Shown in pieces: positions 1 to 64,000 of a stretch of 64,000 bases of DNA. This DNA comes from Botryllus schlosseri (lineage: Eukaryota): positions 11,284,001 to 11,348,000 of the forward strand of contig CM119371.1 of NCBI GenBank assembly GCA_051294905.1, read 5' to 3'. Position 1 is the first letter of the stretch; each line of letters starts with the position of its first letter. The position numbers and the translations under genes were made by a program. The notes beneath the pieces were generated by a model that saw only the letters and a list, made by a program, of their open reading frames with translations, was not told where the DNA came from and ran no database searches.

Positions 1-87
1 AGGACAAATAGGCGTCCTCCGAGGACACTTTCAAAAAAGTCAAAAAAGAGGACAAATCCTCTTAAAAGAGGACGTATGGTAAGCCTG
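1..87. mobile_element. Right end of hAT-type MITE (TAGGCTTACC family), truncated by window edge
   Basis: GAGGAC-rich subterminal array ending ATGGTAAGCCT; near-identical to the ends of copies at 16235, 18822, 32675 and 58451. Confidence 0.85.
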
Positions 88-675
88 GGTTAAGGTCGCC
101 AGAACAGTGACATTCGACGTCAGCCATTGAGGCGCCTATGGACAATTAAACATATATGTATCTATATCGAAGTTGTCGGTCAGCACAAGGGCATTCCTTC
201 TCGGCCAAGGCCTTCTCGCTGCTGATCGTTCTGGCACACTTCTCGGAGTCGCATGTTACATGGCGTCTAACTTCATGTGTCTTGGTGCGTCGTGGCGCAG
301 TAATAGCCGACGCCGAAGTCTCCCATTCCCATAAATCATGAGTATTTTTGTTGGGTGACTGGTACCCCAAAATCAAGATATATGATAATACTAAATTGCA
401 CGTAGCGCGAAAATTCTTTGAAAAAGTTGCATGAATTTCTAAAAGATTACTCTATAATAAATGTTGATTCACGAAATAATTTTGACCTCCCTCAAGTTTG
501 GGCCCCCAACCCCAGTTGGGGAGTTTGGGATGCGGTAGTTACGGTCCCGACTCCAATATAGCCGCTTTAACGCACCATCGCCCCCTATCGCCCCCTTCGT
601 CTGTTTTCGCCGCCCCCCATCGCCCCCTTCGTTATTTTCGCCCCCCTAGACCGCCAAATCGCCCACGTTGGGAAC

Positions 676-1535
676 TTGGGATGGTGTGAACCTCTGAAAG
701 GTTCAGGTTCGTGTGAACGCGAACCTTTTCGAAAGGTTCTGTGTGAACGCGAACGTGAACCTCATGACGTCACGTGACGTCATATTGCTAATTCCAACCC
801 TACATTTCAGTGAAGTGCTATTTTAAGGTACACGATACCTAGCGACGACTCGGGTCACATAATGCCACGATGATGAAGTAGGTACTGACGTTTTAAACGT
901 TGCCAAATGTATCAACTATGGGATAATCAAATATAATATAATATGTATCGATATTCTTATAAAATAAGTATCTTCCGTCGCTTTACCAACAATTTCGACG
1001 AGGTCTTGCAAGGGAATATAAGCTTACGCGTTAAAGGCTGGGCCCTAACGGACAATGTATTCGGCGTCCGAGTATTGCTACGTTGATATCGAGCAGAGCG
1101 TAAAACGGGTTTCTATACTTGCTACCGCTATCACCCTATTAACAAGTTACACGCAGTAGGCGACACCCCAATCTCACGGATTTGGTTTTTATGATACAAT
1201 AAACATATGATGAAATAAAGCTTGACCTCATACGCCTTCTTTTACATCAGACAACGATATCAATTTCATTGATTGGTTTCATAGGCATCATTCGCTGATT
1301 ACCGACGTAGCTATTAGCGTCGTAGCGTATTTCAATTTTCATGTTGTGTAATTGCGGGTCAAGCTCACAGCAGAGAAACACTAAATATTCACAAACGGAA
1401 AGTTGGAAAATTGTAAAACATGAAAAAGGTTCACAGAGCAGAACTTACCAAGGTTCGTTTGTGAACGTGAACCTCTAAATTTCTGAGGTTCACACCTAGA
1501 ACGCGAACGTGAACCTCACGTTCACACCATCCCTA
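676..1535. mobile_element. Non-autonomous hAT element (T[A]GGGATGGTG termini, GTGAAC/GCGAAC arrays)
   Basis: TIR GGGATGGTGTGAAC / GTTCACACCATCCCTA; perfect 8-bp TSD TTGGGAAC at 668-675 and 1536-1543. Confidence 0.9.
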
Positions 1536-3106
1536 TTGGGAACCACTGAGCTAGACTCATTTTCAGCCTTAAGAATTACGAAGTCTCGGATAAAATTATC
1601 GTCCAATCCGAGGATATATTATTGCTAAAATCCTAAATTCGAGGCATTTTCCTAATTCAGATCAGACCCGACTATATTCTCAAATCGATATACTCTTATG
1701 TCAGCGCCGGCTCCGGAATTGGATAACGAGAATCTCTGATCGCCAAACTACTATTATCGTAACATCCGCTAGATGTCAGTATCTGAGTATATTTACTTCT
1801 CGATGTTGTCAGGTAATTATTGAAATAGGCCTATGTAACTGCCATTCAGAGAATCACGAATACGGTACGTGTGCGTGCCGTCATGACATCGTGTACTTCA
1901 TTTTGTTCCGCCTAATAAATTCCATCCTCGCCACGCCATTACATGCTTATTTTGTAAGTATTGCAGTTATACTTTTAACCTATACCTATAGGCTACTCCT
2001 AACTCCATTGGATTTTGTGACCTACCGGTGATCGAGAGGTTGGCCCACCGACATATCGAACAGCCTTCTGTAAATACCATAAAACACCTGGCAATCCTAA
2101 TAATGTCACAATTTCTTTGCAGAAGCAGGCTGTCCTAATCTAAATATGCCTGCAAAGGATTGAATTGACTTTGATTCTTCATTGGAATGGATAAGTATAA
2201 TCATTGTGGAATTTATATTTGCTGTTGCGAGGAGTTTCCACCGTCACATCTAGTAGCCCAAATGAACGCAGCTTTTCTGTATAGATGGGCTTGTATAGGT
2301 GAATGAGGTGGATTGGACCAAATCTTTCAGTGGAATAAGAACGTCACGGTGGTTTGAGGCAGTCTCGATGCTTCAGATGCATTTATCATCCTTTTACGAG
2401 CTGCTATTACCACAACTTGCATGTTGTGATATAGGCTATTATTGGACAATTTTGCACCGCAAAATAGGCCTCTAATATGCACTTTGGTACCCATATCTCT
2501 CGAATTCCCCAGAACCTTTCATAGTTCATCTCCTTGGAGCCTTTAAACTTAATTGAGGTAGGCATATGTCAGCGTCAGTGTCCACTTGGGGAGGACTTGA
2601 ACGGCATCGGTCCAATAACACAAATTTAAGCAAATTCCACGAGAAGTCCCTAGTTACCAGTCTTGTAATAGCCCTAGAATTGCTACTCATATTCTGCTAA
2701 CTTTATAAGCATCTCATATATCAGAAGTCCAAAGTATATTTATGTATATTTTTCGTGGTTGCGCGATCTGATATGCACCATGGATGGCACTTTTCTGTAT
2801 GAACAAATACAATCCGGAAACTAAATATAAGAAATTGGCCCTAAGAAATGCAGATTTGGGCCGTATAAAACATTTGTGCAATAATATTCCTGCTACGTCA
2901 ATTTCATTACTACATTCGACATTTGTACATCGAATTATTTCAAATTATTACAGTTATGAATGCTGGCATGCTAGACTAATCACGCTTCTGAATTAGTGTT
3001 GTCAATTTGCTAACCGGCATCGTTAGTCGACTTCACAGGCCCACAAATTACGTTATCTACAAACGCATCGACCTGAGTCTAACACGGACTGGCGTTTAAC
3101 TGGCAA

Positions 3107-3362
3107 TTAACAGGTCCCGTACAGGACGTTTTTCTTGAGAGAGCCGTCTGAGGATGCAACAGTATTCTCGGCGAACGTGTAGTTTGTTTCTGTCGCTGCT
3201 AGATTAGCATCATTTGCCTCGAGTTTCTTTCCTGAAATACAAGTGTTTCCATGTGGATTCAGCACGCCATCTGTTTGTTTTTGAGATCCACCCATATCGT
3301 ATATCTCATTTTCTTTCACCTCTGCGTCAGCGCGTACACTGCTCTCTTCATTACGACGGTTC
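3107..3362 (-). CDS. Gene A terminal exon: cytoplasmic tail of mucin-stalk type I receptor (RNRRNEESSVRADAEVKENEIYDMGG...TETNYTFAEN...NVLYGTC*)
   Basis: Acceptor ttgttaag|G, phase 2 matches TM exon 7887-7989; homologous to tails at 25751-26009 and 42264-42483. Confidence 0.85.
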
Positions 3363-3691
3363 CTTAACAATAATGTAAATAGCAACTTCGAATTAATATG
3401 GTATGAAGAGTTGTTGCACAAATAGGCATTTTGTATGTGGGTGAGAAGCCATAAAAGGTTTCGGACGTGTGAAAACAAAACATATGACAATATCAACGTC
3501 TGATTCGCTCCATTGCGGAATGCCGAACTTCTTGCTATACGAGACGAAAGTCCTTATCCTGCGACTTCTAATTACGGGACAGTGCGGGCTAATCGATCAT
3601 GTGTACATGATGGGATGCCCTGACAACGGGTTATGCGACCTGAGAACAGAACCTGAATCTGCGAAACATTTCCTGCTAATATGATCTAGAT

Positions 3692-4338
3692 CAGTGGTTC
3701 TCAAACATTTTTTAGACACGAAACAGATGATACAGAACAATTGCGCGCCACTTTATCGTCATATCAAAAATACGGTAAAAAGAGCGACTAGAAAGTTGGC
3801 AACTCCAATGCATAATTTGATGGCATGGAAGGCTATGACTGATGAGAGAATTATACACGGAGCAGCAATTACGAGCTGAAATAGTGCGCAGCGCGAAATA
3901 TTTTTTACTTTAATATTTTGTCACAAACAATCATGCGCAATGATAGCACGGAGTATATAGATATTTTTGCGATTTTAGTATAAAATCTCTTCTATTCCCC
4001 TACTTGAATTTAGGTCAAACGTACCTCTAACCGTAAACTGAATCAAAAACACTACACGCATTCGCCTGTTTCTCTTAATTTAGAGACATATTCTGATCGG
4101 GGCAAGTTGCGGTATCAAATAAAATGTAACATCAGTGTAGGGATGGTGTGATGCACTTATGACATTTAAATCGGCATACAATTAGGAATATTGTCGTTGT
4201 TAAAAGTTGGGAGTTTCAGCACAAATTAAACTCATTACGAGTTCAAGAAACATCATTTTCTTCCAGGCGGTCCCGCGCCCCCTTCGTATGGATGCTTTCA
4301 CGCCCCGATGTGGCGCGACCCCAGTTTGACAACGACTG
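3692..4338. mobile_element. hAT-type MITE (CAGTGGTTCTCAA family)
   Basis: CAGTGGTTCTCAAAC ... GTTTGACAACGACTG imperfect TIR; flanks ATCTAGAT/CTCTAGCT (6/8 TSD match); interior similar to 12255-12520, 31449-31729 and 37840-38125. Confidence 0.75.
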
Positions 4339-5870
4339 CTCTAGCTAGATACTCCAACAATAGAAAATATACCATCGAAGTTGCCAGTAATCATGGTTTC
4401 AACTTTGCGCTACAAGACTTAATCTTCTCATCGTCCCGTTCACTGTAACGCCTGGTGTTGGATTTGCGTTCTAATCCAGTAGAATGATATAAAAAGACTT
4501 CTTATGCATTCAAAAGTTTCGCTCTGTGGTACAAGGCGATGGTAGCCCAGCACCAAACTCGCGCCTATCAATCAACCAACCAGCATATGAAATCATGTTA
4601 CGTCTCTGTCTATAGGATAATTCAGACATCAATCGTTTAGGGCGTTAGGCTTATAGTCCCCCGGGTATAACATATGGTTACAGCAGTAGTCAATCGTTGA
4701 ACTCTCCGTGACATTCAAAAACTTTCACCCATGACGACGAAATGACTGGATTTAAATGTTTTAACATGAGAATTTAACATTATTTTGATAAATTTGGAAA
4801 TATATGAGTTTGGTTTCCCGCTAGTATGGGCCTATCTGTATGCACCCACTATTATTGTTGTGGTATGGATTTACAATACATTGGCGCTCGGCCTCTAATG
4901 GTCATTCGCACTAGACCTACATGTATGCGATATATCGTACTTATGTACTACACATAGAATCTTCTGATTCTAAGGAAAACTTCACACCTCTGGATCAAAT
5001 CGACACTGGTGATGACTTCAGATCTATTTACCTCACCACTGCGATGGTAGAGAGGTTGAAGAACTTGGCCGGATCAAGTATGTTTCGGGCCAAGACACTT
5101 AATAGCGACGGAATCGAACCATATGATATTTACGACTGACACAGCGTGTTATATTATTCAGAATTATTGGAAATCAGTACAAATTCTGGCACGTTCACTC
5201 ATATTAAAGATTTTTTTTTCATGCTACCAATATGATTAGATGGGTAATATAAAGTGGAAATTCAAGTAATTTGTAATAAAATTGTTAATGTGAGGCAGAC
5301 ATTGAATATTTCATAAAAGTTTTCACAGAGTTATACCAAGAAATGTTAATTGTTGAACATCCACATCTGAATTTCCAATGTTAGCATACGGAACGAGAAG
5401 AGGAGCTAATGTTGGCACCATATCTTAGCTGCAGTTGGTGGCTGATCACCGCAGTAATACCCAGTAGGCAGATTGCTTGAAACGGCCTGATTTACCGTTA
5501 TGCACCCAACTTAGAATAATCTTTAAATGATCACCATCATCCATGATGTGCAGGCTACAACATACGTATATTGTCATATACCTATGAGATGTGCAAATAC
5601 TTATGAGCGAGAGCTAGCCTTCGTGACATTATGGAGGCATTTTCCATCTACGAGGTCGCATATACCAGGAAATTGCGTAGTAATACTATATAGGTACATT
5701 TAATACTAAGATCATCGGACATTTTGCTCCACTAAATACTGTTATCCGATAGCTTATATCCGAGTTATTGAAACGAGGCTTCTCCTATTTCAATAGCGGT
5801 AGCATGTAGGTTTCATGGGAATAGGAAGATCAATTATGTTAATCAGCATTGATTGCTTCCATCTATCACG

Positions 5871-6832
5871 GGGGAGATGTGGTACCGATGGATCAAAAAT
5901 TGGAAAATGATCGCTGGCCCCAAAATGTTCAGCCGAAAACAACAGGTCTTTTGCTGGCTCAGCACTTTGATACAAGCTCTACCTATCGCGCACATATACA
6001 TGAATATCCGTCTTTTCAAAAAATATTTATGGACGTTCAAAATTTGTTGCTCGAAAGTGTCATCGGTCCCCACCCGGTGGGTCCAATGGCACACGACCCG
6101 GGGACCTATGACACATATACCCTAAATACCTCAGATGTGACAACTTTTCTTGCTCAATATTATAATCTAAGCTACAGTAAGCCAAAGAAGAATGTTTGAT
6201 CGCAACCGTCAAGAAATAGAATAAATATTAACTCAAATGTTGTCATAAAATCACGTTTCGATTTAGGCTCGGACTTATAAATTTGAGGGTGCATACATAT
6301 TGTGCGAAAATCGACAGTGTGACTTCCAAACACCTCGTTATAGCGATAAAACATCATATGCAATTATTACATAAAGATTTTCTGCACGTAGGCACGTTTC
6401 ATTTGTTTTATGATTAGTATGCTTGATTATATTGCTTGATTTGGCTATTGTATCATTGGTCCCCACCCTACGAATTTTATACATGAATCGAAAAAAATTC
6501 CACTCAAGGAAAGTACTGAAAAAAATAATAGGTGCCATTATATAGCCTGATACAAGCCCTACACTTCACAATAAAAATGATTGCTGGTTTGTTCGTGTTG
6601 AAGGTTACAAAGAAAAATGTATATGTCGATATAAATTTACTTTACACCCCCCAAAACAAAAAACATCTGTGAGAGACCCCATAGCTCGCGCACGTCGAAT
6701 TTTTTTGTATGTGAGGAAAGATTTTGCCGGCAAGCAATTGTGGACAAGTTCATGGAAGGTAATCATGGAATTATCATAGAGAATTTTCAAAGTATTTTCG
6801 GTCCCAGTGATCCATCGGTACCACATCTCCCC
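5871..6832. mobile_element. MITE with 25-bp perfect TIRs, superfamily unassigned
   Basis: GGGGAGATGTGGTACCGATGGATCA at 5871-5895 and its exact reverse complement at 6808-6832; no clean TSD. Confidence 0.8.
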
Positions 6833-7886
6833 TAACACGATGGCATTTCAAACATGAATTTATTGCAAATAGAAAGAATTTCAAAATGGCAGGCTTTGAA
6901 ACATCGTCATTGTCTAATTATTTCCTATGCGTATAGCGATTATACCACTAAATTGATGTAGGCCTATGCCTTGCCTCTTGTAGCGTTTACGAAAGTGGTG
7001 GCCTACGTCTCGCTTTGTCGATTTTGACAAATTCAAAGTATGCGAAATTAATGAATGCTTGATTTAATATTGTAATCATGAAAATTTTGTATTATTAGTT
7101 CATTCATTATGAAAAAAGAACATAGGATGAATTTCAAGTATTTTTGAAAATAAAAATTACTTGGAACTCGCTTCGGTTAGAAAATATTCCATTGAAATTT
7201 GACCCATCTTTCTCTAGGAGCATGGTTGACACGATCAGTATATAGCTATACCCTGCATGTATTGCAGCAATTTATTACTCTTTGTAGGTAAGATATATAT
7301 TCACTTAGTGGTGCTTTTCTTATCACAGGTTTTTGCACCAAGGCAAATTGGCCATTATAAAGTCAACGATTCAAGGATGTGTTATGTATCGCTCTTTTGC
7401 AGTGAAGATGACAAGCATTCAAGTATATGTTGGAAATTTCTCTCTCATACAGCAAGTGGTATCATTATCTTTGGCCTTGCGTTTCGGTTACCGTAGACTA
7501 GTAATCAATGATTGCCGCCTGTCGCAATTCTTTCAATCCAAATTCTAATACATATTTTTTCAGCAGCATAATGGTTCGAAATGTGACCAGATTTATTCGG
7601 AAGTATTGAATGGAAGTACCCCAACGATATTCCTAAAGTTACCTTACTGTGCCATATAAACCAAAGTAACATTTGAAACGGAATGGGGAAATTTTGAGTG
7701 GAAAATTTTGTGCTTATCGACATTGTCATGAGTAAAGCCGCGACATTTCTCCTAACAAATGTGATCGTCCAAAGAATCGTCAGCGAAACGTTAAGGGGTC
7801 CCAGTCATGACGAACTGAAAGTCTTGACAGGGCATATTGAAGCATGATTTATGTAATCATAGTAACTCCCCGCATTTGAAACTTAC

Positions 7887-7989
7887 CTGAACAAAAATAT
7901 TATCAAGACTGTTAATACAATTAGCACCAGCAGACTGGAGGTAGCAGCAATGATCACGATGCCTTCGTCAAAAACCGTCACATCCTTAC
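7887..7989 (-). CDS. Gene A transmembrane exon (G-KDVTVFDEGIVIIAATSSLLVLIVLTVLIIFLFR)
   Basis: aatag|GT acceptor, AG|gtaagt donor, 103 nt, phase 1-2; about 23 hydrophobic residues followed by a basic residue. Confidence 0.9.
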
Positions 7990-8314
7990 CTATTAATGGA
8001 ATAAAAGTCGAATCACCTTCACGTCTACTTCAAATTTAGTATTTTGTAGTCAATATCATAGAGTTTGTTCCAAGGATGCATGAAAGGTGCTATTTTGGGA
8101 TGGTTTTGCGACTGTCCAACTGATTTTTTGATTTTGACATAATGATGTACTTGCAGAGGTAGACTAATTATTCTGGAGTTTAACCATGTGACACAATTAA
8201 AAACGACACTTGATCATACGGATTTATGACCCAAAAACGAAGAATGACACCAGCATAAACCAAGGACCTGGCCGTAACCCGTACTTGAATACAAATCTTA
8301 CCTACCCGCAGGCC

Positions 8315-8880
8315 CTTACAGAATGTGCCACAACCAAAATGAAACTGTAGCACATCTCATTTCGGGCTGTGGTGCACTTGCAGCAAACGAATACACATGG
8401 AGACACAACAGGATAGATCACTACATTCATCTTGAATTATGCAAACATTTTAACATCACCACTTCGACAAAAAAATTGGTATGAATATAGGCCTGCATCA
8501 GTGACAGAAAACGACCAAGTAAAAATTATGTGAGATGTACCAATTATAACTAGCCGCCAAATCATTAGCAACCGTCCGGATATGATAATCAAACTAAAAA
8601 AGAAAAGAGAATGCTTCTTCATTGAACTGGCCGTTCCAGCTACAAAAAGAATCAGAAAAACAATCCAAATACGAAGACCTCAAAATGGATTGTCAGAAAA
8701 TGTGGCGATGTAAAATAAACATTGTACCAATAGTCATTGGCGCTACAGGAGTCGTAAGCAAAATACTCATGAGACATATACAACTGATCCCGGGTAACGT
8801 TCGATTCGACATGATCCAGAATATCACGCTATTGGGCACTGTCCATATTCTTCGGAAGGCCTTGAATGCATCACTCGACG
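8315..8880 (+). mobile_element. 5'-truncated, frameshifted RLE-type non-LTR retrotransposon (R4/Dong-like): zinc knuckle plus restriction-like endonuclease
   Basis: Stitched across frameshifts: YRMCHNQNETVAHLISGC..LA..EY..RHN; WYEY.P..V.END..KI; NRPDMII; CFFIELAVP; EKQSKYEDL..MW..VPIVIGATG..LLGTVHILRKAL. Confidence 0.85.
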
Positions 8881-10104
8881 AAAATTACACTTATGAATCA
8901 CAGCATAGTTTCTGTAATTTCGATTCGTAATTTTCAATCATCTCTACCTCTGCTCTGTAACCCTTGCCAATTCTCCATCTACTGCAATTCTGTAATCTGT
9001 CTTCTCCATGTATTGCATAGGAATAACATGTTGACTGTATTACTGAATTTTTTTTTAAATACTCCAATCTCGCCATTTTCCTTTGGGGGCTGGTTGCTCT
9101 CCGGATTATGTGTGTATTTACCAGTTTTACTGTAAATAATGAATATATTAATAATACTAACAATCCTAGCTTCACCCGACATGCTCAAGTGCTGCATGTT
9201 GACATATCGCGTGCTGATGTGTCATATGCTCATTGCTGATATGTAGTGGACCACAACAAATATATATTTGCCTAAAACTGAGAAGATAAGATAAGGAGCT
9301 GGTTCAAGAGTCGGAATTGATGAAATAAATTAAAATACTTCGAGTGTGTTATTTTTTGTCGAAATGAACAAATTTTTTTTTTCAATTTTCACACTATCTA
9401 TTGAACCTCATCCGGGTGGGTACCGATTAGAAATATCTAGACTCGACTATCTCGTGGTTATATTTGTAGAGGGTACGAGTCGAGGTATTGTGATGTCACA
9501 AGCCCTTTTCAAGCTGAATTCACTGAAAAGCATCACTCTCTCGGCAGACATGCCTGTATTAGGATGTTTTGTGACAGCCAAGTGACAAAAATTTCCACCG
9601 TCAATACTAGTATTTCTAAAAATGTCCAAAATTTTAATTGGATCTGCGTCGGCTTCTACTCGTTGAATTGAGTCAAATGTGGTGTGCAGTATTTTTCAGG
9701 CAACCTTACAATTTAATCTGTGAATCCCAGGAATTTGAAAAAAAAATCGTTGTTGAAATATGCATGCATGCATGCACTGTTGCATATCACTACAAACCTG
9801 TTGAACGGGTCTCGCCCAATTTCATGGCAGTACTTGTCAATGCTGGGTTTCCATCAATGCTGGCACTGCTGAATGAGTGTGAAGTAAATTGCTTGGACGC
9901 ATTTTCCAATGTCCCTTAAAAACGCTACAATCACTCGACCACAAAGAAAAATAGGAATACAGTTGAAATCTTTATAACATTGGACCAGATACGAAATGAA
10001 TGACATCAACATTCAACATGTTCTAGTCGTCAGAACCTTTGTGAGGTGAGACAAATTCGAATTCTATCGACCTGGTCATTCCTGTAACCAAAAGTTATCA
10101 TTAC

Positions 10105-10239
10105 CATCGCTAGTCCTAATGATACTTGTAGATTCCCAATCGCCTGTCGTGGTTATTATGCTTTGTGCTGATGTAGGAGAAGAGGATGTGAAAGATGTTG
10201 CCGTAGTCGTAGCGACAGGTGTGGTAGAATAAACGTTAC
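10105..10239 (-). CDS. Gene A mucin-like exon (G-NVYSTTPVATTTATSFTSSSPTSAQSIITTTGDWESTSIIRTSD-G)
   Basis: tttacag|GT acceptor, G|gtaatg donor, 135 nt, phase 1-1; homologous to 29890-30060 and 48470-48586. Confidence 0.85.
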
Positions 10240-10867
10240 CTGTAAAACAATTTAGTGTGAGGTGATATAATGTTTGCCGTTTCAAGTCCAATTTAAAATA
10301 CACGGATTTACGAACTTGTGTATATATAGATGTAATAAATTCTAATAACAATCGATTCAAATCGGTAACGCATGTATATCGAGTCAAATCGCTGATGCTT
10401 TATTTACCGATATATAATGTAATGGTGATTATTACCACGCCGACGTATTGAATGAGAGCGCACAGTGTACTCTGTATGACTGAATACGTTGTAGGTTCGA
10501 TTTGGTCGGAGGGCTGTTTATCTACATCTACATCTGCATGAGAGATTCGGCGGTGTCAATCCAAGCCAACATGTCTTTCGATAGTACTACAAGGCTTCCA
10601 GAACATGGTTAGTCCTGTTCTTGCTTACATCGAGATTTAGAGAACCAAAATACGACGCTGTCGAAATGACAGAAAGATATCAGCTGGTGATGGAAAAATT
10701 TTATTGGAATGTAGTATGCTATTGCGATAGAATTAACGACGATTGAACGCCTAATCGCAAAATAAAATTAGATAGAATTGAGACAAAAAGAGCATGTCGT
10801 TGAAGGTATAAACACTATAGTTTGCAGGTGCGTTTGCATTGAATTTAGTCAGCATGATCGGCGTCTA

Positions 10868-10890
10868 AATATATATATATATATATATAT
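10868..10890. repeat. (AT)n microsatellite
   Basis: Run of about 11 AT units. Confidence 0.9.
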
Positions 10891-11321
10891 GTCCGCAATG
10901 CTTACACTATTCCTATTATAGCATAGTATCGTAGATTCGTATTACTTTATATGATATATAGTATAGTCATTGGCTGAGCATGCCGATCTCATAAAGTAGT
11001 TTTCAAAAACACGTTTTGTTTCATACCAGCTGTTCGTTAGTAGCTGCGAGCCTGCGCAGTTGTGCAGTGTGCACTGCTGACACGGGGCGACACAGAAAAC
11101 ATGTGCTAGGCACAAGAAGAAATATCAGCCTGTGGTGCGAAAAAAATAATGAATATTTGTTTCGCAGAACGTAGACGTAGGCACTAATGCTTATCAGAGC
11201 AAACTGGAATCCCATTTAGATGTGAAAATGTACATTACTAATTTCTAATCAGTAAATAGTAAACAGACAAACCGATGCGATCTCGTTAGATCTTCTCTCT
11301 CGATCATACGAGCCAATGCCC

Positions 11322-11589
11322 GTTTGTTTGTTTTTATAAACATAGTGTTCCGACTCGTTGGTCATTTTACACCAGGCCGACATTCTTTATTTTTGATTCA
11401 GTATTTACCGACTTGTATCACAGCGCACTTCTTTTATTAGGTTTTTAAAAGACACCGCTTACGCAGATCACATGGCGAGGAGGAACCTAGATAAACCTTC
11501 AACTCTTAGGTAGGAATTCTGGAGTAGATTGCGGTTGGACTCGTACCCGTCACCCATTAGTGTTGCAGTTATGGATCATACCACTACGC
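11322..11589 (-). mobile_element. tRNA-derived SINE, family 1 (extreme 5' end displaced to ~13590-13606 by an insertion)
   Basis: Minus strand: A box TAGCGTAGTGG, B box GGGTACGAGTCC, body shared with 24040-24325 and 54605-55545, (AAAC)n tail. Confidence 0.8.
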
Positions 11590-11820
11590 TAGGGTTACCA
11601 TATTTCAGCAACCCAAATTCCGGACACTCTTTAGCGCCCATTAGTGGATTTAAAATGAGTTATGACGTCACTCTAGCAAAGCTTTGCTCATAGACCAAAG
11701 GTATGGTCACGATCCGGTTCAGGAGTATGTGGCTGTGTGTTGTGCAACCGGGGCCGAAAGCACATGTTTTCAGCTATTTCCCGCCCAACTAAACAATGAT
11801 TTTGAGCCCACACTATAGGG

Positions 11821-12701
11821 CAGGGGTGGGCAAACTTTTGAGCTCGCGGGCCGCATTCAACATCTGAATCCATTCGCGGGCCGCACTATATAAATTTGGG
11901 ATCATAAACCAAAACGCAATATTGCTGCTATTTGATTACACAGTGGGGACATTCAGTTAATATATATGCTTATTTGAAACAAACCAAACAGTGCTATGAT
12001 GATATCGTACACGCGCCAGAAACAATGGCGAGATTTCATAGGCTTGTCGACCTCAATAACCAATTTGTCAAAACTATAGAGATGAAAGTCTGTTGTCCGG
12101 ATTCTTAGAACAGGATTGAACTTTAAATCTGTGAGCACACTGAGCAGTGATCTGTTCATAGATTTATCAATTCCGCTTTGGGTTCAGTTCCAGGACACAC
12201 AATGCTGACAGCATCATAACCATGTTAGCTTCAAACACGCTTCTACTATATGTGTAGATTTCGCGCCCCCTTATCGTCATATCACAAAACGCCACCAGGA
12301 TGCTATAGCAAACCTAACGGATAATTTAGTGGCATGGAAGGTTGCGACTATTGAAGAGAGATTTTTAAATATCAAATTCATACTAAATACAGAGCAATAA
12401 TGATGATTTGGAAGTAAATCGCGCATGGCGCGAAAAATTTTTCAGTTGAGCTCACCTTAGCGACCCCCTTCAGATGCTTTCATGACCCCAAGGGGCACGC
12501 ATCTCCAGGTTGAGACCCACTGCCTTAGAATTATCATGATGAATTATACTAAGAAAAAGTTTAATCAAGTCCCTGCATTAATTCGATTTTTAGTACGCAT
12601 TTTATCAATATTTTTAATGAGTATCTTTAGACTCTCGCGGGCCGCACAGAACGGTGTTGCGGGCCGCATGCGGCCCGCGGGCCGTAGTTTGCCCACCCCT
12701 G
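11821..12701. mobile_element. Non-autonomous hAT (CAGGGGTGGGCAA TIR) with degenerate Charlie-type transposase C-terminus and a nested MITE
   Basis: Perfect TSD CTATAGGG (11813-11820, 12702-12709); minus strand LTDLKFNPVLRIRTTDFHLYSFDKLV resembles the hAT C-terminal dimerisation region; inverted copy at 31276-32294. Confidence 0.9.
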
Positions 12702-13004
12702 CTATAGGGTAATCGATGCAACTTATGGTTGGGCGGTCTTGCTATATGAGTCTGGTTTCTATATGCATCTGGTCGTTAAATTATTTGAATGAATTCTGTC
12801 AATAATATTGGTCGTTGCATGTATTACTACTACTCTCCGCCCACATGATCCGAGTTAGCGGTAGAGCGGGTCATGGAGGAGGATGAGTTCGAAAATACAG
12901 GGAGCGTAATTGCACATCGTTAAGTCATGTTCATGTCCTACCGATAAAGAAATTTATCAGCCTTATGCCGGTGCGCAACACGGAGCTTATAAACACCCCA
13001 AATC

Positions 13005-13209
13005 CAGTGGTTTCCAACCTTTTATGGTCGCGACTCCATCTCCAATTTGAAAATGTACCGTGGCCCAGATCAAAATTTGACGAGCTGACTAAAATAAGTC
13101 AGCACCTTTGCCCAGACTAACTCACGGGCAATTTCGGAAGCTGATTACGTTCAACATATAGTCGCAAACCCCAGAATAAAGGCAAGCGACCCCATGTTTT
13201 GAACCACTA
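13005..13209. mobile_element. Short hAT-like MITE
   Basis: CAGTGGTTTCCAACC ... GTTTTGAACCACTA termini with GCGACCCC subterminal motif; no TSD found. Confidence 0.6.
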
Positions 13210-13992
13210 TCTTTGAATAAAGCATTTAAACGGCCTTAACGATCTCTAGGAATATACCATTCTCGTATAATTGCGATTGCAATTAGGCTAATTCCAGTAA
13301 ATGAATGTTTTTATATTTCTATTTTATGGCATGTTTTGCGAGGGTGGTAGTCTCCATATTAAAATCAATAAATGTGGCAATAAATCGCGCACAGCGCGAA
13401 GAAAGATATCATGCATCAGCATAAATATTCCCAAAACATATTGTTTTTATGCTGATTTACGAAAAAATTATGAGCCAACGTCAAAATTCCGAACATTTGG
13501 CATATTTGAGAAATTCCTCCCGAACGCTAGTTTCAACAGTGAAATTCCGTACATGTCCGGGAAATTCCGGACGTATGGCAACCCTACCCCACTACGCTAT
13601 CTCACCACAGCAAACACACGTTCTTGTTCTCTAAATTATATTGTATGTGCGCCTGCGTCCCATTCCCATGTTCAAAATATTTGGTGGGCGATTTTCGTGT
13701 TTGTCTTGCTGGACAGTGTGTTATTTTGTACGCCTACGAATTGCAACTAATCAAGCAATGGCCGCGATGCGAGATAATCAATGCGCGGGCAGAACACCAT
13801 CGTGTTGGCTACATGTGACCAATTATGGATTTGATGCGCGATCTCGCGTTTCTAATCATCTGTTTACCGAATACTGTGCATGCATGTTTTCTGTACCACC
13901 ATCATAGCCGCTTTTATGTATTTTGGTAGGATGAAAATAAATACTATGATCTTTGTGTCTCGGCTTCGGCGATTTATCATTATTGTCTGCTT

Positions 13993-14330
13993 GGGGAAAC
14001 TATAGTGGCGCAGTGTGCTAAGCGACACTGTCACGACACCAATAGTTGCGGGTCGAGTCCCGGATCTGTCACGCTTCTATGTGTCGGAGGTTTGTCTGGG
14101 CTCCTCATCGGCGACCCCGCGTCTTGAAAAGCCGAGAAGAAGAGTGAGTCGAGCTCCAAAGTCGGCAGCAGATACCTGAAAGTGGACGCACAAAAGCGAG
14201 AGAGGATAAAAAGTGACAGTGCGCGCGCAAGAAAAGCCGTCCTCATCATCCAGAGCTAAGACACTGAACTTTAGGAAACGTACTGTCTTGGCGCACAAGG
14301 CCTACAAAGGCGATTAGCGCCACTGTCATT
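13993..14330 (+). mobile_element. tRNA-derived SINE, family 2
   Basis: A box GTGGCGCAGTG, B box GGGTCGAGTCC (14050-14060); central TGTCGGAGGTT..GGCTCCT shared with 53230-53568. Confidence 0.65.
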
Positions 14331-16234
14331 GATGTGTTATGATATTATTAATTATTGATTTCTTGATACAATCGTATTCCCAAATTTTCGCGCAATGTGA
14401 CTTGACAATGCGTCGGTCAATTCGTTACTAACGCAACGCGTTGTGCTCTGCACGCGTTGAATTACATTGTCAAATATCGTTGCAACACTGGATTCTCGTT
14501 GGCACAAAGCCTGATTTTCTTCGATTAGTTAGAACGGGAGCCTTCTATCTTTCAATAAAGTAGGTCGCCGCTGGACAGACTGGTAAGACAGCACACCAAT
14601 ATCGACTTTCCACTAGTTGCGCATTTGGCAGAAAGCGAGTTCTTATTGATAAAGTCATACACTCATATTCTTCTTGCTTCAGTTAGACTTGAATCATCGT
14701 ATAATTGTATCCGCTGTATGTTTTGGTAAAAATGAGAACAGGGCCGGTCAGGACTGTATAGAAATGTCGCGAGGGTTAAGAATGCAAGAAGCAATACCTT
14801 GCGACTTATACCAGATTCGACACCACAGGGATCTCATGAGTGTAATGGTGAATTTTAAAAAATCTTATACAGTTGCAGTTCGAATTCGGCCTTCCAAAGA
14901 AAATGTCTGCCACCAATTTCTACCCATTTTATGTTCATTTGAGACCGCATTGCCCCTTATATTCCCCGCTCATAATGTGATTAGCTGATGTCTTATTTTA
15001 ATAATTACGTAATAAAAAGAAATGTAGATTCAGTGACTTGATTCTGGTGAATTGGATCGACGCACACATGTCCAGTGTTGGGCACATCTGCGCACACTCG
15101 TGAAAAAGTCGAGGGTGTATTGTCCATACCGCAACATGACGGATTTATAATCGTTTGCGAATCGTGGTATATGAAAGTTTAGGACGCATTGTCCTGAAGT
15201 ATCATTACGGTAGAGATACATAAAAATTCCACTCACCAGAACCGCCATTGCACATTTCTTCGACAAACCGGATTACGGTTCAACGCGACAGAAACGTTTC
15301 TGACTAATTTGACTTGATACTTTCTTTAAACATATGTATTTATATCATTCTGGTAAATATCACCATCGCTTCGTATTAAATACCAACCAGTTACTTCAGC
15401 TGTTTTATGTAAATTCCATACGCGAAATAATCGACGCAAACTTCTCCACTCGAATCAATACAGTTCAAACTCGACTCATATTGAAGTACTCGAATACCTG
15501 TGCATGAGCTCAACACGGTGCAATAGTCGAAGATATAGTAACCTGCGTCGTACATGCGCTGACCACTAGTGCTCCGTGAATGACGTTCGATTTTACCAAT
15601 ACGTTATCTCAACTAACAATCCTAGTAGCAATACGTTGGTGGACGACTTCCTACGAACAAATTAAAGGCAATTCTCAACATCCTTCGCAATTCTACGTCT
15701 TTTCATAGATTCAACTCCTCTATAGATATGTTTTTCATAAATATCCCACGTAAATGCCCAAAACCACCATCTACTTAAACTTCCGCTCTGCGCAATACAA
15801 GGGTACCGTTGATTTCACATTACAAGCGGTTAATACGCCCTTTAAAATCATATTTGCACTAATGGTAACGTGTCCAAATATCGCAAGTGGAAACTGAAAG
15901 TGATGGTCCGTTTTTGTGTGTTTATTTTGGTAATATAGTCGATATAAAATTGTTTGAGCGTATTAAGCAGCATATCCCAAAATTGATTCGGTCAAAAACA
16001 TGCGCAAATGATCGCACGGAGCTTGCACGTCAGTGCAAATTGGCTGCCAAAACAGACTGCTATGACGATTACCAAGCATATGCTTCGTAAATTGGTCAGC
16101 ATCTGAGTGAAAACCTGGTCTGTGCAGAGCACTATGGTGACAATATGTTCACTGTAATTGCACGTGGTAGGTCATTGTTTCATTTAAGAGAGTTAGAGTC
16201 TACTATTATTGAGTTGAACAAACCTATTTTATGC

Positions 16235-16591
16235 TAGGCTTGCCATATTTTGGAAATCTAAAAAGAGAACACTTTTTCAGAAATTTGAGACTTGCAAAAC
16301 CGGAGAAGAATTCTCATAAATCGGTGAATTTTTCCCACTTTGTGATCGGTTGACTAAAAAAAAGTCAACTTTTCGCTCAGAGCTCAAATAACCGTTTTTC
16401 ACTCCGAAATACCCGCCGGAGCGTCACTTCTGTGATAATTTACGGCATATCACTCGCATTTTGCTCTAAATGTGACCTAAATTCTCAAAAAAACCTCAAA
16501 AAAGAGGATAAAAGGGCGTCGTCCGAGGACACTTTCAAAAAAGTCAAAAAAGAGGACAAATCCTCTTAAAAGAGGATGTATGGTATCCCTA
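16235..16591. mobile_element. hAT MITE (TAGGCTTACC family) inserted in the PLE endonuclease
   Basis: TAGG...CCTA-type ends; perfect 8-bp TSD TTTTATGC. Confidence 0.9.
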
Positions 16592-16840
16592 TTTTATGCA
16601 GACAAAAAGATTTCCTCTATAACCTACAAATTTCTCATTAGTGCGTGTTGTTTCGTGCGTGCACCTGTTTATTCACAAATTGCGCTGCTACTATAGTACC
16701 GTATGACCCTATACTTCATATTTGTTATTGTTGCCATTGGTACAATGCGAATTACATGGTCTGTGATTTTGATTGTTGCGTCATACTTTGCCTTTTTAAT
16801 TTTGCTTCTAAATCTGTATAAATACCTTTAGTGTGCCGTT

Positions 16841-16877
16841 AACTCTTGAAAAGAGACACCCGAAAAGTCTTCGAGTT
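16841..16877 (+). ncRNA. Minimal type I hammerhead ribozyme (U3-A8 variant) in PLE pLTR
   Basis: Stem I AACUC/GAGUU; core UUGAAAA; single G-C stem II; GAAA; stem III AAG-U-CUU; UUC cleavage triplet (C16872); AATAAA immediately downstream. Confidence 0.7.
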
Positions 16878-18821
16878 TAATAAATATTCTGCTACAATGG
16901 ATGTTGTATTGACAGCTATATTCAAGTTCTGTACCAGGAACCAGCAATTTAAGTATCCCAGTCTACATGCATGCCTGTCCTCAGTAATATATACGTTTGT
17001 TTTTATTTACATACTGGAGTAAAGGATTGCTCTTACTCTTTTACGTTTATTTGTGCAATGTAACGCATTTTTCAACTCTCCGTCACTGCATATTTGAGCA
17101 TTGAGCATTCATACCAATTCTTAGGGCGAAACCACGCTTGCCTAACACAATGCATATGGTATCGGCGACCGCTTTCACATTATGGGCAGTTAAGCGACGC
17201 CGATTACTTCTTTTGAGCTTATCTTAACAGGCCCATATATCACATGGGGATGACTGTAAATGACATTTTTTTTGTGCGTTTCTTTGTCACATCACTCTCA
17301 AACGGTTGAACAGCATTTAGGTAGAATGCAACACACCAATATGTGCGATGAACATAAACTATTATAAATGATATTGCTGCAACATCAGTGCTCAAATAAT
17401 CCAACCCTAGGATGGGACTGATCCGCGTAATCGTAGCCGGTGTCTTGAAAGGCCTAGAAATAAGAGCTACACGTCAGCATACTCGAATTCGTAATAAAGA
17501 ATGCCGGCCTGGTGTATAGATCACCAATGGCCATGTTGTCGAAAACCATAGGTTGCAGCTGTTTGAATTATTTGGGGACTTTATCAGTGATGTCAAACTA
17601 AATTTGGGTAGCTGGCCGGTTTCAGACCTTTTGATCGCTTGCGTGCGGACCAGTCAAATGATTTCAACAATATGTTACCCGCCAAATCATTTATTTTACA
17701 ATTGAATGTTGTTTTTAACAGGCCTACACACAATAGTAATAATTATATTTCGGATGATAAGGGCTCTATTCCTGCAACACAATCATTGCAAATACCTCAA
17801 TTGACAAAATCACGATGATAGGCCGACCCAATACAATCATAAATTACCAAAACTGCGACCCTACCGACGATAAATGTTTGCATAATTCCATGCACGAACG
17901 TATTCATGCTTGTGAATAACACTGGTCAACACATTTTTAGGGGGACAAAGTAAGAGTGGTTTTGGGGGTTCTGAAGGGCACTGATTCCGAATATGACCTT
18001 GTTTTTTTCAAATTGGCTCTTGTTGTGGAGATAACCTATGGGGCTATTTTGACCGAAATCTCCCATTTTCGCGATAATAACTAGATATAAAATCGGCTCA
18101 GTCGTACTATAAAGTTTAGAAAATCAATCTACTTATTATTTTTACACACAGAAGACTCTTTTAAATGAAAATACAGCAACAGGACTGTATAGGGGTAATA
18201 GATTTATCATAATTACAGATTTTCACGGATATCATGTACATAAATAAATTGCAGTAATGTACATAAGTATTTACCTTGACACTCAAATAACGTGACATTA
18301 ATTCAATCAGTTTTACGTCAACCAGATATTGTAAAGTTGAAATAATCAGTTGGAATATAATAGTATTGATATATTTTGAATCACAATTGTTTTTTGTATG
18401 ATTTTCGCACGTAAGCTATTTAGTGCAGTTTCTTGAAAGTTTGCGGCAATGGTCTGACATAATATGTTCAATTGTTCATCTCATCTGCCCTGATATCTTT
18501 CTTTTGTTGTTCTGATGTCTTGGTAGAACCTCTCCCCTTGCTAATCAACAAGATGATCAGGGAATATATCAAGATTTCTGAACAGGAAGTGAACTTTTAT
18601 GCTCATGTTTGTGCTCAAGTGTTCGATATGCAGATACGAATTTTCGGACCAACTGTTTGTTATTGGGTGCTTATGATCATCTAAAGTTTTATTTACTACA
18701 TCTTAGGAGAAATTACATGCAGTGAACTCCTTCTTAATGTAAAATTGGAATCTTTCATCAGTATTCGAGTATACCAGATACCAGATTCAAGCTTCTCGTT
18801 TGATAGGGTTACTAGGTATAC

Positions 18822-19180
18822 TAGGCTTACCATACGTCCTCTTTTTTGTCCTCTTTTTTGACTTTTTCGAAAGCATCCTCGGAGGACGCCCTTTTGTCCT
18901 CTTTTTTGAGATTTTGTCCTCTTTTTTGAAAATTTAGGCAGATTTAGAGCAAATTGCGAGTGATATGCCGCATATTAGCACAGAAGTGAAGCTCCGGCGG
19001 GTATTTCGGAGGGAAAAACGGTGATTTCAGCTCTGAGCAGAAGTGAAGATCTTTTTTTTAGTCAACCGATCACAAAGTGGGAAAAATTAACCGCTATTTG
19101 AGAATTTCACTCCGGTTTTGCATGTTGCAAATTTCTGAAAAAGTGTCCTCTTTTTTGATTTCCAAAATATGGTGAGCCTA
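18822..19180. mobile_element. hAT MITE (TAGGCTTACC family)
   Basis: TIR TAGGCTTACCATA / TATGGTGAGCCTA; perfect TSD AGGTATAC. Confidence 0.92.
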
Positions 19181-22100
19181 AGGTATACCCACTTTGTTGA
19201 CTCAGGGAAAAATTATCAATTTACCAGTCGAAAGAAAGGAGACGCATATGAGTATTGTAGTTAAGCCTTCCAAGGACAAATTTTATAGTTTTATACTCAT
19301 CTTTAATCTTGGTAGAATGACCAGTTGATACAGGAGATTATGTATTTCGGTTGTGCAAAAGTACAAATTTTAGGCTTCACAAACTGCTTTTTTGACAAAC
19401 AAATATTTCGCATCATGTCCTGGTAATATTGATAGAACGACTTAGAATGACATGAGGATTCTTTATAGTCAATTAGTTATTTATAAGCAGTATAACATTA
19501 GAAAAAACTACGATCTTCTTCATATCAAGTGAAATATTTAGGGACAAAAACAGTAATTTTGGGCGATTTTAGGGGTGTAAATATCTCCTGACAAAGAGCC
19601 AATCCGACAAAACTAATGTGATATTCGTAATCAGCAACCTCAAAATCCCAGAAACGGCTTTCAGATGTTCTGCCTAATTTTTGTTGACCAGTGTAACTGC
19701 TGTGTTTACAGTAAACTCTGAACAGACTGTGCATTTCTTTCCTAATCCTTGTTCCTAATGGTGCCTAAGGTAGGGTATAACATGCAACAGTGCCGTTGTT
19801 TGGTTATAATGTGATATATATCAGCAAATGAATATGTTCAACATTTGCTGTCTTGAGGGATTGTTATCGTGGTAGTACTCCTTTTTAAATCTTAACTTTT
19901 GTTAGACATGTGTTGAATATTATTGGCATTCTTCCATTCTTTCCTGGATTCATTAGCGAGCCGGATGAAGTAGCATGCCAGGCCGTATCTTTGACAGCCC
20001 TGATCCACATTCTATATTAGGTGCAGGCAACAAGCGGTTCGTGAAGGGATTTTGAACGGCTCGCAGACACTTGCCGGTCTTACATGATAATATGGACCAC
20101 GGTCACAGCCTGCCGCAATCCCTGCACTACTTCCTTACTACGTTAAATTATAGTGCCAGTATAGGTTATTCTTTATGTCTTTGTTGTCTTTTGTGTTGCG
20201 CGTTTATGTGTCAATGAATGGATTCAAGTTTGCCAACCTGAGAAAGATGGCCACGACATTACTTGTTCTGTCCGGGTCGGCATACAATTGCGAGTAAACA
20301 TTTTCGAACATGAACATTAATAAAATGAAGTCAAGTTCCAATCTAACTGATGTTCTCATGCTGGGTTTCTACATCAGATATGTAGCCAGAGTTCAAAGAA
20401 CTTGTTGACAACTTTGATCGACCACATATATCTAATCGACTTTAACAGCTATTGACGTACATTACGTTAATAAACTCGTTGAATACTGTTTTTAATTTCT
20501 ATGCTTTAAAGTTGAAGTTTACTTTAGATATGATTTACTCCTTGTATGGGTGGATAAATCAGAGAATAAAGTATCGATTCAGGAATCCAGGCAGCTAAGT
20601 ACTTAACTTTTCCACATCAGGCCCGCCGACTGGAGAACTTGACCACCCCGATGCTGTCAATTACCACATCTTAAAGCGCCTCTACTCATATAGGCAGGGA
20701 AGGAAGACATACAGCAGACCACGTGTAGTATATAGAATCAGAGGAATACCGCTTTTATTCCGACACTCTGGGTTATGCATGACTATCTGTTACCTATTCC
20801 ATATCCGGATGCATATTGTGGCAGATGCTTTCAAATATGTTTCCCGTATGTGATGACAAACGCGTGGTTTGGTAAAGCTTATTTTAATCGTATCCCCGGT
20901 GTTGTATGTAAACTACCTGCCCCGATCCGTTGATATCATTGTGGAAGTTACATGCAGGTTCAGTGTGCGCTATCTTCATATTCCATTAATTCTGGGAAAC
21001 CGAGTGTTAAAATTATTTTAGTCTGTAAATGGTAATCGATATTTAATCGAGATTCCAATATCTCGAATCACAGTGACGTACTATTGTATGCTTTAGGTGT
21101 GGATCTTCCGATTATGTACATATGAGGAGATTAAGATGACACCGTGCACATTTGCCGAGGCGTTGTTTCAGTGACTCGCATCTCAATACGAGTAAATATT
21201 TGGCTATCTGGAAGAATATTGATGGAGAGTTAAGCGCACAGTTGTAATTTTTAGAATATCGCTGTGCCATTCGAATAATTTAGTCATTCGTGCCACTGTC
21301 AATAAAGCATTTGAATCTCTCGATAGGGCCTTCGTAGATCATGAGTGTTATATGCGGCATTGAATAGCTAAACTGCAGTTGAGCAAGTCATTTTGTATGA
21401 TCCTTCGATCAAGGAGGCCTATATATTAAGGCCTGTATTTAATACTGTTGGTGAATCGAGCCTTTATTTGGCGCACCAAATGAATTACGACATAGCAGTT
21501 GCTTCGTGACAATACTAATGAAATGAAAATGATCGATAGTCACCAGAAACTCGCAGGCTCCATGACTGGGCTAAGCCACGTATCGTAGTTCGATTTTGGT
21601 ATCATGTCAAATCGTCACGCAAATCATGGCAATGACAGAAAGGATAAATGTCGTTACGACCGAGCTATACGAAGGTGATCTCTAATGAAGTAGGCTACTT
21701 CTACTTTTCCGGACAACCTAAGTCGACTTTGAATACTTTCACTACTCACTGAATTGGTTAGGCTTTCAAACTCTTTCCACCATAATCTTTTAACAGTTTT
21801 TGAAGCTACCTACTTTTTGGAATTTTGATTTTATAAAAAGAAGAGTATATTTTTTAGGTATATGTTTGCATCTACTTTATGAGTCTAATTGTCATAAAAT
21901 AGCCCCTCTATGATTCCGAATGGAATTATTTTTCGAATACATTTATTTGTAGTGTAATTATCGTGTGGCTGCGATACATCATTCCATATTAAAAGCAATC
22001 TGCCCCGAATAACTGCCTAATTAGTAATTTTAAGCTAATATGTGCAAGATAATTCAAAGAAATTTTGACATGTCCCAGCATTAATTAATCTATTCGTTAC

Positions 22101-22270
22101 TGAAAAGAAATCTACGACAATACCTCTACAGCAGGGTTGTCAAACATACGACCCGCCAGACGATTTCATCCAGCTCGCGAAGCCCTTCAGAGTAGATTGA
22201 AAAATGCCTATGTTATCCAGCACATTGGTAACAAATGTTTTAATCTTACAGTAAACAATACTGTCCACAA

Positions 22271-23853
22271 CAGAGTTGGATCAATTGTAATTTGTAATTG
22301 TTAATGAATGTAATAAATTACATTTTTCAATGTAATTGTAATGTAATTGTAATTGAAGCATTTTTATTTCGTGTAATTGTAATTGTAATTGTAATTTGAC
22401 AAAAATTTTGCTCAATTACAATTTCAATTACATTAAATTGCTATTGAGACCTGACAAGCACAACATAAAATAATTGACTTATAATGCATTCTCTTTAAAT
22501 GTCGACAAGGAATTTGGTGGGTCCATTCGCGGAAGCCCTTGACTGCGCCCTTGCGGGCGAAGTTTTTTTTCTTCATTTTTACCGATATGATGGCCTCGGC
22601 TGCCATTGTATACAATTTTTAGATTACTAATCAACGGATGGATTCGCAACACCTGACTCACGATTGAATACGCCGAGAAGCGAACTGCTGAGCCGGCTAA
22701 AAGCAGCAGAATTGATAATCCTATAGCTGGCGATCCAAGCGCCGAAATTTGACATGTATGGTCCTAATCGAAAGCTAGTGTCGCACTGATTCCGCGATAA
22801 AAGTATATTTCCAGGCAATGGTACCATCCCAAAATAGTCGTGAAAGTCTGGGAATCGGCATTGTTCTGAACAATCGCTGGGCGTAATTGGTAATTGTTGT
22901 GGTCATGCTGCTGCAGCGCTTTCACTTTTCAGAACAGTCGGCCTTAAACGGCTATTTTGGACCAGTTACATTGCCCTGACGAGATTTTACTTTGTATTTT
23001 CGGAATTAGTACATCAATAGCTTACGATAAAGACCAGTTGCATCAAATTTGGACGCATGGATCGCCAGCTCTAGGACTACAAAGTTTGCTGCTTTTAGCC
23101 GGCTCTGCAGGGCAGTACGTTTGTCGGTGCATTCATCCGTGACTCACATCTTGCGCATCCGTGGGTTGGCAATCTACAATACGATTTCAGATCACGATGC
23201 TGCATCGTTATTCGTTACTTCGTCTGGCTACCTAACCACACCACTGGATATTATATAACGTCTTATCTGACAAAGCACGGTTTTGTTTTTACTCCTCATC
23301 CTAATTCCTACGTCCCTCGATAAAAATATTAATTTTTCTTTAATTATATACTATATACGCAAATCCAACACGTGCATATATTATAATACTTTTTCAACGA
23401 CATACTGCACCCTATCCTTAATCCTAACCCATAGGAAATTACGTAAATAACATTTTACATTTCCAATTACGTGAGCCATAATTACCGAGCATACCAAACA
23501 CGCTTATATTACGTCACAATGACTTCTTACATGGCATACTATGTACGGTGTACGCACATAAACGCATTTATTACTACACAATCTGAACTAGACTTGAATT
23601 GTTGTTAAATACGACGATACGGTTGTCAAGGAGCACGGTTGAATTTATGATTATTTAATTTCATGTTCAACAGCAGCAATTGTAATTGTAATTGTAATGT
23701 AATTGAAGCATGCAAAGAGTAATTGTAATTGTAATTGTAATTTGATATTTTTAGCATGGAGTAATTGTAATTGTAATGTAATTGAAACATTCATGAAAGT
23801 AATTGTAATTGTAATTGTAATTGAACTGAAATAATGTAATTGATCCAACTCGG
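22271..23853. mobile_element. Non-autonomous hAT with (GTAATT)n subterminal arrays
   Basis: TIR CAGAGTTGGATCA / TGATCCAACTCGG; perfect TSD GTCCACAA; internal inverted repeat ~22690-22770 vs ~23040-23110. Confidence 0.88.
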
Positions 23854-24039
23854 GTCCACAATTCAGAAAATGTCAAGATCAAAGGTCACATTATGATCAT
23901 GCTACAGCGGTGGTATGTATACTGTACAGCCACGGTCAGGAACCAATTGGTGACGCTGTTTATTTGTTTGTGGTGTTCATGGTGTTAGCCGACTACTATG
24001 GTCAATGGTCATTTACACCAGGCCGATATTCGTCATGAG

Positions 24040-24325
24040 AATAGTGTGGACGGCGCGTGATCGTGGCGTGCCACGGCTGGAACACCAATTGCTTGTGGGT
24101 TCGAGTCCGACCGGGGTCGACTCCAGAATTCCCACCCATGTGTTGTAGGTATATCTAGGATCCTCCTGGCCATGCGATCAGCACAGGCGATGTCTTACAT
24201 AAAACCTGGAAGTGGATCGAGGTACAAGTCGGCAGACACACAAAATAATTAGGAATATCGACATGGTGTAAATGAACATTGTAGTCGACAAGCACCGTGA
24301 ATACCACAAACAAACGCCGAAGAAG
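24040..24325 (+). mobile_element. tRNA-derived SINE, family 1
   Basis: B box GGGTTCGAGTCC, GACTCCAGAATTC motif, 3' end GAATACCACAAACAAAC; an opposite-orientation tail lies at ~23955-24030. Confidence 0.75.
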
Positions 24326-25750
24326 AAATCGTGAATTTCGTCGAATAACTCCGCAGCGTTGGGTGACACTTGGGTAGACGACACATCGCGGCAAAACATT
24401 TTAACTTCCATCCCATTCCGATTGGACGAAAACGAGTAAAATGCACCAATTTGTACGGCTATGAATCCCAGGGCGGTAGTATACTTTTTTTTAAAATAAC
24501 TACCTCAATAATGCTGAGTATAAGGCCTTACATTACAACAGTATTGATGTTGCGGATAGCGTAGACCTACGCACGCTGCTCACCATCATCGACCGCATTA
24601 TTGCGTCATTGTTACCTAAACAAGTTATAAACTTTCCATCGCTGATGTCGGACAAATCCTGTCGTGAATTCAAACGAATTTGTGTAACATAAACCTCGTT
24701 ACATTTTGATCATGAAGCCATGTTGTTAGTAGCGACTTCTACTTGTCCTGCCTCTTGGCTATAGTACCCAACACAGCACATTTGGATACGAACGAGAATT
24801 TTTTTTAATTATTTTCTTGCAAGAAATTCAACAATAATGACGCACATACTAAAATATCGCTCTGATGTCGTCACGAGCCTAGGTAACCTACAAAACTTCA
24901 GTCGACCACGGTCGCACTCGAGCCTGCACGTTCGCTCATTGTTGCACCAAATCGGACTGGATTCCTGCATGCCCCACTAACGGCTGGCAAAGTCTTGGAA
25001 GAACGGATTTATTTCCAATTCTCAGAGATACATAGTAACAAACTGTCGAATTTCGCGCATCAATAAAAATAATAACTGATAACTGATAATACCGAATTCG
25101 GGTTCATTAATTATTGCGAGAACGGGAACGTGCCCTGCGGCCATTATGGGCTTAAAACAATTCAATTTAGACTTTAGAGGATGAGAACGTGTATTGCTCG
25201 TCTAATCGCGAGAGGGCAAGATGCTTGGCATTTTAAATAGGAAACTCCGCGACCCAACTGTTGGGAAGCACTGTTCTGTGTCAACGCGCACGTGGATCCG
25301 AACCTATGACGTCATGTGACGTCCCATTCCTAATTCCGACCCTATGTTTCCGTAAAGTAATATATTAATTTACGCGGTACATACGGACGACTCCGTCGAC
25401 ATTATGTCACAATGCGGAAGTATACATGCTGACTTTTTAAACGTCACCAAACATATCAACTGGCACAATAGAATACCAATATCTTCTGTCACTTTGCCTA
25501 CGAATTGCAGAGGGCTCGCAACGGAATACAAACTTGCGCCTTACGTTCTAGGCCAGAATGGACAACGTATTCTTGAGTGGTCAGAAAACACTTTTACTTT
25601 GTTGAACATTGTAATCAGTGGCGCTAAACAACGCCATAAAAGCCAGTTTCACCTTCTCAGTAATTCCAATGCTTACATGTCACCAAACACATCGCACCGA
25701 CTGAGAACTCCTATGAGCTTCTGAAATTGCTATTCAATATTCCGCAGCCA

Positions 25751-26009
25751 TTAAAAGTTCTCGTACATGGCATTATCCTCGACAAACCCACCAGGGGATT
25801 GAACACTGTTATCGACAACACTGTAGGTCGTATCTGTCGCTGTTGGATTCCAATTGATTGTTCCAGATTCCTTTCCTGAGCAAGTCACAGTGTTTTCATC
25901 TAAACGAGGAACGCCGGATCCTTGTTTTCGAGATCCATTCCTGTCGTATATCTCGTTTTCTTTTATCTCTTCGTCAGCATGTCTTCTGCTCTCTTTATTG
26001 TGACGATTC
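25751..26009 (-). CDS. Gene B terminal exon: cytoplasmic tail (RNRHNKESRRHADEEIKENEIYDRN...TDTTYSVVDN...NAMYENF*)
   Basis: Acceptor ttgttaag|G, phase 2, in frame with TM exon 28753-28855; paralogous to gene A and C tails. Confidence 0.88.
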
Positions 26010-27053
26010 CTTAACAAAAATGTAACGCTTAATTTTCAAAAATATGCTGTGAAGAGTTGTGGTACAAATGACAATTCTATAGTGGGCGAACATGTTAACT
26101 GGCGGAAGGTGATAATTTCATGATTATCCAGCAGATGGAATGTAAAAGCGACACAATTAGGCTTTCGCCATCCACCTCAATGTCTATACACGTCCGATAT
26201 ACTTGCTAGCTGCTATCATTGATCAACGATCATGGATAACATGTATACCTATTTTGACGTGTTACTGAGCTATATGAATACTGAAAAGCGACGCTGCGTT
26301 AGAGGATGCATATTTCTTCTGCGATGGCGCAAATCCTATGATACTACGCCCCTAGTGGTGATCGGTAATAAGGTCGTCATTATTTGTCATTTGAATAATC
26401 TTCCGTTGATTACATCGATATTGCCTTATCTTTACTGTGTGATTTTATTTCCAACAGCCGGTCATATTGTATGTGGCTTAAATCGACGTTTGTTACTTTG
26501 ATTTCAATAAAGCGATAGTCCGTTACGATAACGCAATAGTCAGTATACGAGTCCACGTAGTCGACTCTGTTTTTCATCAGTATGACCTCAGTATGACTTA
26601 CTGTAGTGCCACTCAATCGGGTTCCCAATTTTAATTCTTATGGGTACCGTACGGAAATGAGGGAAATATGGTTGTGGCCGTCATAAAGCAAATAGTAAAG
26701 AGGTATATCTTACTACAACTCTTTAAATTACTGTTGGAAGTGGGAAAAGCATATTGGCAGGAGCAATTTCCCTAAAAACATCACCGTATTCCACCTGCAG
26801 CTAAATAATTTCACGACGCCATCCAAACTCTCTGTAGCATTGGAAAGATCACTAAAATGAAGGTATCACTGGCTACGAGGCAGTGATATTTAGATTTGGC
26901 TGCCAAAAGTCATTACATTTTTTAGTCATCACCATCAGATTCCGGGCTAATCCGTGGTCAAACGTAGGTCGTGGGTTGATGACGTATTTAGTCACCACCT
27001 TTCAGATCTTGCATTCCGGATACTGTTAATGCTAGGGTGCTGCGAACTATTAC

Positions 27054-27319
27054 CAGAGGTGGTCAGTAACGAAGTACTTCTACTTTTTGAAGTACTTGAA
27101 GTAGATTTTGCCTACTCACACTACTTTTTAAGTAGTTATGATTTTAGACTACTTCTACTTCTACTTGACAGTTTTCAGTTTCGTAGGCAAATATAAGCGT
27201 AGAATGCCTACTTACTTACTTACTTGTGAACCACCACTCCTACTTCTACTTGAGTAGATATTCCGGCGTTACTTCTACTTCTACTTGAGTAGCGACGGTG
27301 ACTACTTTGACCACCTCTG
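27054..27319. mobile_element. hAT MITE with (CTACTT)n arrays
   Basis: TIR CAGAGGTGGTCA / TGACCACCTCTG; perfect TSD ACTATTAC. Confidence 0.92.
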
Positions 27320-28752
27320 ACTATTACCCTTTCCGGGAGTGACGCGAGGTCAGTAATGTTAATAACCACTGACTATATAGTTAATTTATTCACCCAAACC
27401 TCACATGCCCTGAGCTTGAGGGGCTTAGTAGAGGGACACTCAAGACACACACCCGACTCATACGTCAGACATCCCTGATTCGAAGTTAATACACATTATA
27501 ATAATGTTCAAATGGATTGATATTTTAATTCGTTGATGATGTCCGGCTCATTTACCGCACCAGTATTATGTATTTGATGCGTAATGTGGTAACTTTTTAT
27601 TTTGGTGACTGAGCGATAATTTCGGGTTCGCCAAATGTTTGCAGATTAGCGTAATCATTTTCCCCGTTAGTAAATGGTAGGAACTGGTGCTATAGTTACA
27701 TTTATTTGTACAATTGTGACGCATTTTGCGTTATCAAATACTGTGTTTCAGTAGCTTATATCCGAGTCATACCAAAGGATTTAATCATTTCAATAGCAGT
27801 GGAATGCACGCTTCGGCCCAATTATGCGGGCACATGATATTCAGCATGAATATTTGAATGTAATATCACACGAAAACTAGTGATTCATGAGATGCATGTA
27901 TTCATTGTGGATAATTAATTGAGGGATGTTCCAAAACATGGCCATTACATACGGACACGAACAGCTACTTATTTCATTATTGATATATGCTCTGTCTGTT
28001 CCATCACTTACGAAGTTGGCTGTACTTTTGTAGACCACAGGGCCGACGAAAAAATATGTTCATTCAGTCGGAAAAAGAATCTTACGTCAAAAACCAGTGT
28101 AAGTTCGTAGCTGATTGTTCTGGAGAGAAGCATCACATCACCAAAATGCGTACGGTACGTCACATAGGTCACCGAAATCGCACAAAATTGTTCAGTTTCA
28201 CAAAATTCCGATGTCTTTCAAAGCCCATTTCAATACTGGAATAGTTCGAAGGAATATGCAAATGAACGAATGAGATTGTGGCTCGACTTTATTGAAGAAG
28301 GGAGGTTTGTAATTACCGTAACCATAGAAATTGGGATGTCGATATATTCTTGTCGCATTATGACATCTTTCTCGCATACCGCAGGTGGTACAGATATCGC
28401 CGGGTGCGGGCTACGGTTAGTGTGTGGACTGCGAATCAACGATTGGTGGATTGCGTAATTGATTCAATCTCGTTTTTAATGTATTTTTAGGTGTTGAATA
28501 GAATTCCCTCAGCGATATTCCTTTGCGATAGCTATACATATTTTACCAGTTAAATATAAGTGAGATTTGAGCGGCGATATCTCTTCATGGTCAAAGTCTG
28601 TGAGTAAAGTCATTTGTCCTAACAGATATAATCGTATGAAGGTTGGTTAGCATAGCGTCATAGGGGCCTACTAATGGCGAGGTATGTTTCTTTGCGGAGC
28701 ATGATAATCCGCTATTTTTATTATCATAATACGATACGCAGTCGAAACTTAC

Positions 28753-28855
28753 CTTGTAAAACATATTATGAAGACCGCTAATAAAATCAGCGCTAGCAGA
28801 CTTGACATAGCCGCAATGATTACAATGTATTTGTCATCAAGCTGCGGGTCCGTAC
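28753..28855 (-). CDS. Gene B transmembrane exon (G-TDPQLDDKYIVIIAAMSSLLALILLAVFIICFTR)
   Basis: aaaag|GT acceptor, AG|gtaagt donor, 103 nt, phase 1-2. Confidence 0.9.
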
Positions 28856-28921
28856 CTTTTACTGGAATGAACAAGGGTTCAATTACCGTCAAGTACATTT
28901 TTAATTTACAAGGTACAGTAA

Positions 28922-29112
28922 NNNNNNNNNNNNNNNNNNNNNNNNNNNNNNNNNNNNNNNNNNNNNNNNNNNNNNNNNNNNNNNNNNNNNNNNNNNNNNN
29001 NNNNNNNNNNNNNNNNNNNNNNNNNNNNNNNNNNNNNNNNNNNNNNNNNNNNNNNNNNNNNNNNNNNNNNNNNNNNNNNNNNNNNNNNNNNNNNNNNNNN
29101 NNNNNNNNNNNN
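28922..29112. other. Assembly gap (191 N) in the gene B intron between mucin and TM exons
   Basis: Run of N. Confidence 1.
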
Positions 29113-29310
29113 TGCCTGCGCCATCGCAATACGGTCATCCAGTCTGCACCTCGTTTCTTTTCTCCTCCATGCTATCCGTGGATACTGAACGCCTAGCAGG
29201 ATAGCTGCTCATACCAGTTTTCGAGTGTTTAATCTGACCCGGCCGGGGTACGAACCCATGCCCTACCGATTAAATATCCGGACACATCATCATATTAGGC
29301 TAGCTCGCTA
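29113..29310 (-). mobile_element. tRNA-derived SINE head, family 3, running into the gap
   Basis: Minus strand: degenerate A box TAGCCTAATATG, B box GGGTTCGTACCCC, then GGTCAGATTAAACACTCGAAAACTGGTA. Confidence 0.55.
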
Positions 29311-29769
29311 TAATGCTAGCATTTCAGGTGTTATTTCGAGGATCGTGACAATATCGTAGGGTAGGGCAAGGGGAGCATGCGATTTTAATTTCCCGAATGA
29401 CGTCACAATAGTGTATTCCGGCGTGAAAATGTGACTTCGTTGTGGTCGCAGACAGTTTATTTGGGGTATAGACATTAGGCATGGTTAACAATGCTTACGT
29501 ATTTCTAATTATTCACTATTGCCCGCTGCCATGGAGTGGTGCGCTGTTAATAGCAACAAGGCTTGATACCCCATGGTATTTCACTGTGAGCGATATCGAG
29601 TGATATCTTTCGAATGACTCCGGCCGTACTCTAATTAATAGCAATTTTATGCAGGCAGAGACGCAGACAGAAAGGCAGAAACTAATGTGTGTTTTAAATG
29701 ACAATACGACGTCATACTTTCGTGAAGCAGAACGTTGTAGGCCAGCGGCTCGGACCATCTCTACTATAT

Positions 29770-31170
29770 AGGCATGTTCATTGCTCCCAGTAACGAACAT
29801 TTTTCTAGTGACATTGTGACGAGATATCATGGTGAGAATTATGGTCTTATGTGGACCTGGTCAATCGTGTAATATTAAGCTCTATTTACCAATAGTAGTA
29901 CTCCCAATAATGTGCGTATAAACTGTAGATTCCCATTCACTAGTCGTGTTTATTATGCCTTGTGCTGTCGTAGGAGTTGCTGTCGTAGTCGTAGTGGTAG
30001 GTAGTGCAGTAGTAGTAGTAGTAGTTGTTGTAGTAGTAGGAGGAGGAGGATCGTTGTTACCTGCCATAAATAAGGTAAGTGTAATGTCGTCAAAAATGTT
30101 TGCGAGGATAGTATATTGTTTACATGGATTTCCGCATCCGTCAATATTGGAACGGGGAGAAATTTATTCACAATCCTTTCAAACTGAACTCTCTCGTCCT
30201 CGCTTGTATTAAATCGAGTCACTGCTATTTTATAACGAGTGTTAGTAACTGAAATAAAATACATTGGTACCTATAGATGTCGAGGACATGGAATGCACTG
30301 CACATGTATTAGTTCATTTTATGTGATTGCATATAAAGTTAGACGCGGGTTCGACTATCTATATGAGTAAACATGAAGATATAGCGGTGTCAAATAAACC
30401 TAAGATACCCGACGATATAATTCGAGGTACCAAGAACTTCATTCCAATGACACGATATCAAAAAGCATATGCACCGATTTTGAATCAGTGATTCGTGTTG
30501 CTCATCCCTGCATGAATTCAATGACGTGTGGTCAGGATAACCAAAGGAACGTTATGGAGACCTTCAATGATTATATTGACAATGCCGATTTGTATTTTCT
30601 ATCGATGTTTTTGAATAACTAAATGTTCAATGTTATTACACCCGAAATTGCGGAATTTGCATGTACAAGTTCAAAAATATACAAAGACCGCGTGGAGACA
30701 CAGATTAATCTGCCTCACTGGTTGTTGGCTAAGTATGTGACTATCGCAGCGCAGGCGACACAAGACAGGGCTAAGGAATTCGTGAACCGATGGTTTAGAA
30801 TGAATCGTTAGCTGCCAATTTCAACATGCAATGCAGAGCAAGTATTTTCAATCACTAGCTACCTTCAGTTGTGGATACGCATAGTAGCTTTCATATAGTC
30901 TGCGTTTGATGAATGCTAATGCGATAAGAAACAGGCCACCAAGTGAATCAACTACGATTAATGGTTCATAAACTGACTTTAATTGGGTCAGTGTCTCGCC
31001 ACTCATGAACTTCGCCGCATGTCACTTCGTGACACATTCCATTTTGCGATTGTTCATCGTTTCTTTGGCCACATGCATTCAATGAAATACGATGCACAAG
31101 AATGCGACACAAACCACAGAGACCTGCCTAACGATGGCATATTTTCGTATGAATACAATATGGCGATGCG
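29770..31170. repeat. Segmental paralogy B/C: mucin exon and flanking introns, homologous to ~48350-49960
   Basis: Collinear blocks alignable by eye, e.g. AGTTAGACGCGGG, CTGCCTCACTG, GATAAGAAACAGGCC, CGCATGTCACTTCGTGA, AGAGACCTGCCTAA. Confidence 0.85.
29890..30060 (-). CDS. Gene B mucin-like exon (G-NNDPPPPTTTTTTTTTTALPTTTTTTATPTTAQGIINTTSEWESTVYTHIIGSTTI-G)
   Basis: tttatggcag|GT acceptor, G|gtaaat donor, 171 nt, phase 1-1; N-T-T sequon. Confidence 0.88.
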
Positions 31171-31275
31171 ACATAATTAACGGTAGATTGACGGTAAATC
31201 TCCTAATCCCTGGGTAAGCATTGACAGAAATGGTCTGATAAAATGGAAAAGTTGTTCTAGGTAAATACAATATAG

Positions 31276-32294
31276 CAGGGGTGGGCAAACTACGGCCCGC
31301 GGGCCGCATGCGGCCCGTAACACCGTTCTGTGCGGCCCGCGAGAGTCTAAATTTTTTTTAAATATTGATAAAATGCGTACTAAAAATCTAATCAATGCAG
31401 TGACTTGATTAACTTTTCTTAGTATATTTCACCATGATAATTCTAAGACAGTGGTTCTGAAAGGGGGCGCGAAGCTGAGCTCAACAGAAAAATTCTTTAG
31501 AGCCTCGCGCGATTTACATCCAATTCATAAGAGTTATTGCTCTGTATTTAGTCTGAATTACATGTTGAAAAACCTCTCATCCACAGTCGTAACCTTCCAT
31601 GCCAACAAACTACCCGTTAGGTTTGCATAGCATCCTGGTTGCGTTTTGTGATATGACAATAAGGGGGTGCGAAATCTTTCACCATCACAAGGGGGGGGGG
31701 GAGTGTCTTAAAAAGTTTGAGAACCACTGATCTGAGTTAAATACTTAATATCACAGCGGGATAGCTGCAATAACATTGACATAATTTGGATCACCAGTGG
31801 GATTTCAGATTGGCCACTACATTTTTAATTATTTCAGTGATGTGCTTATAAAAAACGATTCGAGCGTGTCTTAGGTAGATTCTTTGTCTGTATGTATAGA
31901 ATGGGGGTATATATATTTTATCTAAACATAGTATAAGCTGACATGGTCATGATGCTGTCATCATTGTGTGTCCCGGAACTGAACCAAAAGTGGAATTAGT
32001 AAATCTATGAACAGATCGCTTCTCACAGATTTAAATTTCAATCCTGTTCTAAGAATCGGGCAAATTGGATATTGAGGACCGCCAGCCTATGAAATCTCGC
32101 CACTATATATGTTTCTGACGCATGCACGATATCGTCAAGCAATGTTTGGCTTGACACATATCTCCATGTTCTCACTATATAATCAAATATCAATATTGCG
32201 TTTTGGTTTATAATCCCAATTTTATTTAGTGCGGCCCGAGAATGGATTCGGATGTTGAATGCAGCCCGCGAGCTCAAAAGTTTGCCCACCCCTG
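31276..32294. mobile_element. Non-autonomous hAT, inverted copy of 11821-12701, with nested MITE at 31449-31729
   Basis: CAGGGGTGGGCAA / TTGCCCACCCCTG TIRs; TSD CAATATAG/CATTATAG (7/8). Confidence 0.9.
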
Positions 32295-32674
32295 CATTAT
32301 AGTCATTGAAGCGAGTTCCGTCAGCAAAATCCGTATCTGAAAGCAGAGTCAAAACAAAGACGATATAGGTGCGAAAATTATAATACCATAAATATTTGTT
32401 GCATGGTCAGTCCCGGAATTGCTCATCACATCACACATCACATCTTATGCTGTGCTCCAAATACAGAGCCGCTTATTAAACGATATAACACCATAATTTC
32501 TACGAATTGAATCGCAATATCGTCGGAGCAATATCCCTTCTGTGCCCCATTGATAGCAGGTGGTTTCAAAAAATAAACACATTTTGAGTCATACCTCAAA
32601 CATTCCGGATGTATACAATTTTACAATTTGCTGAATATGAAGATTAAGACGGATTGCTCGGATGTATCATTACA

Positions 32675-33115
32675 TAGGCTTACCATACGTCCTCTTCTAA
32701 GAGGATTTGTCCTCATTTTTGACTTTTTTGAAACTGTCCTCGGAGGACGCCCTTTTGTCCTCTTTTTTGAGATTTTGTCCTCTTTTTTGAAAATTTTGGT
32801 CAGATTTAGATCAAATTGCGAGCGATATGCGGCAAATTAGCTGAGAAGTGACGCTCCGGCGGGTATTTCGGAGGGAAAAGCGGTGATTTTAGCTCTGAGC
32901 GAAAAGAAGACCTTTTTTTTAGTCATCCACTTGGCAATGTGGAGTGATAAACGTTATTTTGAGCTGTGAGCGAAAGTGACAATCTTTTTTTTTTAGTCAA
33001 CCGATCACGGAGTGGGAAAAATTTACCGGTTTTTGAGAATTCTTCTCCAGTTTTGCATGTCTGAAATTTCTGAAAAAGTGTCATCTTTTTACATTTCCAA
33101 AATATGGTATGCCTA
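32675..33115. mobile_element. hAT MITE (TAGGCTTACC family) with an internal duplication
   Basis: Perfect TSD TCATTACA; the GATTTTAGCTCTGAGCGAAA..TTTTTTAGTCA segment occurs twice. Confidence 0.9.
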
Positions 33116-33765
33116 TCATTACAGCACAGCGGCACAAAATACCAATACTTACCGGAACTGCTGCGGAACATTTTTGCTGAAGGTGTTAACGCGATCAGGC
33201 AACTAAATCTTTACAATTCTTTTTCTAGACTGCCATCGAACATTTAGTTGGTGACAAGTTGCGTATTGTATATCATTCGTATATCGTTCTGGTGAATAAA
33301 AAAACATCGTTTCAGTTAAAAAGCCACCAGTTACATCGGAATTTCCGATATATTATGGTAATAGACTGACATACATTATGAAAATAGATTTTTCGGTTAA
33401 TGTTCTTATATACTATATGCGACTATTTTCATCAGACTCCTTCCGCTATTCGGAAAATGAGCAAATCTCTTCATATACTGTTCAATAACATTGCCAGTCA
33501 ACGCATCCTGCGTATTGCGTATATCCTTTGTAAGTCACTGGTTCCCAAACTTATTCGTCTCGTTGACACCTTCGCCCGATATTTGAGTCGAACTTCCTAA
33601 TATGGAGCAACTCCGGGACTATAAAGCAACTGTTGACTAAAAAATAGGGGGCACCGCTTGAGGCAAAAAACAGGAGCGAATACGCTGTCTCGAGAAATTA
33701 CAACAAATTGAGATGGTTCAGTACATTACCCATCTACACACCCACTAGAATATAATCGTATAAAC

Positions 33766-35051
33766 CAGGGGTTCTCAACCTGGGGGGCGCGAGAAATTGA
33801 CGAAGTCAGTATAGGGGGGGGGGCGCGAGAAATTGACAAAGTCAGTATAAATTGTACGTGTCTAAACATGTGTTTAACATCCATTATGAGAAGACGATTA
33901 ATGAAGATGAAATTTATTCCATATTCAAGAAAGCTTGCTACTCTAGCAACCACGCTCAACGGAGTATCGTCTGATTTCAACTTCATTTGAGCAAATTTTT
34001 GAAATTCTTTATAGATATAGAGAGCAATTCCCACGTGTAAGTCATTCATTGCTTCATAGCTTTGACAGTAGCCTAAAGCTTGTCGCGCTGGGCAGCTGTT
34101 GTTAGTAGCTTGCGAACTGCACTGCAAGACAGACTTAGATGCAACATAGGTTGCCCTGTTTCGCCCTCAATTAGGCTATAAATCAACACAATTTAATTAA
34201 TTTCCAAAACTGATCAAATTTAGCCTGGCAGGACAGAACGACGCCTTGCTCTCTGTACTCACTACCAGCATAAGGATTAGTCTCAGGGTGACCTACCTTG
34301 AAATTAATTAATGGATGTCTTGTTCAATGTTTTATTGTTATTTTCAAACAAGTTTGGAGAAATTTGTCAGCAATGTAAAAGACTCAACAACTGGAATGCA
34401 GATTCAAAATTGGTGTAAGATATACCTTATGTATACTATTAGATCAGGGGTGGGCAGCCTCCGGTCGTAGAAGGGAATTTGAGCGGCCGTCGACGCCTAA
34501 TTCAATTAGTATGTGTGGGCGGCCGTAGACATGGGAATTGCAATTACGAATTCACTTCCGCATTTTCGAGAGATTTTAATTATCGAATGTGACGATATTT
34601 TAATTAATCTTGAAATTTTCTTCGCCCTCCGCGCAATTCAACAAGAACTCATTTTTCGATTTTAATGCAGCGCCCTTCTTAATCTGAGCCGCTCCGCGCG
34701 ACAATATGCACCTCCCGGCAACTATTCATAACATTGGCACTCGCTACTTCGGTGCGCACAATAGGCCATTGTGAAAAGTAGAATAGTCCGGAGTTCACCG
34801 GGAATGGATATGGACAGTTTACCATAGGAATTTTGCGTCCAGATCGCTCATTGTGGCTATGCCCTGGAATGCGGCCTTACGCTACATAAGCAATCGAAAT
34901 GCGGCCATGATTATCAAAAACGTTGCCCACCTCTGTATCAGATAATGTGCTCTTTTTGACATGACGGTAAATGCAAGGGGGGTCAGGGGGGCGCGATTTT
35001 TTTGACCATGTCCAAGGGGGGCGCGTGTCAAAAAAAGGTTGAGAACCACTG
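33766..35051. mobile_element. Non-autonomous hAT (CAGGGGTTCTCAACC TIR)
   Basis: Perfect TSD GTATAAAC; empty site in gene C paralogous region at ~51090-51105. Confidence 0.9.
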
Positions 35052-36330
35052 GTATAAACTATATACTTTCGATTCAAATAATATAAGAGGGTTGGTAGTG
35101 AGTCGTCTAAGAAACAGAGACGCATTGCTGTTAGAACAATCTACTGCACATTAACGCAATCTGTGATCATCTCGTTCGTGGTCAATTTACATGTGATGTG
35201 ATCAATGAAACGTACGATCCGCGTATGAATGGTTTCTCTCACAACTCACACCTGCGAGTCGTTAACAATCCAACCATAAAAAGGATACAGTGATTTAATC
35301 GGCACCGTTTTTTTGATGATTTCAAAAGCGCCGAGTCAAATCAAGTCAAGTCATAGCTCGTGTCATCCCCAAACTGTTTGACATACTGCTGCCTGAATAT
35401 TACACGTATGAATAGGAGATGGCACATCACTTTCCGGTGTGGCGACATTGCGCTAAACACGGCATATCAAATCACTAGGTTTGCTTGCGACGATTTTAAG
35501 TTGATTCGTTCAAGGCAGGTTTTTCATAATGGGAAAGAGGTGAACACTTTTACTGTTAGGTCCAAGTTGTGATGGATTCGGCATGACTTTTTACCGCTGA
35601 GGATCGATTTGCATGATCGGTGTCATGAACTGCATAACATCGTCACACTTTTAGGTTAGCACACCTGAGCTATATTTCTAAACTTCAGATAGATTTGTAT
35701 GATAACGGAAGATTTCTAATCGCATTTAAAGACACTTCTAGCTAGAAATCGACCTTAAGTAATACTTATTAAAAGGAATAATCACGATTCAGCGTAAAAA
35801 TTGCAAAATTCCCTCAAATGGAAAATTCCACCCCGTTGAGAACAACTTCCATAAGCAAAGAACAATGTCATACATGAAATTAGTCTATGATCGTCTACGA
35901 CAGCTCGTCTAAGCTTCACTTCTGAACGGCCAGTCACCTGCTCTTGCAGGAAAGAATAATGTCAGCTTTTAGGTAGTCAACTTTCACGTAGCCTACGCCA
36001 TTTTTACTGAGTCACTACCGAAAATGCTAGGAGTTGGAACATTCTATTGGCGTAGTGTAGCACTTCCGATTAAAACTGACATCAACTATTACTAAGTGAC
36101 GCTGATCCATGTAAAATTCTCTTTACCTCGTAGTAGTTCGCTCGATGACGAAATTGCATTGGACAAGGAAGTAACCAATCATAAATGAGTGAATGGCATC
36201 ACTTATATGCATACACGACGTCATATATCATATTCCATGTAAAAGAGTGCAATTTCTTTGTATAAATGCATAGATAACACATATCAAATACATTTCTGAC
36301 ATTGCGATATATGTTTTACTTTACGATACA
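35052..36330. repeat. Segmental paralogy B/C: intron-1 block homologous to ~51100-53230
   Basis: Shared runs such as GAGTCGTCTAAGAAACAGAGA, TTTGCTTGCGACGATTT, ATGCTAGGAGTTG, GCACTTCCGATTAAAACTGACATCAAC. Confidence 0.85.
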
Positions 36331-37063
36331 ATATGTATTCGATATGATACAATACGGATTGTTAATGAGATTACATCTCTTCAGAAATGCCTCGTTTATG
36401 GCAGTAGTGCTACTAGAGATGTACAGGATCTAGAATCTAGATTTTGTACTCCAACCGGACAGTAATAGCAAGTTTTTCTAAAGTCTGATCGGATCCGGAT
36501 TAACATTTCTTTCCGACTGCCAGATCCGAATAAGGACGGTAATAAATATATCTAGTATGAAAGTGACTTTGTGTTCAATCGATCACTTAATTAAAACTAC
36601 TGCCTACCAGCATTTTCAGTTTCCCATTTCTATTCCCCATTTTGCATTTTCATGACTAAAACTTTTCATTGTTTGATTGTATATGATAATCCTATTTCTG
36701 GTGAATATCATGGTATTATATTTACAGTAACAGTGGTTCTCCATTTACAAAATGATAGATAACCGGTATTTTTATTTTATTTTCAAAATAGACAAATTAA
36801 TAGGCCTACTGATACCAACAGATTGCTGTTGAAAGGTGTTTTGTTGGGGTTTGCGGAACAAATTAAAAAAGTAGGGATAGTAAGGTCAATCCACGTGCTT
36901 CAAAGGTTTGCAAAATTTATTTTCTTCTTATTTACATAACCACTATTCCATAAAAACTTCGATATGATTGCTAGATAGAAATAACTAGGGTGAACGTCAT
37001 ATGTTCAATATTAAATCTGTGTCTCAATTTTGTTGGCGTATATGTTGCGATCATACCCAAAGG

Positions 37064-38391
37064 TAGAGGCAAAGTGCGGCCCGCGGGCTAAATGCGGCTC
37101 GCAAAGCTATTCTGTGCAGTCCGCAAAAGGTTGCTTGGATTTCAAAGCATAAAACTTGCTTTTTGAACGACTAAAACCATAGGCTGTATCAAATGAACTG
37201 GAAATTCGTTTACTTTGAAGCCTGTTCATTAATATGTCACGATTCCGCTGCCTACTATTACCTCGCATGTGTAATTCATATTCAACATAAATGCAATGTG
37301 GCAAACTGTGAGTAGCTATTAAAGTCACAAGAAATCACTCTTTCCATATAGTTTAGTTCAAACATTCTTCGTTGCCATCGTCACTGCGACAATGCCGCAT
37401 AACACATTATACACCATGTGTCTCATGTTGTTACGTGATACGTTTCCAAATCCCTAACTCGTAAAGCAAGTCAATCAGTGCGCGCGATTACTATATGACT
37501 TATTATATCTATCACTCATAAAGGATAAACGGGCATGCCAAAAAAAGCCGAAAACTGAAATCCAAAGAAGGCTATAAGGTTTAGACTAGAGCACTAAATA
37601 TTTGCATACGGGATTCTGGGGTAAACCCGTCCTTTTAGTTTTGCCTAGCATGTCGCCGAGATTAGGATATTAATCAAAGTCGGTCTTATGACAAAAACAC
37701 AAAACACTCGGTCAAGAGTGGGCGAAGTTCAGAAAAACTGCAAGCGTCGCTCCACATAAAGGCTATTTAGGCTGCACACTGCTCGGGAGGTAACGATCAA
37801 GAAAACAAGATTTGTACTATTGCATATACGATTCAGTGCAATGGTTCTCGAACGGGGGGGGGGGGCGTTAAAGCATCAGATAGGTGGCGCGAAGCCGACG
37901 TTTATTGAAAACTTTTTCCCGCCCCGCGCGATTTAGCCCCAGCATGTCGTTTTTGCTCTGTGCATTGTCCGACTTTGATATTTCAAAATTCTCTCGAACT
38001 ATCCGTTAGGATTGCTAGCATTCTGGTTGCACATTTTATTATTTTGTAATAACATGATAGGAGGCGCGCTAAATTTTTTAATACAATTAAGGAAAGCGTG
38101 CCTAAAAATGCTTGAGAATCACTGTTTTAGGGTCTTAATAGAAGAACGTGGATAGGGGTTTAAAAAGAGTTAAAATGTATCATGTTTAACATTTTTGTAA
38201 TAATGACGGCAAATAGATATTTGTTTATTTAACCTTCAATTGCCCATTACCTTATATCAACACATTTACTGAGCAGCATTTACCAACAATGTAATCTAGA
38301 AATAAAATTAGATTGCACTGGAGAATATAACCCGTCAATTTATTTTCCACTTCTCCTTTGGCGCGCGAATGAAAATAATTGCCCACCCCTG
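37064..38391. mobile_element. Degenerate hAT element with nested MITE (~37840-38125)
   Basis: Right TIR TTGCCCACCCCTG, eroded left TIR followed by GCGGCCCGCGGGC; direct repeat CCCAAAGG on both flanks. Confidence 0.6.
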
Positions 38392-38972
38392 CCCAAAGGG
38401 GTCGTTGGAAGCTTTACCCATCATTATACCAATCGCCACCACCTATCTTCGAGACCAGACCCGAATAGTAGTACAATTTGCAGACGCAGAATGCGTAATC
38501 TCAATACTCGGAAAAATTTGGAAAAAACACCATACTTGAATTTATGGCGATTGATGCTTAATCGGGACATCATTAGTTTTTAGTCATTCAATGTGTCACG
38601 GCGTCGTCCCTTTGCTTGCTTCACGTATCGATCAACCGATTACGTACTTATGAGAAGAGGAAGATGACACGGTGTAGATTTTGGCGAGGCATTGTTTCAG
38701 TAACACGTACCTCAACATGAGTAAATCTCGAAGCATATTGATTGGGAGTTCAGCGAACATCCGGAAACTTTAAAATAACGGAATGCCCTAGTCCTAATTC
38801 ATTCCTTGCAGACGAGGTCTGTATATAGCTTAAGTAACTTTCTTGACCAATGTTGCAACTCAGCAAAATTAAGGGCATTGATCGCCAACTAGTCAGTATT
38901 CAAGTGCGTGTTTGAGTAGGATGTGGAGTCTAACATTGAAGCTATACAAGTAGCCTATAGCAACTTCTACGA

Positions 38973-40594
38973 CAAGGGTCGGCAACCTACGGCCCGCGGT
39001 CCGGGTCCGGCCCGCCAAGCGAAATCGTCCGGCCCGCGACCAAGTAATTCGTTACCACAAGAATACGGCCCGCCGTTTCGTAATGAGTTCCAATCTGCAG
39101 TGCAGCACTGCTTGGAAAGAATGCGGCATTGCTGCGATCTAAGTATCCTACGTCGTATTAGTCTATTGTTACGCCATAAAACTGGTGAGAAGGCGGTTGA
39201 CTAGTAGCCTATCTCGTACTAAAAGTAGGAGATAGAGAATATCTGTAGAGCAGACTAGTCCAGTGCTCATTAGGGGGGTGTATCGTGCAACCAAAGGTAT
39301 ACCATACCTTTTTAAGGGTTTGCCACTCTGATAGGGTGCGACAATAAAGATGCCGTTCCTCTGCTTCAAAAACGCAATGACAAAATCTCAAACTTTCCGT
39401 TTCATTATAGATAACTAGCCTCCGCATAGGTTAGTCATCAGCAGTTTAATTCACCAGAGGACATTGTACGCCCGGCAACAAACCTGAATAGTGTTTTGGA
39501 CACAGTGGCGAAAGCTGATTTTGGTCTCACAAACTTAATCACCGACAGATAGCCTACCCCAGATATTACTAGAAGCAGAGAATCAATATGGCGATGTCCT
39601 GTCTGTATCTGCCATGTTCGCGCATCAAGTCGAGCAGATATGCTTGCACGAGTGGATGAACTGAGAAAAGAATTAGCAACTTTCCTTGAAAATACAAACA
39701 TCGCCGACTCATAATCTTGTCATCGAAATTGGTATCTAATCTTGCTTTCGTAGTACATTAAACGTCACATCTAAACAAATTGAATTTGCAACTTCATGGG
39801 GAAATAACTGAATACATGAGATGTTGAGGCGCATTCGAAACAAAACTTCGACTCTGGGAATTACAACAGTGAAAAAAAAATTATGCTCACTTTCCTATAC
39901 TGGAGGAGAGTAAACCTAGTACCAGCACTATACAGGTATACATTTGTAACTGTGATAGAAAATTTAATTACTGAATTGCCACCCGCTTTTCCGACGTTCG
40001 TTCTGTACAAAATTAATTCTGACTATTGCTCAGTACTCCGTTTAATGTGAACGCCAATAGCATTGCCTAAAATTTTCAAATGGGCCCATTTGAAATGCGA
40101 TGCAGTTGAATTGAATGACAAATTTCATGCAAAGAGCATATCGCTGCACGACTATGACAAAGAGTCCGTTATTGAAATGGGTCTTTATCACAGCTTGAAC
40201 AACAATGCAAAAGAAACGGCATCGACTTTTGGTAGCGCGCACGCATGTGAACAATAGTTTTCAACAATGAAATTCACAAAGAGCAAGCTAAGATCACGTA
40301 TTCCAACGCCCATTTAGAATATCGTCTGATTCTTGCTTCATCTGACTTGTTACCAGCAGAAGTTGAAAACCTTTCACAAAGCGAGCTGAGCCAAAGTGTC
40401 ACATTTATCCTGCGTTGCTGAAGTGTAAATACATGTGATTTGCCCTTTTTGTGATTTGTATGATTGAGATTGCATCAATGAAGGGTACTATACCGACGTT
40501 AGCGTTAAATATAGTATTAAGAAAAATTCCGGCCCGCGAAAAAGTTGTGCACTCGGAATTTGGCCCGTGACTAGCAAAAGGTTGCCGACCCCTG
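38973..40594 (+). mobile_element. Deleted, degenerate hAT-Charlie-type transposon with transposase remnants
   Basis: TIR CAAGGGTCGGCAAC / GTTGCCGACCCCTG; perfect TSD TTCTACGA; MLARVDELRKELATFLE and ASTFGSAHACEQ*FSTMKFTKSKLRSRI match Charlie-type transposase motifs. Confidence 0.92.
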
Positions 40595-40982
40595 TTCTAC
40601 GAAGTAGAAAAGGCACTTTTTACTAAGACTAGAGCAGGTACACATTTTTCCAATTTGTCATCAATACAGTTTATCAATTCATGTAGTAAAATCGTGTATT
40701 TGGTACATTCGATGACTCTACTGATGAAAGAACTGCATGTAACACGCTTAGCATTTTGATTAAAAAATTTAAGTGAGAAATATCAAATATAGACATTCGC
40801 TGATTCATAGCATCAGTGTATGTGTCTCGTTCCACTTTTCATCCTGCTTACATTTTTTTGCGATAACGTTGAATGTTTACTTTGCTTTCGGTTCTGTATC
40901 GCCGTTAAGGTGCTACATTACATATAGGCGTACTGGACAACAATTGTCTTGTAGTCGTTGTCCTTACACATAGGCTACTTAC

Positions 40983-41028
40983 CAATTTCTACGAGTACGA
41001 CCGTAATCAATACTAATAACGCAACCAT
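40983..41028 (-). CDS. Gene B first coding exon: signal peptide (MVALLVLITVVLVEI-G)
   Basis: ATG with an upstream in-frame stop, hydrophobic core, G|gtaagt phase-1 donor compatible with the mucin exon; homologue at 54552-54600. Confidence 0.7.
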
Positions 41029-41754
41029 ACCGTATGAGCAGCACAGGAACAAGTGCGCACGACTGTGAGTGACGGAATGCTCAATCGGTTGCGCAACAAT
41101 GGTCAATACGCTTGCGGTTTTCGCTGCTTCTCACCTGCTCCCATACGGCATTGTTGCGTCACAATACAAAACTCCGTTACAATGCAACATTCGAGGCCGA
41201 TTCTGGGAGGTTGCAGGACCACGAGCAGAATAAAATTTATATTTTTGCAATCAGTACCGCGGAAGCGTTCGATTGATAACTGTTTTCTCAAATTTGATGC
41301 TCGACAAGCCGGTCAAAAATTACCGTCAAATTGCATTTAGCCAAATGAAAAGTGTGATGTAGACCAATTTCATTGAGCCGTGAGATTTGCTTGTGTCCAC
41401 ACCATATAGGACACTATTGCTAAACTACTGGACTTCATAAATATTATAAACGAGAATAAGTAGGTAACATAATTCGTAACATCTGCAAAATGGAACTAAT
41501 CAGCGATTAATACCAAAGCTTGTCGCTCAAAGTGAAAGTCTTATTAAAGTGCATTTGCTTATATCTTGAAATGTATCCGCCCTACAGAATGACGCGAAGT
41601 ACGAATGCTGCTGCAAAGCATACACACGACCGCCCGTGAGATCAATGGACCTTGTAGGTTTTTGCTGAAATGATATCGAGATTTTAATGATATATTTATG
41701 TCAGAAAATAACGACAAAACAATAATATGGAAGAATTACCATAGTTCACAAACC

Positions 41755-41760
41755 TTTATT
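41755..41760 (-). promoter_or_regulatory. Probable polyadenylation signal (AATAAA) of gene C
   Basis: First minus-strand AATAAA I found downstream of the 42264 stop (~500 nt); conserved in the paralogous block at 62835-62840. Confidence 0.55.
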
Positions 41761-42263
41761 CAAACCTTGTTCATATCGGCAGAAGTGATCAATTAAGATA
41801 TTTTGTCATAAATGTTTGAGGTAACAAACATATTTGCTGTTACCTTCCTGTAGCACACGCTTTGCAGGCGCTCTTGGTATTGGGTCACTTGTGCATCTAA
41901 TTTTTCAACAATTTACGGACATGGCGGACATTTGCGGACTTCGGATATCCAGTTTATATTGAGTTGGCCTACGAAAATTAGTTTATGCGCCGATTGGATT
42001 CATGCGTATTGATAGAATCAATTTGCAGCGACATTTTCCCCTAATGACGTCTTGTGCATCCCCGAATCTGGTCAAAGTAGTCTGTTTTTCTACTCAAGTA
42101 GAGGTGGAAGTAAGGCCGTATATTTTGACTCAACTACAAGTGGATGGTATGCACTGAACACGATATTAATAAAATGTTGTAAAACCAAAATTCCAAGTTA
42201 TTTCATCATCCTGTCATGTAGTGCCATCAATCAACACTCTTTAACAAGTCCCGAAGTGAATGT

Positions 42264-42483
42264 TTATCTGTCAACGACCTCGTAGGTATCACCACCGGCT
42301 TGTGCAGAATTGGAAGTCATATCGATCCCAGATTCATACGCATTTTTTTCTTCGAGTTTCGCTCCAGAACATATCCCGTCGTTGTCGTACGATGATTGCT
42401 TTCGCGATTCATCCAATTCGTAAATTTCGTATTCGTTCACCTCTGAGTGAACATGTAAGCTGCCGTCTTTTCTACGTCCATTT
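42264..42483 (-). CDS. Gene C terminal exon: cytoplasmic tail (RNGRRKDGSLHVHSEVNEYEIYELDESRKQSSYDND..ICSG..NAYESG..GGDTYEVVDR*)
   Basis: cttttaag|A phase-2 acceptor in frame with TM exon 43534-43636; aligns with the A and B tails. Confidence 0.87.
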
Positions 42484-43533
42484 CTTAAAAGCAGTGAAAT
42501 GATATGTTTTAATATGTATCGGCATGAATTAACATACTGAATCAGTTTATGGTTTGCGCACTATACCCGGCAACGTCGAGATAGACCATGAAGCCTCAGA
42601 CAAGTCAAACAAATTGATATGGTGCACTAAATCCCTCATCCATACGATGCATCAGTTGAAGCCGGCACCAATTGTTGACGAGCTTCCCCATAGGACTTTA
42701 ACATGATCATTCCATACCCTATAGCGGTTCGAGCTCGGCATGACCTCTGGATTATTAGTAATTTTACAGGCCGATATTCGACTCGATGCATATGCAATGT
42801 TGTAATAAACGTATGCGATTATTATTGTGTTTGTTGATTGTAGATTTATTAAATAATGTGAACCGCGGCTTGCGCTATACGGATCTCTTACAAAGATATA
42901 AAAAGGTTTTATATTTAAACTAGAGCAAATTAGCAAATTCAATAGACCTTTTTTGTATTCAGCGCCCAAAAAGGAATAAGAATCGACCTTATCGGATGCA
43001 AAAAAAAAATTTTGAAAATTTGTTGGACGGTGTAACAAGCACGACATGCTAGAATGATAGTGATCGACCCGCAGCATTGCAACAATTCGTCATTCATGAC
43101 ATATTAGTGTCATTATAATAATGCATAATAATAAGTCTTTACTCATTATGTGGGGATGGCATTATTCGCAGTCCAATACAAAGGTACGTATTTCAGCACT
43201 TGAAGCCAGGTTTATCAAGATAGCGTGATGATGAGTGGCACCCGAATACTTCACTCGACTCAGTTTCGACTCATCATTGCGACGCAACGACGAAATTCTT
43301 TATGTATCACGAATATATTTGAAAACGCATTTCCAATTATTAAATTAAATTTGGCATTATGAACAAGTTGTTTGTTGCGATTATACATTTTATATTCAAA
43401 AATAAGTATTTTCCATGAATTTTGGAACGATTTGCAACGTTTTTTTGTATATATGGCGCCATCAGAGAATGGCATCATTAATAGGTCACAACGGACTACA
43501 AAAATTCTTATCAAAGCTGCAACTGAAACTCAC

Positions 43534-43636
43534 CTAATGTATTTGATTATGAATACTCCAATGAAAATCAGCAGCAGGCAGCTTGCCGCTGATGCAATGA
43601 TTGCAATAATAGTTGCGAGACTTTCAGACTCCATGC
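43534..43636 (-). CDS. Gene C transmembrane exon (G-MESESLATIIAIIASAASCLLLIFIGVFIIKYIR)
   Basis: catttcag|GC acceptor, AG|gtgagt donor, 103 nt, phase 1-2, same length as in A and B. Confidence 0.9.
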
Positions 43637-44156
43637 CTGAAATGAATGAATACACCTTTCGTTCGCTTTGAAATTACCAACTATGGAGGTGAAATCCAGT
43701 CTGGCGCAGATGTTGTTGTTCACGCTTTAGTATTTATGCTGTTTTGAATTAATTAGTCATTCTACACGAGATCGATATTTTTAATAACGAATCCTTATCT
43801 ACCGAATTTTAGAACTACCAAGCCTCCGTTTCAGGTTTTCAAGACACCACCTTCGCATATCGGTTGGCGAGAACGCCCAGATAAAGCTCTAAGACGGTGT
43901 TTTTCCAACTATCCAAAAAAATCACGCAACGGTCCCCATGCAATTTCCAAAATGACTTATAGTTCCTCTCGTTGGCTTCGCTGGTATCAATGTTAGGCGT
44001 GTAGGTACAAAAAGCCTAGAAGTAATAGGCAGTGCTATCAGACGGCTGTTTCCTAATCGAAAATAATGAATGTTGGCCTAGTGTAAATGAGTGTAGTGTA
44101 GTCGACCAACTCCATGAATACCACAAACAACAACAACCAAATGTAGTTCTCAAAAT

Positions 44157-44741
44157 CAGGGTTGTAATGACTCGAGTCATGACTCGACTCGAGTCCGACT
44201 CGAGTCACGATTTTCGGATGACTCGACTCGACTAGAGTCATTTTCTCAAAATACGGAAATGACTCGACTCGACTCGAGTCAATCTGTGTATTGACTCGAC
44301 TTGGACTCGAGTCATTGCGCATGAGTCGAAGCAAGTCATTGACTCGAGATTCAGACGGCCAAGACCGACATTTCATTGTAATTTCGAAGCGAACACACTA
44401 TTGCGATTTCATTTGTTGGTACATGTGCTTGAAAATGGGATCAAAAACTGCTAAAAGTGAGCAAAATTGATATATTATAAATGCGAACCATTCAATATCA
44501 CCATACAGAGTTATTAAAAGTGGGTTTAGGATGACTTTAACTGGAAACTGAGCAGTCAACACAATGACTTGGACTCGGACTCGAGTCATAATACCATGAC
44601 TCGGACTCGATCCTCTGTTCGCTGACTTGGACTCGGACTTGACTCGGTGGGAATTGAAAATGACTCGACTTGACTCGAGTCAAAAATTTAAAAGTGAGAT
44701 TGACTAGTGACTCGGAGCCTTGTGACTTGGTTACAACCCTG
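44157..44741. mobile_element. hAT MITE with (GACTCGAGTC) arrays
   Basis: TIR CAGGGTTGTAA / TTACAACCCTG; perfect TSD CTCAAAAT; empty site at ~46465. Confidence 0.92.
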
Positions 44742-45004
44742 CTCAAAATTACTTTTTCAATGTATATATTTTAGTTAAACTATACCAAAAATAGTATATT
44801 CTTAATCAAATAAACCCGAATGTGCTCAACTAACATTCGTCAGGGGTAATCGTCAGCAACTAGCAGAGAATTTAAACGAGTTTATTGAAACGGGTTTATT
44901 TCAATATATTTTTTTTATTTGTCGAGTCGATTTCTATATCTCCCACACTTCTACTTGAATTCAATTCATCGTTACAATTTGATCAGTAGATAACAACTTC
45001 ATAC

Positions 45005-45148
45005 CTACTCCCGTACTTTGACTGGTACCTGTAGATTCAAATTGGCCCGCCGTTGTTATCTTGCCCAATGGTGTGGATACATACATAGTATCGGTAGTTG
45101 TGGCGGTGGTGGCTGACGCCGCTGCAGTAGTACTGGTCTCCGTGCTGT
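45005..45148 (-). CDS. Gene C mucin-like exon (D-STETSTTAAASATTATTTDTMYVSTPLGKITTAGQFESTGTSQSTGV-G)
   Basis: cttgtgatag|AC acceptor, G|gtatga donor, 144 nt, phase 1-1. Confidence 0.8.
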
Positions 45149-45365
45149 CTATCACAAGAATAACGACTGAGTCATCACTGCGATTGTTAAGTTTTGTGTC
45201 GGAACGCAAAATCTGAGAAGATTGTTTCCTATCGGTCATGAACCTTTTTATATGGCTGGCTTGGGTGGATCGGAAACTCATGTTATTCAATTTAAATTTA
45301 ATATGCAAGATTCAAAATTTGAAGATCTCAGGTTAAACCTCTGGAATTTGGAAGTTCGCGTACAC

Positions 45366-45548
45366 TAGGGTTACCATATTTTTAAAACACAAATTCCGGA
45401 CGCTCTTTGGCGTCCACTAGCGGATTTCAAAATGAGTTTACTTCAAAATTCCGGACATTTAGGCATATTTTAGAAATTCCTCCTGGACGCCGTTTTAACA
45501 GTGAAATTCCGGACATGTCCGGGAAATTCCGGCCGTATGGCAACCCTA
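45366..45548. mobile_element. 183-bp hAT MITE (TAGGGTTACC family)
   Basis: TAGGGTTACCAT / ATGGCAACCCTA; perfect TSD GCGTACAC; TCCGGACA repeats. Confidence 0.92.
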
Positions 45549-46847
45549 GCGTACACAGACGAACCATTTTCGCGTGTTACACTTTTCACGTCATTAAAAC
45601 GTCTTTGGTTGACATTCTGTGTTGAAATGCGAAGAATGCATGGCGCCGGCAGCATGAAATAAAATTCAGCCCTAAACGAGCTTGCACCTTGCCAATTTCA
45701 AACATTGTGTGCTCGAAAGTGTGCACATAATATTCAACTTTCCGTTTGTTAAGCTTTAGTGACGTTCGACTGTCAGTTTTGCCCGCAATGACACAATAAC
45801 AAGAACGAAACACACTACATGTAGGAAGTCAGTAAATTGTGCCTAGTCAACCAATCAGTTATTTACATCAACAAAATTGATATGAGGAATGCATCGATGT
45901 CGAATGTATAATATCTGTCAGGCGTACGGGATCTATCTTGATTTGAGATCCTTATTGCATCTTAAAAGCAAATCCGTCCGATTGAGAAGTTGGTTACTGT
46001 ATACTAGGGCTGTTTAAAAAAAGCTTTTTTTCTTGAATCTTGCCGGCTATGTGATTAAATCGTTAGGTTGCCTTTAAACGACGCACACCAAATTATAATT
46101 CATTCCAACCAGTAATCGCGGATTTCGCAGAGTTTGAAAATTTTGAATGGACCCAAAAATTGCAAAATGTTTTTTTTCCAATTTTTTTGTCAACCCCATG
46201 AAATTGTTGCACTGTCTTCAAAAACTATGCAAAACAAATTTGACTCAATTCCTACCCGCAGAAGCACAGTTATTTGAGTTTTTCGATGATAATTCATGGA
46301 TTATCCACCGATCAAGGATATTCCCCGAATTATCAAAGAAAAACTCAAATAAATACGCCTCTACCGATTGGAATTGAGTCAAATTTGTTTTGCATAGTGT
46401 CTGGTGCAAATGACCATTGTAGTCGACAACCGCCAATAATACCACAAACAACAACAACAACCATATGTAGTTTTCTAAACTTATTATTTAAGTACTTCAC
46501 GACATTTCCAAAATAGTCATGAGTGTTGGCTGATAGATTCGTGACAGGCATCGTCGCGAATTACTGATGAGGCTGGTTTATCGAGTAATTTACGTATTCT
46601 ATGGAATTCACTTTATATATTTTAATTACAATATACGAAAGGTGGTATATTTGTTTTCAAATAAACTTCAACTGACAATCGTCAGGGGTAATCGTTAGCA
46701 ACTAGCATAGAATTGAAACGAGTTCATTAAAACGGGTTCATTTCAATATCAATATTTCATTTGTATTGTCGATTCCTGCACCTCCAATACTTCTACTTGA
46801 ATTCAATTCATCTGTACAATTTGATAAGCAGAATAACCAATCCATAC

Positions 46848-46988
46848 TAATTCCCGTACTTTGGATTGTACCTGTGGATTCAAGTTGGCCCGCCGTTGGT
46901 CTCATGCCAAATGGTGTGGATACATACATATTATCAGTGGTGGTGACGGTGGTGGTTGCAGCAGCAGTAGTACTGGTCTCCGCGATGT
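46848..46988 (-). CDS. Gene C mucin-like exon, duplicate (D-IAETSTTAAATTTVTTTDNMYVSTPFGMRPTAGQLESTGTIQSTGI-)
   Basis: cttgtgatag|AC acceptor, A|gtatgg donor, 141 nt, phase 1-1; the indel versus the sister exon is in frame. Confidence 0.78.
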
Positions 46989-47229
46989 CTATCACAAGAA
47001 TAACATGTAAGACATCACTGCGATTGTTAAGTTTTGTGTCGGAATACAAAATCTATGAAGGCTGTTTCCTACCAAGTATGAACCTTTTCATATGGCTGGC
47101 ATTGGTCGATCGGAAACTGTTATTCGATTAAAATTTAATATGTCAAAGTTAAAATTTGAAGATCTCACGAAAGACCCCTGGAATTTGGAAGTTCGCCATC
47201 ACAACTGATGAATAAGATGATAAAGAAAT

Positions 47230-47830
47230 TTGAAGGCATTGCATTTTATCATGATCGGGGGTCCTAGCTTTGCAAACGACCGGTACCAAATTTAAAGAAT
47301 TGTAAGTTAAACTCGGGTAACAAGAAAAAGACTGATCTGCAAGAGGTGCACCACAGCAACAAGCGGCCAAGTAAGCATACAGAGAACTCTTCTATATCTG
47401 CACAAGCAAATTATTCTCCCCATAGGAGTGATTTTGAAGTTGCACAATATTTATCCGAGCCTCCATCGAAATTTATTACTCTGAAAGTCACTGGACACCA
47501 CGCCAACGAGAGAGATCTATGTCAGGTTTTTGATCGTTGATTTAGTTGAGATGGAATCCTTGTTCACATTGATGGTATGGTGGTAGAACACTATTGGAAT
47601 AGTGTTCCAGTTTAAGAATGTCATAGGTATCTGCATTTCGTGAGTGCATACGAATTCGTGAAAAATGGTCAGATAAGAGCCACCAGAACGTATGATAAAA
47701 TTAAATACCGACCACGCCATATGCTTACCGACGACAGAAAACTGCCAGACTGTCTCTTACAAAGCGTGGAAGATCCCCAGCAAAGATTTCACTATTTCGA
47801 AAAATCAACACATCAATCTGATTGGTATTG
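47230..47830 (+). mobile_element. Highly degenerate LINE RT C-terminal fragment (RTE-like?)
   Basis: Fragments such as FIRASIEIYYSESHWT and RHMLTDDRKLPDCLL loosely resemble RTE ORF C-terminal motifs; many stops and frameshifts. Confidence 0.35.
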
Positions 47831-48469
47831 AATTTTTCTCAACTAAATCAATTCCTGTGTTGTGTTGTTTCGCTTCGCAATCCATTTCTCCGTTCTGTTC
47901 TTATGCTTAATTGAATGATAAGATATTTACAATGTGACTGTGCGATTGGATGGTGCATCTATAGTTACATTCGTTTACATGGTAAATCGTGCAAATTGAT
48001 GCTCAGTTTCAGGTAAGTTTGAGGTTCAAGGATGTATGCAATATGAAAATGGAGTCCTGAACTTGGAATAATATCTACAGTGCGGTTTTGCATCACCCCA
48101 AACCACAGTGGATGCTGAGAACCAGACATATATGGCATTTTAGTAGGATATGTAAAATCGCGGATTTCAAATCTTAGGGGAATCCCTCCTTTTCAGTCGA
48201 TATTCCTCCAACTCAACATGCACACAGATGCAATGGATGGGTCACAGAAAAAAAGTAGATAGAATACGTTTTTAAGGCATAAAGCACGGGAAACGGACTG
48301 AAAACCATGACGTTTTTAAAGTCGGTCAATTCTGAACAACCCTAATGCTCATGTTCATTGCACATTGTAACGAAGATATTTGTAGTGACATTACGACGAG
48401 ATGTCGTAGTAATAGGTATTATGGTATTATGTCGGCCTGGTAACTCGGGTAATATTAAGTTATAATTAC

Positions 48470-48586
48470 CATCAGTAGTACTCCTGTTAATGTGCATAGA
48501 TTTCCATTCATCAGTCGTGTTTATTGTGCCTTGTGCTGTCGTAGTCGTAGTGGGACGTAGGGTAGGAGGAGGAGGATCCGTGTTAC
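48470..48586 (-). CDS. Gene C mucin-like exon (G-NTDPPPPTLRPTTTTTAQGTINTTDEWKSMHINRSTTD-G)
   Basis: ttagcag|GT acceptor, G|gtaatt donor, 117 nt, phase 1-1; direct homologue of 29890-30060. Confidence 0.85.
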
Positions 48587-50439
48587 CTGCTAATCAATTA
48601 GGTGTAATAATATCGTCAAAAAAAGTTTCCAAGAGTGGTATATTAATTATATGGATGTCCGCACTTGTCGATATTGTAATGGGAGGGAATTTAATCACAA
48701 TCCTTTCAATTTGAACTCTCACGTCCTTGCTTATGTAAAATCGGATCACTACTGTACTTTATAATAATTTCATTAACAGAAATAAAATATATTAGTAGCC
48801 TACCCATGTCTCAAATGAGAGAATAAATTACTCTGCTTACTTATCACTCAATTTTATGTGATAGCATATAAAATATAATCAAGTTAGACGCGGGGCTGGC
48901 TATCTATATGAGTAAACATGGAGATATAACGGTGTCGACCAAGCCTAAGATGCCCGACGATATATTACGAGGCTCTCAAAATTGAATTATTCCTCTTCAT
49001 TCCCTTAAGATTTTCTTACTCAATATTGGACAGACTTGACTTGGTTTGAAATGCCTTATTCCAATCACACGACATCATAAAGCATATGAACCGATTTTAA
49101 ATCAGTGATTTATGCTGCTCATGGATGAGTAAAAGAAAATCATGAAAACCTAAAATGATTATAATAACAATAAACATTGTTAATTTCGGTAGATTTTCAT
49201 GAATGAATATATTTTTAACATTATTACAGCCAAAATCGCGGGATTTGCATATTTAAAGTTAAAAATATGTAGAGCTGAATGAATCCGAAATTATAAGACG
49301 CTCATAATTTATGATAACTGGCATCATCGAGTGCTACTTTTTGCACTGATCCAAAAAAATATCGATGATGTCAGAGCAGCAGAACCACATGCCAAATCGT
49401 CCAAGACCTTGTAATTGCTACGTACAAAGACCGCGTATAGAGACACAATAACTGACCGGACACATATTACTCTGCCTCACTGATTGTTGGCTAACTGTAC
49501 GACTATCGCGGCGCAGTGAGACACAATCCAGCGCCATCGAATTCGTGTATCGATGATTAGGGATGAATCGCGTTGTTGCGAATTCCAACATGTAGCGCAG
49601 AGCAAGTGCATTCCCCTACTAATGTAGACGTTAATGTATTTTGAATCACTAACTACCTACAATTGTGGGTATTTATAGTAGCTTCTTACACAGCCTGCGT
49701 GTAAACAGTACTGATGTGATAAGAAACAGGCCTCCAACTGCATCAGCTACGATTTAGGGTTCATAAATTTATAAATATGATTCTAATCGGGTCTGTACCT
49801 CACCAATCATGAACCACACCGCATGTCACTTCGTGAATCATACGATTTCGCGAATGTTGGCCGCTTCTTTAGCCACGTTATTTCAATGAAATCCATTGCA
49901 CAAGATTGCGTCACTAACGATAGAGACCTGCCTAATTTGATGGCAAATTTTCGTAAGAATACAATATGCCAGTAACATCGGAATTTACGACATATTATGG
50001 TAATAGAATGATGTAGCCTACATTATCGGAATAGTATTTTCGGTTGGTGTTCTTAAATACTATAAGCGGCCATTTTCATCAGGCGCCATATGAAGCAGTT
50101 CGGGGACCATAAAGCACCTGTTGACTAAATCATAGGGGGCACCACGGATTTAGGCCTCAGGACAGAGATACTAAAATTATTTCGATTAGGGTTCAGCTGA
50201 TCATTTCCGTCTCAAATATATAGTATTAGATATCAGTTTTGAGATCAAGTAACTACCTTCGAGTCACTAATCATGTCGAGTCAAGTCAATCAAGTTTCGA
50301 AGGTGACTCGAGGCAAGTCAAGTCACTGGTTTTTGGAGGTGACACGAGTCAACTCAAATCGAGTCAAGTCATGAGTAAAGACACAATTCAAGTAATATCG
50401 AATTTTCGAAGTATATGAATGATGATTCACAGTCATTAC

Positions 50440-50878
50440 TAGGACAAGTTTTTGTTGCAGTTAAATCCTAGGAAAGTTGCATTAATTATTGAAAAAAGTT
50501 GCAGAAGTTGCATTTTGACCACATTTTGCTCGGTTGACCAAAAAAAAGGTCAACTTTCCAGATTCACTAAAAAAAACGGTCAATTTTCCGGCTCAGCTTC
50601 CGAAATACGAAAAAGCTTTACTTCGGTGCTGGTTTACGGTGTTTCAGTCGAATTTGGCCGTGTATTTCACCAAAATCGAAAATACTTTCATGAAAAATCG
50701 AAACAGTTGCAAAATGTTGCAAAAAGTTTCATGAAAAAAATGGACAAAAGTTGCAAAAAGTTGCACTATTAGATTCCTTCAACCAGCTTGAAACAGCATT
50801 CTACATATCTTACGAGTGTTTAGGAAGCTACCGGAAGCTGTAAAAAGAAGTTGCAAAAGTTGCAAAAAACTTGCCCTA
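50440..50878. mobile_element. hAT MITE (TAGGACAAG / CTTGCCCTA termini, AGTTGCA arrays)
   Basis: TIR-like ends; TSD GTCATTAC/GTAATTAC (7/8). Confidence 0.75.
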
Positions 50879-51635
50879 GTAATTACATTTTGCTAGCTTT
50901 GTGAAAGACGATTGGCCATGTATCTTGAATTAAATATACATACAATATGGCATTTCATCGCTCACGCACACGTAGAACTGCTGATAATATACGTGAGGCA
51001 AGATAGAGGATCGAATACGAAGCCTCGAGAAGTTGAAGCAAATTGATACGGCACAGTACATCACCCAGCTACACATCCGCTAGAATATAACTGCATAAAC
51101 TACCGGTATATTCGTAAGATTTGAATCATATACAAGATAGTTGGGGACGAGTCGTCTAAGAAACAGAGATACATTGCTATTATAATAATCTACGGCACAT
51201 TACCGGAGGCTGTGATCATTTCGTTTGCGGTTAATTTATTTTTGATATGACATTAGAGGATCAATGAAACGTGCTATCCGTGAATAAATGGTTGCTCTCA
51301 CAGGTCATACCGGCGTTTCGCCACCAACACAAACATAATCAAGATATATTGATTTGATCGGCACCGTGTATTTGATGACTTGAAATTGACTCGTAAATTT
51401 TGCTCCTAGCAACGAGTCAATCCACATGTCTGAAGCGCCGAGTCAAGTCAAGTTAACTCATTTTTGCAAAGTTTATACGGAAAAATGACTCTAGTCATCC
51501 CAACCCTGTTAGATATACTGTTGCCTAAGAAATAAACACATCAAGAGTAAACGGAACGTCACCGTCATGTGGCATATGACATATCAAATCATTAGGTTTG
51601 CTTGCGACGATTTCAAGTTTTATTCCAGTGATCGG

Positions 51636-52535
51636 CGGGGTTGGGATGACTCGAGTCATGACTTGACTCGAGTCAGACTCGAGTCGTGGATTGACTAGTG
51701 ACTCGGAGCAGAGTTTACGACTCAATTTCAAGTCATCAAGTAATCGGCGTCGATAAAAATCTTGCATACCTTGCATATGGTCGGATTGCTCTCGAAACGC
51801 TCGTGCAATCCGTGAGAGCGACTAATCATTTAATGATCGTGCGTTTCACTGTGCCTTCATTGTTCATTCACAAATAAATTGACCGCAAACGAAGTGATCG
51901 AAGCTTATACCTTACGATGTTGTAAACTAGTATAGTAAAGTAATTTTATAGAGAAATGTATATTTCTGTTTTCTGTTCTTACCTCAAACAAACCTCTTGT
52001 TTTATTAAAATTGAATTCGAATATCGTTTATATAGTCATCAACCACTGGCGTAGGCTCGTATTGTATCTATCAATTTGTAAATGGGTTCATATACTGCAT
52101 CTTATCAATTCGTTTCTCTATTCTCTATTTTGGCTGGTAACTGTAAACTGAGGCTATGCAATTACTTACGTAGTTTAGCAGTTCTACGTATATGTGAGCG
52201 ATACATCGCCTTCTTGCGTGTATATTTAACTTATATTCGTTCATTGGTTCAGAATCAATGACCACTCAATCTGTATTTCAGACAGCTAGCAAAATGCAAT
52301 GACGTAATCATGCCTCATACTTCGAAAAGACAACTTGACTTGAATTGTGAATTGACTCGTGACTTGATTTGACTTGACTTGGATCGACTTGACTCGGGTC
52401 ACCTCCAAAAATCGAGTGACTTGACTTGACTCGAGTCACCCTCGAAAATCGATTGACTTGACTTGACTCGAGTCAAAATGTACAATGTCTCGAAATGACT
52501 TGTGACTCGACGGTAGTGACTTGATCCCAACACTG
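51636..52535. mobile_element. hAT element with GACTCGAGTC/GACTT arrays; inverted copy of 56157-57069
   Basis: Ends CGGGGTTGGGA / TCCCAACACTG; TSD GTGATCGG/GTGATCGT (7/8); not present in the gene B paralogous block. Confidence 0.85.
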
Positions 52536-53229
52536 GTGATCGTTGGCACGAACTGCCCAAAATCGTCCCACTTTTAGCACACCTGAACTAGATTTCCAAA
52601 CTTCAGGTAGATTTGTGCGAAAACTTACGATTTCTAATAGCATTTAAACACACTTCGAGGTAGAAATCAGCCAAAAGCAATACACATTAAAAGGAATAAT
52701 CGAGATTAACCCTGAAAATTGCGAAATTCCCCCAAATGGAAAATTTCACCCCTTTGGGAACCAGTGCCCTATAGGCGACGACCAAATGCATACCATAAAT
52801 TATTCTATCATCGTATACCACAGATCGCCTATAGCTTCACCGATAAACGGCCAGTCAACTGCTTTTGCACGAAAGGATAATGTCAGTAGTAGTCCACTTT
52901 CAAGTAACTCATGTCATTTTTACTGAGTCAACTGCGGAAATGCTAGGAGTTGTAAAATTCTGCTGATGAAGTCTAGCACTTCCGATTAAAACTGACATCA
53001 ACGATTACTAAGCGACGCTGATCTATGCAAAGTTATCTACACTTCGAAGCACTTCACTCGATAAGGAAGTGGCATTGGCAACGGAACTAACCAGCCATAA
53101 ATGAGTCAATGGCATATCTTATATGCAGCCACGATCTCATATATCATATTCAATGTAAAAAAAATGCAATTTCGTTGATAACACATAACAAATACATTTC
53201 GTCAGATTATATTTTTATCGGCACAAGAC

Positions 53230-53568
53230 ACACACACAATGTACAATGCGATATACAAGTCAGACAATGCGATGTAATGAACAGATATGGGAATGCCGAA
53301 CGCGTTGGGTTATGTTAAACTGGCATCCATCTCGACCTATAGCTCGATGTCAGTCTTTTTCGATGCTAATCTTTCTTTGTTGGTCCTTTTTAGAAGCTAT
53401 TACTTGCTATTTCTTTTCTTTATCGGATCATTTTTCTGGGCTTTTATGTCGCCGTTCGAACATCGTCACGGCGGACTAGGAGCCGCGAATAACCTCCGAC
53501 AGCTGGTCTTCAACCCGGGTCGCCGGCAAAGATGGCGGCGCTGCTCACCACCACGCTATCTCCGGCGA
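53230..53568 (-). mobile_element. tRNA-derived SINE, family 2-like
   Basis: Minus strand: GGAGATAGCGTGGTGG A box, degenerate B box GGGTTGAAGACC, TGTCGGAGGTT..GGCTCCT shared with 13993-14330; 3' boundary approximate. Confidence 0.55.
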
Positions 53569-54551
53569 CTCTTAATTCGATTAGAATCTTTTGGCAGCCG
53601 TCAATATACAAATTGAAAATACGAATTGACTCCCAGATTAATAAAAAGTTTGAATTATCCTTAAAATTTTCTTCGCGCTTGGCGCGGTTCAATTCGAGTT
53701 GATTTTCGATACTAATAAAATAGTGTCCTTGTAATCTGAGCCCCCCAGTACAGATGGAAACAGCAGAAATGATGTGCCCCATAAAGAAATACCACATTGT
53801 AATCCAGCTCTTCTCATCATGGAAGACATTCTTCATGGTACGCCTAGGTTTAGGCGATTCCAATATATTTCCAGTACCGACAGTCCTGATGGGACGTCAA
53901 GAAATAACAGCACGCAACAAAGAGGACTGATAATAATTGGTACACCGAAGATGCAGCACAGAATTACTAACTTCCCTAAATTTTCGAAGACACCCCCTGC
54001 ATCAACTCTACCGATGAATCTGACCACATGGGCTTAGTAAGGATGAATATTTTTGAATCATTGGATGTATCACGGCATCGTACCTTTGCTTGCTTGAGGC
54101 ATCAATTTACCAATTCTGTACTTATGAAAAGAGGAATATGACATACTGTAGCTTTTGACGAGGCATTGTTTCAGGAACACGTACCTAGACATGACTAGAT
54201 ATTGACGATCTCGAAGCATATTAGCAAACATCCGCAAACAGAATACCTTCGCCGTAGTTCGTTCCTTGCAGACGAGTTCAGTATAGCATATGTAATTTTT
54301 TTTCTGCTAAATTAACGGTGTTGATCTTGAACGGGTTACTATTCGAGTACGTACGACCTGAAGGAAATATCAGACAAAGACATTCGCTGATTCTAGCGTC
54401 AGTGTCAATGTGTATTTTCACTTTTCCATTTCTGCTTATACTTTTGCGAGAACGCTGAATGTTTAATATGCTTTAAGATTTGTATTGCCGTCATGGCTCT
54501 ACATATACTGGACAACAATTATCTTCAATTCTTTGTTATTGTACTTATTAC

Positions 54552-54600
54552 CAATTTCTACAAGTGCCACCACAATCAATACTAACAATACTATTGCGTA
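54552..54600 (-). pseudogene. Gene C signal-peptide exon homologue lacking an in-frame ATG (..YAIVLLVLIVVALVEI-G)
   Basis: Clear homology to 40983-41028 with G|gtaata donor; the position of the B ATG reads ATA or GCA depending on alignment; a SINE tail abuts at ~54605. Confidence 0.6.
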
Positions 54601-54604
54601 AATT

Positions 54605-55545
54605 AAGCGATTTGTTGTTTGTTTGTGGTGTTGATAGTGCTTGTCGACAACCGGGTAATTTTCTTTTTGATTTTTATTCAGTATTTACCTACTTGTAGCA
54701 CGGCCCACTTCAGGGCTTTTATAATACACCGCTTACACGAATGAGATGGCGAGGAGTAGCCTAGATCAGTGGTTCTCAACCACCGGTTCACGATCCGGTA
54801 CATGTCTATGACAAGTTTCCAGCCGGTCCGCTAAGAATATTATAACTTTATATCCCAATTCCAACTAGCTAGAAGTTAAACGAATGTCCATTGTCCAATT
54901 AGAGAAATGAAACATCAAATTTTACTTTTTCATCGTATTTTTCGTCTTGGTGTCGTAACTAAGTTCATGGTCTAGTTCGGGAGTAGATACAATCGTGCAA
55001 TTGTTGTACGAAACTATTTAAAAGTAGCCTACAATTAGTTTCCAACGAGTTATATGGGTAATCTACAGAGATTGGTAAACGGACTTCGTTGAATTCAGAC
55101 AGTGCAATTAGGCGACAGTGGGCAGTATAATAAAGACTATAGCAAACAGAAAATTTGCATTTCTTTCAAAGGACACCGAACAATCACAATCAAGTTAGTA
55201 GTTTCAAACAGGACTTTGCGTGGTTCGCCTTACAGAAACTTCAGTAGACCACGTGAGGGTAGACTATCTAACACCAGAAAGACAGCCTTAAATGAAGTTT
55301 TCAATATGCATTTGAGTTGCATACATCTGCCGCAGGTAAATTTGGGGTAAAATTGGGGTTTTAAAGGTTCACCGGTCCGCAAAATTTATTTTGAAGTTTT
55401 ACCGGTCCGCGAGGTCAAATAGGTTGAGAACCACTGGCCTAGATATACTTAAGTAAGAATTCTGGAGTCGACCTCGGCCGGACTCGAACCCGCAAGCCAC
55501 TGGTGTTGGTTGCAGCTGTGGATTATACCACTACGCTATCTCACC
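54605..55545 (-). mobile_element. tRNA-derived SINE family 1, full length, with nested hAT MITE
   Basis: GGTGAGATAGCGTAGTGG A box, GGGTTCGAGTCC B box (55480-55491), (AAAC)n tail. Confidence 0.85.
54767..55436. mobile_element. hAT MITE nested in the SINE
   Basis: TIR CAGTGGTTCTCAACC / GGTTGAGAACCACTG; perfect TSD GCCTAGAT. Confidence 0.92.
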
Positions 55546-55569
55546 AAGGTAAAACTTGGGCACTATATA

Positions 55570-55830
55570 ACCTACTTTATATCAATTTCTGTGACTCCAG
55601 CGGTTTGTGTAGATTTCCATTGGCCTGGCATACTTATTATGTCTGATGATGTAAATATATCCGCCGTGTCCGTAAAGCTGGTTATAGCAGCAGTAGTCGT
55701 GGGCTTGCTACATGTCAAAGTAGAAAATAACACGCGACCACATCACTGCGATTGTTAGGTTTAATGCCGCAATGTGATATATAAGTATTTGTTTCCACCC
55801 AGAGTGAACCTTATCTATTGGTGGTTTGGA
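55570..55830 (-). pseudogene. Orphan mucin-exon-like segment (KPTTTAAITSFTDTADIFTSSDIISMPGQWKSTQTAGVTEIDIK*) with homologous intron flank
   Basis: Flank CATCACTGCGATTGTTA..GAACCTT..TGG..TTGG..GATC matches 45175-45280 and 47015-47115; acceptor phase and stop are incompatible with the family phase 1-1 rule. Confidence 0.5.
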
Positions 55831-56156
55831 TTGATCAGCCAACATCGATAAAATATATCCCGATCGAGTTGGAATTGCAATACGGGAGTCCACCTGTAAT
55901 TTAAACTTGAATTCTTCTTCGCTATATATATTTTAAAGATTTCATCATACCAATGCAAAGCAATGTGTGAGCATAACAACTATCGTAGTTGCAATGGCCT
56001 ACTTGCGATATAAATACGATAAAACTACTTCACGTGGTAGTAGACAATGAAAGGTTTGAGAAGTACTGTCGTATAGGCTATATAGTTTTCAAAAGTATGG
56101 TGGGTCGCGGCCTAATTATGTCCTCCGAAAACATATAAGTAATTGTCAGTGAACAC

Positions 56157-57069
56157 CAGTGTTGGGATCAAGTCACTACCTTCGAGTCACGAGTCATTCC
56201 GAGTCATTGCACATTTTGACTCGAGTCAAGTCAAGTCAATCGATTTTCAAATGTGACTCGAGTCAAGTCAAGTCACTCGATTTTTGAAGGTGACTCGAGT
56301 CAAGTCGAGTCAAGTCAAGTCAAGTCACGAGTCAAGTCACAATTCAAGTCAAGTTGCCTTTTCGAAGTATGAGGCATGATAACGTCATTGCATTTTGCAA
56401 GCTGTCTGAAATACAGATTGAGTGGTCATTGATTTTGAACCGACAAACGAATATAGAGTTAAATATACACGTAAGAAGGCGCTGTATCGCTCACATATAG
56501 GCCTACGCAGAACTGCTAAACCTCAGTTTATAGTTACCAGCCAAGATAGAGAATAGAAACGAATTGATAAGATGCAATACATTACACATTTACTAATTGA
56601 TATGATACAATTCGAGCCTTCGCCGATTGTTGAGAACTATATAAACTATATTCGAATTCAGTTTCAATAAAACAAGAGGTTTGGTTAAGGTAAAAACATA
56701 GAACAGAAATTTCTTTACTATACTAGTTTACGACATCGTAAGCTGTAAGCTTCGATGACTTCGTTTTGCGGTCAATTTATATGTGAGAGAACAATGGAGG
56801 CTCAGTAAAACGCACATTCAATAAATGATTGGTCGCTCAGACTGATTACACCAGCGTTTCGCGAACAATCCGAACATATGCAAGATTCGGTGATTTTGAT
56901 CGACACCGATTACTTGATGACTTGAAATTGACTCGTGAATTTTGCTCCGAGTCACGAGTCAATCCACATTTCTGATAGGCCGAGTCAAGTCAAGTCAAGT
57001 CATTTCAGCAAAGTGACTCGAGTCAAGTCAAGTCATACGAAATAGGTGACTCGAGTCATCCCAACACTG
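56157..57069. mobile_element. hAT element with GACTCGAGTC/AAGTC arrays
   Basis: TIR CAGTGTTGGGAT / ATCCCAACACTG; perfect TSD GTGAACAC. Confidence 0.92.
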
Positions 57070-58450
57070 GTGAACACTGCTGGCAAAGCCCTGGGTCGAC
57101 GGACACGCCAATATGATATTTAGTGGGACCAATGCCTCAGGTGATAAGGTCCAGCAGCTGATCTCTTCATGTGTAACTTCACACACCTCTTACCGAATTA
57201 AAAACTACGTATTCGGATTGGCAGATTGACCTCGACACATACAGAACTGAGTTGTACTCAGTGTTTCATCATGGAACATCATCGCCCACCCATTTTATTT
57301 TTATAATATGTAGTATTTTCTCATTGCATGTACAATGTGCATTGTGCATGCTTCTCTTAAAACGCTTTTCTTCTAATAGATTTTGAGATCAGAGTGGGAG
57401 ATTGATGGATTGACTTCACTTGTAGTTGTTTGGACTCCTACCTATCTTTTCCTTATATCGCAATCTTTGCGGTCATTAGTCTGATGTAATTCATTAACTG
57501 AACTGAGCTGAATACGAAAAATGGTTTCAACAAGATTTTTCAACAAGCGAAAGCATACACGTTTATTCCTACCCTTTCCGTTGCAGACACAATTTAGAAA
57601 AGATAGGTCAAAATCAAGCACGACAAAGTTCTCTTGTTGTCCAACTCTGCTTGGAACTGACTGTTCCGATTGGAAACCCAAATTACAAATATAGCCATCC
57701 ACTATACCGATTGTTATTCACCAGGAAGGCGCAGCTGATAAAATGTAGGCCTTTAGCGCAACGTTATATTAACTTCGATGAATTAAATAACTGAGAAAAA
57801 AATTCCATCAAATTCAGTTAACAGTGATTTCCGTCGCCGAAGTTACTATCACAGTTTGGACGAGCTGATTGAACTATGCGTGAATGCAAGCAGAAAAATT
57901 GAGGTATGGCTGCCATCGCGTTAATTGCACGGATTCCTTGTAAAGCCAACTAACTGTAAAAAACGGGCTACTGAAGTAGTAAATTCAAAATTTGGCTATT
58001 GTTTACAATTGGTTGGTTGGTTTTACCATACCTAAACTGACGTGAGCTTGATATGGTAACCTTTTTCTCCTATCTTATTAATCGGCTTCTGAAATTTTGG
58101 TGGTACGCGCAATCTCTTGGGGATGAGCGCAAATTCTTGTGGATGAGGGAAATGTAAACATGGCAATGTGAGTCATGGTTACATTTATTGCCTTTAGAAA
58201 CAACATATTGGTTATACGGGTTGCATTTAAAACGAAAGGTGTTTTGAAACACTTTGTTTAAAACATGTTATAAACAGTGTTTAAAATAATTGTGTTTTTT
58301 TTTCAAACGTTGTATAACTATTCAATAATGGTGTAAGTAATTTAGAATTAACATGTACTGTGAGCCTACGACTGAATTGCAATCAAGTCGACGTATGAGA
58401 TGTGGGATGGCTGCAACTATCAAAATCGTCGTCGGGTTAGAGTTGTAGAT

Positions 58451-58822
58451 TAGGCTTACCATACGTCCTCTTTTAAGAGGATTTGTCCTCTTTTTTGACT
58501 TTTTTGAAAGTGTCCACGGAGGACGCCCTTTTGTCCTCTTTTTTGAGATTTTGTCCTCTTTTTGAAAATTTAGGCAGATTTAGAGCAAATTGCGAGTGAT
58601 ATGCCGCATATTAGCACAGAAGTGAAGCTCCGGCGGGTATTTCGGAGTGAAAAACGGTGATTTTAGCTCTGAGCGAAAAGATGACTTTTTTTTTTTTTTT
58701 TAGTCAACCGATCACAAAGTGGGAAAAATTAACCGGTTTTTGAGAATTTTACTCCGGCTTTGCAAGTTGCAAATTTCTGAAAAAGTGTCCTCTTTTTTGA
58801 TTTCCAAAATATGGTAAGCCTA
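58451..58822. mobile_element. hAT MITE (TAGGCTTACC family)
   Basis: TIR TAGGCTTACCATA / TATGGTAAGCCTA; near-identical to 18822-19180; no TSD match. Confidence 0.88.
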
Positions 58823-60597
58823 ATATATCCTATGCCAATTTCCATTTGGGAATGTCTATTATTTAACTGTTGATGTGATCTTGGATATTATTGAGATGGA
58901 ATTCGAAATATTTAGGTAAAATCACGATCAATTCATCAATGTACGCGGGGAAAACCAGCACGAGTAATCCATAAAATTCGGAGTAGTCCTACTTTGTTTT
59001 TGATCGCAATTGTACATTAATTATATAGTCCTACTTGAATACTGGAAACCAGCACTTACCATTATCGCCCATTTCTTTGCTTCCGAACAACTAAAACGTC
59101 ATTCTCTACGTTTTGAGTTCGCTAATTTATGTTATCATGGTTCATTAAAACAAAAGTAGGTATAATGTATGATTCTTGTGCATAACAAATCGCCTCATCG
59201 TGATGACTACAGTAAAAGTTATCAATAAATTTATATTACCTTCATCGTATTGAAGAAGTAATATAGGCTAATAGCTATTGTATGAAGTAATGTAATGGCA
59301 GGACCGCATAATCGAGTTTAAATCTTACGGTTGCCAACCATACGATTGACAGCTGTCTTATCAAACCGTCATTGCACAGCATTTTAGCGATGATTGTGAG
59401 GACTGTTAATGTGGAATACGAAAGTTGGATTTGAAAACTGTGTCTGGCCTTCAAAAAGATCTCAGGTGAAATGCCTTTGTCTAGACCAGGGGTCACCAAC
59501 CCGGTGCCCGCGGGCCCCAGGTAGCCCGCGAGAACTAGATGAGTAGCCCGCGAGCCCGTTCTCAAAATAGGTGGAATAGCAGCATTTCCAATATTCGTCA
59601 GATTATTACCAGTGAGCTTTTGAATATATAGATTTATTGATTCAGCTATTCTTGTTTAAAATACACTAACATGTAACTTACATATATAAACACTTTAAAA
59701 ATATCCTCAATTACAATTAGTAATAGATGGATGTGGTAGAATCACCAAAAATTGAAGATACGGCGCATTACCTATACAGGCGACATGACGGAATGCCATT
59801 CACGGTCTTCTTGAAATGGCGTGGGTTCCGTTATGATAGCTCGACGTCCAGGACAATGCCGAAGTAGTAAACAATATTACTATTCGGAGTTAGATGGCCG
59901 TGAAGTACTAGCAGATTTTGAATATCTGTATACCCATTACGTATTGCATCTTTTGACACAGCTTGTTTCTGTTACACTCAACACAGTTTAATATACCATG
60001 TTTCTAACTTTATGTAATCGATGCTGCTGTCCGGTATAATGAAATCTTGTCATTTCTGGATGCTGAACAGTTGGAGATTGAATTTGTAACACTGCAAAAT
60101 GACCCCCACCTCAGTCTGGAGGCAGCAAACTTTTGATATGTAAAATTACAGAGGTGTATGCGCATTTCGCAGCAGCTATGAAGGTTGCAAGGATCTTTGG
60201 TTCAACTAATCGTTGTGAACCAGCCTTTTCGGACATGAACTTCATCAAAAACAAACACAAAACACGCTTTAAATGCAAGTAACGTCGTCTACGAATTTAA
60301 GTGCCACTGTGATAGTGGGTATGTCGGACGTAGCCTACATCACAAAGATTGTTTGAACGGATAACGCAACACATTCCCAAATTGATTCGCTCAAAAACTT
60401 GCGCAAATGACCGTACAGAGTTCGCACGACAATGTAAATCAGCCGCCAAAACCGACTGTTACGACGATTACCAAGGATACGCTTCGGCAATTGGCCAACA
60501 TTTATGTGAGAACCCTTCTTGTGCTCAAAACTATAATGACCAAATGTTTACTGTCATTGCGCGAGGCAGATCCTTGTTTCATTTGAAAGCCCTAGAA

Positions 60598-61835
60598 CAG
60601 GGGTTCTCAGCCCTTTCTCGGCCGTGGCCCATTTTCCGATTTAAAAATGTGCTGTGGCCCACTTGGTAAGTTAAAGTCATAATCCTATATCATGCGTGGT
60701 CATGGACAGCGCCGATATGCCTATTTCTCTAAAATATGCGCATTATTCTCTAATCTCGATCATTAATCTCGATCTCACGGGATATGAAATCGCGCGAAGC
60801 GCGAAAAAAATTTCAAGTTGAATAAATATCCTCCAACAAACGACCAACGATATAATCTTGGGCCCCTTCGAGCTCCCCCAGTTAGAAGTGTGGGTGCGGC
60901 AGTTACAGCCCTGGTAGATCCTAAGCTAAAACTCCAAAGTAGATTATATTCGGCCACTGCTCCATTCGCGTCGCGAAACACAATGATCAGATCCCCGCAC
61001 TGTGCGATTGGGACTTTAGTGATACTATTGTGGTGAATCTTATAATCATTCTGGGCCAGCATCGAACAATTTATTGGTGAATGGGGTACTACAGAGAAGT
61101 GGAGAATGATTTTTCAATATTCATGATGTAGGCTAGGCTACTTTGTATGTCTTGTACCAAAACAACTTAAGTTGCTATGTCAGAATATTCAATCCAATGA
61201 TACAATCAATTCCTGTGACTCTTTCATTATGTAGAATGATTTCCAGGCCGGACATTTTGAACCGACTTCAAAGATTAATGCGCTCCGATAAATCCTCAAT
61301 CCATTACGATTCGTTGCGGTGGTGCAGTATACCTCCGCCAGAAGTTGCAAATAATTTACAATTATGGCTATTTTTAGCTTGCAATAATACGGCCTGCCGA
61401 AGTACAGTATATATGTACATCAATTGCACTTTATTTTGAGTTCATTGCAAAACCCTTTCAACGGCTTACGACATATTACCCTGTCGGAATACTTGGTTCG
61501 TTCAGCATCATCTTCCAGTTATTATACGCTTGAAATTATTTTAGTTACTGTTAGCCGTAGGTTGTCATAGCCAGTAGAAAAAGCCACCGTTTCTCCCTAA
61601 CGTTTTCGATTTGTACATGCTGACTTCATACTTACCACTACGTCCAATAAGAGTCGGATGAAAAGCTTATGTAGCCTACGTATAATTCGATAATACGAAT
61701 CTATTTTTAGCGAATAACAAAAGAAATATAACTAAACTTACATTAATTCTGAAATTTTCTAAACAGCTCTGTGGCCCACCTCAAAATGCTCTGTGGCCCA
61801 CCAGTGGGCCATGGCCCACCCTTTGAGAACCCCTG
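60598..61835. mobile_element. Non-autonomous hAT nested in the PLE endonuclease
   Basis: CAGGGGTTCTCA / TGAGAACCCCTG; perfect TSD CCCTAGAA. Confidence 0.92.
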
Positions 61836-62111
61836 CCCTAGAATCAACAATCATCCAATTGACCAAGCCTATTTTATGTAGACAAAAAGATTTTCTGTAT
61901 AACTTACAAATTTCCCATTAGTGCGTTCTAATTCGTGTTTGTTATTGTTTGGTTTCAAAATGCTATATTACTAGTACCGTAATCTTCAAGTTTGTTATTG
62001 TTGCCATCGTTACATTGCGGACTTCATGGTATGTAATTTCTGATTGTTGCGTCATACTTCGCCTTTCTGGTTTTGCTTTTCATTCTGTTTGAATCCCTTC
62101 GGTGTGCCGTT

Positions 62112-62148
62112 AACTCTTGAAAAGAGGCACCCGAAAAGTCTTCGAGTT
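62112..62148 (+). ncRNA. Minimal type I hammerhead ribozyme (U3-A8 variant) in PLE pLTR
   Basis: AACUC-UUGAAAA-G(AGGCACC)C-GAA-AAGUCUU-C-GAGUU; differs from 16841-16877 only in the stem II loop; AATAAA follows. Confidence 0.7.
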
Positions 62149-62499
62149 GAATAAATATTTTACTATAATGGATGTTGTATTGAAATCTATCTTCAAGTTC
62201 TGTACCACAAACCAACTGTTCAAAACACGCTTAATTAATGCACATCTGGAACACTCACTCAGAATTGCAATGCCAAGTTAAATAGCAGAGTACAGCGCAC
62301 TAGTTGATATCATACAATGCCAGGCTTCCCACTGACTGCCGTAGAAACAGATAACATGATGTCCAGTGCTATGAATATCAAAACGGAAATACAGTGTGGT
62401 ACGGGTAAACGGTGGGAGTAAATAGTAGCCCGCCGCTTCAATCATTACGCAAAAGTAGCCCTCGGTTGCAAAAAGGTTGATGACCCCTAGTCTAGACTA

Positions 62500-62945
62500 T
62501 ACTGATCCTCATTAATATCATAAACGAAAACCGGTAAGCTACATGATTCGTAACATCTGCGAACGGTAGTAATAAGCGTTTAACAAAGCTCGACGCTCAA
62601 AGTGAAAGGCATATTGAACTGCATCTGCTTATATCTTCGGATGTATTTACCCTACAGAATGATGCAAAGCACGGATGTTGCTCCAAAGTCCAAAGTATAC
62701 ACACAAACACCCGTCAAGATAAGTGGGGCGTAATAGTTTATTTGCGAAACTGATAGAGAATGTTTTGACGATCAATCTATGACAAAGTTAACGCCAAAAT
62801 AATGATACGGAAGTATTACCTAATGTCGTAAACCTTTATTTAAATCTTGTTCATATATGCAGAAATGATCAATAAAGATATTTTGTCATACCTCTTTGAG
62901 ATGACAAACATTATTGCCATTACCTTCTTGAAGGCGCTCTTGGCA
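62500..62945. repeat. Paralogous copy of the gene C 3' UTR/downstream block (41430-41880)
   Basis: Shared ATTCGTAACATCTGC, CGCTCAAAGTGAAAG, CCTACAGAATGA, AAACCTTTATT, AAGATATTTTGTCATA. Confidence 0.85.
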
Positions 62946-63682
62946 TTAGGTAGGGTTACCATACTTTGGAAACTAGAAAGGAGGACACGACAATTATCAA
63001 GGAAAAACGCGAATAACTCCGCTTCTACAAGTCGGAATTGACTCGAATTTGTTTTGCATCGTCTTTGAAGACAGCTCAACAATTTCATGAGGTTGACAGA
63101 AAAATTTGAGAATTTTTTTAAAAATATTTATTAATAAATTTAAAATTTCAATTCAAGATTGCACGGCCTTGACTGGTTGGAATTGAGCCAAATTTGGTGT
63201 GCATCGTTTTCTTGAACAACCTGACGATTTAGTCATTAGGCGAGTGAGATTTGGAAAAAAAAGTTTTTTTTGAACAACCCTAATGCACATTGCACATATG
63301 TACACACTAGAGCAGTGCTTTTGAACCTTTACTAACCTGCGTAACACTAACACTAATCTGAAAGCCGTAGAGAAACCCCAATTTTTCGCTGTGTTATGGA
63401 AACAAAATCAATCCAATTACGCAGCAAAAGCAGCAGCATGAGCAAGCCTTAACGCAATGAGCGCAGATATAATTGTTATGTTCTTGATCTTGTTTGAACA
63501 ATAACTCAATACGACGAGGTTGCAATATGAAATCAGTATATTATCAGCAGAATAACTTTAAGGCAGCGACACGATCCAGAGTGTAGTTAAATGAAAGACT
63601 GGTAGACAACAGAACACAGGATATAAATACAAAGCACGACACACGAGGAAATAATGATTGGCGGTAATTACTAATCCTAGAC

Positions 63683-64000
63683 CAGGGGTTCTCAAAGGGT
63701 GGGACATGGCCCACTGGTGGGCCACAGAGCATTTTGAGGTGGGCCGCAGAGCTATTTAGAAAATTTCAGAATGTAAGTTTAGTTATATCTCTTATGTTAT
63801 TCGCTAAAATTATATTCGTATTATCGAATTAAACGTAGACTACATAAAGCTTTTCATACAACTCTGATTAGACGTAGCGGCACGTACGAAGTCAACATGT
63901 ACAAATCGGAAACGTTAGGGAGAAACGGTGGCTTTTTTGTATACTGGCTATGACAACCTACGGCTAACAGTAACTAAAATAATTTCAAGCGTATAATAAC
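63683..64000. mobile_element. Inverted second copy of the 60598-61835 hAT element, running off the window
   Basis: Reverse complement of ~61520-61835, starting CAGGGGTTCTCAAAGGGTGGG. Confidence 0.9.

What the first reader, a model, noticed from the sequence alone, without database searches (positions are those of the whole stretch)
3107..54600. Tandem array of three sialomucin-like type I receptors with tyrosine-signalling tails, invisible to the ORF track
Seen: three minus-strand genes with the same exon logic, [signal, phase 1]-[Thr/Ser/Pro exon(s), phase 1-1]-[103-nt TM exon, phase 1-2]-[terminal tail exon]. The simplest gene B model (41028-40983, 30060-29890, 28855-28753, 26009-25751) is 579 nt (192 aa) spread over about 15 kb, with no folded ectodomain found. 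The paralogues are strongly diverged in protein yet keep exon sizes and phases. Established: this architecture (O-glycosylated stalk, TM, tyrosine-motif tail) is that of vertebrate sialomucins such as CD43 and glycophorins; clustered, diversifying receptors with ITIM/ITSM-type tails typify innate immune families. Inference: a lineage-specific, expanding haemocyte/immune or self-recognition receptor family that may be unannotated.
Basis: partly seen in the sequence, partly recalled or inferred. Interest (0 to 1): 0.85.

Follow-up and report, generated by a model that had tools for sequence, protein, structure and literature searches.

The report
Small mucin-like membrane protein gene cluster
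A sea-squirt-type genome carries three neighbouring, fast-evolving copies of a small gene for a sugar-coated surface protein with a tyrosine-bearing tail; one copy is transcribed and spliced, one has lost its start codon, and nothing yet ties them to immunity.

Summary
The three paralogous minus-strand exon sets are real. Each has one or more Thr/Ser-rich exons in phase 1-1, a transmembrane (TM) exon in phase 1-2 and a tail exon, in the same order three times.

- **Gene B** is transcribed and spliced. They join 29890 to 28861, not to 28855, so the TM exon is 109 nt and the protein 194 aa.
- **The assembly gap** (28922-29112) lies inside the intron that these transcripts remove. It does not touch the coding sequence.
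- **Not established:** the exon 1 to exon 2 junction of B, any transcript of A or C, and a signal exon for A.
- **Gene C:** its signal-type exon begins ATA instead of ATG, with an in-frame stop upstream.
- **No known family:** no exon matches Pfam or PDB. A profile of the tails, scored against 1.84 billion proteins, finds only two genomic ORFs from one other run, so this is a lineage-restricted orphan family.
- **Conserved motif:** the tail shares an acidic E-[VI]-x-E-x-E-I-Y-[DE] that resembles a Src substrate. The ITSM-like motif is in B only.
- **Array history:** the array is a mosaic. B and C share about 6-11 kb of 5' sequence, B and A share the 3' exons, and it holds one dead relic exon.

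The immune or self-recognition reading is untested. The scan had not noted this family on other DNA. Verdict: real, ordinary in kind, modest interest.

The parts
40983..41028 (-). Gene B exon 1 (46 nt, phase 1): ATG plus a 14-residue hydrophobic signal-type peptide, donor GTAAGT.
   Evidence: Read directly. Its junction to exon 2 is not tested by RNA.
29890..30060 (-). Gene B exon 2 (171 nt, phase 1-1): Pro4-Thr10 mucin-like stalk, one NTT sequon and an S-E-W-E-S-T motif. The Thr run is coded by an (ACT)n-like microsatellite at 29985-30039.
   Evidence: The donor at 29890 is confirmed by a joint in contigs of X26 and X27.
28922..29112 (.). Assembly gap (191 N) inside intron 2 of gene B.
   Evidence: Transcripts join 29890 directly to 28861 and skip it.
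28753..28861 (-). Gene B exon 3, the TM exon. It is 109 nt as transcribed (acceptor CAG at 28862-28864).
   Evidence: joints 28861|29890 and 26008|28752 (cut +1) in two runs, in record 1 of X26 and record 8 of X27.
25751..26009 (-). Gene B exon 4: the 86-aa cytoplasmic tail plus stop codon. It holds ENEIYD, TTYSVV and a C-terminal MYENF. The contigs run on to about 25703.
   Evidence: The transcripts carry two amino-acid differences (G30A, V33F) and one silent change.
10105..10239 (-). Gene A Thr/Ser-rich exon (135 nt, phase 1-1) with a G-D-W-E-S-T motif.
7887..7989 (-). Gene A TM exon (103 nt, phase 1-2). It is 55% identical to B's in protein and 74% in DNA.
3107..3362 (-). Gene A tail exon (85 aa plus stop). 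It holds ENEIYD, TNYTFA and VLYGTC-end. The relative P0001 is 68% identical.
14284..14329 (-). Weak candidate for gene A exon 1 (46 nt, ATG, hydrophobic peptide, donor GTACGT). It is not alignable to B or C and is unverified.
   Evidence: blastn with the B and C exon-1 regions finds nothing in A's territory.
54552..54594 (-). Gene C homologue of exon 1. The hydrophobic peptide is kept, but the first codon is ATA, an in-frame stop lies upstream at 54687-54685, and there is no ATG.
48470..48586 (-). Gene C exon 2 (117 nt, phase 1-1), B-like, with Pro4, a Thr run and a D-E-W-K-S motif.
   Evidence: dS to B's exon 2 is 0.27.
46848..46988 (-). Gene C exon 3 (141 nt, phase 1-1), a 'type-2' Thr/Ala-rich exon with G-Q-L-E-S-T.
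45005..45148 (-). Gene C exon 4 (144 nt, phase 1-1), a tandem duplicate of exon 3 (74% aa identity).
43534..43636 (-). Gene C TM exon (103 nt, phase 1-2).
42264..42483 (-). Gene C tail exon (73 aa plus stop). It holds EYEIYE, SSYDND, NAYESG and DTYEVV.
55608..55721 (-). Dead third copy of the type-2 exon, upstream of C's exon 1. The acceptor AG is lost and a 1-nt insertion gives an immediate stop in phase 1.
48350..54588 (-). Segment of C that is collinear with B 29773-41019 at 67-86% DNA identity per block (the long blocks 70-78%). It covers exon 2, all of intron 1 and exon 1 up to just past the start codon.
   Evidence: A further block, B 41426-41853 = C 62500-62933, appears.

Best explanation
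The window holds a tandem array of three paralogues, plus one dead exon, of an orphan, lineage-restricted gene family. The genes encode small type I membrane proteins.

**Protein layout.**
- A short hydrophobic signal.
- One to three exon-encoded, cysteine-free, Thr/Ser/Pro-rich stalk units, each ending in a small [DEQ]-[WFL]-[EK]-S-T motif.
- One TM helix with a conserved small-residue face (I-I-A-A-x-S-S-L-L).
- A basic juxtamembrane cluster.
- A disordered tail of 73-86 aa.

**What is shown.**
- Gene B is a real, spliced, minus-strand mRNA encoding 194 aa.
- A and C are its paralogues.
- C lacks an initiator ATG in this assembly.
- The array evolved by segmental duplication or exchange, exon duplication and decay.

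**What is inferred.**
- The ectodomain is densely O-glycosylated, as in a sialomucin-like brush.
- The one invariant tail element, E-[VI]-x-E-x-E-I-Y-[DE], is a Src-family-type phosphorylation site. Once phosphorylated it would dock SH2 proteins, with the paralogue-specific C-terminal tyrosines (B: TxYxxV and YxN) tuning which partners bind.

**My odds.**
- B is a real protein-coding gene of this architecture: about 0.85.
- Tyrosine phosphorylation is the tail's working principle: about 0.4.
- The role is immune or allorecognition: about 0.1-0.15.
For: - **Paralogy and exon logic:**
- **Spliced transcripts of B** in contigs of two runs from two studies, with GT..AG on the minus strand.
- **Stalk composition:** 46-54% Ser/Thr/Pro with no cysteine; the TM segment is followed by R-N-R/G-R basic residues.
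- **Tail motif:** E, E, E-I-Y are invariant in A, B, C and in both relatives.
- **Kinase resemblance:** the standard Src substrate peptide is AEEEIYGEFEAKKKG (PMC7298416).
- **Signalling machinery in ascidians:** Src and Syk kinases, SHP-1 and Grb2 are expressed in Botryllus (PMC12582321).
- **Tail disorder:** no confident fold, mean pLDDT 43.
- **No hidden domain exon:** there are no Pfam hits in intron ORFs, and no block of B's intron 1 is conserved with C as coding sequence.
- **Some constraint:** dN/dS is 0.3-0.75. A-type and B-type tails are kept open in a second organism, at 68% and 51% identity.
Against: - B's exon 1 to exon 2 junction, and any expression of A or C, are unproven.
- Two bulk RNA runs, sampled at 6-13%, had zero depth on B's exons.
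- Residues +1 to +3 after the invariant Tyr (DRN, DMG, ELD) fit no standard SH2 consensus that I know of.
- The ITSM-like and YxN motifs are in B only, and could be chance among several tyrosines and many motif definitions.
- B's tail is only a little more conserved against its relative (51%) than the translated intron just upstream (about 39%), so most of the tail is close to neutral.
- The signal peptide has no basic n-region and no clear cleavage site. No predictor was available to test it.
- O-glycosylation and phosphorylation are inferred from composition alone.
Confidence: 0.5

Rival explanations
1. These are passive surface mucins. They act as a glycocalyx, anti-adhesive or lubricating coat. 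The tail would serve only for sorting or for ERM/cytoskeleton anchoring through the basic juxtamembrane cluster, and the tyrosines would not be signalling sites.
For: - The stalk is the bulk of the protein and its unit is what gets duplicated (C exons 3 and 4).
- Most of the tail evolves nearly neutrally.
- The juxtamembrane R-N-R-R/H-N-K/E cluster resembles, from my own knowledge, the FERM-binding clusters of CD43, CD44 and podoplanin.
- No SH2 consensus follows the invariant Tyr.
Against: An eight-residue acidic block with Ile-Tyr is invariant across paralogues whose tails are otherwise only 35-46% identical. That argues for a specific recognised site, and its form is that of a tyrosine-kinase substrate.
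Confidence: 0.28
2. One reading: a diversifying innate-immune or self-recognition receptor family that signals through ITIM/ITSM-type motifs in haemocytes.
For: - B has T-T-Y-S-V-V, which fits TxYxx[VI].
- The genes are clustered, fast-evolving and lineage-restricted.
- Transcripts of B carry two replacement changes against one silent change relative to the assembly.
- Ascidian allorecognition co-receptors do use tyrosine motifs (PMC12582321).
Against: - The motif is absent from A, C, P0001 and P0002.
- There is no ligand-binding domain of any kind.
- dN/dS is below 1 in every comparison.
- The Botryllus FcoR receptors are Ig/Sushi proteins with different motifs.
- There are no expression data by cell type.
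Confidence: 0.1
3. Only B is a working gene, and A and C are decaying duplicates. This concerns status rather than mechanism, and it can hold together with any of the explanations above.
For: - C has ATG changed to ATA, an upstream in-frame stop, and no counterpart of B's 0.4-kb promoter-proximal region.
- A dead exon copy sits at 55721-55608.
- A has no recognisable signal exon.
Against: - All six C exons (768 nt) and all three A exons (494 nt) remain open with intact splice sites.
- An A-type tail is kept open at 68% identity in a second organism.
- The ATA could be a variant of this haplotype, or C may use another 5' exon.
Confidence: 0.3
4. The models are the C-terminal ends of larger receptors whose domain exons were missed, either in the long introns or in the gap.
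For: - Intron 1 of B is 11 kb and the gap has unknown content.
- Exon 1 to exon 2 was not bridged by RNA.
Against: - No minus-strand ORF in the introns hits Pfam.
- B's intron 1 is alignable to C's throughout, but no block behaves as coding sequence. Amino-acid identity is 39-63% at 70-78% DNA identity, and stops are frequent.
- Transcripts jump the gap directly.
- B and C keep a signal-type exon immediately before the stalk exon.
Confidence: 0.06

Closest known systems
Vertebrate small sialomucins and mucin-type type I glycoproteins (CD43/leukosialin, glycophorin A, podoplanin, CD164, CD99)
   Same: The layout is the same: signal peptide, cysteine-free Ser/Thr/Pro-rich stalk with no folded domain, a single TM helix, a basic juxtamembrane cluster and a short tail. 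The TM helix has a small-residue face, as in glycophorin-type helices. This is a likeness of architecture, drawn from my own knowledge of these proteins.
   Different: No sequence relationship was found, with no Pfam or PDB hit for any exon. The stalk is built from symmetric phase 1-1 exon units that carry a [DEQ]-[WFL]-[EK]-S-T motif. The tail carries an invariant acidic EIY[DE] block that, as far as I know, these proteins do not have.
Transmembrane adaptor proteins of vertebrate leukocytes (LAT, NTAL/LAB, PAG/Cbp, SIT, LAX)
   Same: They are small single-pass proteins without a ligand-binding domain, whose disordered tails carry several tyrosines. B ends in Y-E-N, a pYxN (Grb2/Gads-type) form. 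LAT is reported missing from ascidian genomes (PMC12582321).
   Different: Those adaptors have very short ectodomains and a juxtamembrane CxxC palmitoylation site. Here only B has a single Cys at the membrane edge. There are only 3-5 tyrosines, and the YxN is not conserved in A, C or the relatives.
Botryllus fester co-receptors (FcoR) and other clustered ITIM/hemITAM receptors
   Same: They are clustered, fast-diverging type I membrane proteins of a tunicate, with tyrosine motifs in the tail.
   Different: FcoRs have an Ig-Sushi-Ig-Ig ectodomain and ITIM, hemITAM or [AD]VYxxV motifs. The present genes have no domain and a different invariant motif.

Membership tests
Glycophorin A, syndecan, podoplanin, CD34 and other Pfam-defined mucin-type membrane protein families | Significant match of the TM or tail region to the family's profile | tested here: not met
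   hmmscan of every exon translation of A, B and C found nothing at or near any gathering score. The best was TMEM154 at E 0.56 and 10.5 bits against a 30.3-bit cut-off. The pieces were scanned exon by exon, not as joined proteins.
Sialomucin-like type I glycoproteins (an architectural class, not a homology family) | N-terminal signal, Ser/Thr/Pro-rich cysteine-free ectodomain, single TM, cytoplasmic tail | tested here: met
   Composition is 46-54% Ser/Thr/Pro with 0 Cys. A 23-residue hydrophobic TM is followed by basic residues. A hydrophobic N-terminal exon is present in B. The signal peptide was judged by eye only.
Sialomucin-like type I glycoproteins (an architectural class) | Dense O-glycosylation, in vertebrates sialylated | not testable with these tools
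   No glycosylation predictor or experiment was available. This is inferred from runs of up to 10 Thr next to Pro.
ITIM/ITSM immunoreceptors | Conserved [SIVL]xYxx[IVL] or TxYxx[VI] in the tail | tested here: not met
   Only B (T-T-Y-S-V-V) fits. At the same position A has T-N-Y-T-F-A, P0001 has T-T-Y-T-F-A and P0002 has A-T-Y-S-S-I, and C has a deletion there.
ITIM/ITSM immunoreceptors | Extracellular ligand-binding domain (Ig, lectin) and recruitment of SHP or SAP-type SH2 proteins | tested here: not met
   No domain was found in the exons, the intron ORFs or the intron blocks conserved between B and C. Recruitment is not testable here.
Transmembrane adaptor proteins (LAT type) | Juxtamembrane CxxC palmitoylation motif and multiple conserved YxN or YxxL sites | tested here: not met
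   There is no CxxC. Only B has a single Cys at the TM end, and the one YxN is in B only.

The most novel reading that the evidence does not exclude
The family could be an ascidian-specific set of transmembrane scaffold proteins. They would pair with domain-bearing receptors through the conserved small-residue face of the TM helix and supply a Src-phosphorylated docking tyrosine. That would functionally fill the place of LAT-type adaptors, which ascidians are reported to lack, possibly in blood or vascular cells involved in allorecognition.
Probability: 0.07. Interest if true: 0.7.

Novelty: new member of a known kind. Interest (0 to 1): 0.3.

Why it matters
If the models hold, they add an apparently unannotated, lineage-restricted family of small mucin-like surface proteins to a tunicate genome. 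They also give a clean small example of how such arrays evolve. Symmetric phase 1-1 stalk exons are duplicated, a 5' gene segment of about 6-11 kb is shared between two neighbours whose 3' halves are much older, and one copy has lost its start codon.

The invariant acidic EIY[DE] block is a concrete, testable handle on function. Without expression by cell type, or any biochemical data, the family says nothing yet about immunity or self-recognition. Orphan mucin-like membrane proteins are common in animal genomes.

Tried and rejected
- **Profile search of the three tails** against 1.84 billion representative proteins. It gave only two true hits, both genomic ORFs from one Logan run, plus one spurious repeat protein.
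- **Word-indexed searches of 5.8 billion proteins**, one with A's tail ORF and one with a five-sequence alignment. Both returned the same two hits, with no named protein. The cluster look-up shows they are singletons.
- **Contigs encoding the two hits.** They could not be fetched because the sample file is too large, so there is no synteny and no dN/dS against orthologues.
- **Pfam, PDB and ESM Atlas.** Pfam on all exon pieces and 17 intron ORFs gave nothing. The PDB sequence search gave nothing. The ESM Atlas gave only sub-threshold bacterial beta-helix look-alikes, which I rejected as noise.
- **AlphaFold on B's tail.** No fold was predicted, but with three sequences this is weak evidence.
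- **Rfam and tRNA scans of the window.** Both were empty.
- **Signal exon of A.** A search by blastn and by a hydrophobic ATG-exon scan gave only a weak candidate.
- **Upstream start for C.** None was found.
- **Literature.** No paper describes a comparable ascidian family; the nearest is FcoR, which differs. The accession of the relative's run appears in no paper.
- **Earlier scan notes.** A look-up by sequence and one by words gave nothing on this family.
- **Simple unequal crossover as the origin of B.** I rejected it because the duplication product would carry the opposite hybrid (A 5' / C 3').

Full report
**1. What is in the sequence**

The window is 39.4% G+C and has one gap, at 28922-29112.

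They have canonical acceptors and donors and join into an open 579-nt frame.

A tblastn of that product against the window finds the same kinds of exon twice more, on the same strand and in the same order.

| Gene | Signal-type exon | Thr/Ser-rich exon(s) | TM exon | Tail exon |
|---|---|---|---|---|
| A | none recognised (weak candidate 14329-14284) | 10239-10105 (135 nt) | 7989-7887 (103 nt) | 3362-3107 |
| B | 41028-40983 | 30060-29890 (171 nt) | 28861-28753 as transcribed (109 nt) | 26009-25751 |
| C | 54594-54552 (starts ATA) | 48586-48470, 46988-46848, 45148-45005 | 43636-43534 (103 nt) | 42483-42264 |

All ectodomain exons are symmetric phase 1-1, and the TM exon is phase 1-2. Within-window E-values run from 1.6e-16 (A's tail) to 4.7e-5 (A's TM exon), and the collinear triplication excludes chance.

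**2. The gap and the RNA evidence**

Only one read-laying run was allowed, so I laid four runs on 25200-31199.

- Two runs kept as contigs come from two different studies (X26, X27). I chose them because they hold about half the words of the tail-exon stretch. Each carries a single contig that reads 25703/4-26008, then 28752-28861, then 29890 onward.
Both show CT..AC on the plus strand, which is GT..AG on the minus strand.
- B is therefore a spliced minus-strand transcript.
The exon is 109 nt and the protein 194 aa, with an extra Val-Lys. The 103-nt form was not seen.
- The gap lies wholly inside the removed intron, 60 nt from the acceptor. No frame crosses it, and the two sides are joined in one transcript in the assembled order and orientation. 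A rare cassette exon hidden in the gap cannot be excluded.
- The contigs break in the (ACT)n-coded Thr run (29970-30059), so the exon 1 to exon 2 junction is untested. X26's record 7 ends at 29969, and no contig piece was laid on 30061-30199. This is weakly consistent with splicing at 30060.
- Two bulk RNA runs, sampled at 6% and 13%, had no reads on B's exons. Expression is therefore low or restricted.
- Relative to the assembly, the transcripts differ by two replacements in the tail (G30A, V33F) and one silent change.

**3. Status of A and C**

- **Gene C.** Its exon 1 is homologous to B's from just after the start codon into the intron. The first codon is ATA, an in-frame TAA lies at 54687-54685, and there is no ATG between them. 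B's 0.4 kb just upstream of the ATG has no counterpart in C. Even so, all six C exons (768 nt) are open with good splice sites. C is therefore either recently disabled, a haplotype variant, or served by an unknown 5' exon.
- **Gene A.** No exon in its territory resembles exon 1. A scan for ATG-hydrophobic phase-1 exons gives one candidate of the right length, 14329-14284 (46 nt), with a mediocre donor. It is unverified.
- **Relic exon.** A further copy of C's exon 3/4 unit lies at 55721-55608, upstream of C's exon 1. Its acceptor AG is lost, and a 1-nt insertion gives an immediate stop in phase 1. It is a relic.

**4. How the array evolved**

- B and C are collinear at 67-86% DNA identity per block (the long blocks 70-78%) from B 29773-41019 to C 48350-54588. 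This covers exon 2, the whole of intron 1 and exon 1. A further block matches B 41426-41853 to C 62500-62933.
- Downstream of that, B and C share no alignable DNA. Their TM and tail exons are only 35-36% identical in protein.
- B and A align only at the exons (TM 74% and tail 71% in DNA) and are 46-55% identical in protein there.
- Synonymous distances agree. B-C exon 2 gives dS 0.27, against 0.8-1.5 for B-C TM and tail. A-B gives 0.5-0.68 throughout.
- So a 5' segment was copied or converted between B and C long after their 3' halves split.
- Exons 3 and 4 of C are a tandem exon duplication (74% aa identity, dS 0.39).
- dN/dS is 0.3-0.75 in all comparisons. This is relaxed purifying selection on short sequences, with no sign of positive selection at this resolution.

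**5. Is anything hidden in the introns?**

- None of 17 ORFs of 85 aa or more in or near the genes hits Pfam.
- B's intron 1 can be aligned to C's, so a missed coding exon should stand out. None does. Translated blocks are 39-63% identical at 70-78% DNA identity, and many carry stops in C.
- The ectodomain is thus just the stalk. It is 46-54% Ser+Thr+Pro, has no cysteine and has 0-3 N-glycosylation sequons.

**6. Relatives and known families**

- No exon piece matches Pfam or any PDB chain.
- A profile of the three tails, scored against 1.84 billion representative proteins, gives two true hits.
  - P0001 is 68% identical to A's tail.
  - P0002 is 51% identical to B's tail. Its N-terminal part is translated intron that parallels B's own intron.
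- Both are unnamed singletons from contigs of one Logan run. Two word-indexed searches add nothing.
- The A/B duplication is therefore older than the split from that organism, and the family is narrowly distributed.
- An earlier agent of this scan identified the genome as the colonial sea squirt Botryllus schlosseri (note s1-229057). I did not test this. It is compatible with the G+C content, the repeat load and the mix of runs.

**7. How it probably works**

Shown: the proteins have a hydrophobic N-terminus (B; the peptide is kept in C), a mucin-like stalk, one TM helix with a conserved I-I-A-A-x-S-S-L-L face, a basic R-N-R/G-R cluster, and a tail with no predicted fold (mean pLDDT 43, shallow alignment).

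The one element invariant in A, B, C and both relatives is E-[VI]-x-E-x-E-I-Y-[DE]. Acidic residues at -2 and -4 (with another at -7) and Ile at -1 recall the acidic run and the Ile at -1 of the standard Src substrate peptide AEEEIYGEFEAKKKG (PMC7298416). Botryllus expresses Src and Syk kinases, SHP-1 and Grb2 (PMC12582321).

Inferred: the stalk is O-glycosylated, and the invariant tyrosine is phosphorylated and docks a partner. The C-terminal tyrosines vary by paralogue:

| Paralogue or relative | C-terminal tyrosine motifs |
|---|---|
| B | TTYSVV and YENF |
| A and P0001 | T-x-Y-T-F-A and L-Y-G-T |
| C | YESG and YEVV |
| P0002 | ends early |

The residues after the invariant Tyr fit no SH2 consensus I know of. 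The ITSM-like match is confined to B, so the 'ITIM/ITSM family' label fails as a family trait.

A passive glycocalyx or ERM-anchored mucin is the main rival.

**8. Comparison and verdict**

- In architecture these genes resemble small vertebrate sialomucins. More loosely, they resemble transmembrane adaptors. They are not members of any sequence-defined family tested.
- They differ from the Botryllus FcoR receptors, which have Ig and Sushi domains and other motifs.
- The report that ascidians lack LAT leaves room for a speculative adaptor role, to which I give about 7%.
- Overall this is a real orphan family with no annotated relative found here, of an ordinary kind.

Noticed in passing
window 27050-27320: A short dispersed repeat in B's intron 3 is very abundant in RNA: word depth 4375 in X26 and 520 in X27. 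In both raw-read runs, almost every read laid on the stretch lies here and runs on into unrelated sequence, so the repeat sits in many transcripts. An inverted partial copy lies at 42069-42141.
   Followed up: no
window 1-86, 16231-16598, 18816-19181, 32668-33119, 58445-58823: A repeat family of about 450 nt has at least five copies at 83-97% identity, in both orientations. It lies in the introns and spacers of the array and is probably a non-autonomous transposable element.
   Followed up: partly
window 28749-29196: The two longest ORFs listed here (28749..29138 on the minus strand, 28768..29196 on the plus strand) run through the 191-N gap. They are artefacts of translating N.
   Followed up: yes
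window 27769-28234 and 29115-29918: Run X26 also holds contigs over B's introns that differ from the assembly by 2.5-4.5%. One of them crosses the exon 2 donor unspliced (29563-29918). They may be pre-mRNA of a divergent allele, or copies from elsewhere in the genome.
   Followed up: no
window 41426-41853 and 62500-62933: A 430-nt block 0.4 kb upstream of B's ATG recurs at 75% identity 7.9 kb upstream of C's exon 1. The dead exon copy and several repeats lie in between. Whether the block is a shared regulatory region or another repeat is open.
   Followed up: no
window 29985-30039: B's Thr run is coded by an imperfect (ACT)n microsatellite of 18 units, nested in 24- to 27-nt repeats. It is a likely source of stalk-length polymorphism, and it is where the transcript contigs break.
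   Followed up: no

What the first reader, a model, noticed from the sequence alone, without database searches (positions are those of the whole stretch)
25751..26009. Paralogue-specific gain and loss of SH2-docking motifs: ITSM in B, terminal YxxV in C, degenerate in A
Seen at the homologous position: B T-T-Y-S-V-V (exact ITSM consensus TxYxx[VI]) plus a terminal YENF (YxN); C D-T-Y-E-V-V three residues from the C-terminus plus YDND (YxN); A T-N-Y-T-F-A (no hydrophobic +3) and VLYGTC. No charged residue lies within any TM core. Established: ITIM/ITSM motifs recruit SHP-type phosphatases and YxN recruits Grb2. Inference: a paired-receptor-like set with similar ectodomains and different signalling output.
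Basis: partly seen in the sequence, partly recalled or inferred. Interest (0 to 1): 0.7.

Follow-up and report, generated by a model that had tools for sequence, protein, structure and literature searches.

The report
Tyrosine-motif tails, mucin-stalk membrane family
This stretch is the last exon of one gene in a large, apparently undescribed sea-squirt family of small membrane proteins with a sugar-rich stalk and a tyrosine-rich inner tail.

Summary
All quoted motifs are in the sequence at the stated places, on the minus strand. They lie in the last exons of three tandem genes, A, B and C. Each gene has Thr/Pro-rich stalk exon(s), one TM exon and one tail exon, all with canonical, phase-compatible splice sites.

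The genome holds about 40 such tail exons: 20 on C1 between 10.84 and 13.11 Mb, and 20 on small contigs.

Across the family three elements are conserved:
- a proximal Φ-K-E-N-x-[IL]-Y-[ED];
- a central T-Y-[ST]-Φ-A;
- a C-terminal K-E-N-[IV]-L-Y-G.

How A, B and C compare with this:
- **A** carries the majority state, which is under purifying selection in close relatives. It is not degenerate.
- **B** is derived: Ala to Val at +3 gives TxYxxV, and LYGT became MYENF.
- **C's YEVV is not homologous to B's motif.** C lost the central Tyr (TAC to TCC). A frameshift cut off the old end, whose relic is still visible after the stop, and a new terminal YEVV arose 9 codons downstream. Four relatives share it.

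I found no Ig, sushi or other head exon, no charged TM residue and no RNA reads on B. The tails are probably phosphotyrosine-docking or sorting tails. A paired-receptor reading is not supported.

The parts
25751..26009 (-). Gene B, last exon: 86-codon cytoplasmic tail plus stop. It starts with the third base of the split Arg codon. It carries E-N-E-I-Y-D, T-T-Y-S-V-V and the terminal N-A-M-Y-E-N-F.
28753..28861 (-). Gene B, TM exon of 109 nt, phase 1 to phase 2, with cag| acceptor and AG|gtaagt donor. The TM core has no charged residue, and a Cys lies at its cytosolic end. An alternative acceptor lies 6 nt downstream.
29890..30060 (-). Gene B, Thr/Pro-rich mucin-like stalk exon of 171 nt, phase 1-1. 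It ends in T-T-S-E-W-E-S-T... An N gap at 28922-29112 lies between this exon and the TM exon.
3107..3362 (-). Gene A, last exon: 85-codon tail plus stop. It carries E-N-E-I-Y-D, T-N-Y-T-F-A and the terminal N-V-L-Y-G-T-C.
7887..7989 (-). Gene A, TM exon of 103 nt, phase 1 to phase 2.
10105..10239 (-). Gene A, mucin-like stalk exon of 135 nt, phase 1-1. It ends in T-T-G-D-W-E-S-T...
42264..42483 (-). Gene C, last exon: 73-codon tail plus stop. It carries E-Y-E-I-Y-E-L, Y-D-N-D, A-Y-E-S and the terminal T-Y-E-V-V-D-R. Just after the stop, in another frame, lies the relic N-I-H-F-G-T-C-stop of the ancestral end.
43534..43636 (-). Gene C, TM exon of 103 nt, phase 1 to phase 2.
45005..45148 (-). 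Mucin-like stalk exon of 144 nt, phase 1-1, upstream of C's TM exon. It is 77% identical in protein to the next one.
46848..46988 (-). Mucin-like stalk exon of 141 nt, phase 1-1, a tandem duplicate of the 45-kb exon.
48470..48586 (-). Mucin-like stalk exon of 117 nt, phase 1-1, homologous to B's stalk exon. It probably belongs to C. It lies at the 3' end of a 4.9-kb block (48350-53200) that is 67-79% identical to B's upstream region 29773-36296.

Best explanation
**What the stretch is.** 25751-26009 is the cytoplasmic-tail exon of gene B. B is one of three tandem members here of a lineage-restricted multigene family with about 40 tail exons in this genome, evolving by birth and death.

**The protein.** Each gene encodes a small single-pass membrane protein with one to three Thr/Pro-rich (probably O-glycosylated) stalk exons, a TM helix and a 72-88-residue acidic tail. 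The tail is probably disordered. The conserved tail elements are tyrosine motifs:
- a proximal Φ-K-E-N-x-[IL]-Y-[ED];
- a central T-Y-[ST]-Φ-A-[DE];
- a C-terminal K-E-N-[IV]-L-Y-G.

**Inferred mechanism.** The tyrosines sit in acidic contexts with Ile/Leu at -1. They would be phosphorylated by cytosolic tyrosine kinases and then dock SH2 or PTB proteins, so the protein acts as a membrane-anchored scaffold. Subfamilies differ in their distal docking sites.

**How A, B and C differ.**
- A keeps the ancestral set.
- In B, the central motif changed from Ala to Val at +3, which gives a TxYxxV / YSxV site. Its end changed from LYGT to MYENF, which gives a YxN site.
- C's subfamily lost the central Tyr. 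A frameshift cut off the old end, and a new C-terminal YE[VF]V evolved.

**Shown versus inferred.** Shown: gene anatomy, homology of positions, subfamily conservation and purifying selection. Inferred: phosphorylation, the identity of any partner and any difference in signalling output.
For: **Anatomy.**
- All stalk, TM and tail exons have canonical AG|..|GT boundaries and matching phases in A, B and C.
- The same TM and stalk exons occur in four further paralogues.

**Family.** The own-genome searches found 20 tail exons on C1 between 10.84 and 13.11 Mb, and 20 on C17, C18, C21, C33 and C45.

**Conservation.** Alignments show the three tyrosine elements across the tail types.

**Selection.**
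- dN/dS is 0.17-0.28 for three close paralogues, and 0.03-0.20 in their distal tails.
- It is 0.56 for A against B.
- It is 0.30 for B against its broken copies before their nonsense codon, and 0.68 after it.

**History of C.**
- One search shows TAC to TCC at the central Tyr. It also shows a 4-nt gap before the stop.
- The relic N-I-[HR]-F-G-T-[CR]-stop lies after the stop in C, L051 and L054.
- The terminal YE[VF]V is shared by C and L051-L054.

**Machinery.**
- An SH2-SH2-phosphatase gene lies at C14:7.275-7.282 Mb.
- Src, Syk, SHP-1, Grb2 and PLC-γ homologues are reported in Botryllus (PMC12582321).
Against: - No read from four bulk RNA-seq runs lay on any B exon.
- The profile search of 1.84 billion proteins found no annotated or transcript-derived full-length protein. 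It found only three genomic ORF fragments from one other sample.
- I found no 5' exon, start codon or signal peptide, so the gene models are incomplete.
- Many copies are broken.
- dN/dS in C's subfamily is 0.4-1.0.
- The motif matches are individually close to chance.
- YxxΦ and NxxY can also be sorting signals.
- Nothing here shows phosphorylation or binding.
Confidence: 0.55

Rival explanations
1. A, B and C form a paired-receptor-like set. B would be inhibitory or switch-type, with an ITSM recruiting SHP or SAP and a YxN recruiting Grb2. C would signal through a terminal YxxV and a YxN. A would be a degenerate, signalling-poor member. Similar ectodomains would see the same ligand.
For: - B matches TxYxxV exactly and ends in YENF.
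- TxYxx[VI] arises in only 2.5% of shuffles of B's tail.
- B and C share a homologous stalk exon and upstream block but have very different tails.
- An SHP-type gene is present.
- Botryllus FcoR receptors are reported to use ITIM/hemITAM logic (PMC12582321).
Against: - A holds the conserved majority state, not a decayed one.
- C's motif is not homologous to B's.
- There is no charged TM residue and no short-tailed activating partner.
- No ligand-binding domain exon was found. Only mucin-like stalks were found.
- B's ITSM is unique to B. A relative from another sample has A-T-Y-S-S-I, with Thr at -1 and not at -2. The ten nearest copies are truncated before the motif.
- With about 15 distinct tails in the family, one chance ITSM match is not rare.
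- YxN is about a 31% chance event, and Y-G-N occurs at the same terminal Tyr in other members.
Confidence: 0.15
2. The tyrosine motifs are trafficking signals, not SH2 docks. NxxY (N-E-I-Y, N-I-L-Y, N-A-M-Y) and YxxΦ (YSVV, YENF, YEVV) would bind clathrin adaptors or PTB-type sorting proteins. They would set the endocytosis or recycling rate of a mucin-like surface glycoprotein. Subfamilies would then differ in residence time, not in signalling.
For: - Both family-wide motifs have Asn at -3 from the Tyr.
- B's and C's derived motifs are YxxΦ, and C's lies at the extreme C-terminus.
- Background knowledge: mucin-like proteins such as CD164 and the LDL-receptor family use such signals.
Against: - The majority central motif has Ala at +3, which is not Φ.
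- The terminal motif ends Y-G-T-x, which is not YxxΦ.
- C's subfamily changed the Asn at -3 of the proximal motif to Tyr.
- The strongly acidic surroundings and Ile/Leu at -1 fit kinase substrates at least as well.
Confidence: 0.2
3. B, and perhaps the window's whole trio, is a silent or decaying copy in a birth-and-death array. On this view the B- and C-specific motifs are neutral drift with no function.
For: - There are no RNA reads on B.
- No 5' exon was found.
- At least 20 of about 40 tail exons carry nonsense or frameshift changes.
- dN/dS is 0.56 for A against B and up to 1.0 within C's subfamily.
Against: - The reading frames of A, B and C are intact over 73-86 codons. Their splice sites and TM helices are intact too.
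- All five tyrosines of C's subfamily are invariant in five members that differ at 15-26% of non-synonymous sites.
- There is clear purifying selection in the close trio.
- The RNA sample was small: four runs, 6-13% of reads each. Related receptor families in Botryllus are expressed in a genotype-specific way (PMC12582321).
Confidence: 0.1

Closest known systems
Botryllus fester co-receptors (FcoR; PMC12582321)
   Same: - Probably the same animal group.
- Clustered, fast-diversifying type I membrane genes.
- Tails carry several tyrosine motifs, including simple YxxI/L/V 'core' motifs.
- Motifs are swapped between members, and there is intergenic recombination between ectodomain and tail parts.
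   Different: [quoted passage not shown] Their motifs are of the L-A-Y-A-I-V, E-D-D-V-Y-A-I-L or [AD]VYxxV type, and their clusters lie on chromosomes 5, 9 and 11.
- Here no Ig- or sushi-size exon exists in 64 kb holding three genes. The tail is one exon, the motifs differ and the cluster is on the largest scaffold.
Transmembrane adaptor proteins (LAT, PAG/Cbp, SIT, NTAL)
   Same: - Small single-pass proteins whose main content is a disordered tail with several tyrosine docking sites.
- From memory, LAT has YLVV and YENL-type sites, PAG has a YSSV Csk site, and SIT combines an ITIM with YxN. B's YSVV and YENF resemble these.
   Different: - No sequence homology.
- Those proteins have ectodomains of only a few residues and, mostly, a juxtamembrane CxxC palmitoylation motif.
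- Here there is a stalk of at least 45-57 residues, and at most one Cys at the membrane edge.
Transmembrane mucins and sialomucins (MUC1 tail, CD43, PSGL-1, CD164)
   Same: - Thr/Pro-rich extracellular exons next to the TM segment.
- A cytoplasmic tail with tyrosine motifs. From memory, the MUC1 tail has YEKV and YTNP sites, and CD164 has a C-terminal YxxΦ.
   Different: - No SEA domain.
- No detectable sequence similarity: no Pfam family and no relative outside the clade.
- The stalks here are very short.
SLAM-family ITSM receptors and ITIM receptors
   Same: B's T-T-Y-S-V-V fits the ITSM consensus TxYxx[VI].
   Different: - SLAM-family receptors carry Ig ectodomains and usually two or more ITSMs, conserved among orthologues.
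- Here there is one match in one gene, derived from a T-Y-x-Φ-Ala motif, with no Ig domain.
NPxY / NxxY tails (integrin beta, LDL-receptor family)
   Same: Two spaced NxxY motifs in one short tail, as in integrin beta tails. They could bind PTB-type domains.
   Different: - No Pro at -2.
- The surrounding K-E-N-x-Φ-Y context is peculiar to this family.
- No homology.

Membership tests
ITSM-bearing receptor (SLAM type) | Sequence TxYxx[V/I] in the cytoplasmic tail | tested here: met
   B has T-T-Y-S-V-V. A has Ala at +3, and C has Asp at -2, so neither fits.
ITSM-bearing receptor (SLAM type) | Motif conserved among relatives, usually in more than one copy | tested here: not met
   The motif occurs once, in B only. 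The B-like copies are truncated before it. P0002 has A-T-Y-S-S-I. The family majority is T-Y-x-Φ-A.
ITSM-bearing receptor (SLAM type) | Phosphotyrosine-dependent binding of SAP, EAT-2, SHP-2 or SHIP | not testable with these tools
   Needs peptide binding or cell assays.
Paired activating/inhibitory receptors | Activating member with a charged TM residue and a short tail | tested here: not met
   Seven TM exons were examined, none with a charged core residue, and all have long tails. The only short tails arise from nonsense mutations.
Paired activating/inhibitory receptors | Closely similar ligand-binding ectodomains | tested here: inconclusive
   B and C share one homologous stalk exon (49% protein identity) and an upstream block. 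No ligand-binding domain was found, and the 5' exons are unknown.
Botryllus FcoR family | Three Ig-like domains plus a sushi domain in the ectodomain | tested here: not met
   The minus strand of the window has no phase-compatible exon of 50-160 codons with an Ig- or sushi-like Cys/Trp pattern. Ten long ORFs had no Pfam hit.
Botryllus FcoR family | ITIM, hemITAM, core-1 or paired core-2 motifs in a multi-exon tail | tested here: inconclusive
   B's YSVV and C's YEVV fit the loose core-1 pattern YxxI/L/V. There is no ITIM, hemITAM or [AD]VYxxV pair, and the tail is a single exon (PMC12582321).
Grb2-type YxN docking site | Tyr with Asn at +2 | tested here: met
   B has YENF. C has YDND, which is YD[NS][DN] in its subfamily. 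This is about a 31% chance event per tail.
Transmembrane adaptor proteins (LAT/PAG type) | Very short ectodomain and a juxtamembrane CxxC | tested here: not met
   Stalk exons of 45-57 codons precede the TM segment, and there is at most one Cys at the cytosolic edge.
Transmembrane mucin | Thr/Ser/Pro-rich extracellular region next to the TM segment | tested here: met
   Stalk exons with Thr runs occur in A, B, C and four other paralogues. Glycosylation itself was not tested.

The most novel reading that the evidence does not exclude
The family could be a lineage-specific set of membrane-anchored phosphotyrosine scaffolds. It would do in ascidians the job that LAT-type adaptors do in vertebrates; LAT and SLP-76 homologues are reported missing from ascidian genomes (PMC12582321). 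Subfamilies would wire the same upstream kinase to different effectors, and new docking sites would be made by point changes and by a frameshift that replaced the whole C-terminal motif.
Probability: 0.1. Interest if true: 0.7.

Novelty: new variant of a known kind. Interest (0 to 1): 0.4.

Why it matters
If the tails are real phosphotyrosine docks, the family shows in detail how short signalling motifs are born, moved and lost in a fast-duplicating gene cluster:
- a single Ala-to-Val change creates an ITSM-like site;
- a Tyr-to-Ser change removes one;
- a frameshift swaps the whole C-terminal motif, with the old end still readable in the 3' UTR.

It would also add an unannotated membrane protein family to the signalling toolkit of a colonial chordate used to study self/non-self recognition.

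As it stands it is a well-defined orphan family with a plausible but untested function. It is not evidence for a paired-receptor system.

Tried and rejected
**RNA evidence.** Four bulk RNA-seq runs laid on 25600-31599 gave no read on any B exon. Reads fell only on a repeat at about 27050-27320. This does not prove silence.

**Full-length proteins.**
- A profile of eight tails searched against 1.84 billion proteins found only three genomic ORF fragments from one sample.
- The exact-sequence look-up of B's ORF found nothing.

**Family and fold look-ups.** The three tails and seven long ORFs had no Pfam match. The ESM Atlas gave only chance-level hits.

**Search for a head domain or 5' exon. None of these found a candidate.**
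- A scan for an Ig signature.
- A scan for a signal peptide plus a phase-1 donor.
- A test for codon-position periodicity of substitutions in the B/C shared block.
- A search for ATGs conserved between B and C.
- A scan for phase-compatible exons of 50-160 codons.
- Two tiny ATG mini-exons upstream of the stalk exons of B and C were judged unconvincing.

**Other.**
- The sushi family search of the whole genome scored only 150 of 1067 candidates. It says nothing about this window.
- A plant-type cellulose synthase Pfam search, meant to confirm a tunicate, found nothing and was dropped.
The gene models of most paralogues therefore rest on 3-10 kb.
- No complex prediction was run. Phosphorylation-dependent SH2 binding cannot be judged that way.

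Full report
**1. What is at the coordinates.**
- The window is eukaryotic DNA, about 39% G+C and rich in repeats. It lies at C1:11284001-11348000 of a 495-Mb assembly.
- On the minus strand, 26009-25751 is an open frame of 86 codons preceded by a good acceptor (ttgttaag|G) and ending in a stop.
- It reads through E-N-E-I-Y-D, T-T-Y-S-V-V (25831-25814) and a terminal N-A-M-Y-E-N-F.
- Two paralogous exons lie on the same strand:
  - A at 3362-3107, with T-N-Y-T-F-A and V-L-Y-G-T-C;
  - C at 42483-42264, with Y-D-N-D and D-T-Y-E-V-V-D-R-stop.

**2. Gene anatomy.**
- Upstream of each tail exon lies a TM exon: A 7989-7887, B 28861-28753, C 43636-43534.
- Further upstream lie Thr/Pro-rich stalk exons: A 10239-10105, B 30060-29890, and C 45148-45005, 46988-46848 and 48586-48470.
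- All have canonical AG|..|GT boundaries.
- Stalk exons have lengths divisible by three and are phase 1-1. TM exons go from phase 1 to phase 2. The tail exon supplies the third base of a split Arg codon.
- The TM cores have no charged residue, and basic residues follow them (R-N-R/G-R...). This fits an outside-in orientation, with the stalk outside the cell.
- An N gap (28922-29112) lies between B's stalk and TM exons. I left it alone.

**3. What I could not find.** I found no start codon, signal peptide or globular ectodomain.
- A scan for signal-peptide-like first exons gave nothing convincing.
- B's upstream region (29773-36296) is 67-79% identical to 48350-53200 upstream of C. This block shows no codon-position periodicity of substitutions and no conserved ATG-led frame.
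- A scan of the whole minus strand for phase-compatible exons of 50-160 codons gave no Ig-, sushi- or CUB-like candidate.
- Ten long frames had no Pfam family.
The 5' ends remain open.

**4. The family.**
- Searching the genome with B's tail, with a profile of eight tails and with a divergent relative found 20 tail exons on C1 between 10.84 and 13.11 Mb. Those up to 11.46 Mb are on the minus strand, and those from 12.77 Mb on are on the plus strand.
- Another 20 lie on the small contigs C17, C18, C21, C33 and C45.
- TM and stalk exons were confirmed for four further members.
- A profile search of 1.84 billion proteins found only three ORF fragments, all from genomic contigs of one other sample. 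The one compared with this genome, P0003, is 71-72% identical to its nearest copy here.
- No annotated full-length protein, no Pfam family and no Atlas look-alike exists.
- The family is therefore narrow in range and apparently undescribed. A literature search found nothing like it.

**5. Motifs in family context.** Alignments show three conserved elements:
- a proximal Φ-K-E-N-x-[IL]-Y-[ED];
- a central T-Y-[ST]-Φ-A-[DE];
- a C-terminal K-E-N-[IV]-L-Y-G-x-x-stop.

The first and last resemble each other, and both are NxxY. Four tail types can be told apart:
- **Type 1** holds A, three close paralogues, one more distant member and P0001. It has all three elements.
- **Type 4** is P0003-like, with seven or more loci. 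It has all three elements too, though two members have lost the central Tyr.
- **Type 2** is B. Its central motif has Val in place of Ala at +3, and its end is N-A-M-Y-E-N-F.
- **B's nearest relatives** are ten identical copies on other contigs.
  - All ten carry a CGA-to-TGA nonsense codon after E-I-Y-E-M-N-G-S.
  - All ten also carry a 2-nt deletion just before Y-S-F-V.
  - Read in B's frame, they keep the ancestral K-K-N-I-L-Y-G-N-V end.
- **Type 3** holds C and four intact relatives. These share E-Y-E-I-Y-E-L, Y-D-[NS]-[DN], A-Y-E-S and a terminal [ST]-Y-E-[VF]-V-[ED].

**6. C is not homologous to B at the motif.**
- In the DNA alignment, C's ACT TCC AAT TCT GCA CAA GCC lies opposite ACT TAC ACT TTT GCA CAA GCC of a type-1 gene. 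The central Tyr codon has become Ser. It is Phe or Thr in other type-3 members.
- C's ACC TAC GAG GTC GTT lies nine codons downstream, opposite ACC TCC GGG TCG GTT.
- A 4-nt gap follows, and C stops early.
- Directly after the stop, in another frame, C, L051 and L054 still read N-I-[HR]-F-G-T-[CR]-stop. This is the relic of K-E-N-I-L-Y-G-T-R-stop.
- Type 3 thus arose from a type-1-like tail by three changes: loss of the central Tyr, a frameshift that discarded the old terminal motif, and a Ser-to-Tyr change that made a new terminal YEVV.

**7. Selection.**
- A against B gives 0.56.
- Type 3 gives 0.4-1.0, yet all five of its tyrosines are invariant.
- B against its broken copies gives 0.30 before the nonsense codon and 0.68 after it.
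- At least 20 of the roughly 40 tail exons are broken. This is a birth-and-death pattern.

**8. Chance.** In shuffles of B's tail, TxYxx[VI] appears in 2.5%, the broad ITIM/ITSM pattern in 9%, YxN in 31% and YxxΦ in 38%. With some 15 distinct tails in the family, one exact ITSM is not remarkable. Y-G-N occurs at the same terminal Tyr in two other lineages.

**9. Expression.** Four bulk RNA-seq runs of the same species label, with 6-13% of each read, put no read on any B exon. Only a repeat at about 27050-27320 was covered. This is absence of evidence only.

**10. Context.**
- Earlier notes of this scan call the genome a sea squirt and mention botryllin. I did not verify the species. The assembly has 16 chromosome-size scaffolds, as reported for Botryllus schlosseri (PMC12582321).
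- That paper describes the FF and FcoR receptor families. These have Ig-like and sushi ectodomains, ITIM/hemITAM/core motifs, and clusters on chromosomes 5, 9 and 11. The paper also reports homologues of Src, Syk, SHP-1, Grb2 and PLC-γ, and the absence of LAT and SLP-76 in ascidians.
- I found an SH2-SH2-phosphatase gene at C14:7.275-7.282 Mb.
- The present family fails the FcoR ectodomain test and is a different thing.

**11. Verdict.**
- The paired-receptor reading is not supported.
- The best reading is an orphan family of mucin-stalk membrane proteins with tyrosine-motif tails. These are probably phosphotyrosine scaffolds, with sorting signals as the main rival.
- The subfamilies have rewired their distal motifs by point changes and one frameshift.

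Noticed in passing
window 27050-27320: A short repeat inside B's last intron is the only part of 25600-31599 covered by RNA reads. Coverage is on both strands, with many mismatches and loose ends, so the reads come from many copies elsewhere. It is probably a SINE- or MITE-like element.
   Followed up: no
window 29773-36296 versus 48350-53200: A block of 4.9-6.5 kb upstream of B, including its stalk exon, is duplicated upstream of C at 67-79% identity. The TM and tail exons of B and C are too diverged for blastn. The pattern is mosaic and suggests exchange between genes.
   Followed up: partly
G000 C33:17412, 75702, 136896; C45:22782, 81071; C17:2000151, 2036268, 2915977; C18:687415; C21:332410: Ten identical B-like tail exons share the same nonsense codon and 2-nt deletion. 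They are spaced about 58-61 kb apart on C33 and C45, each with a C-like copy nearby. This is either a recent large tandem duplication or uncollapsed haplotigs.
   Followed up: partly
window 55575-55742: A degenerate stalk-like frame (Thr-rich, ending ...P-G-Q-W-K-S-T) has the wrong phase at its acceptor and a stop before any donor. It is probably a dead exon copy.
   Followed up: partly
window 28922-29112: An assembly gap of 191 N lies between B's stalk exon and TM exon. Further stalk exons of B could be hidden there. I did not fill it.
   Followed up: no
G000 C14:7275483-7281734 (minus strand): Two SH2 hits followed by tyrosine-phosphatase hits on one strand within 7 kb. This is a SHP-1/2-type gene.
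   Followed up: partly
L034 (C1:11203700-11213699, minus strand), positions 5853-6008 and 6601-6876: The paralogue 80 kb downstream on C1 has two tandem stalk exons rich in N-x-S/T sequons in place of Thr runs. Stalk chemistry therefore varies between members.
   Followed up: no
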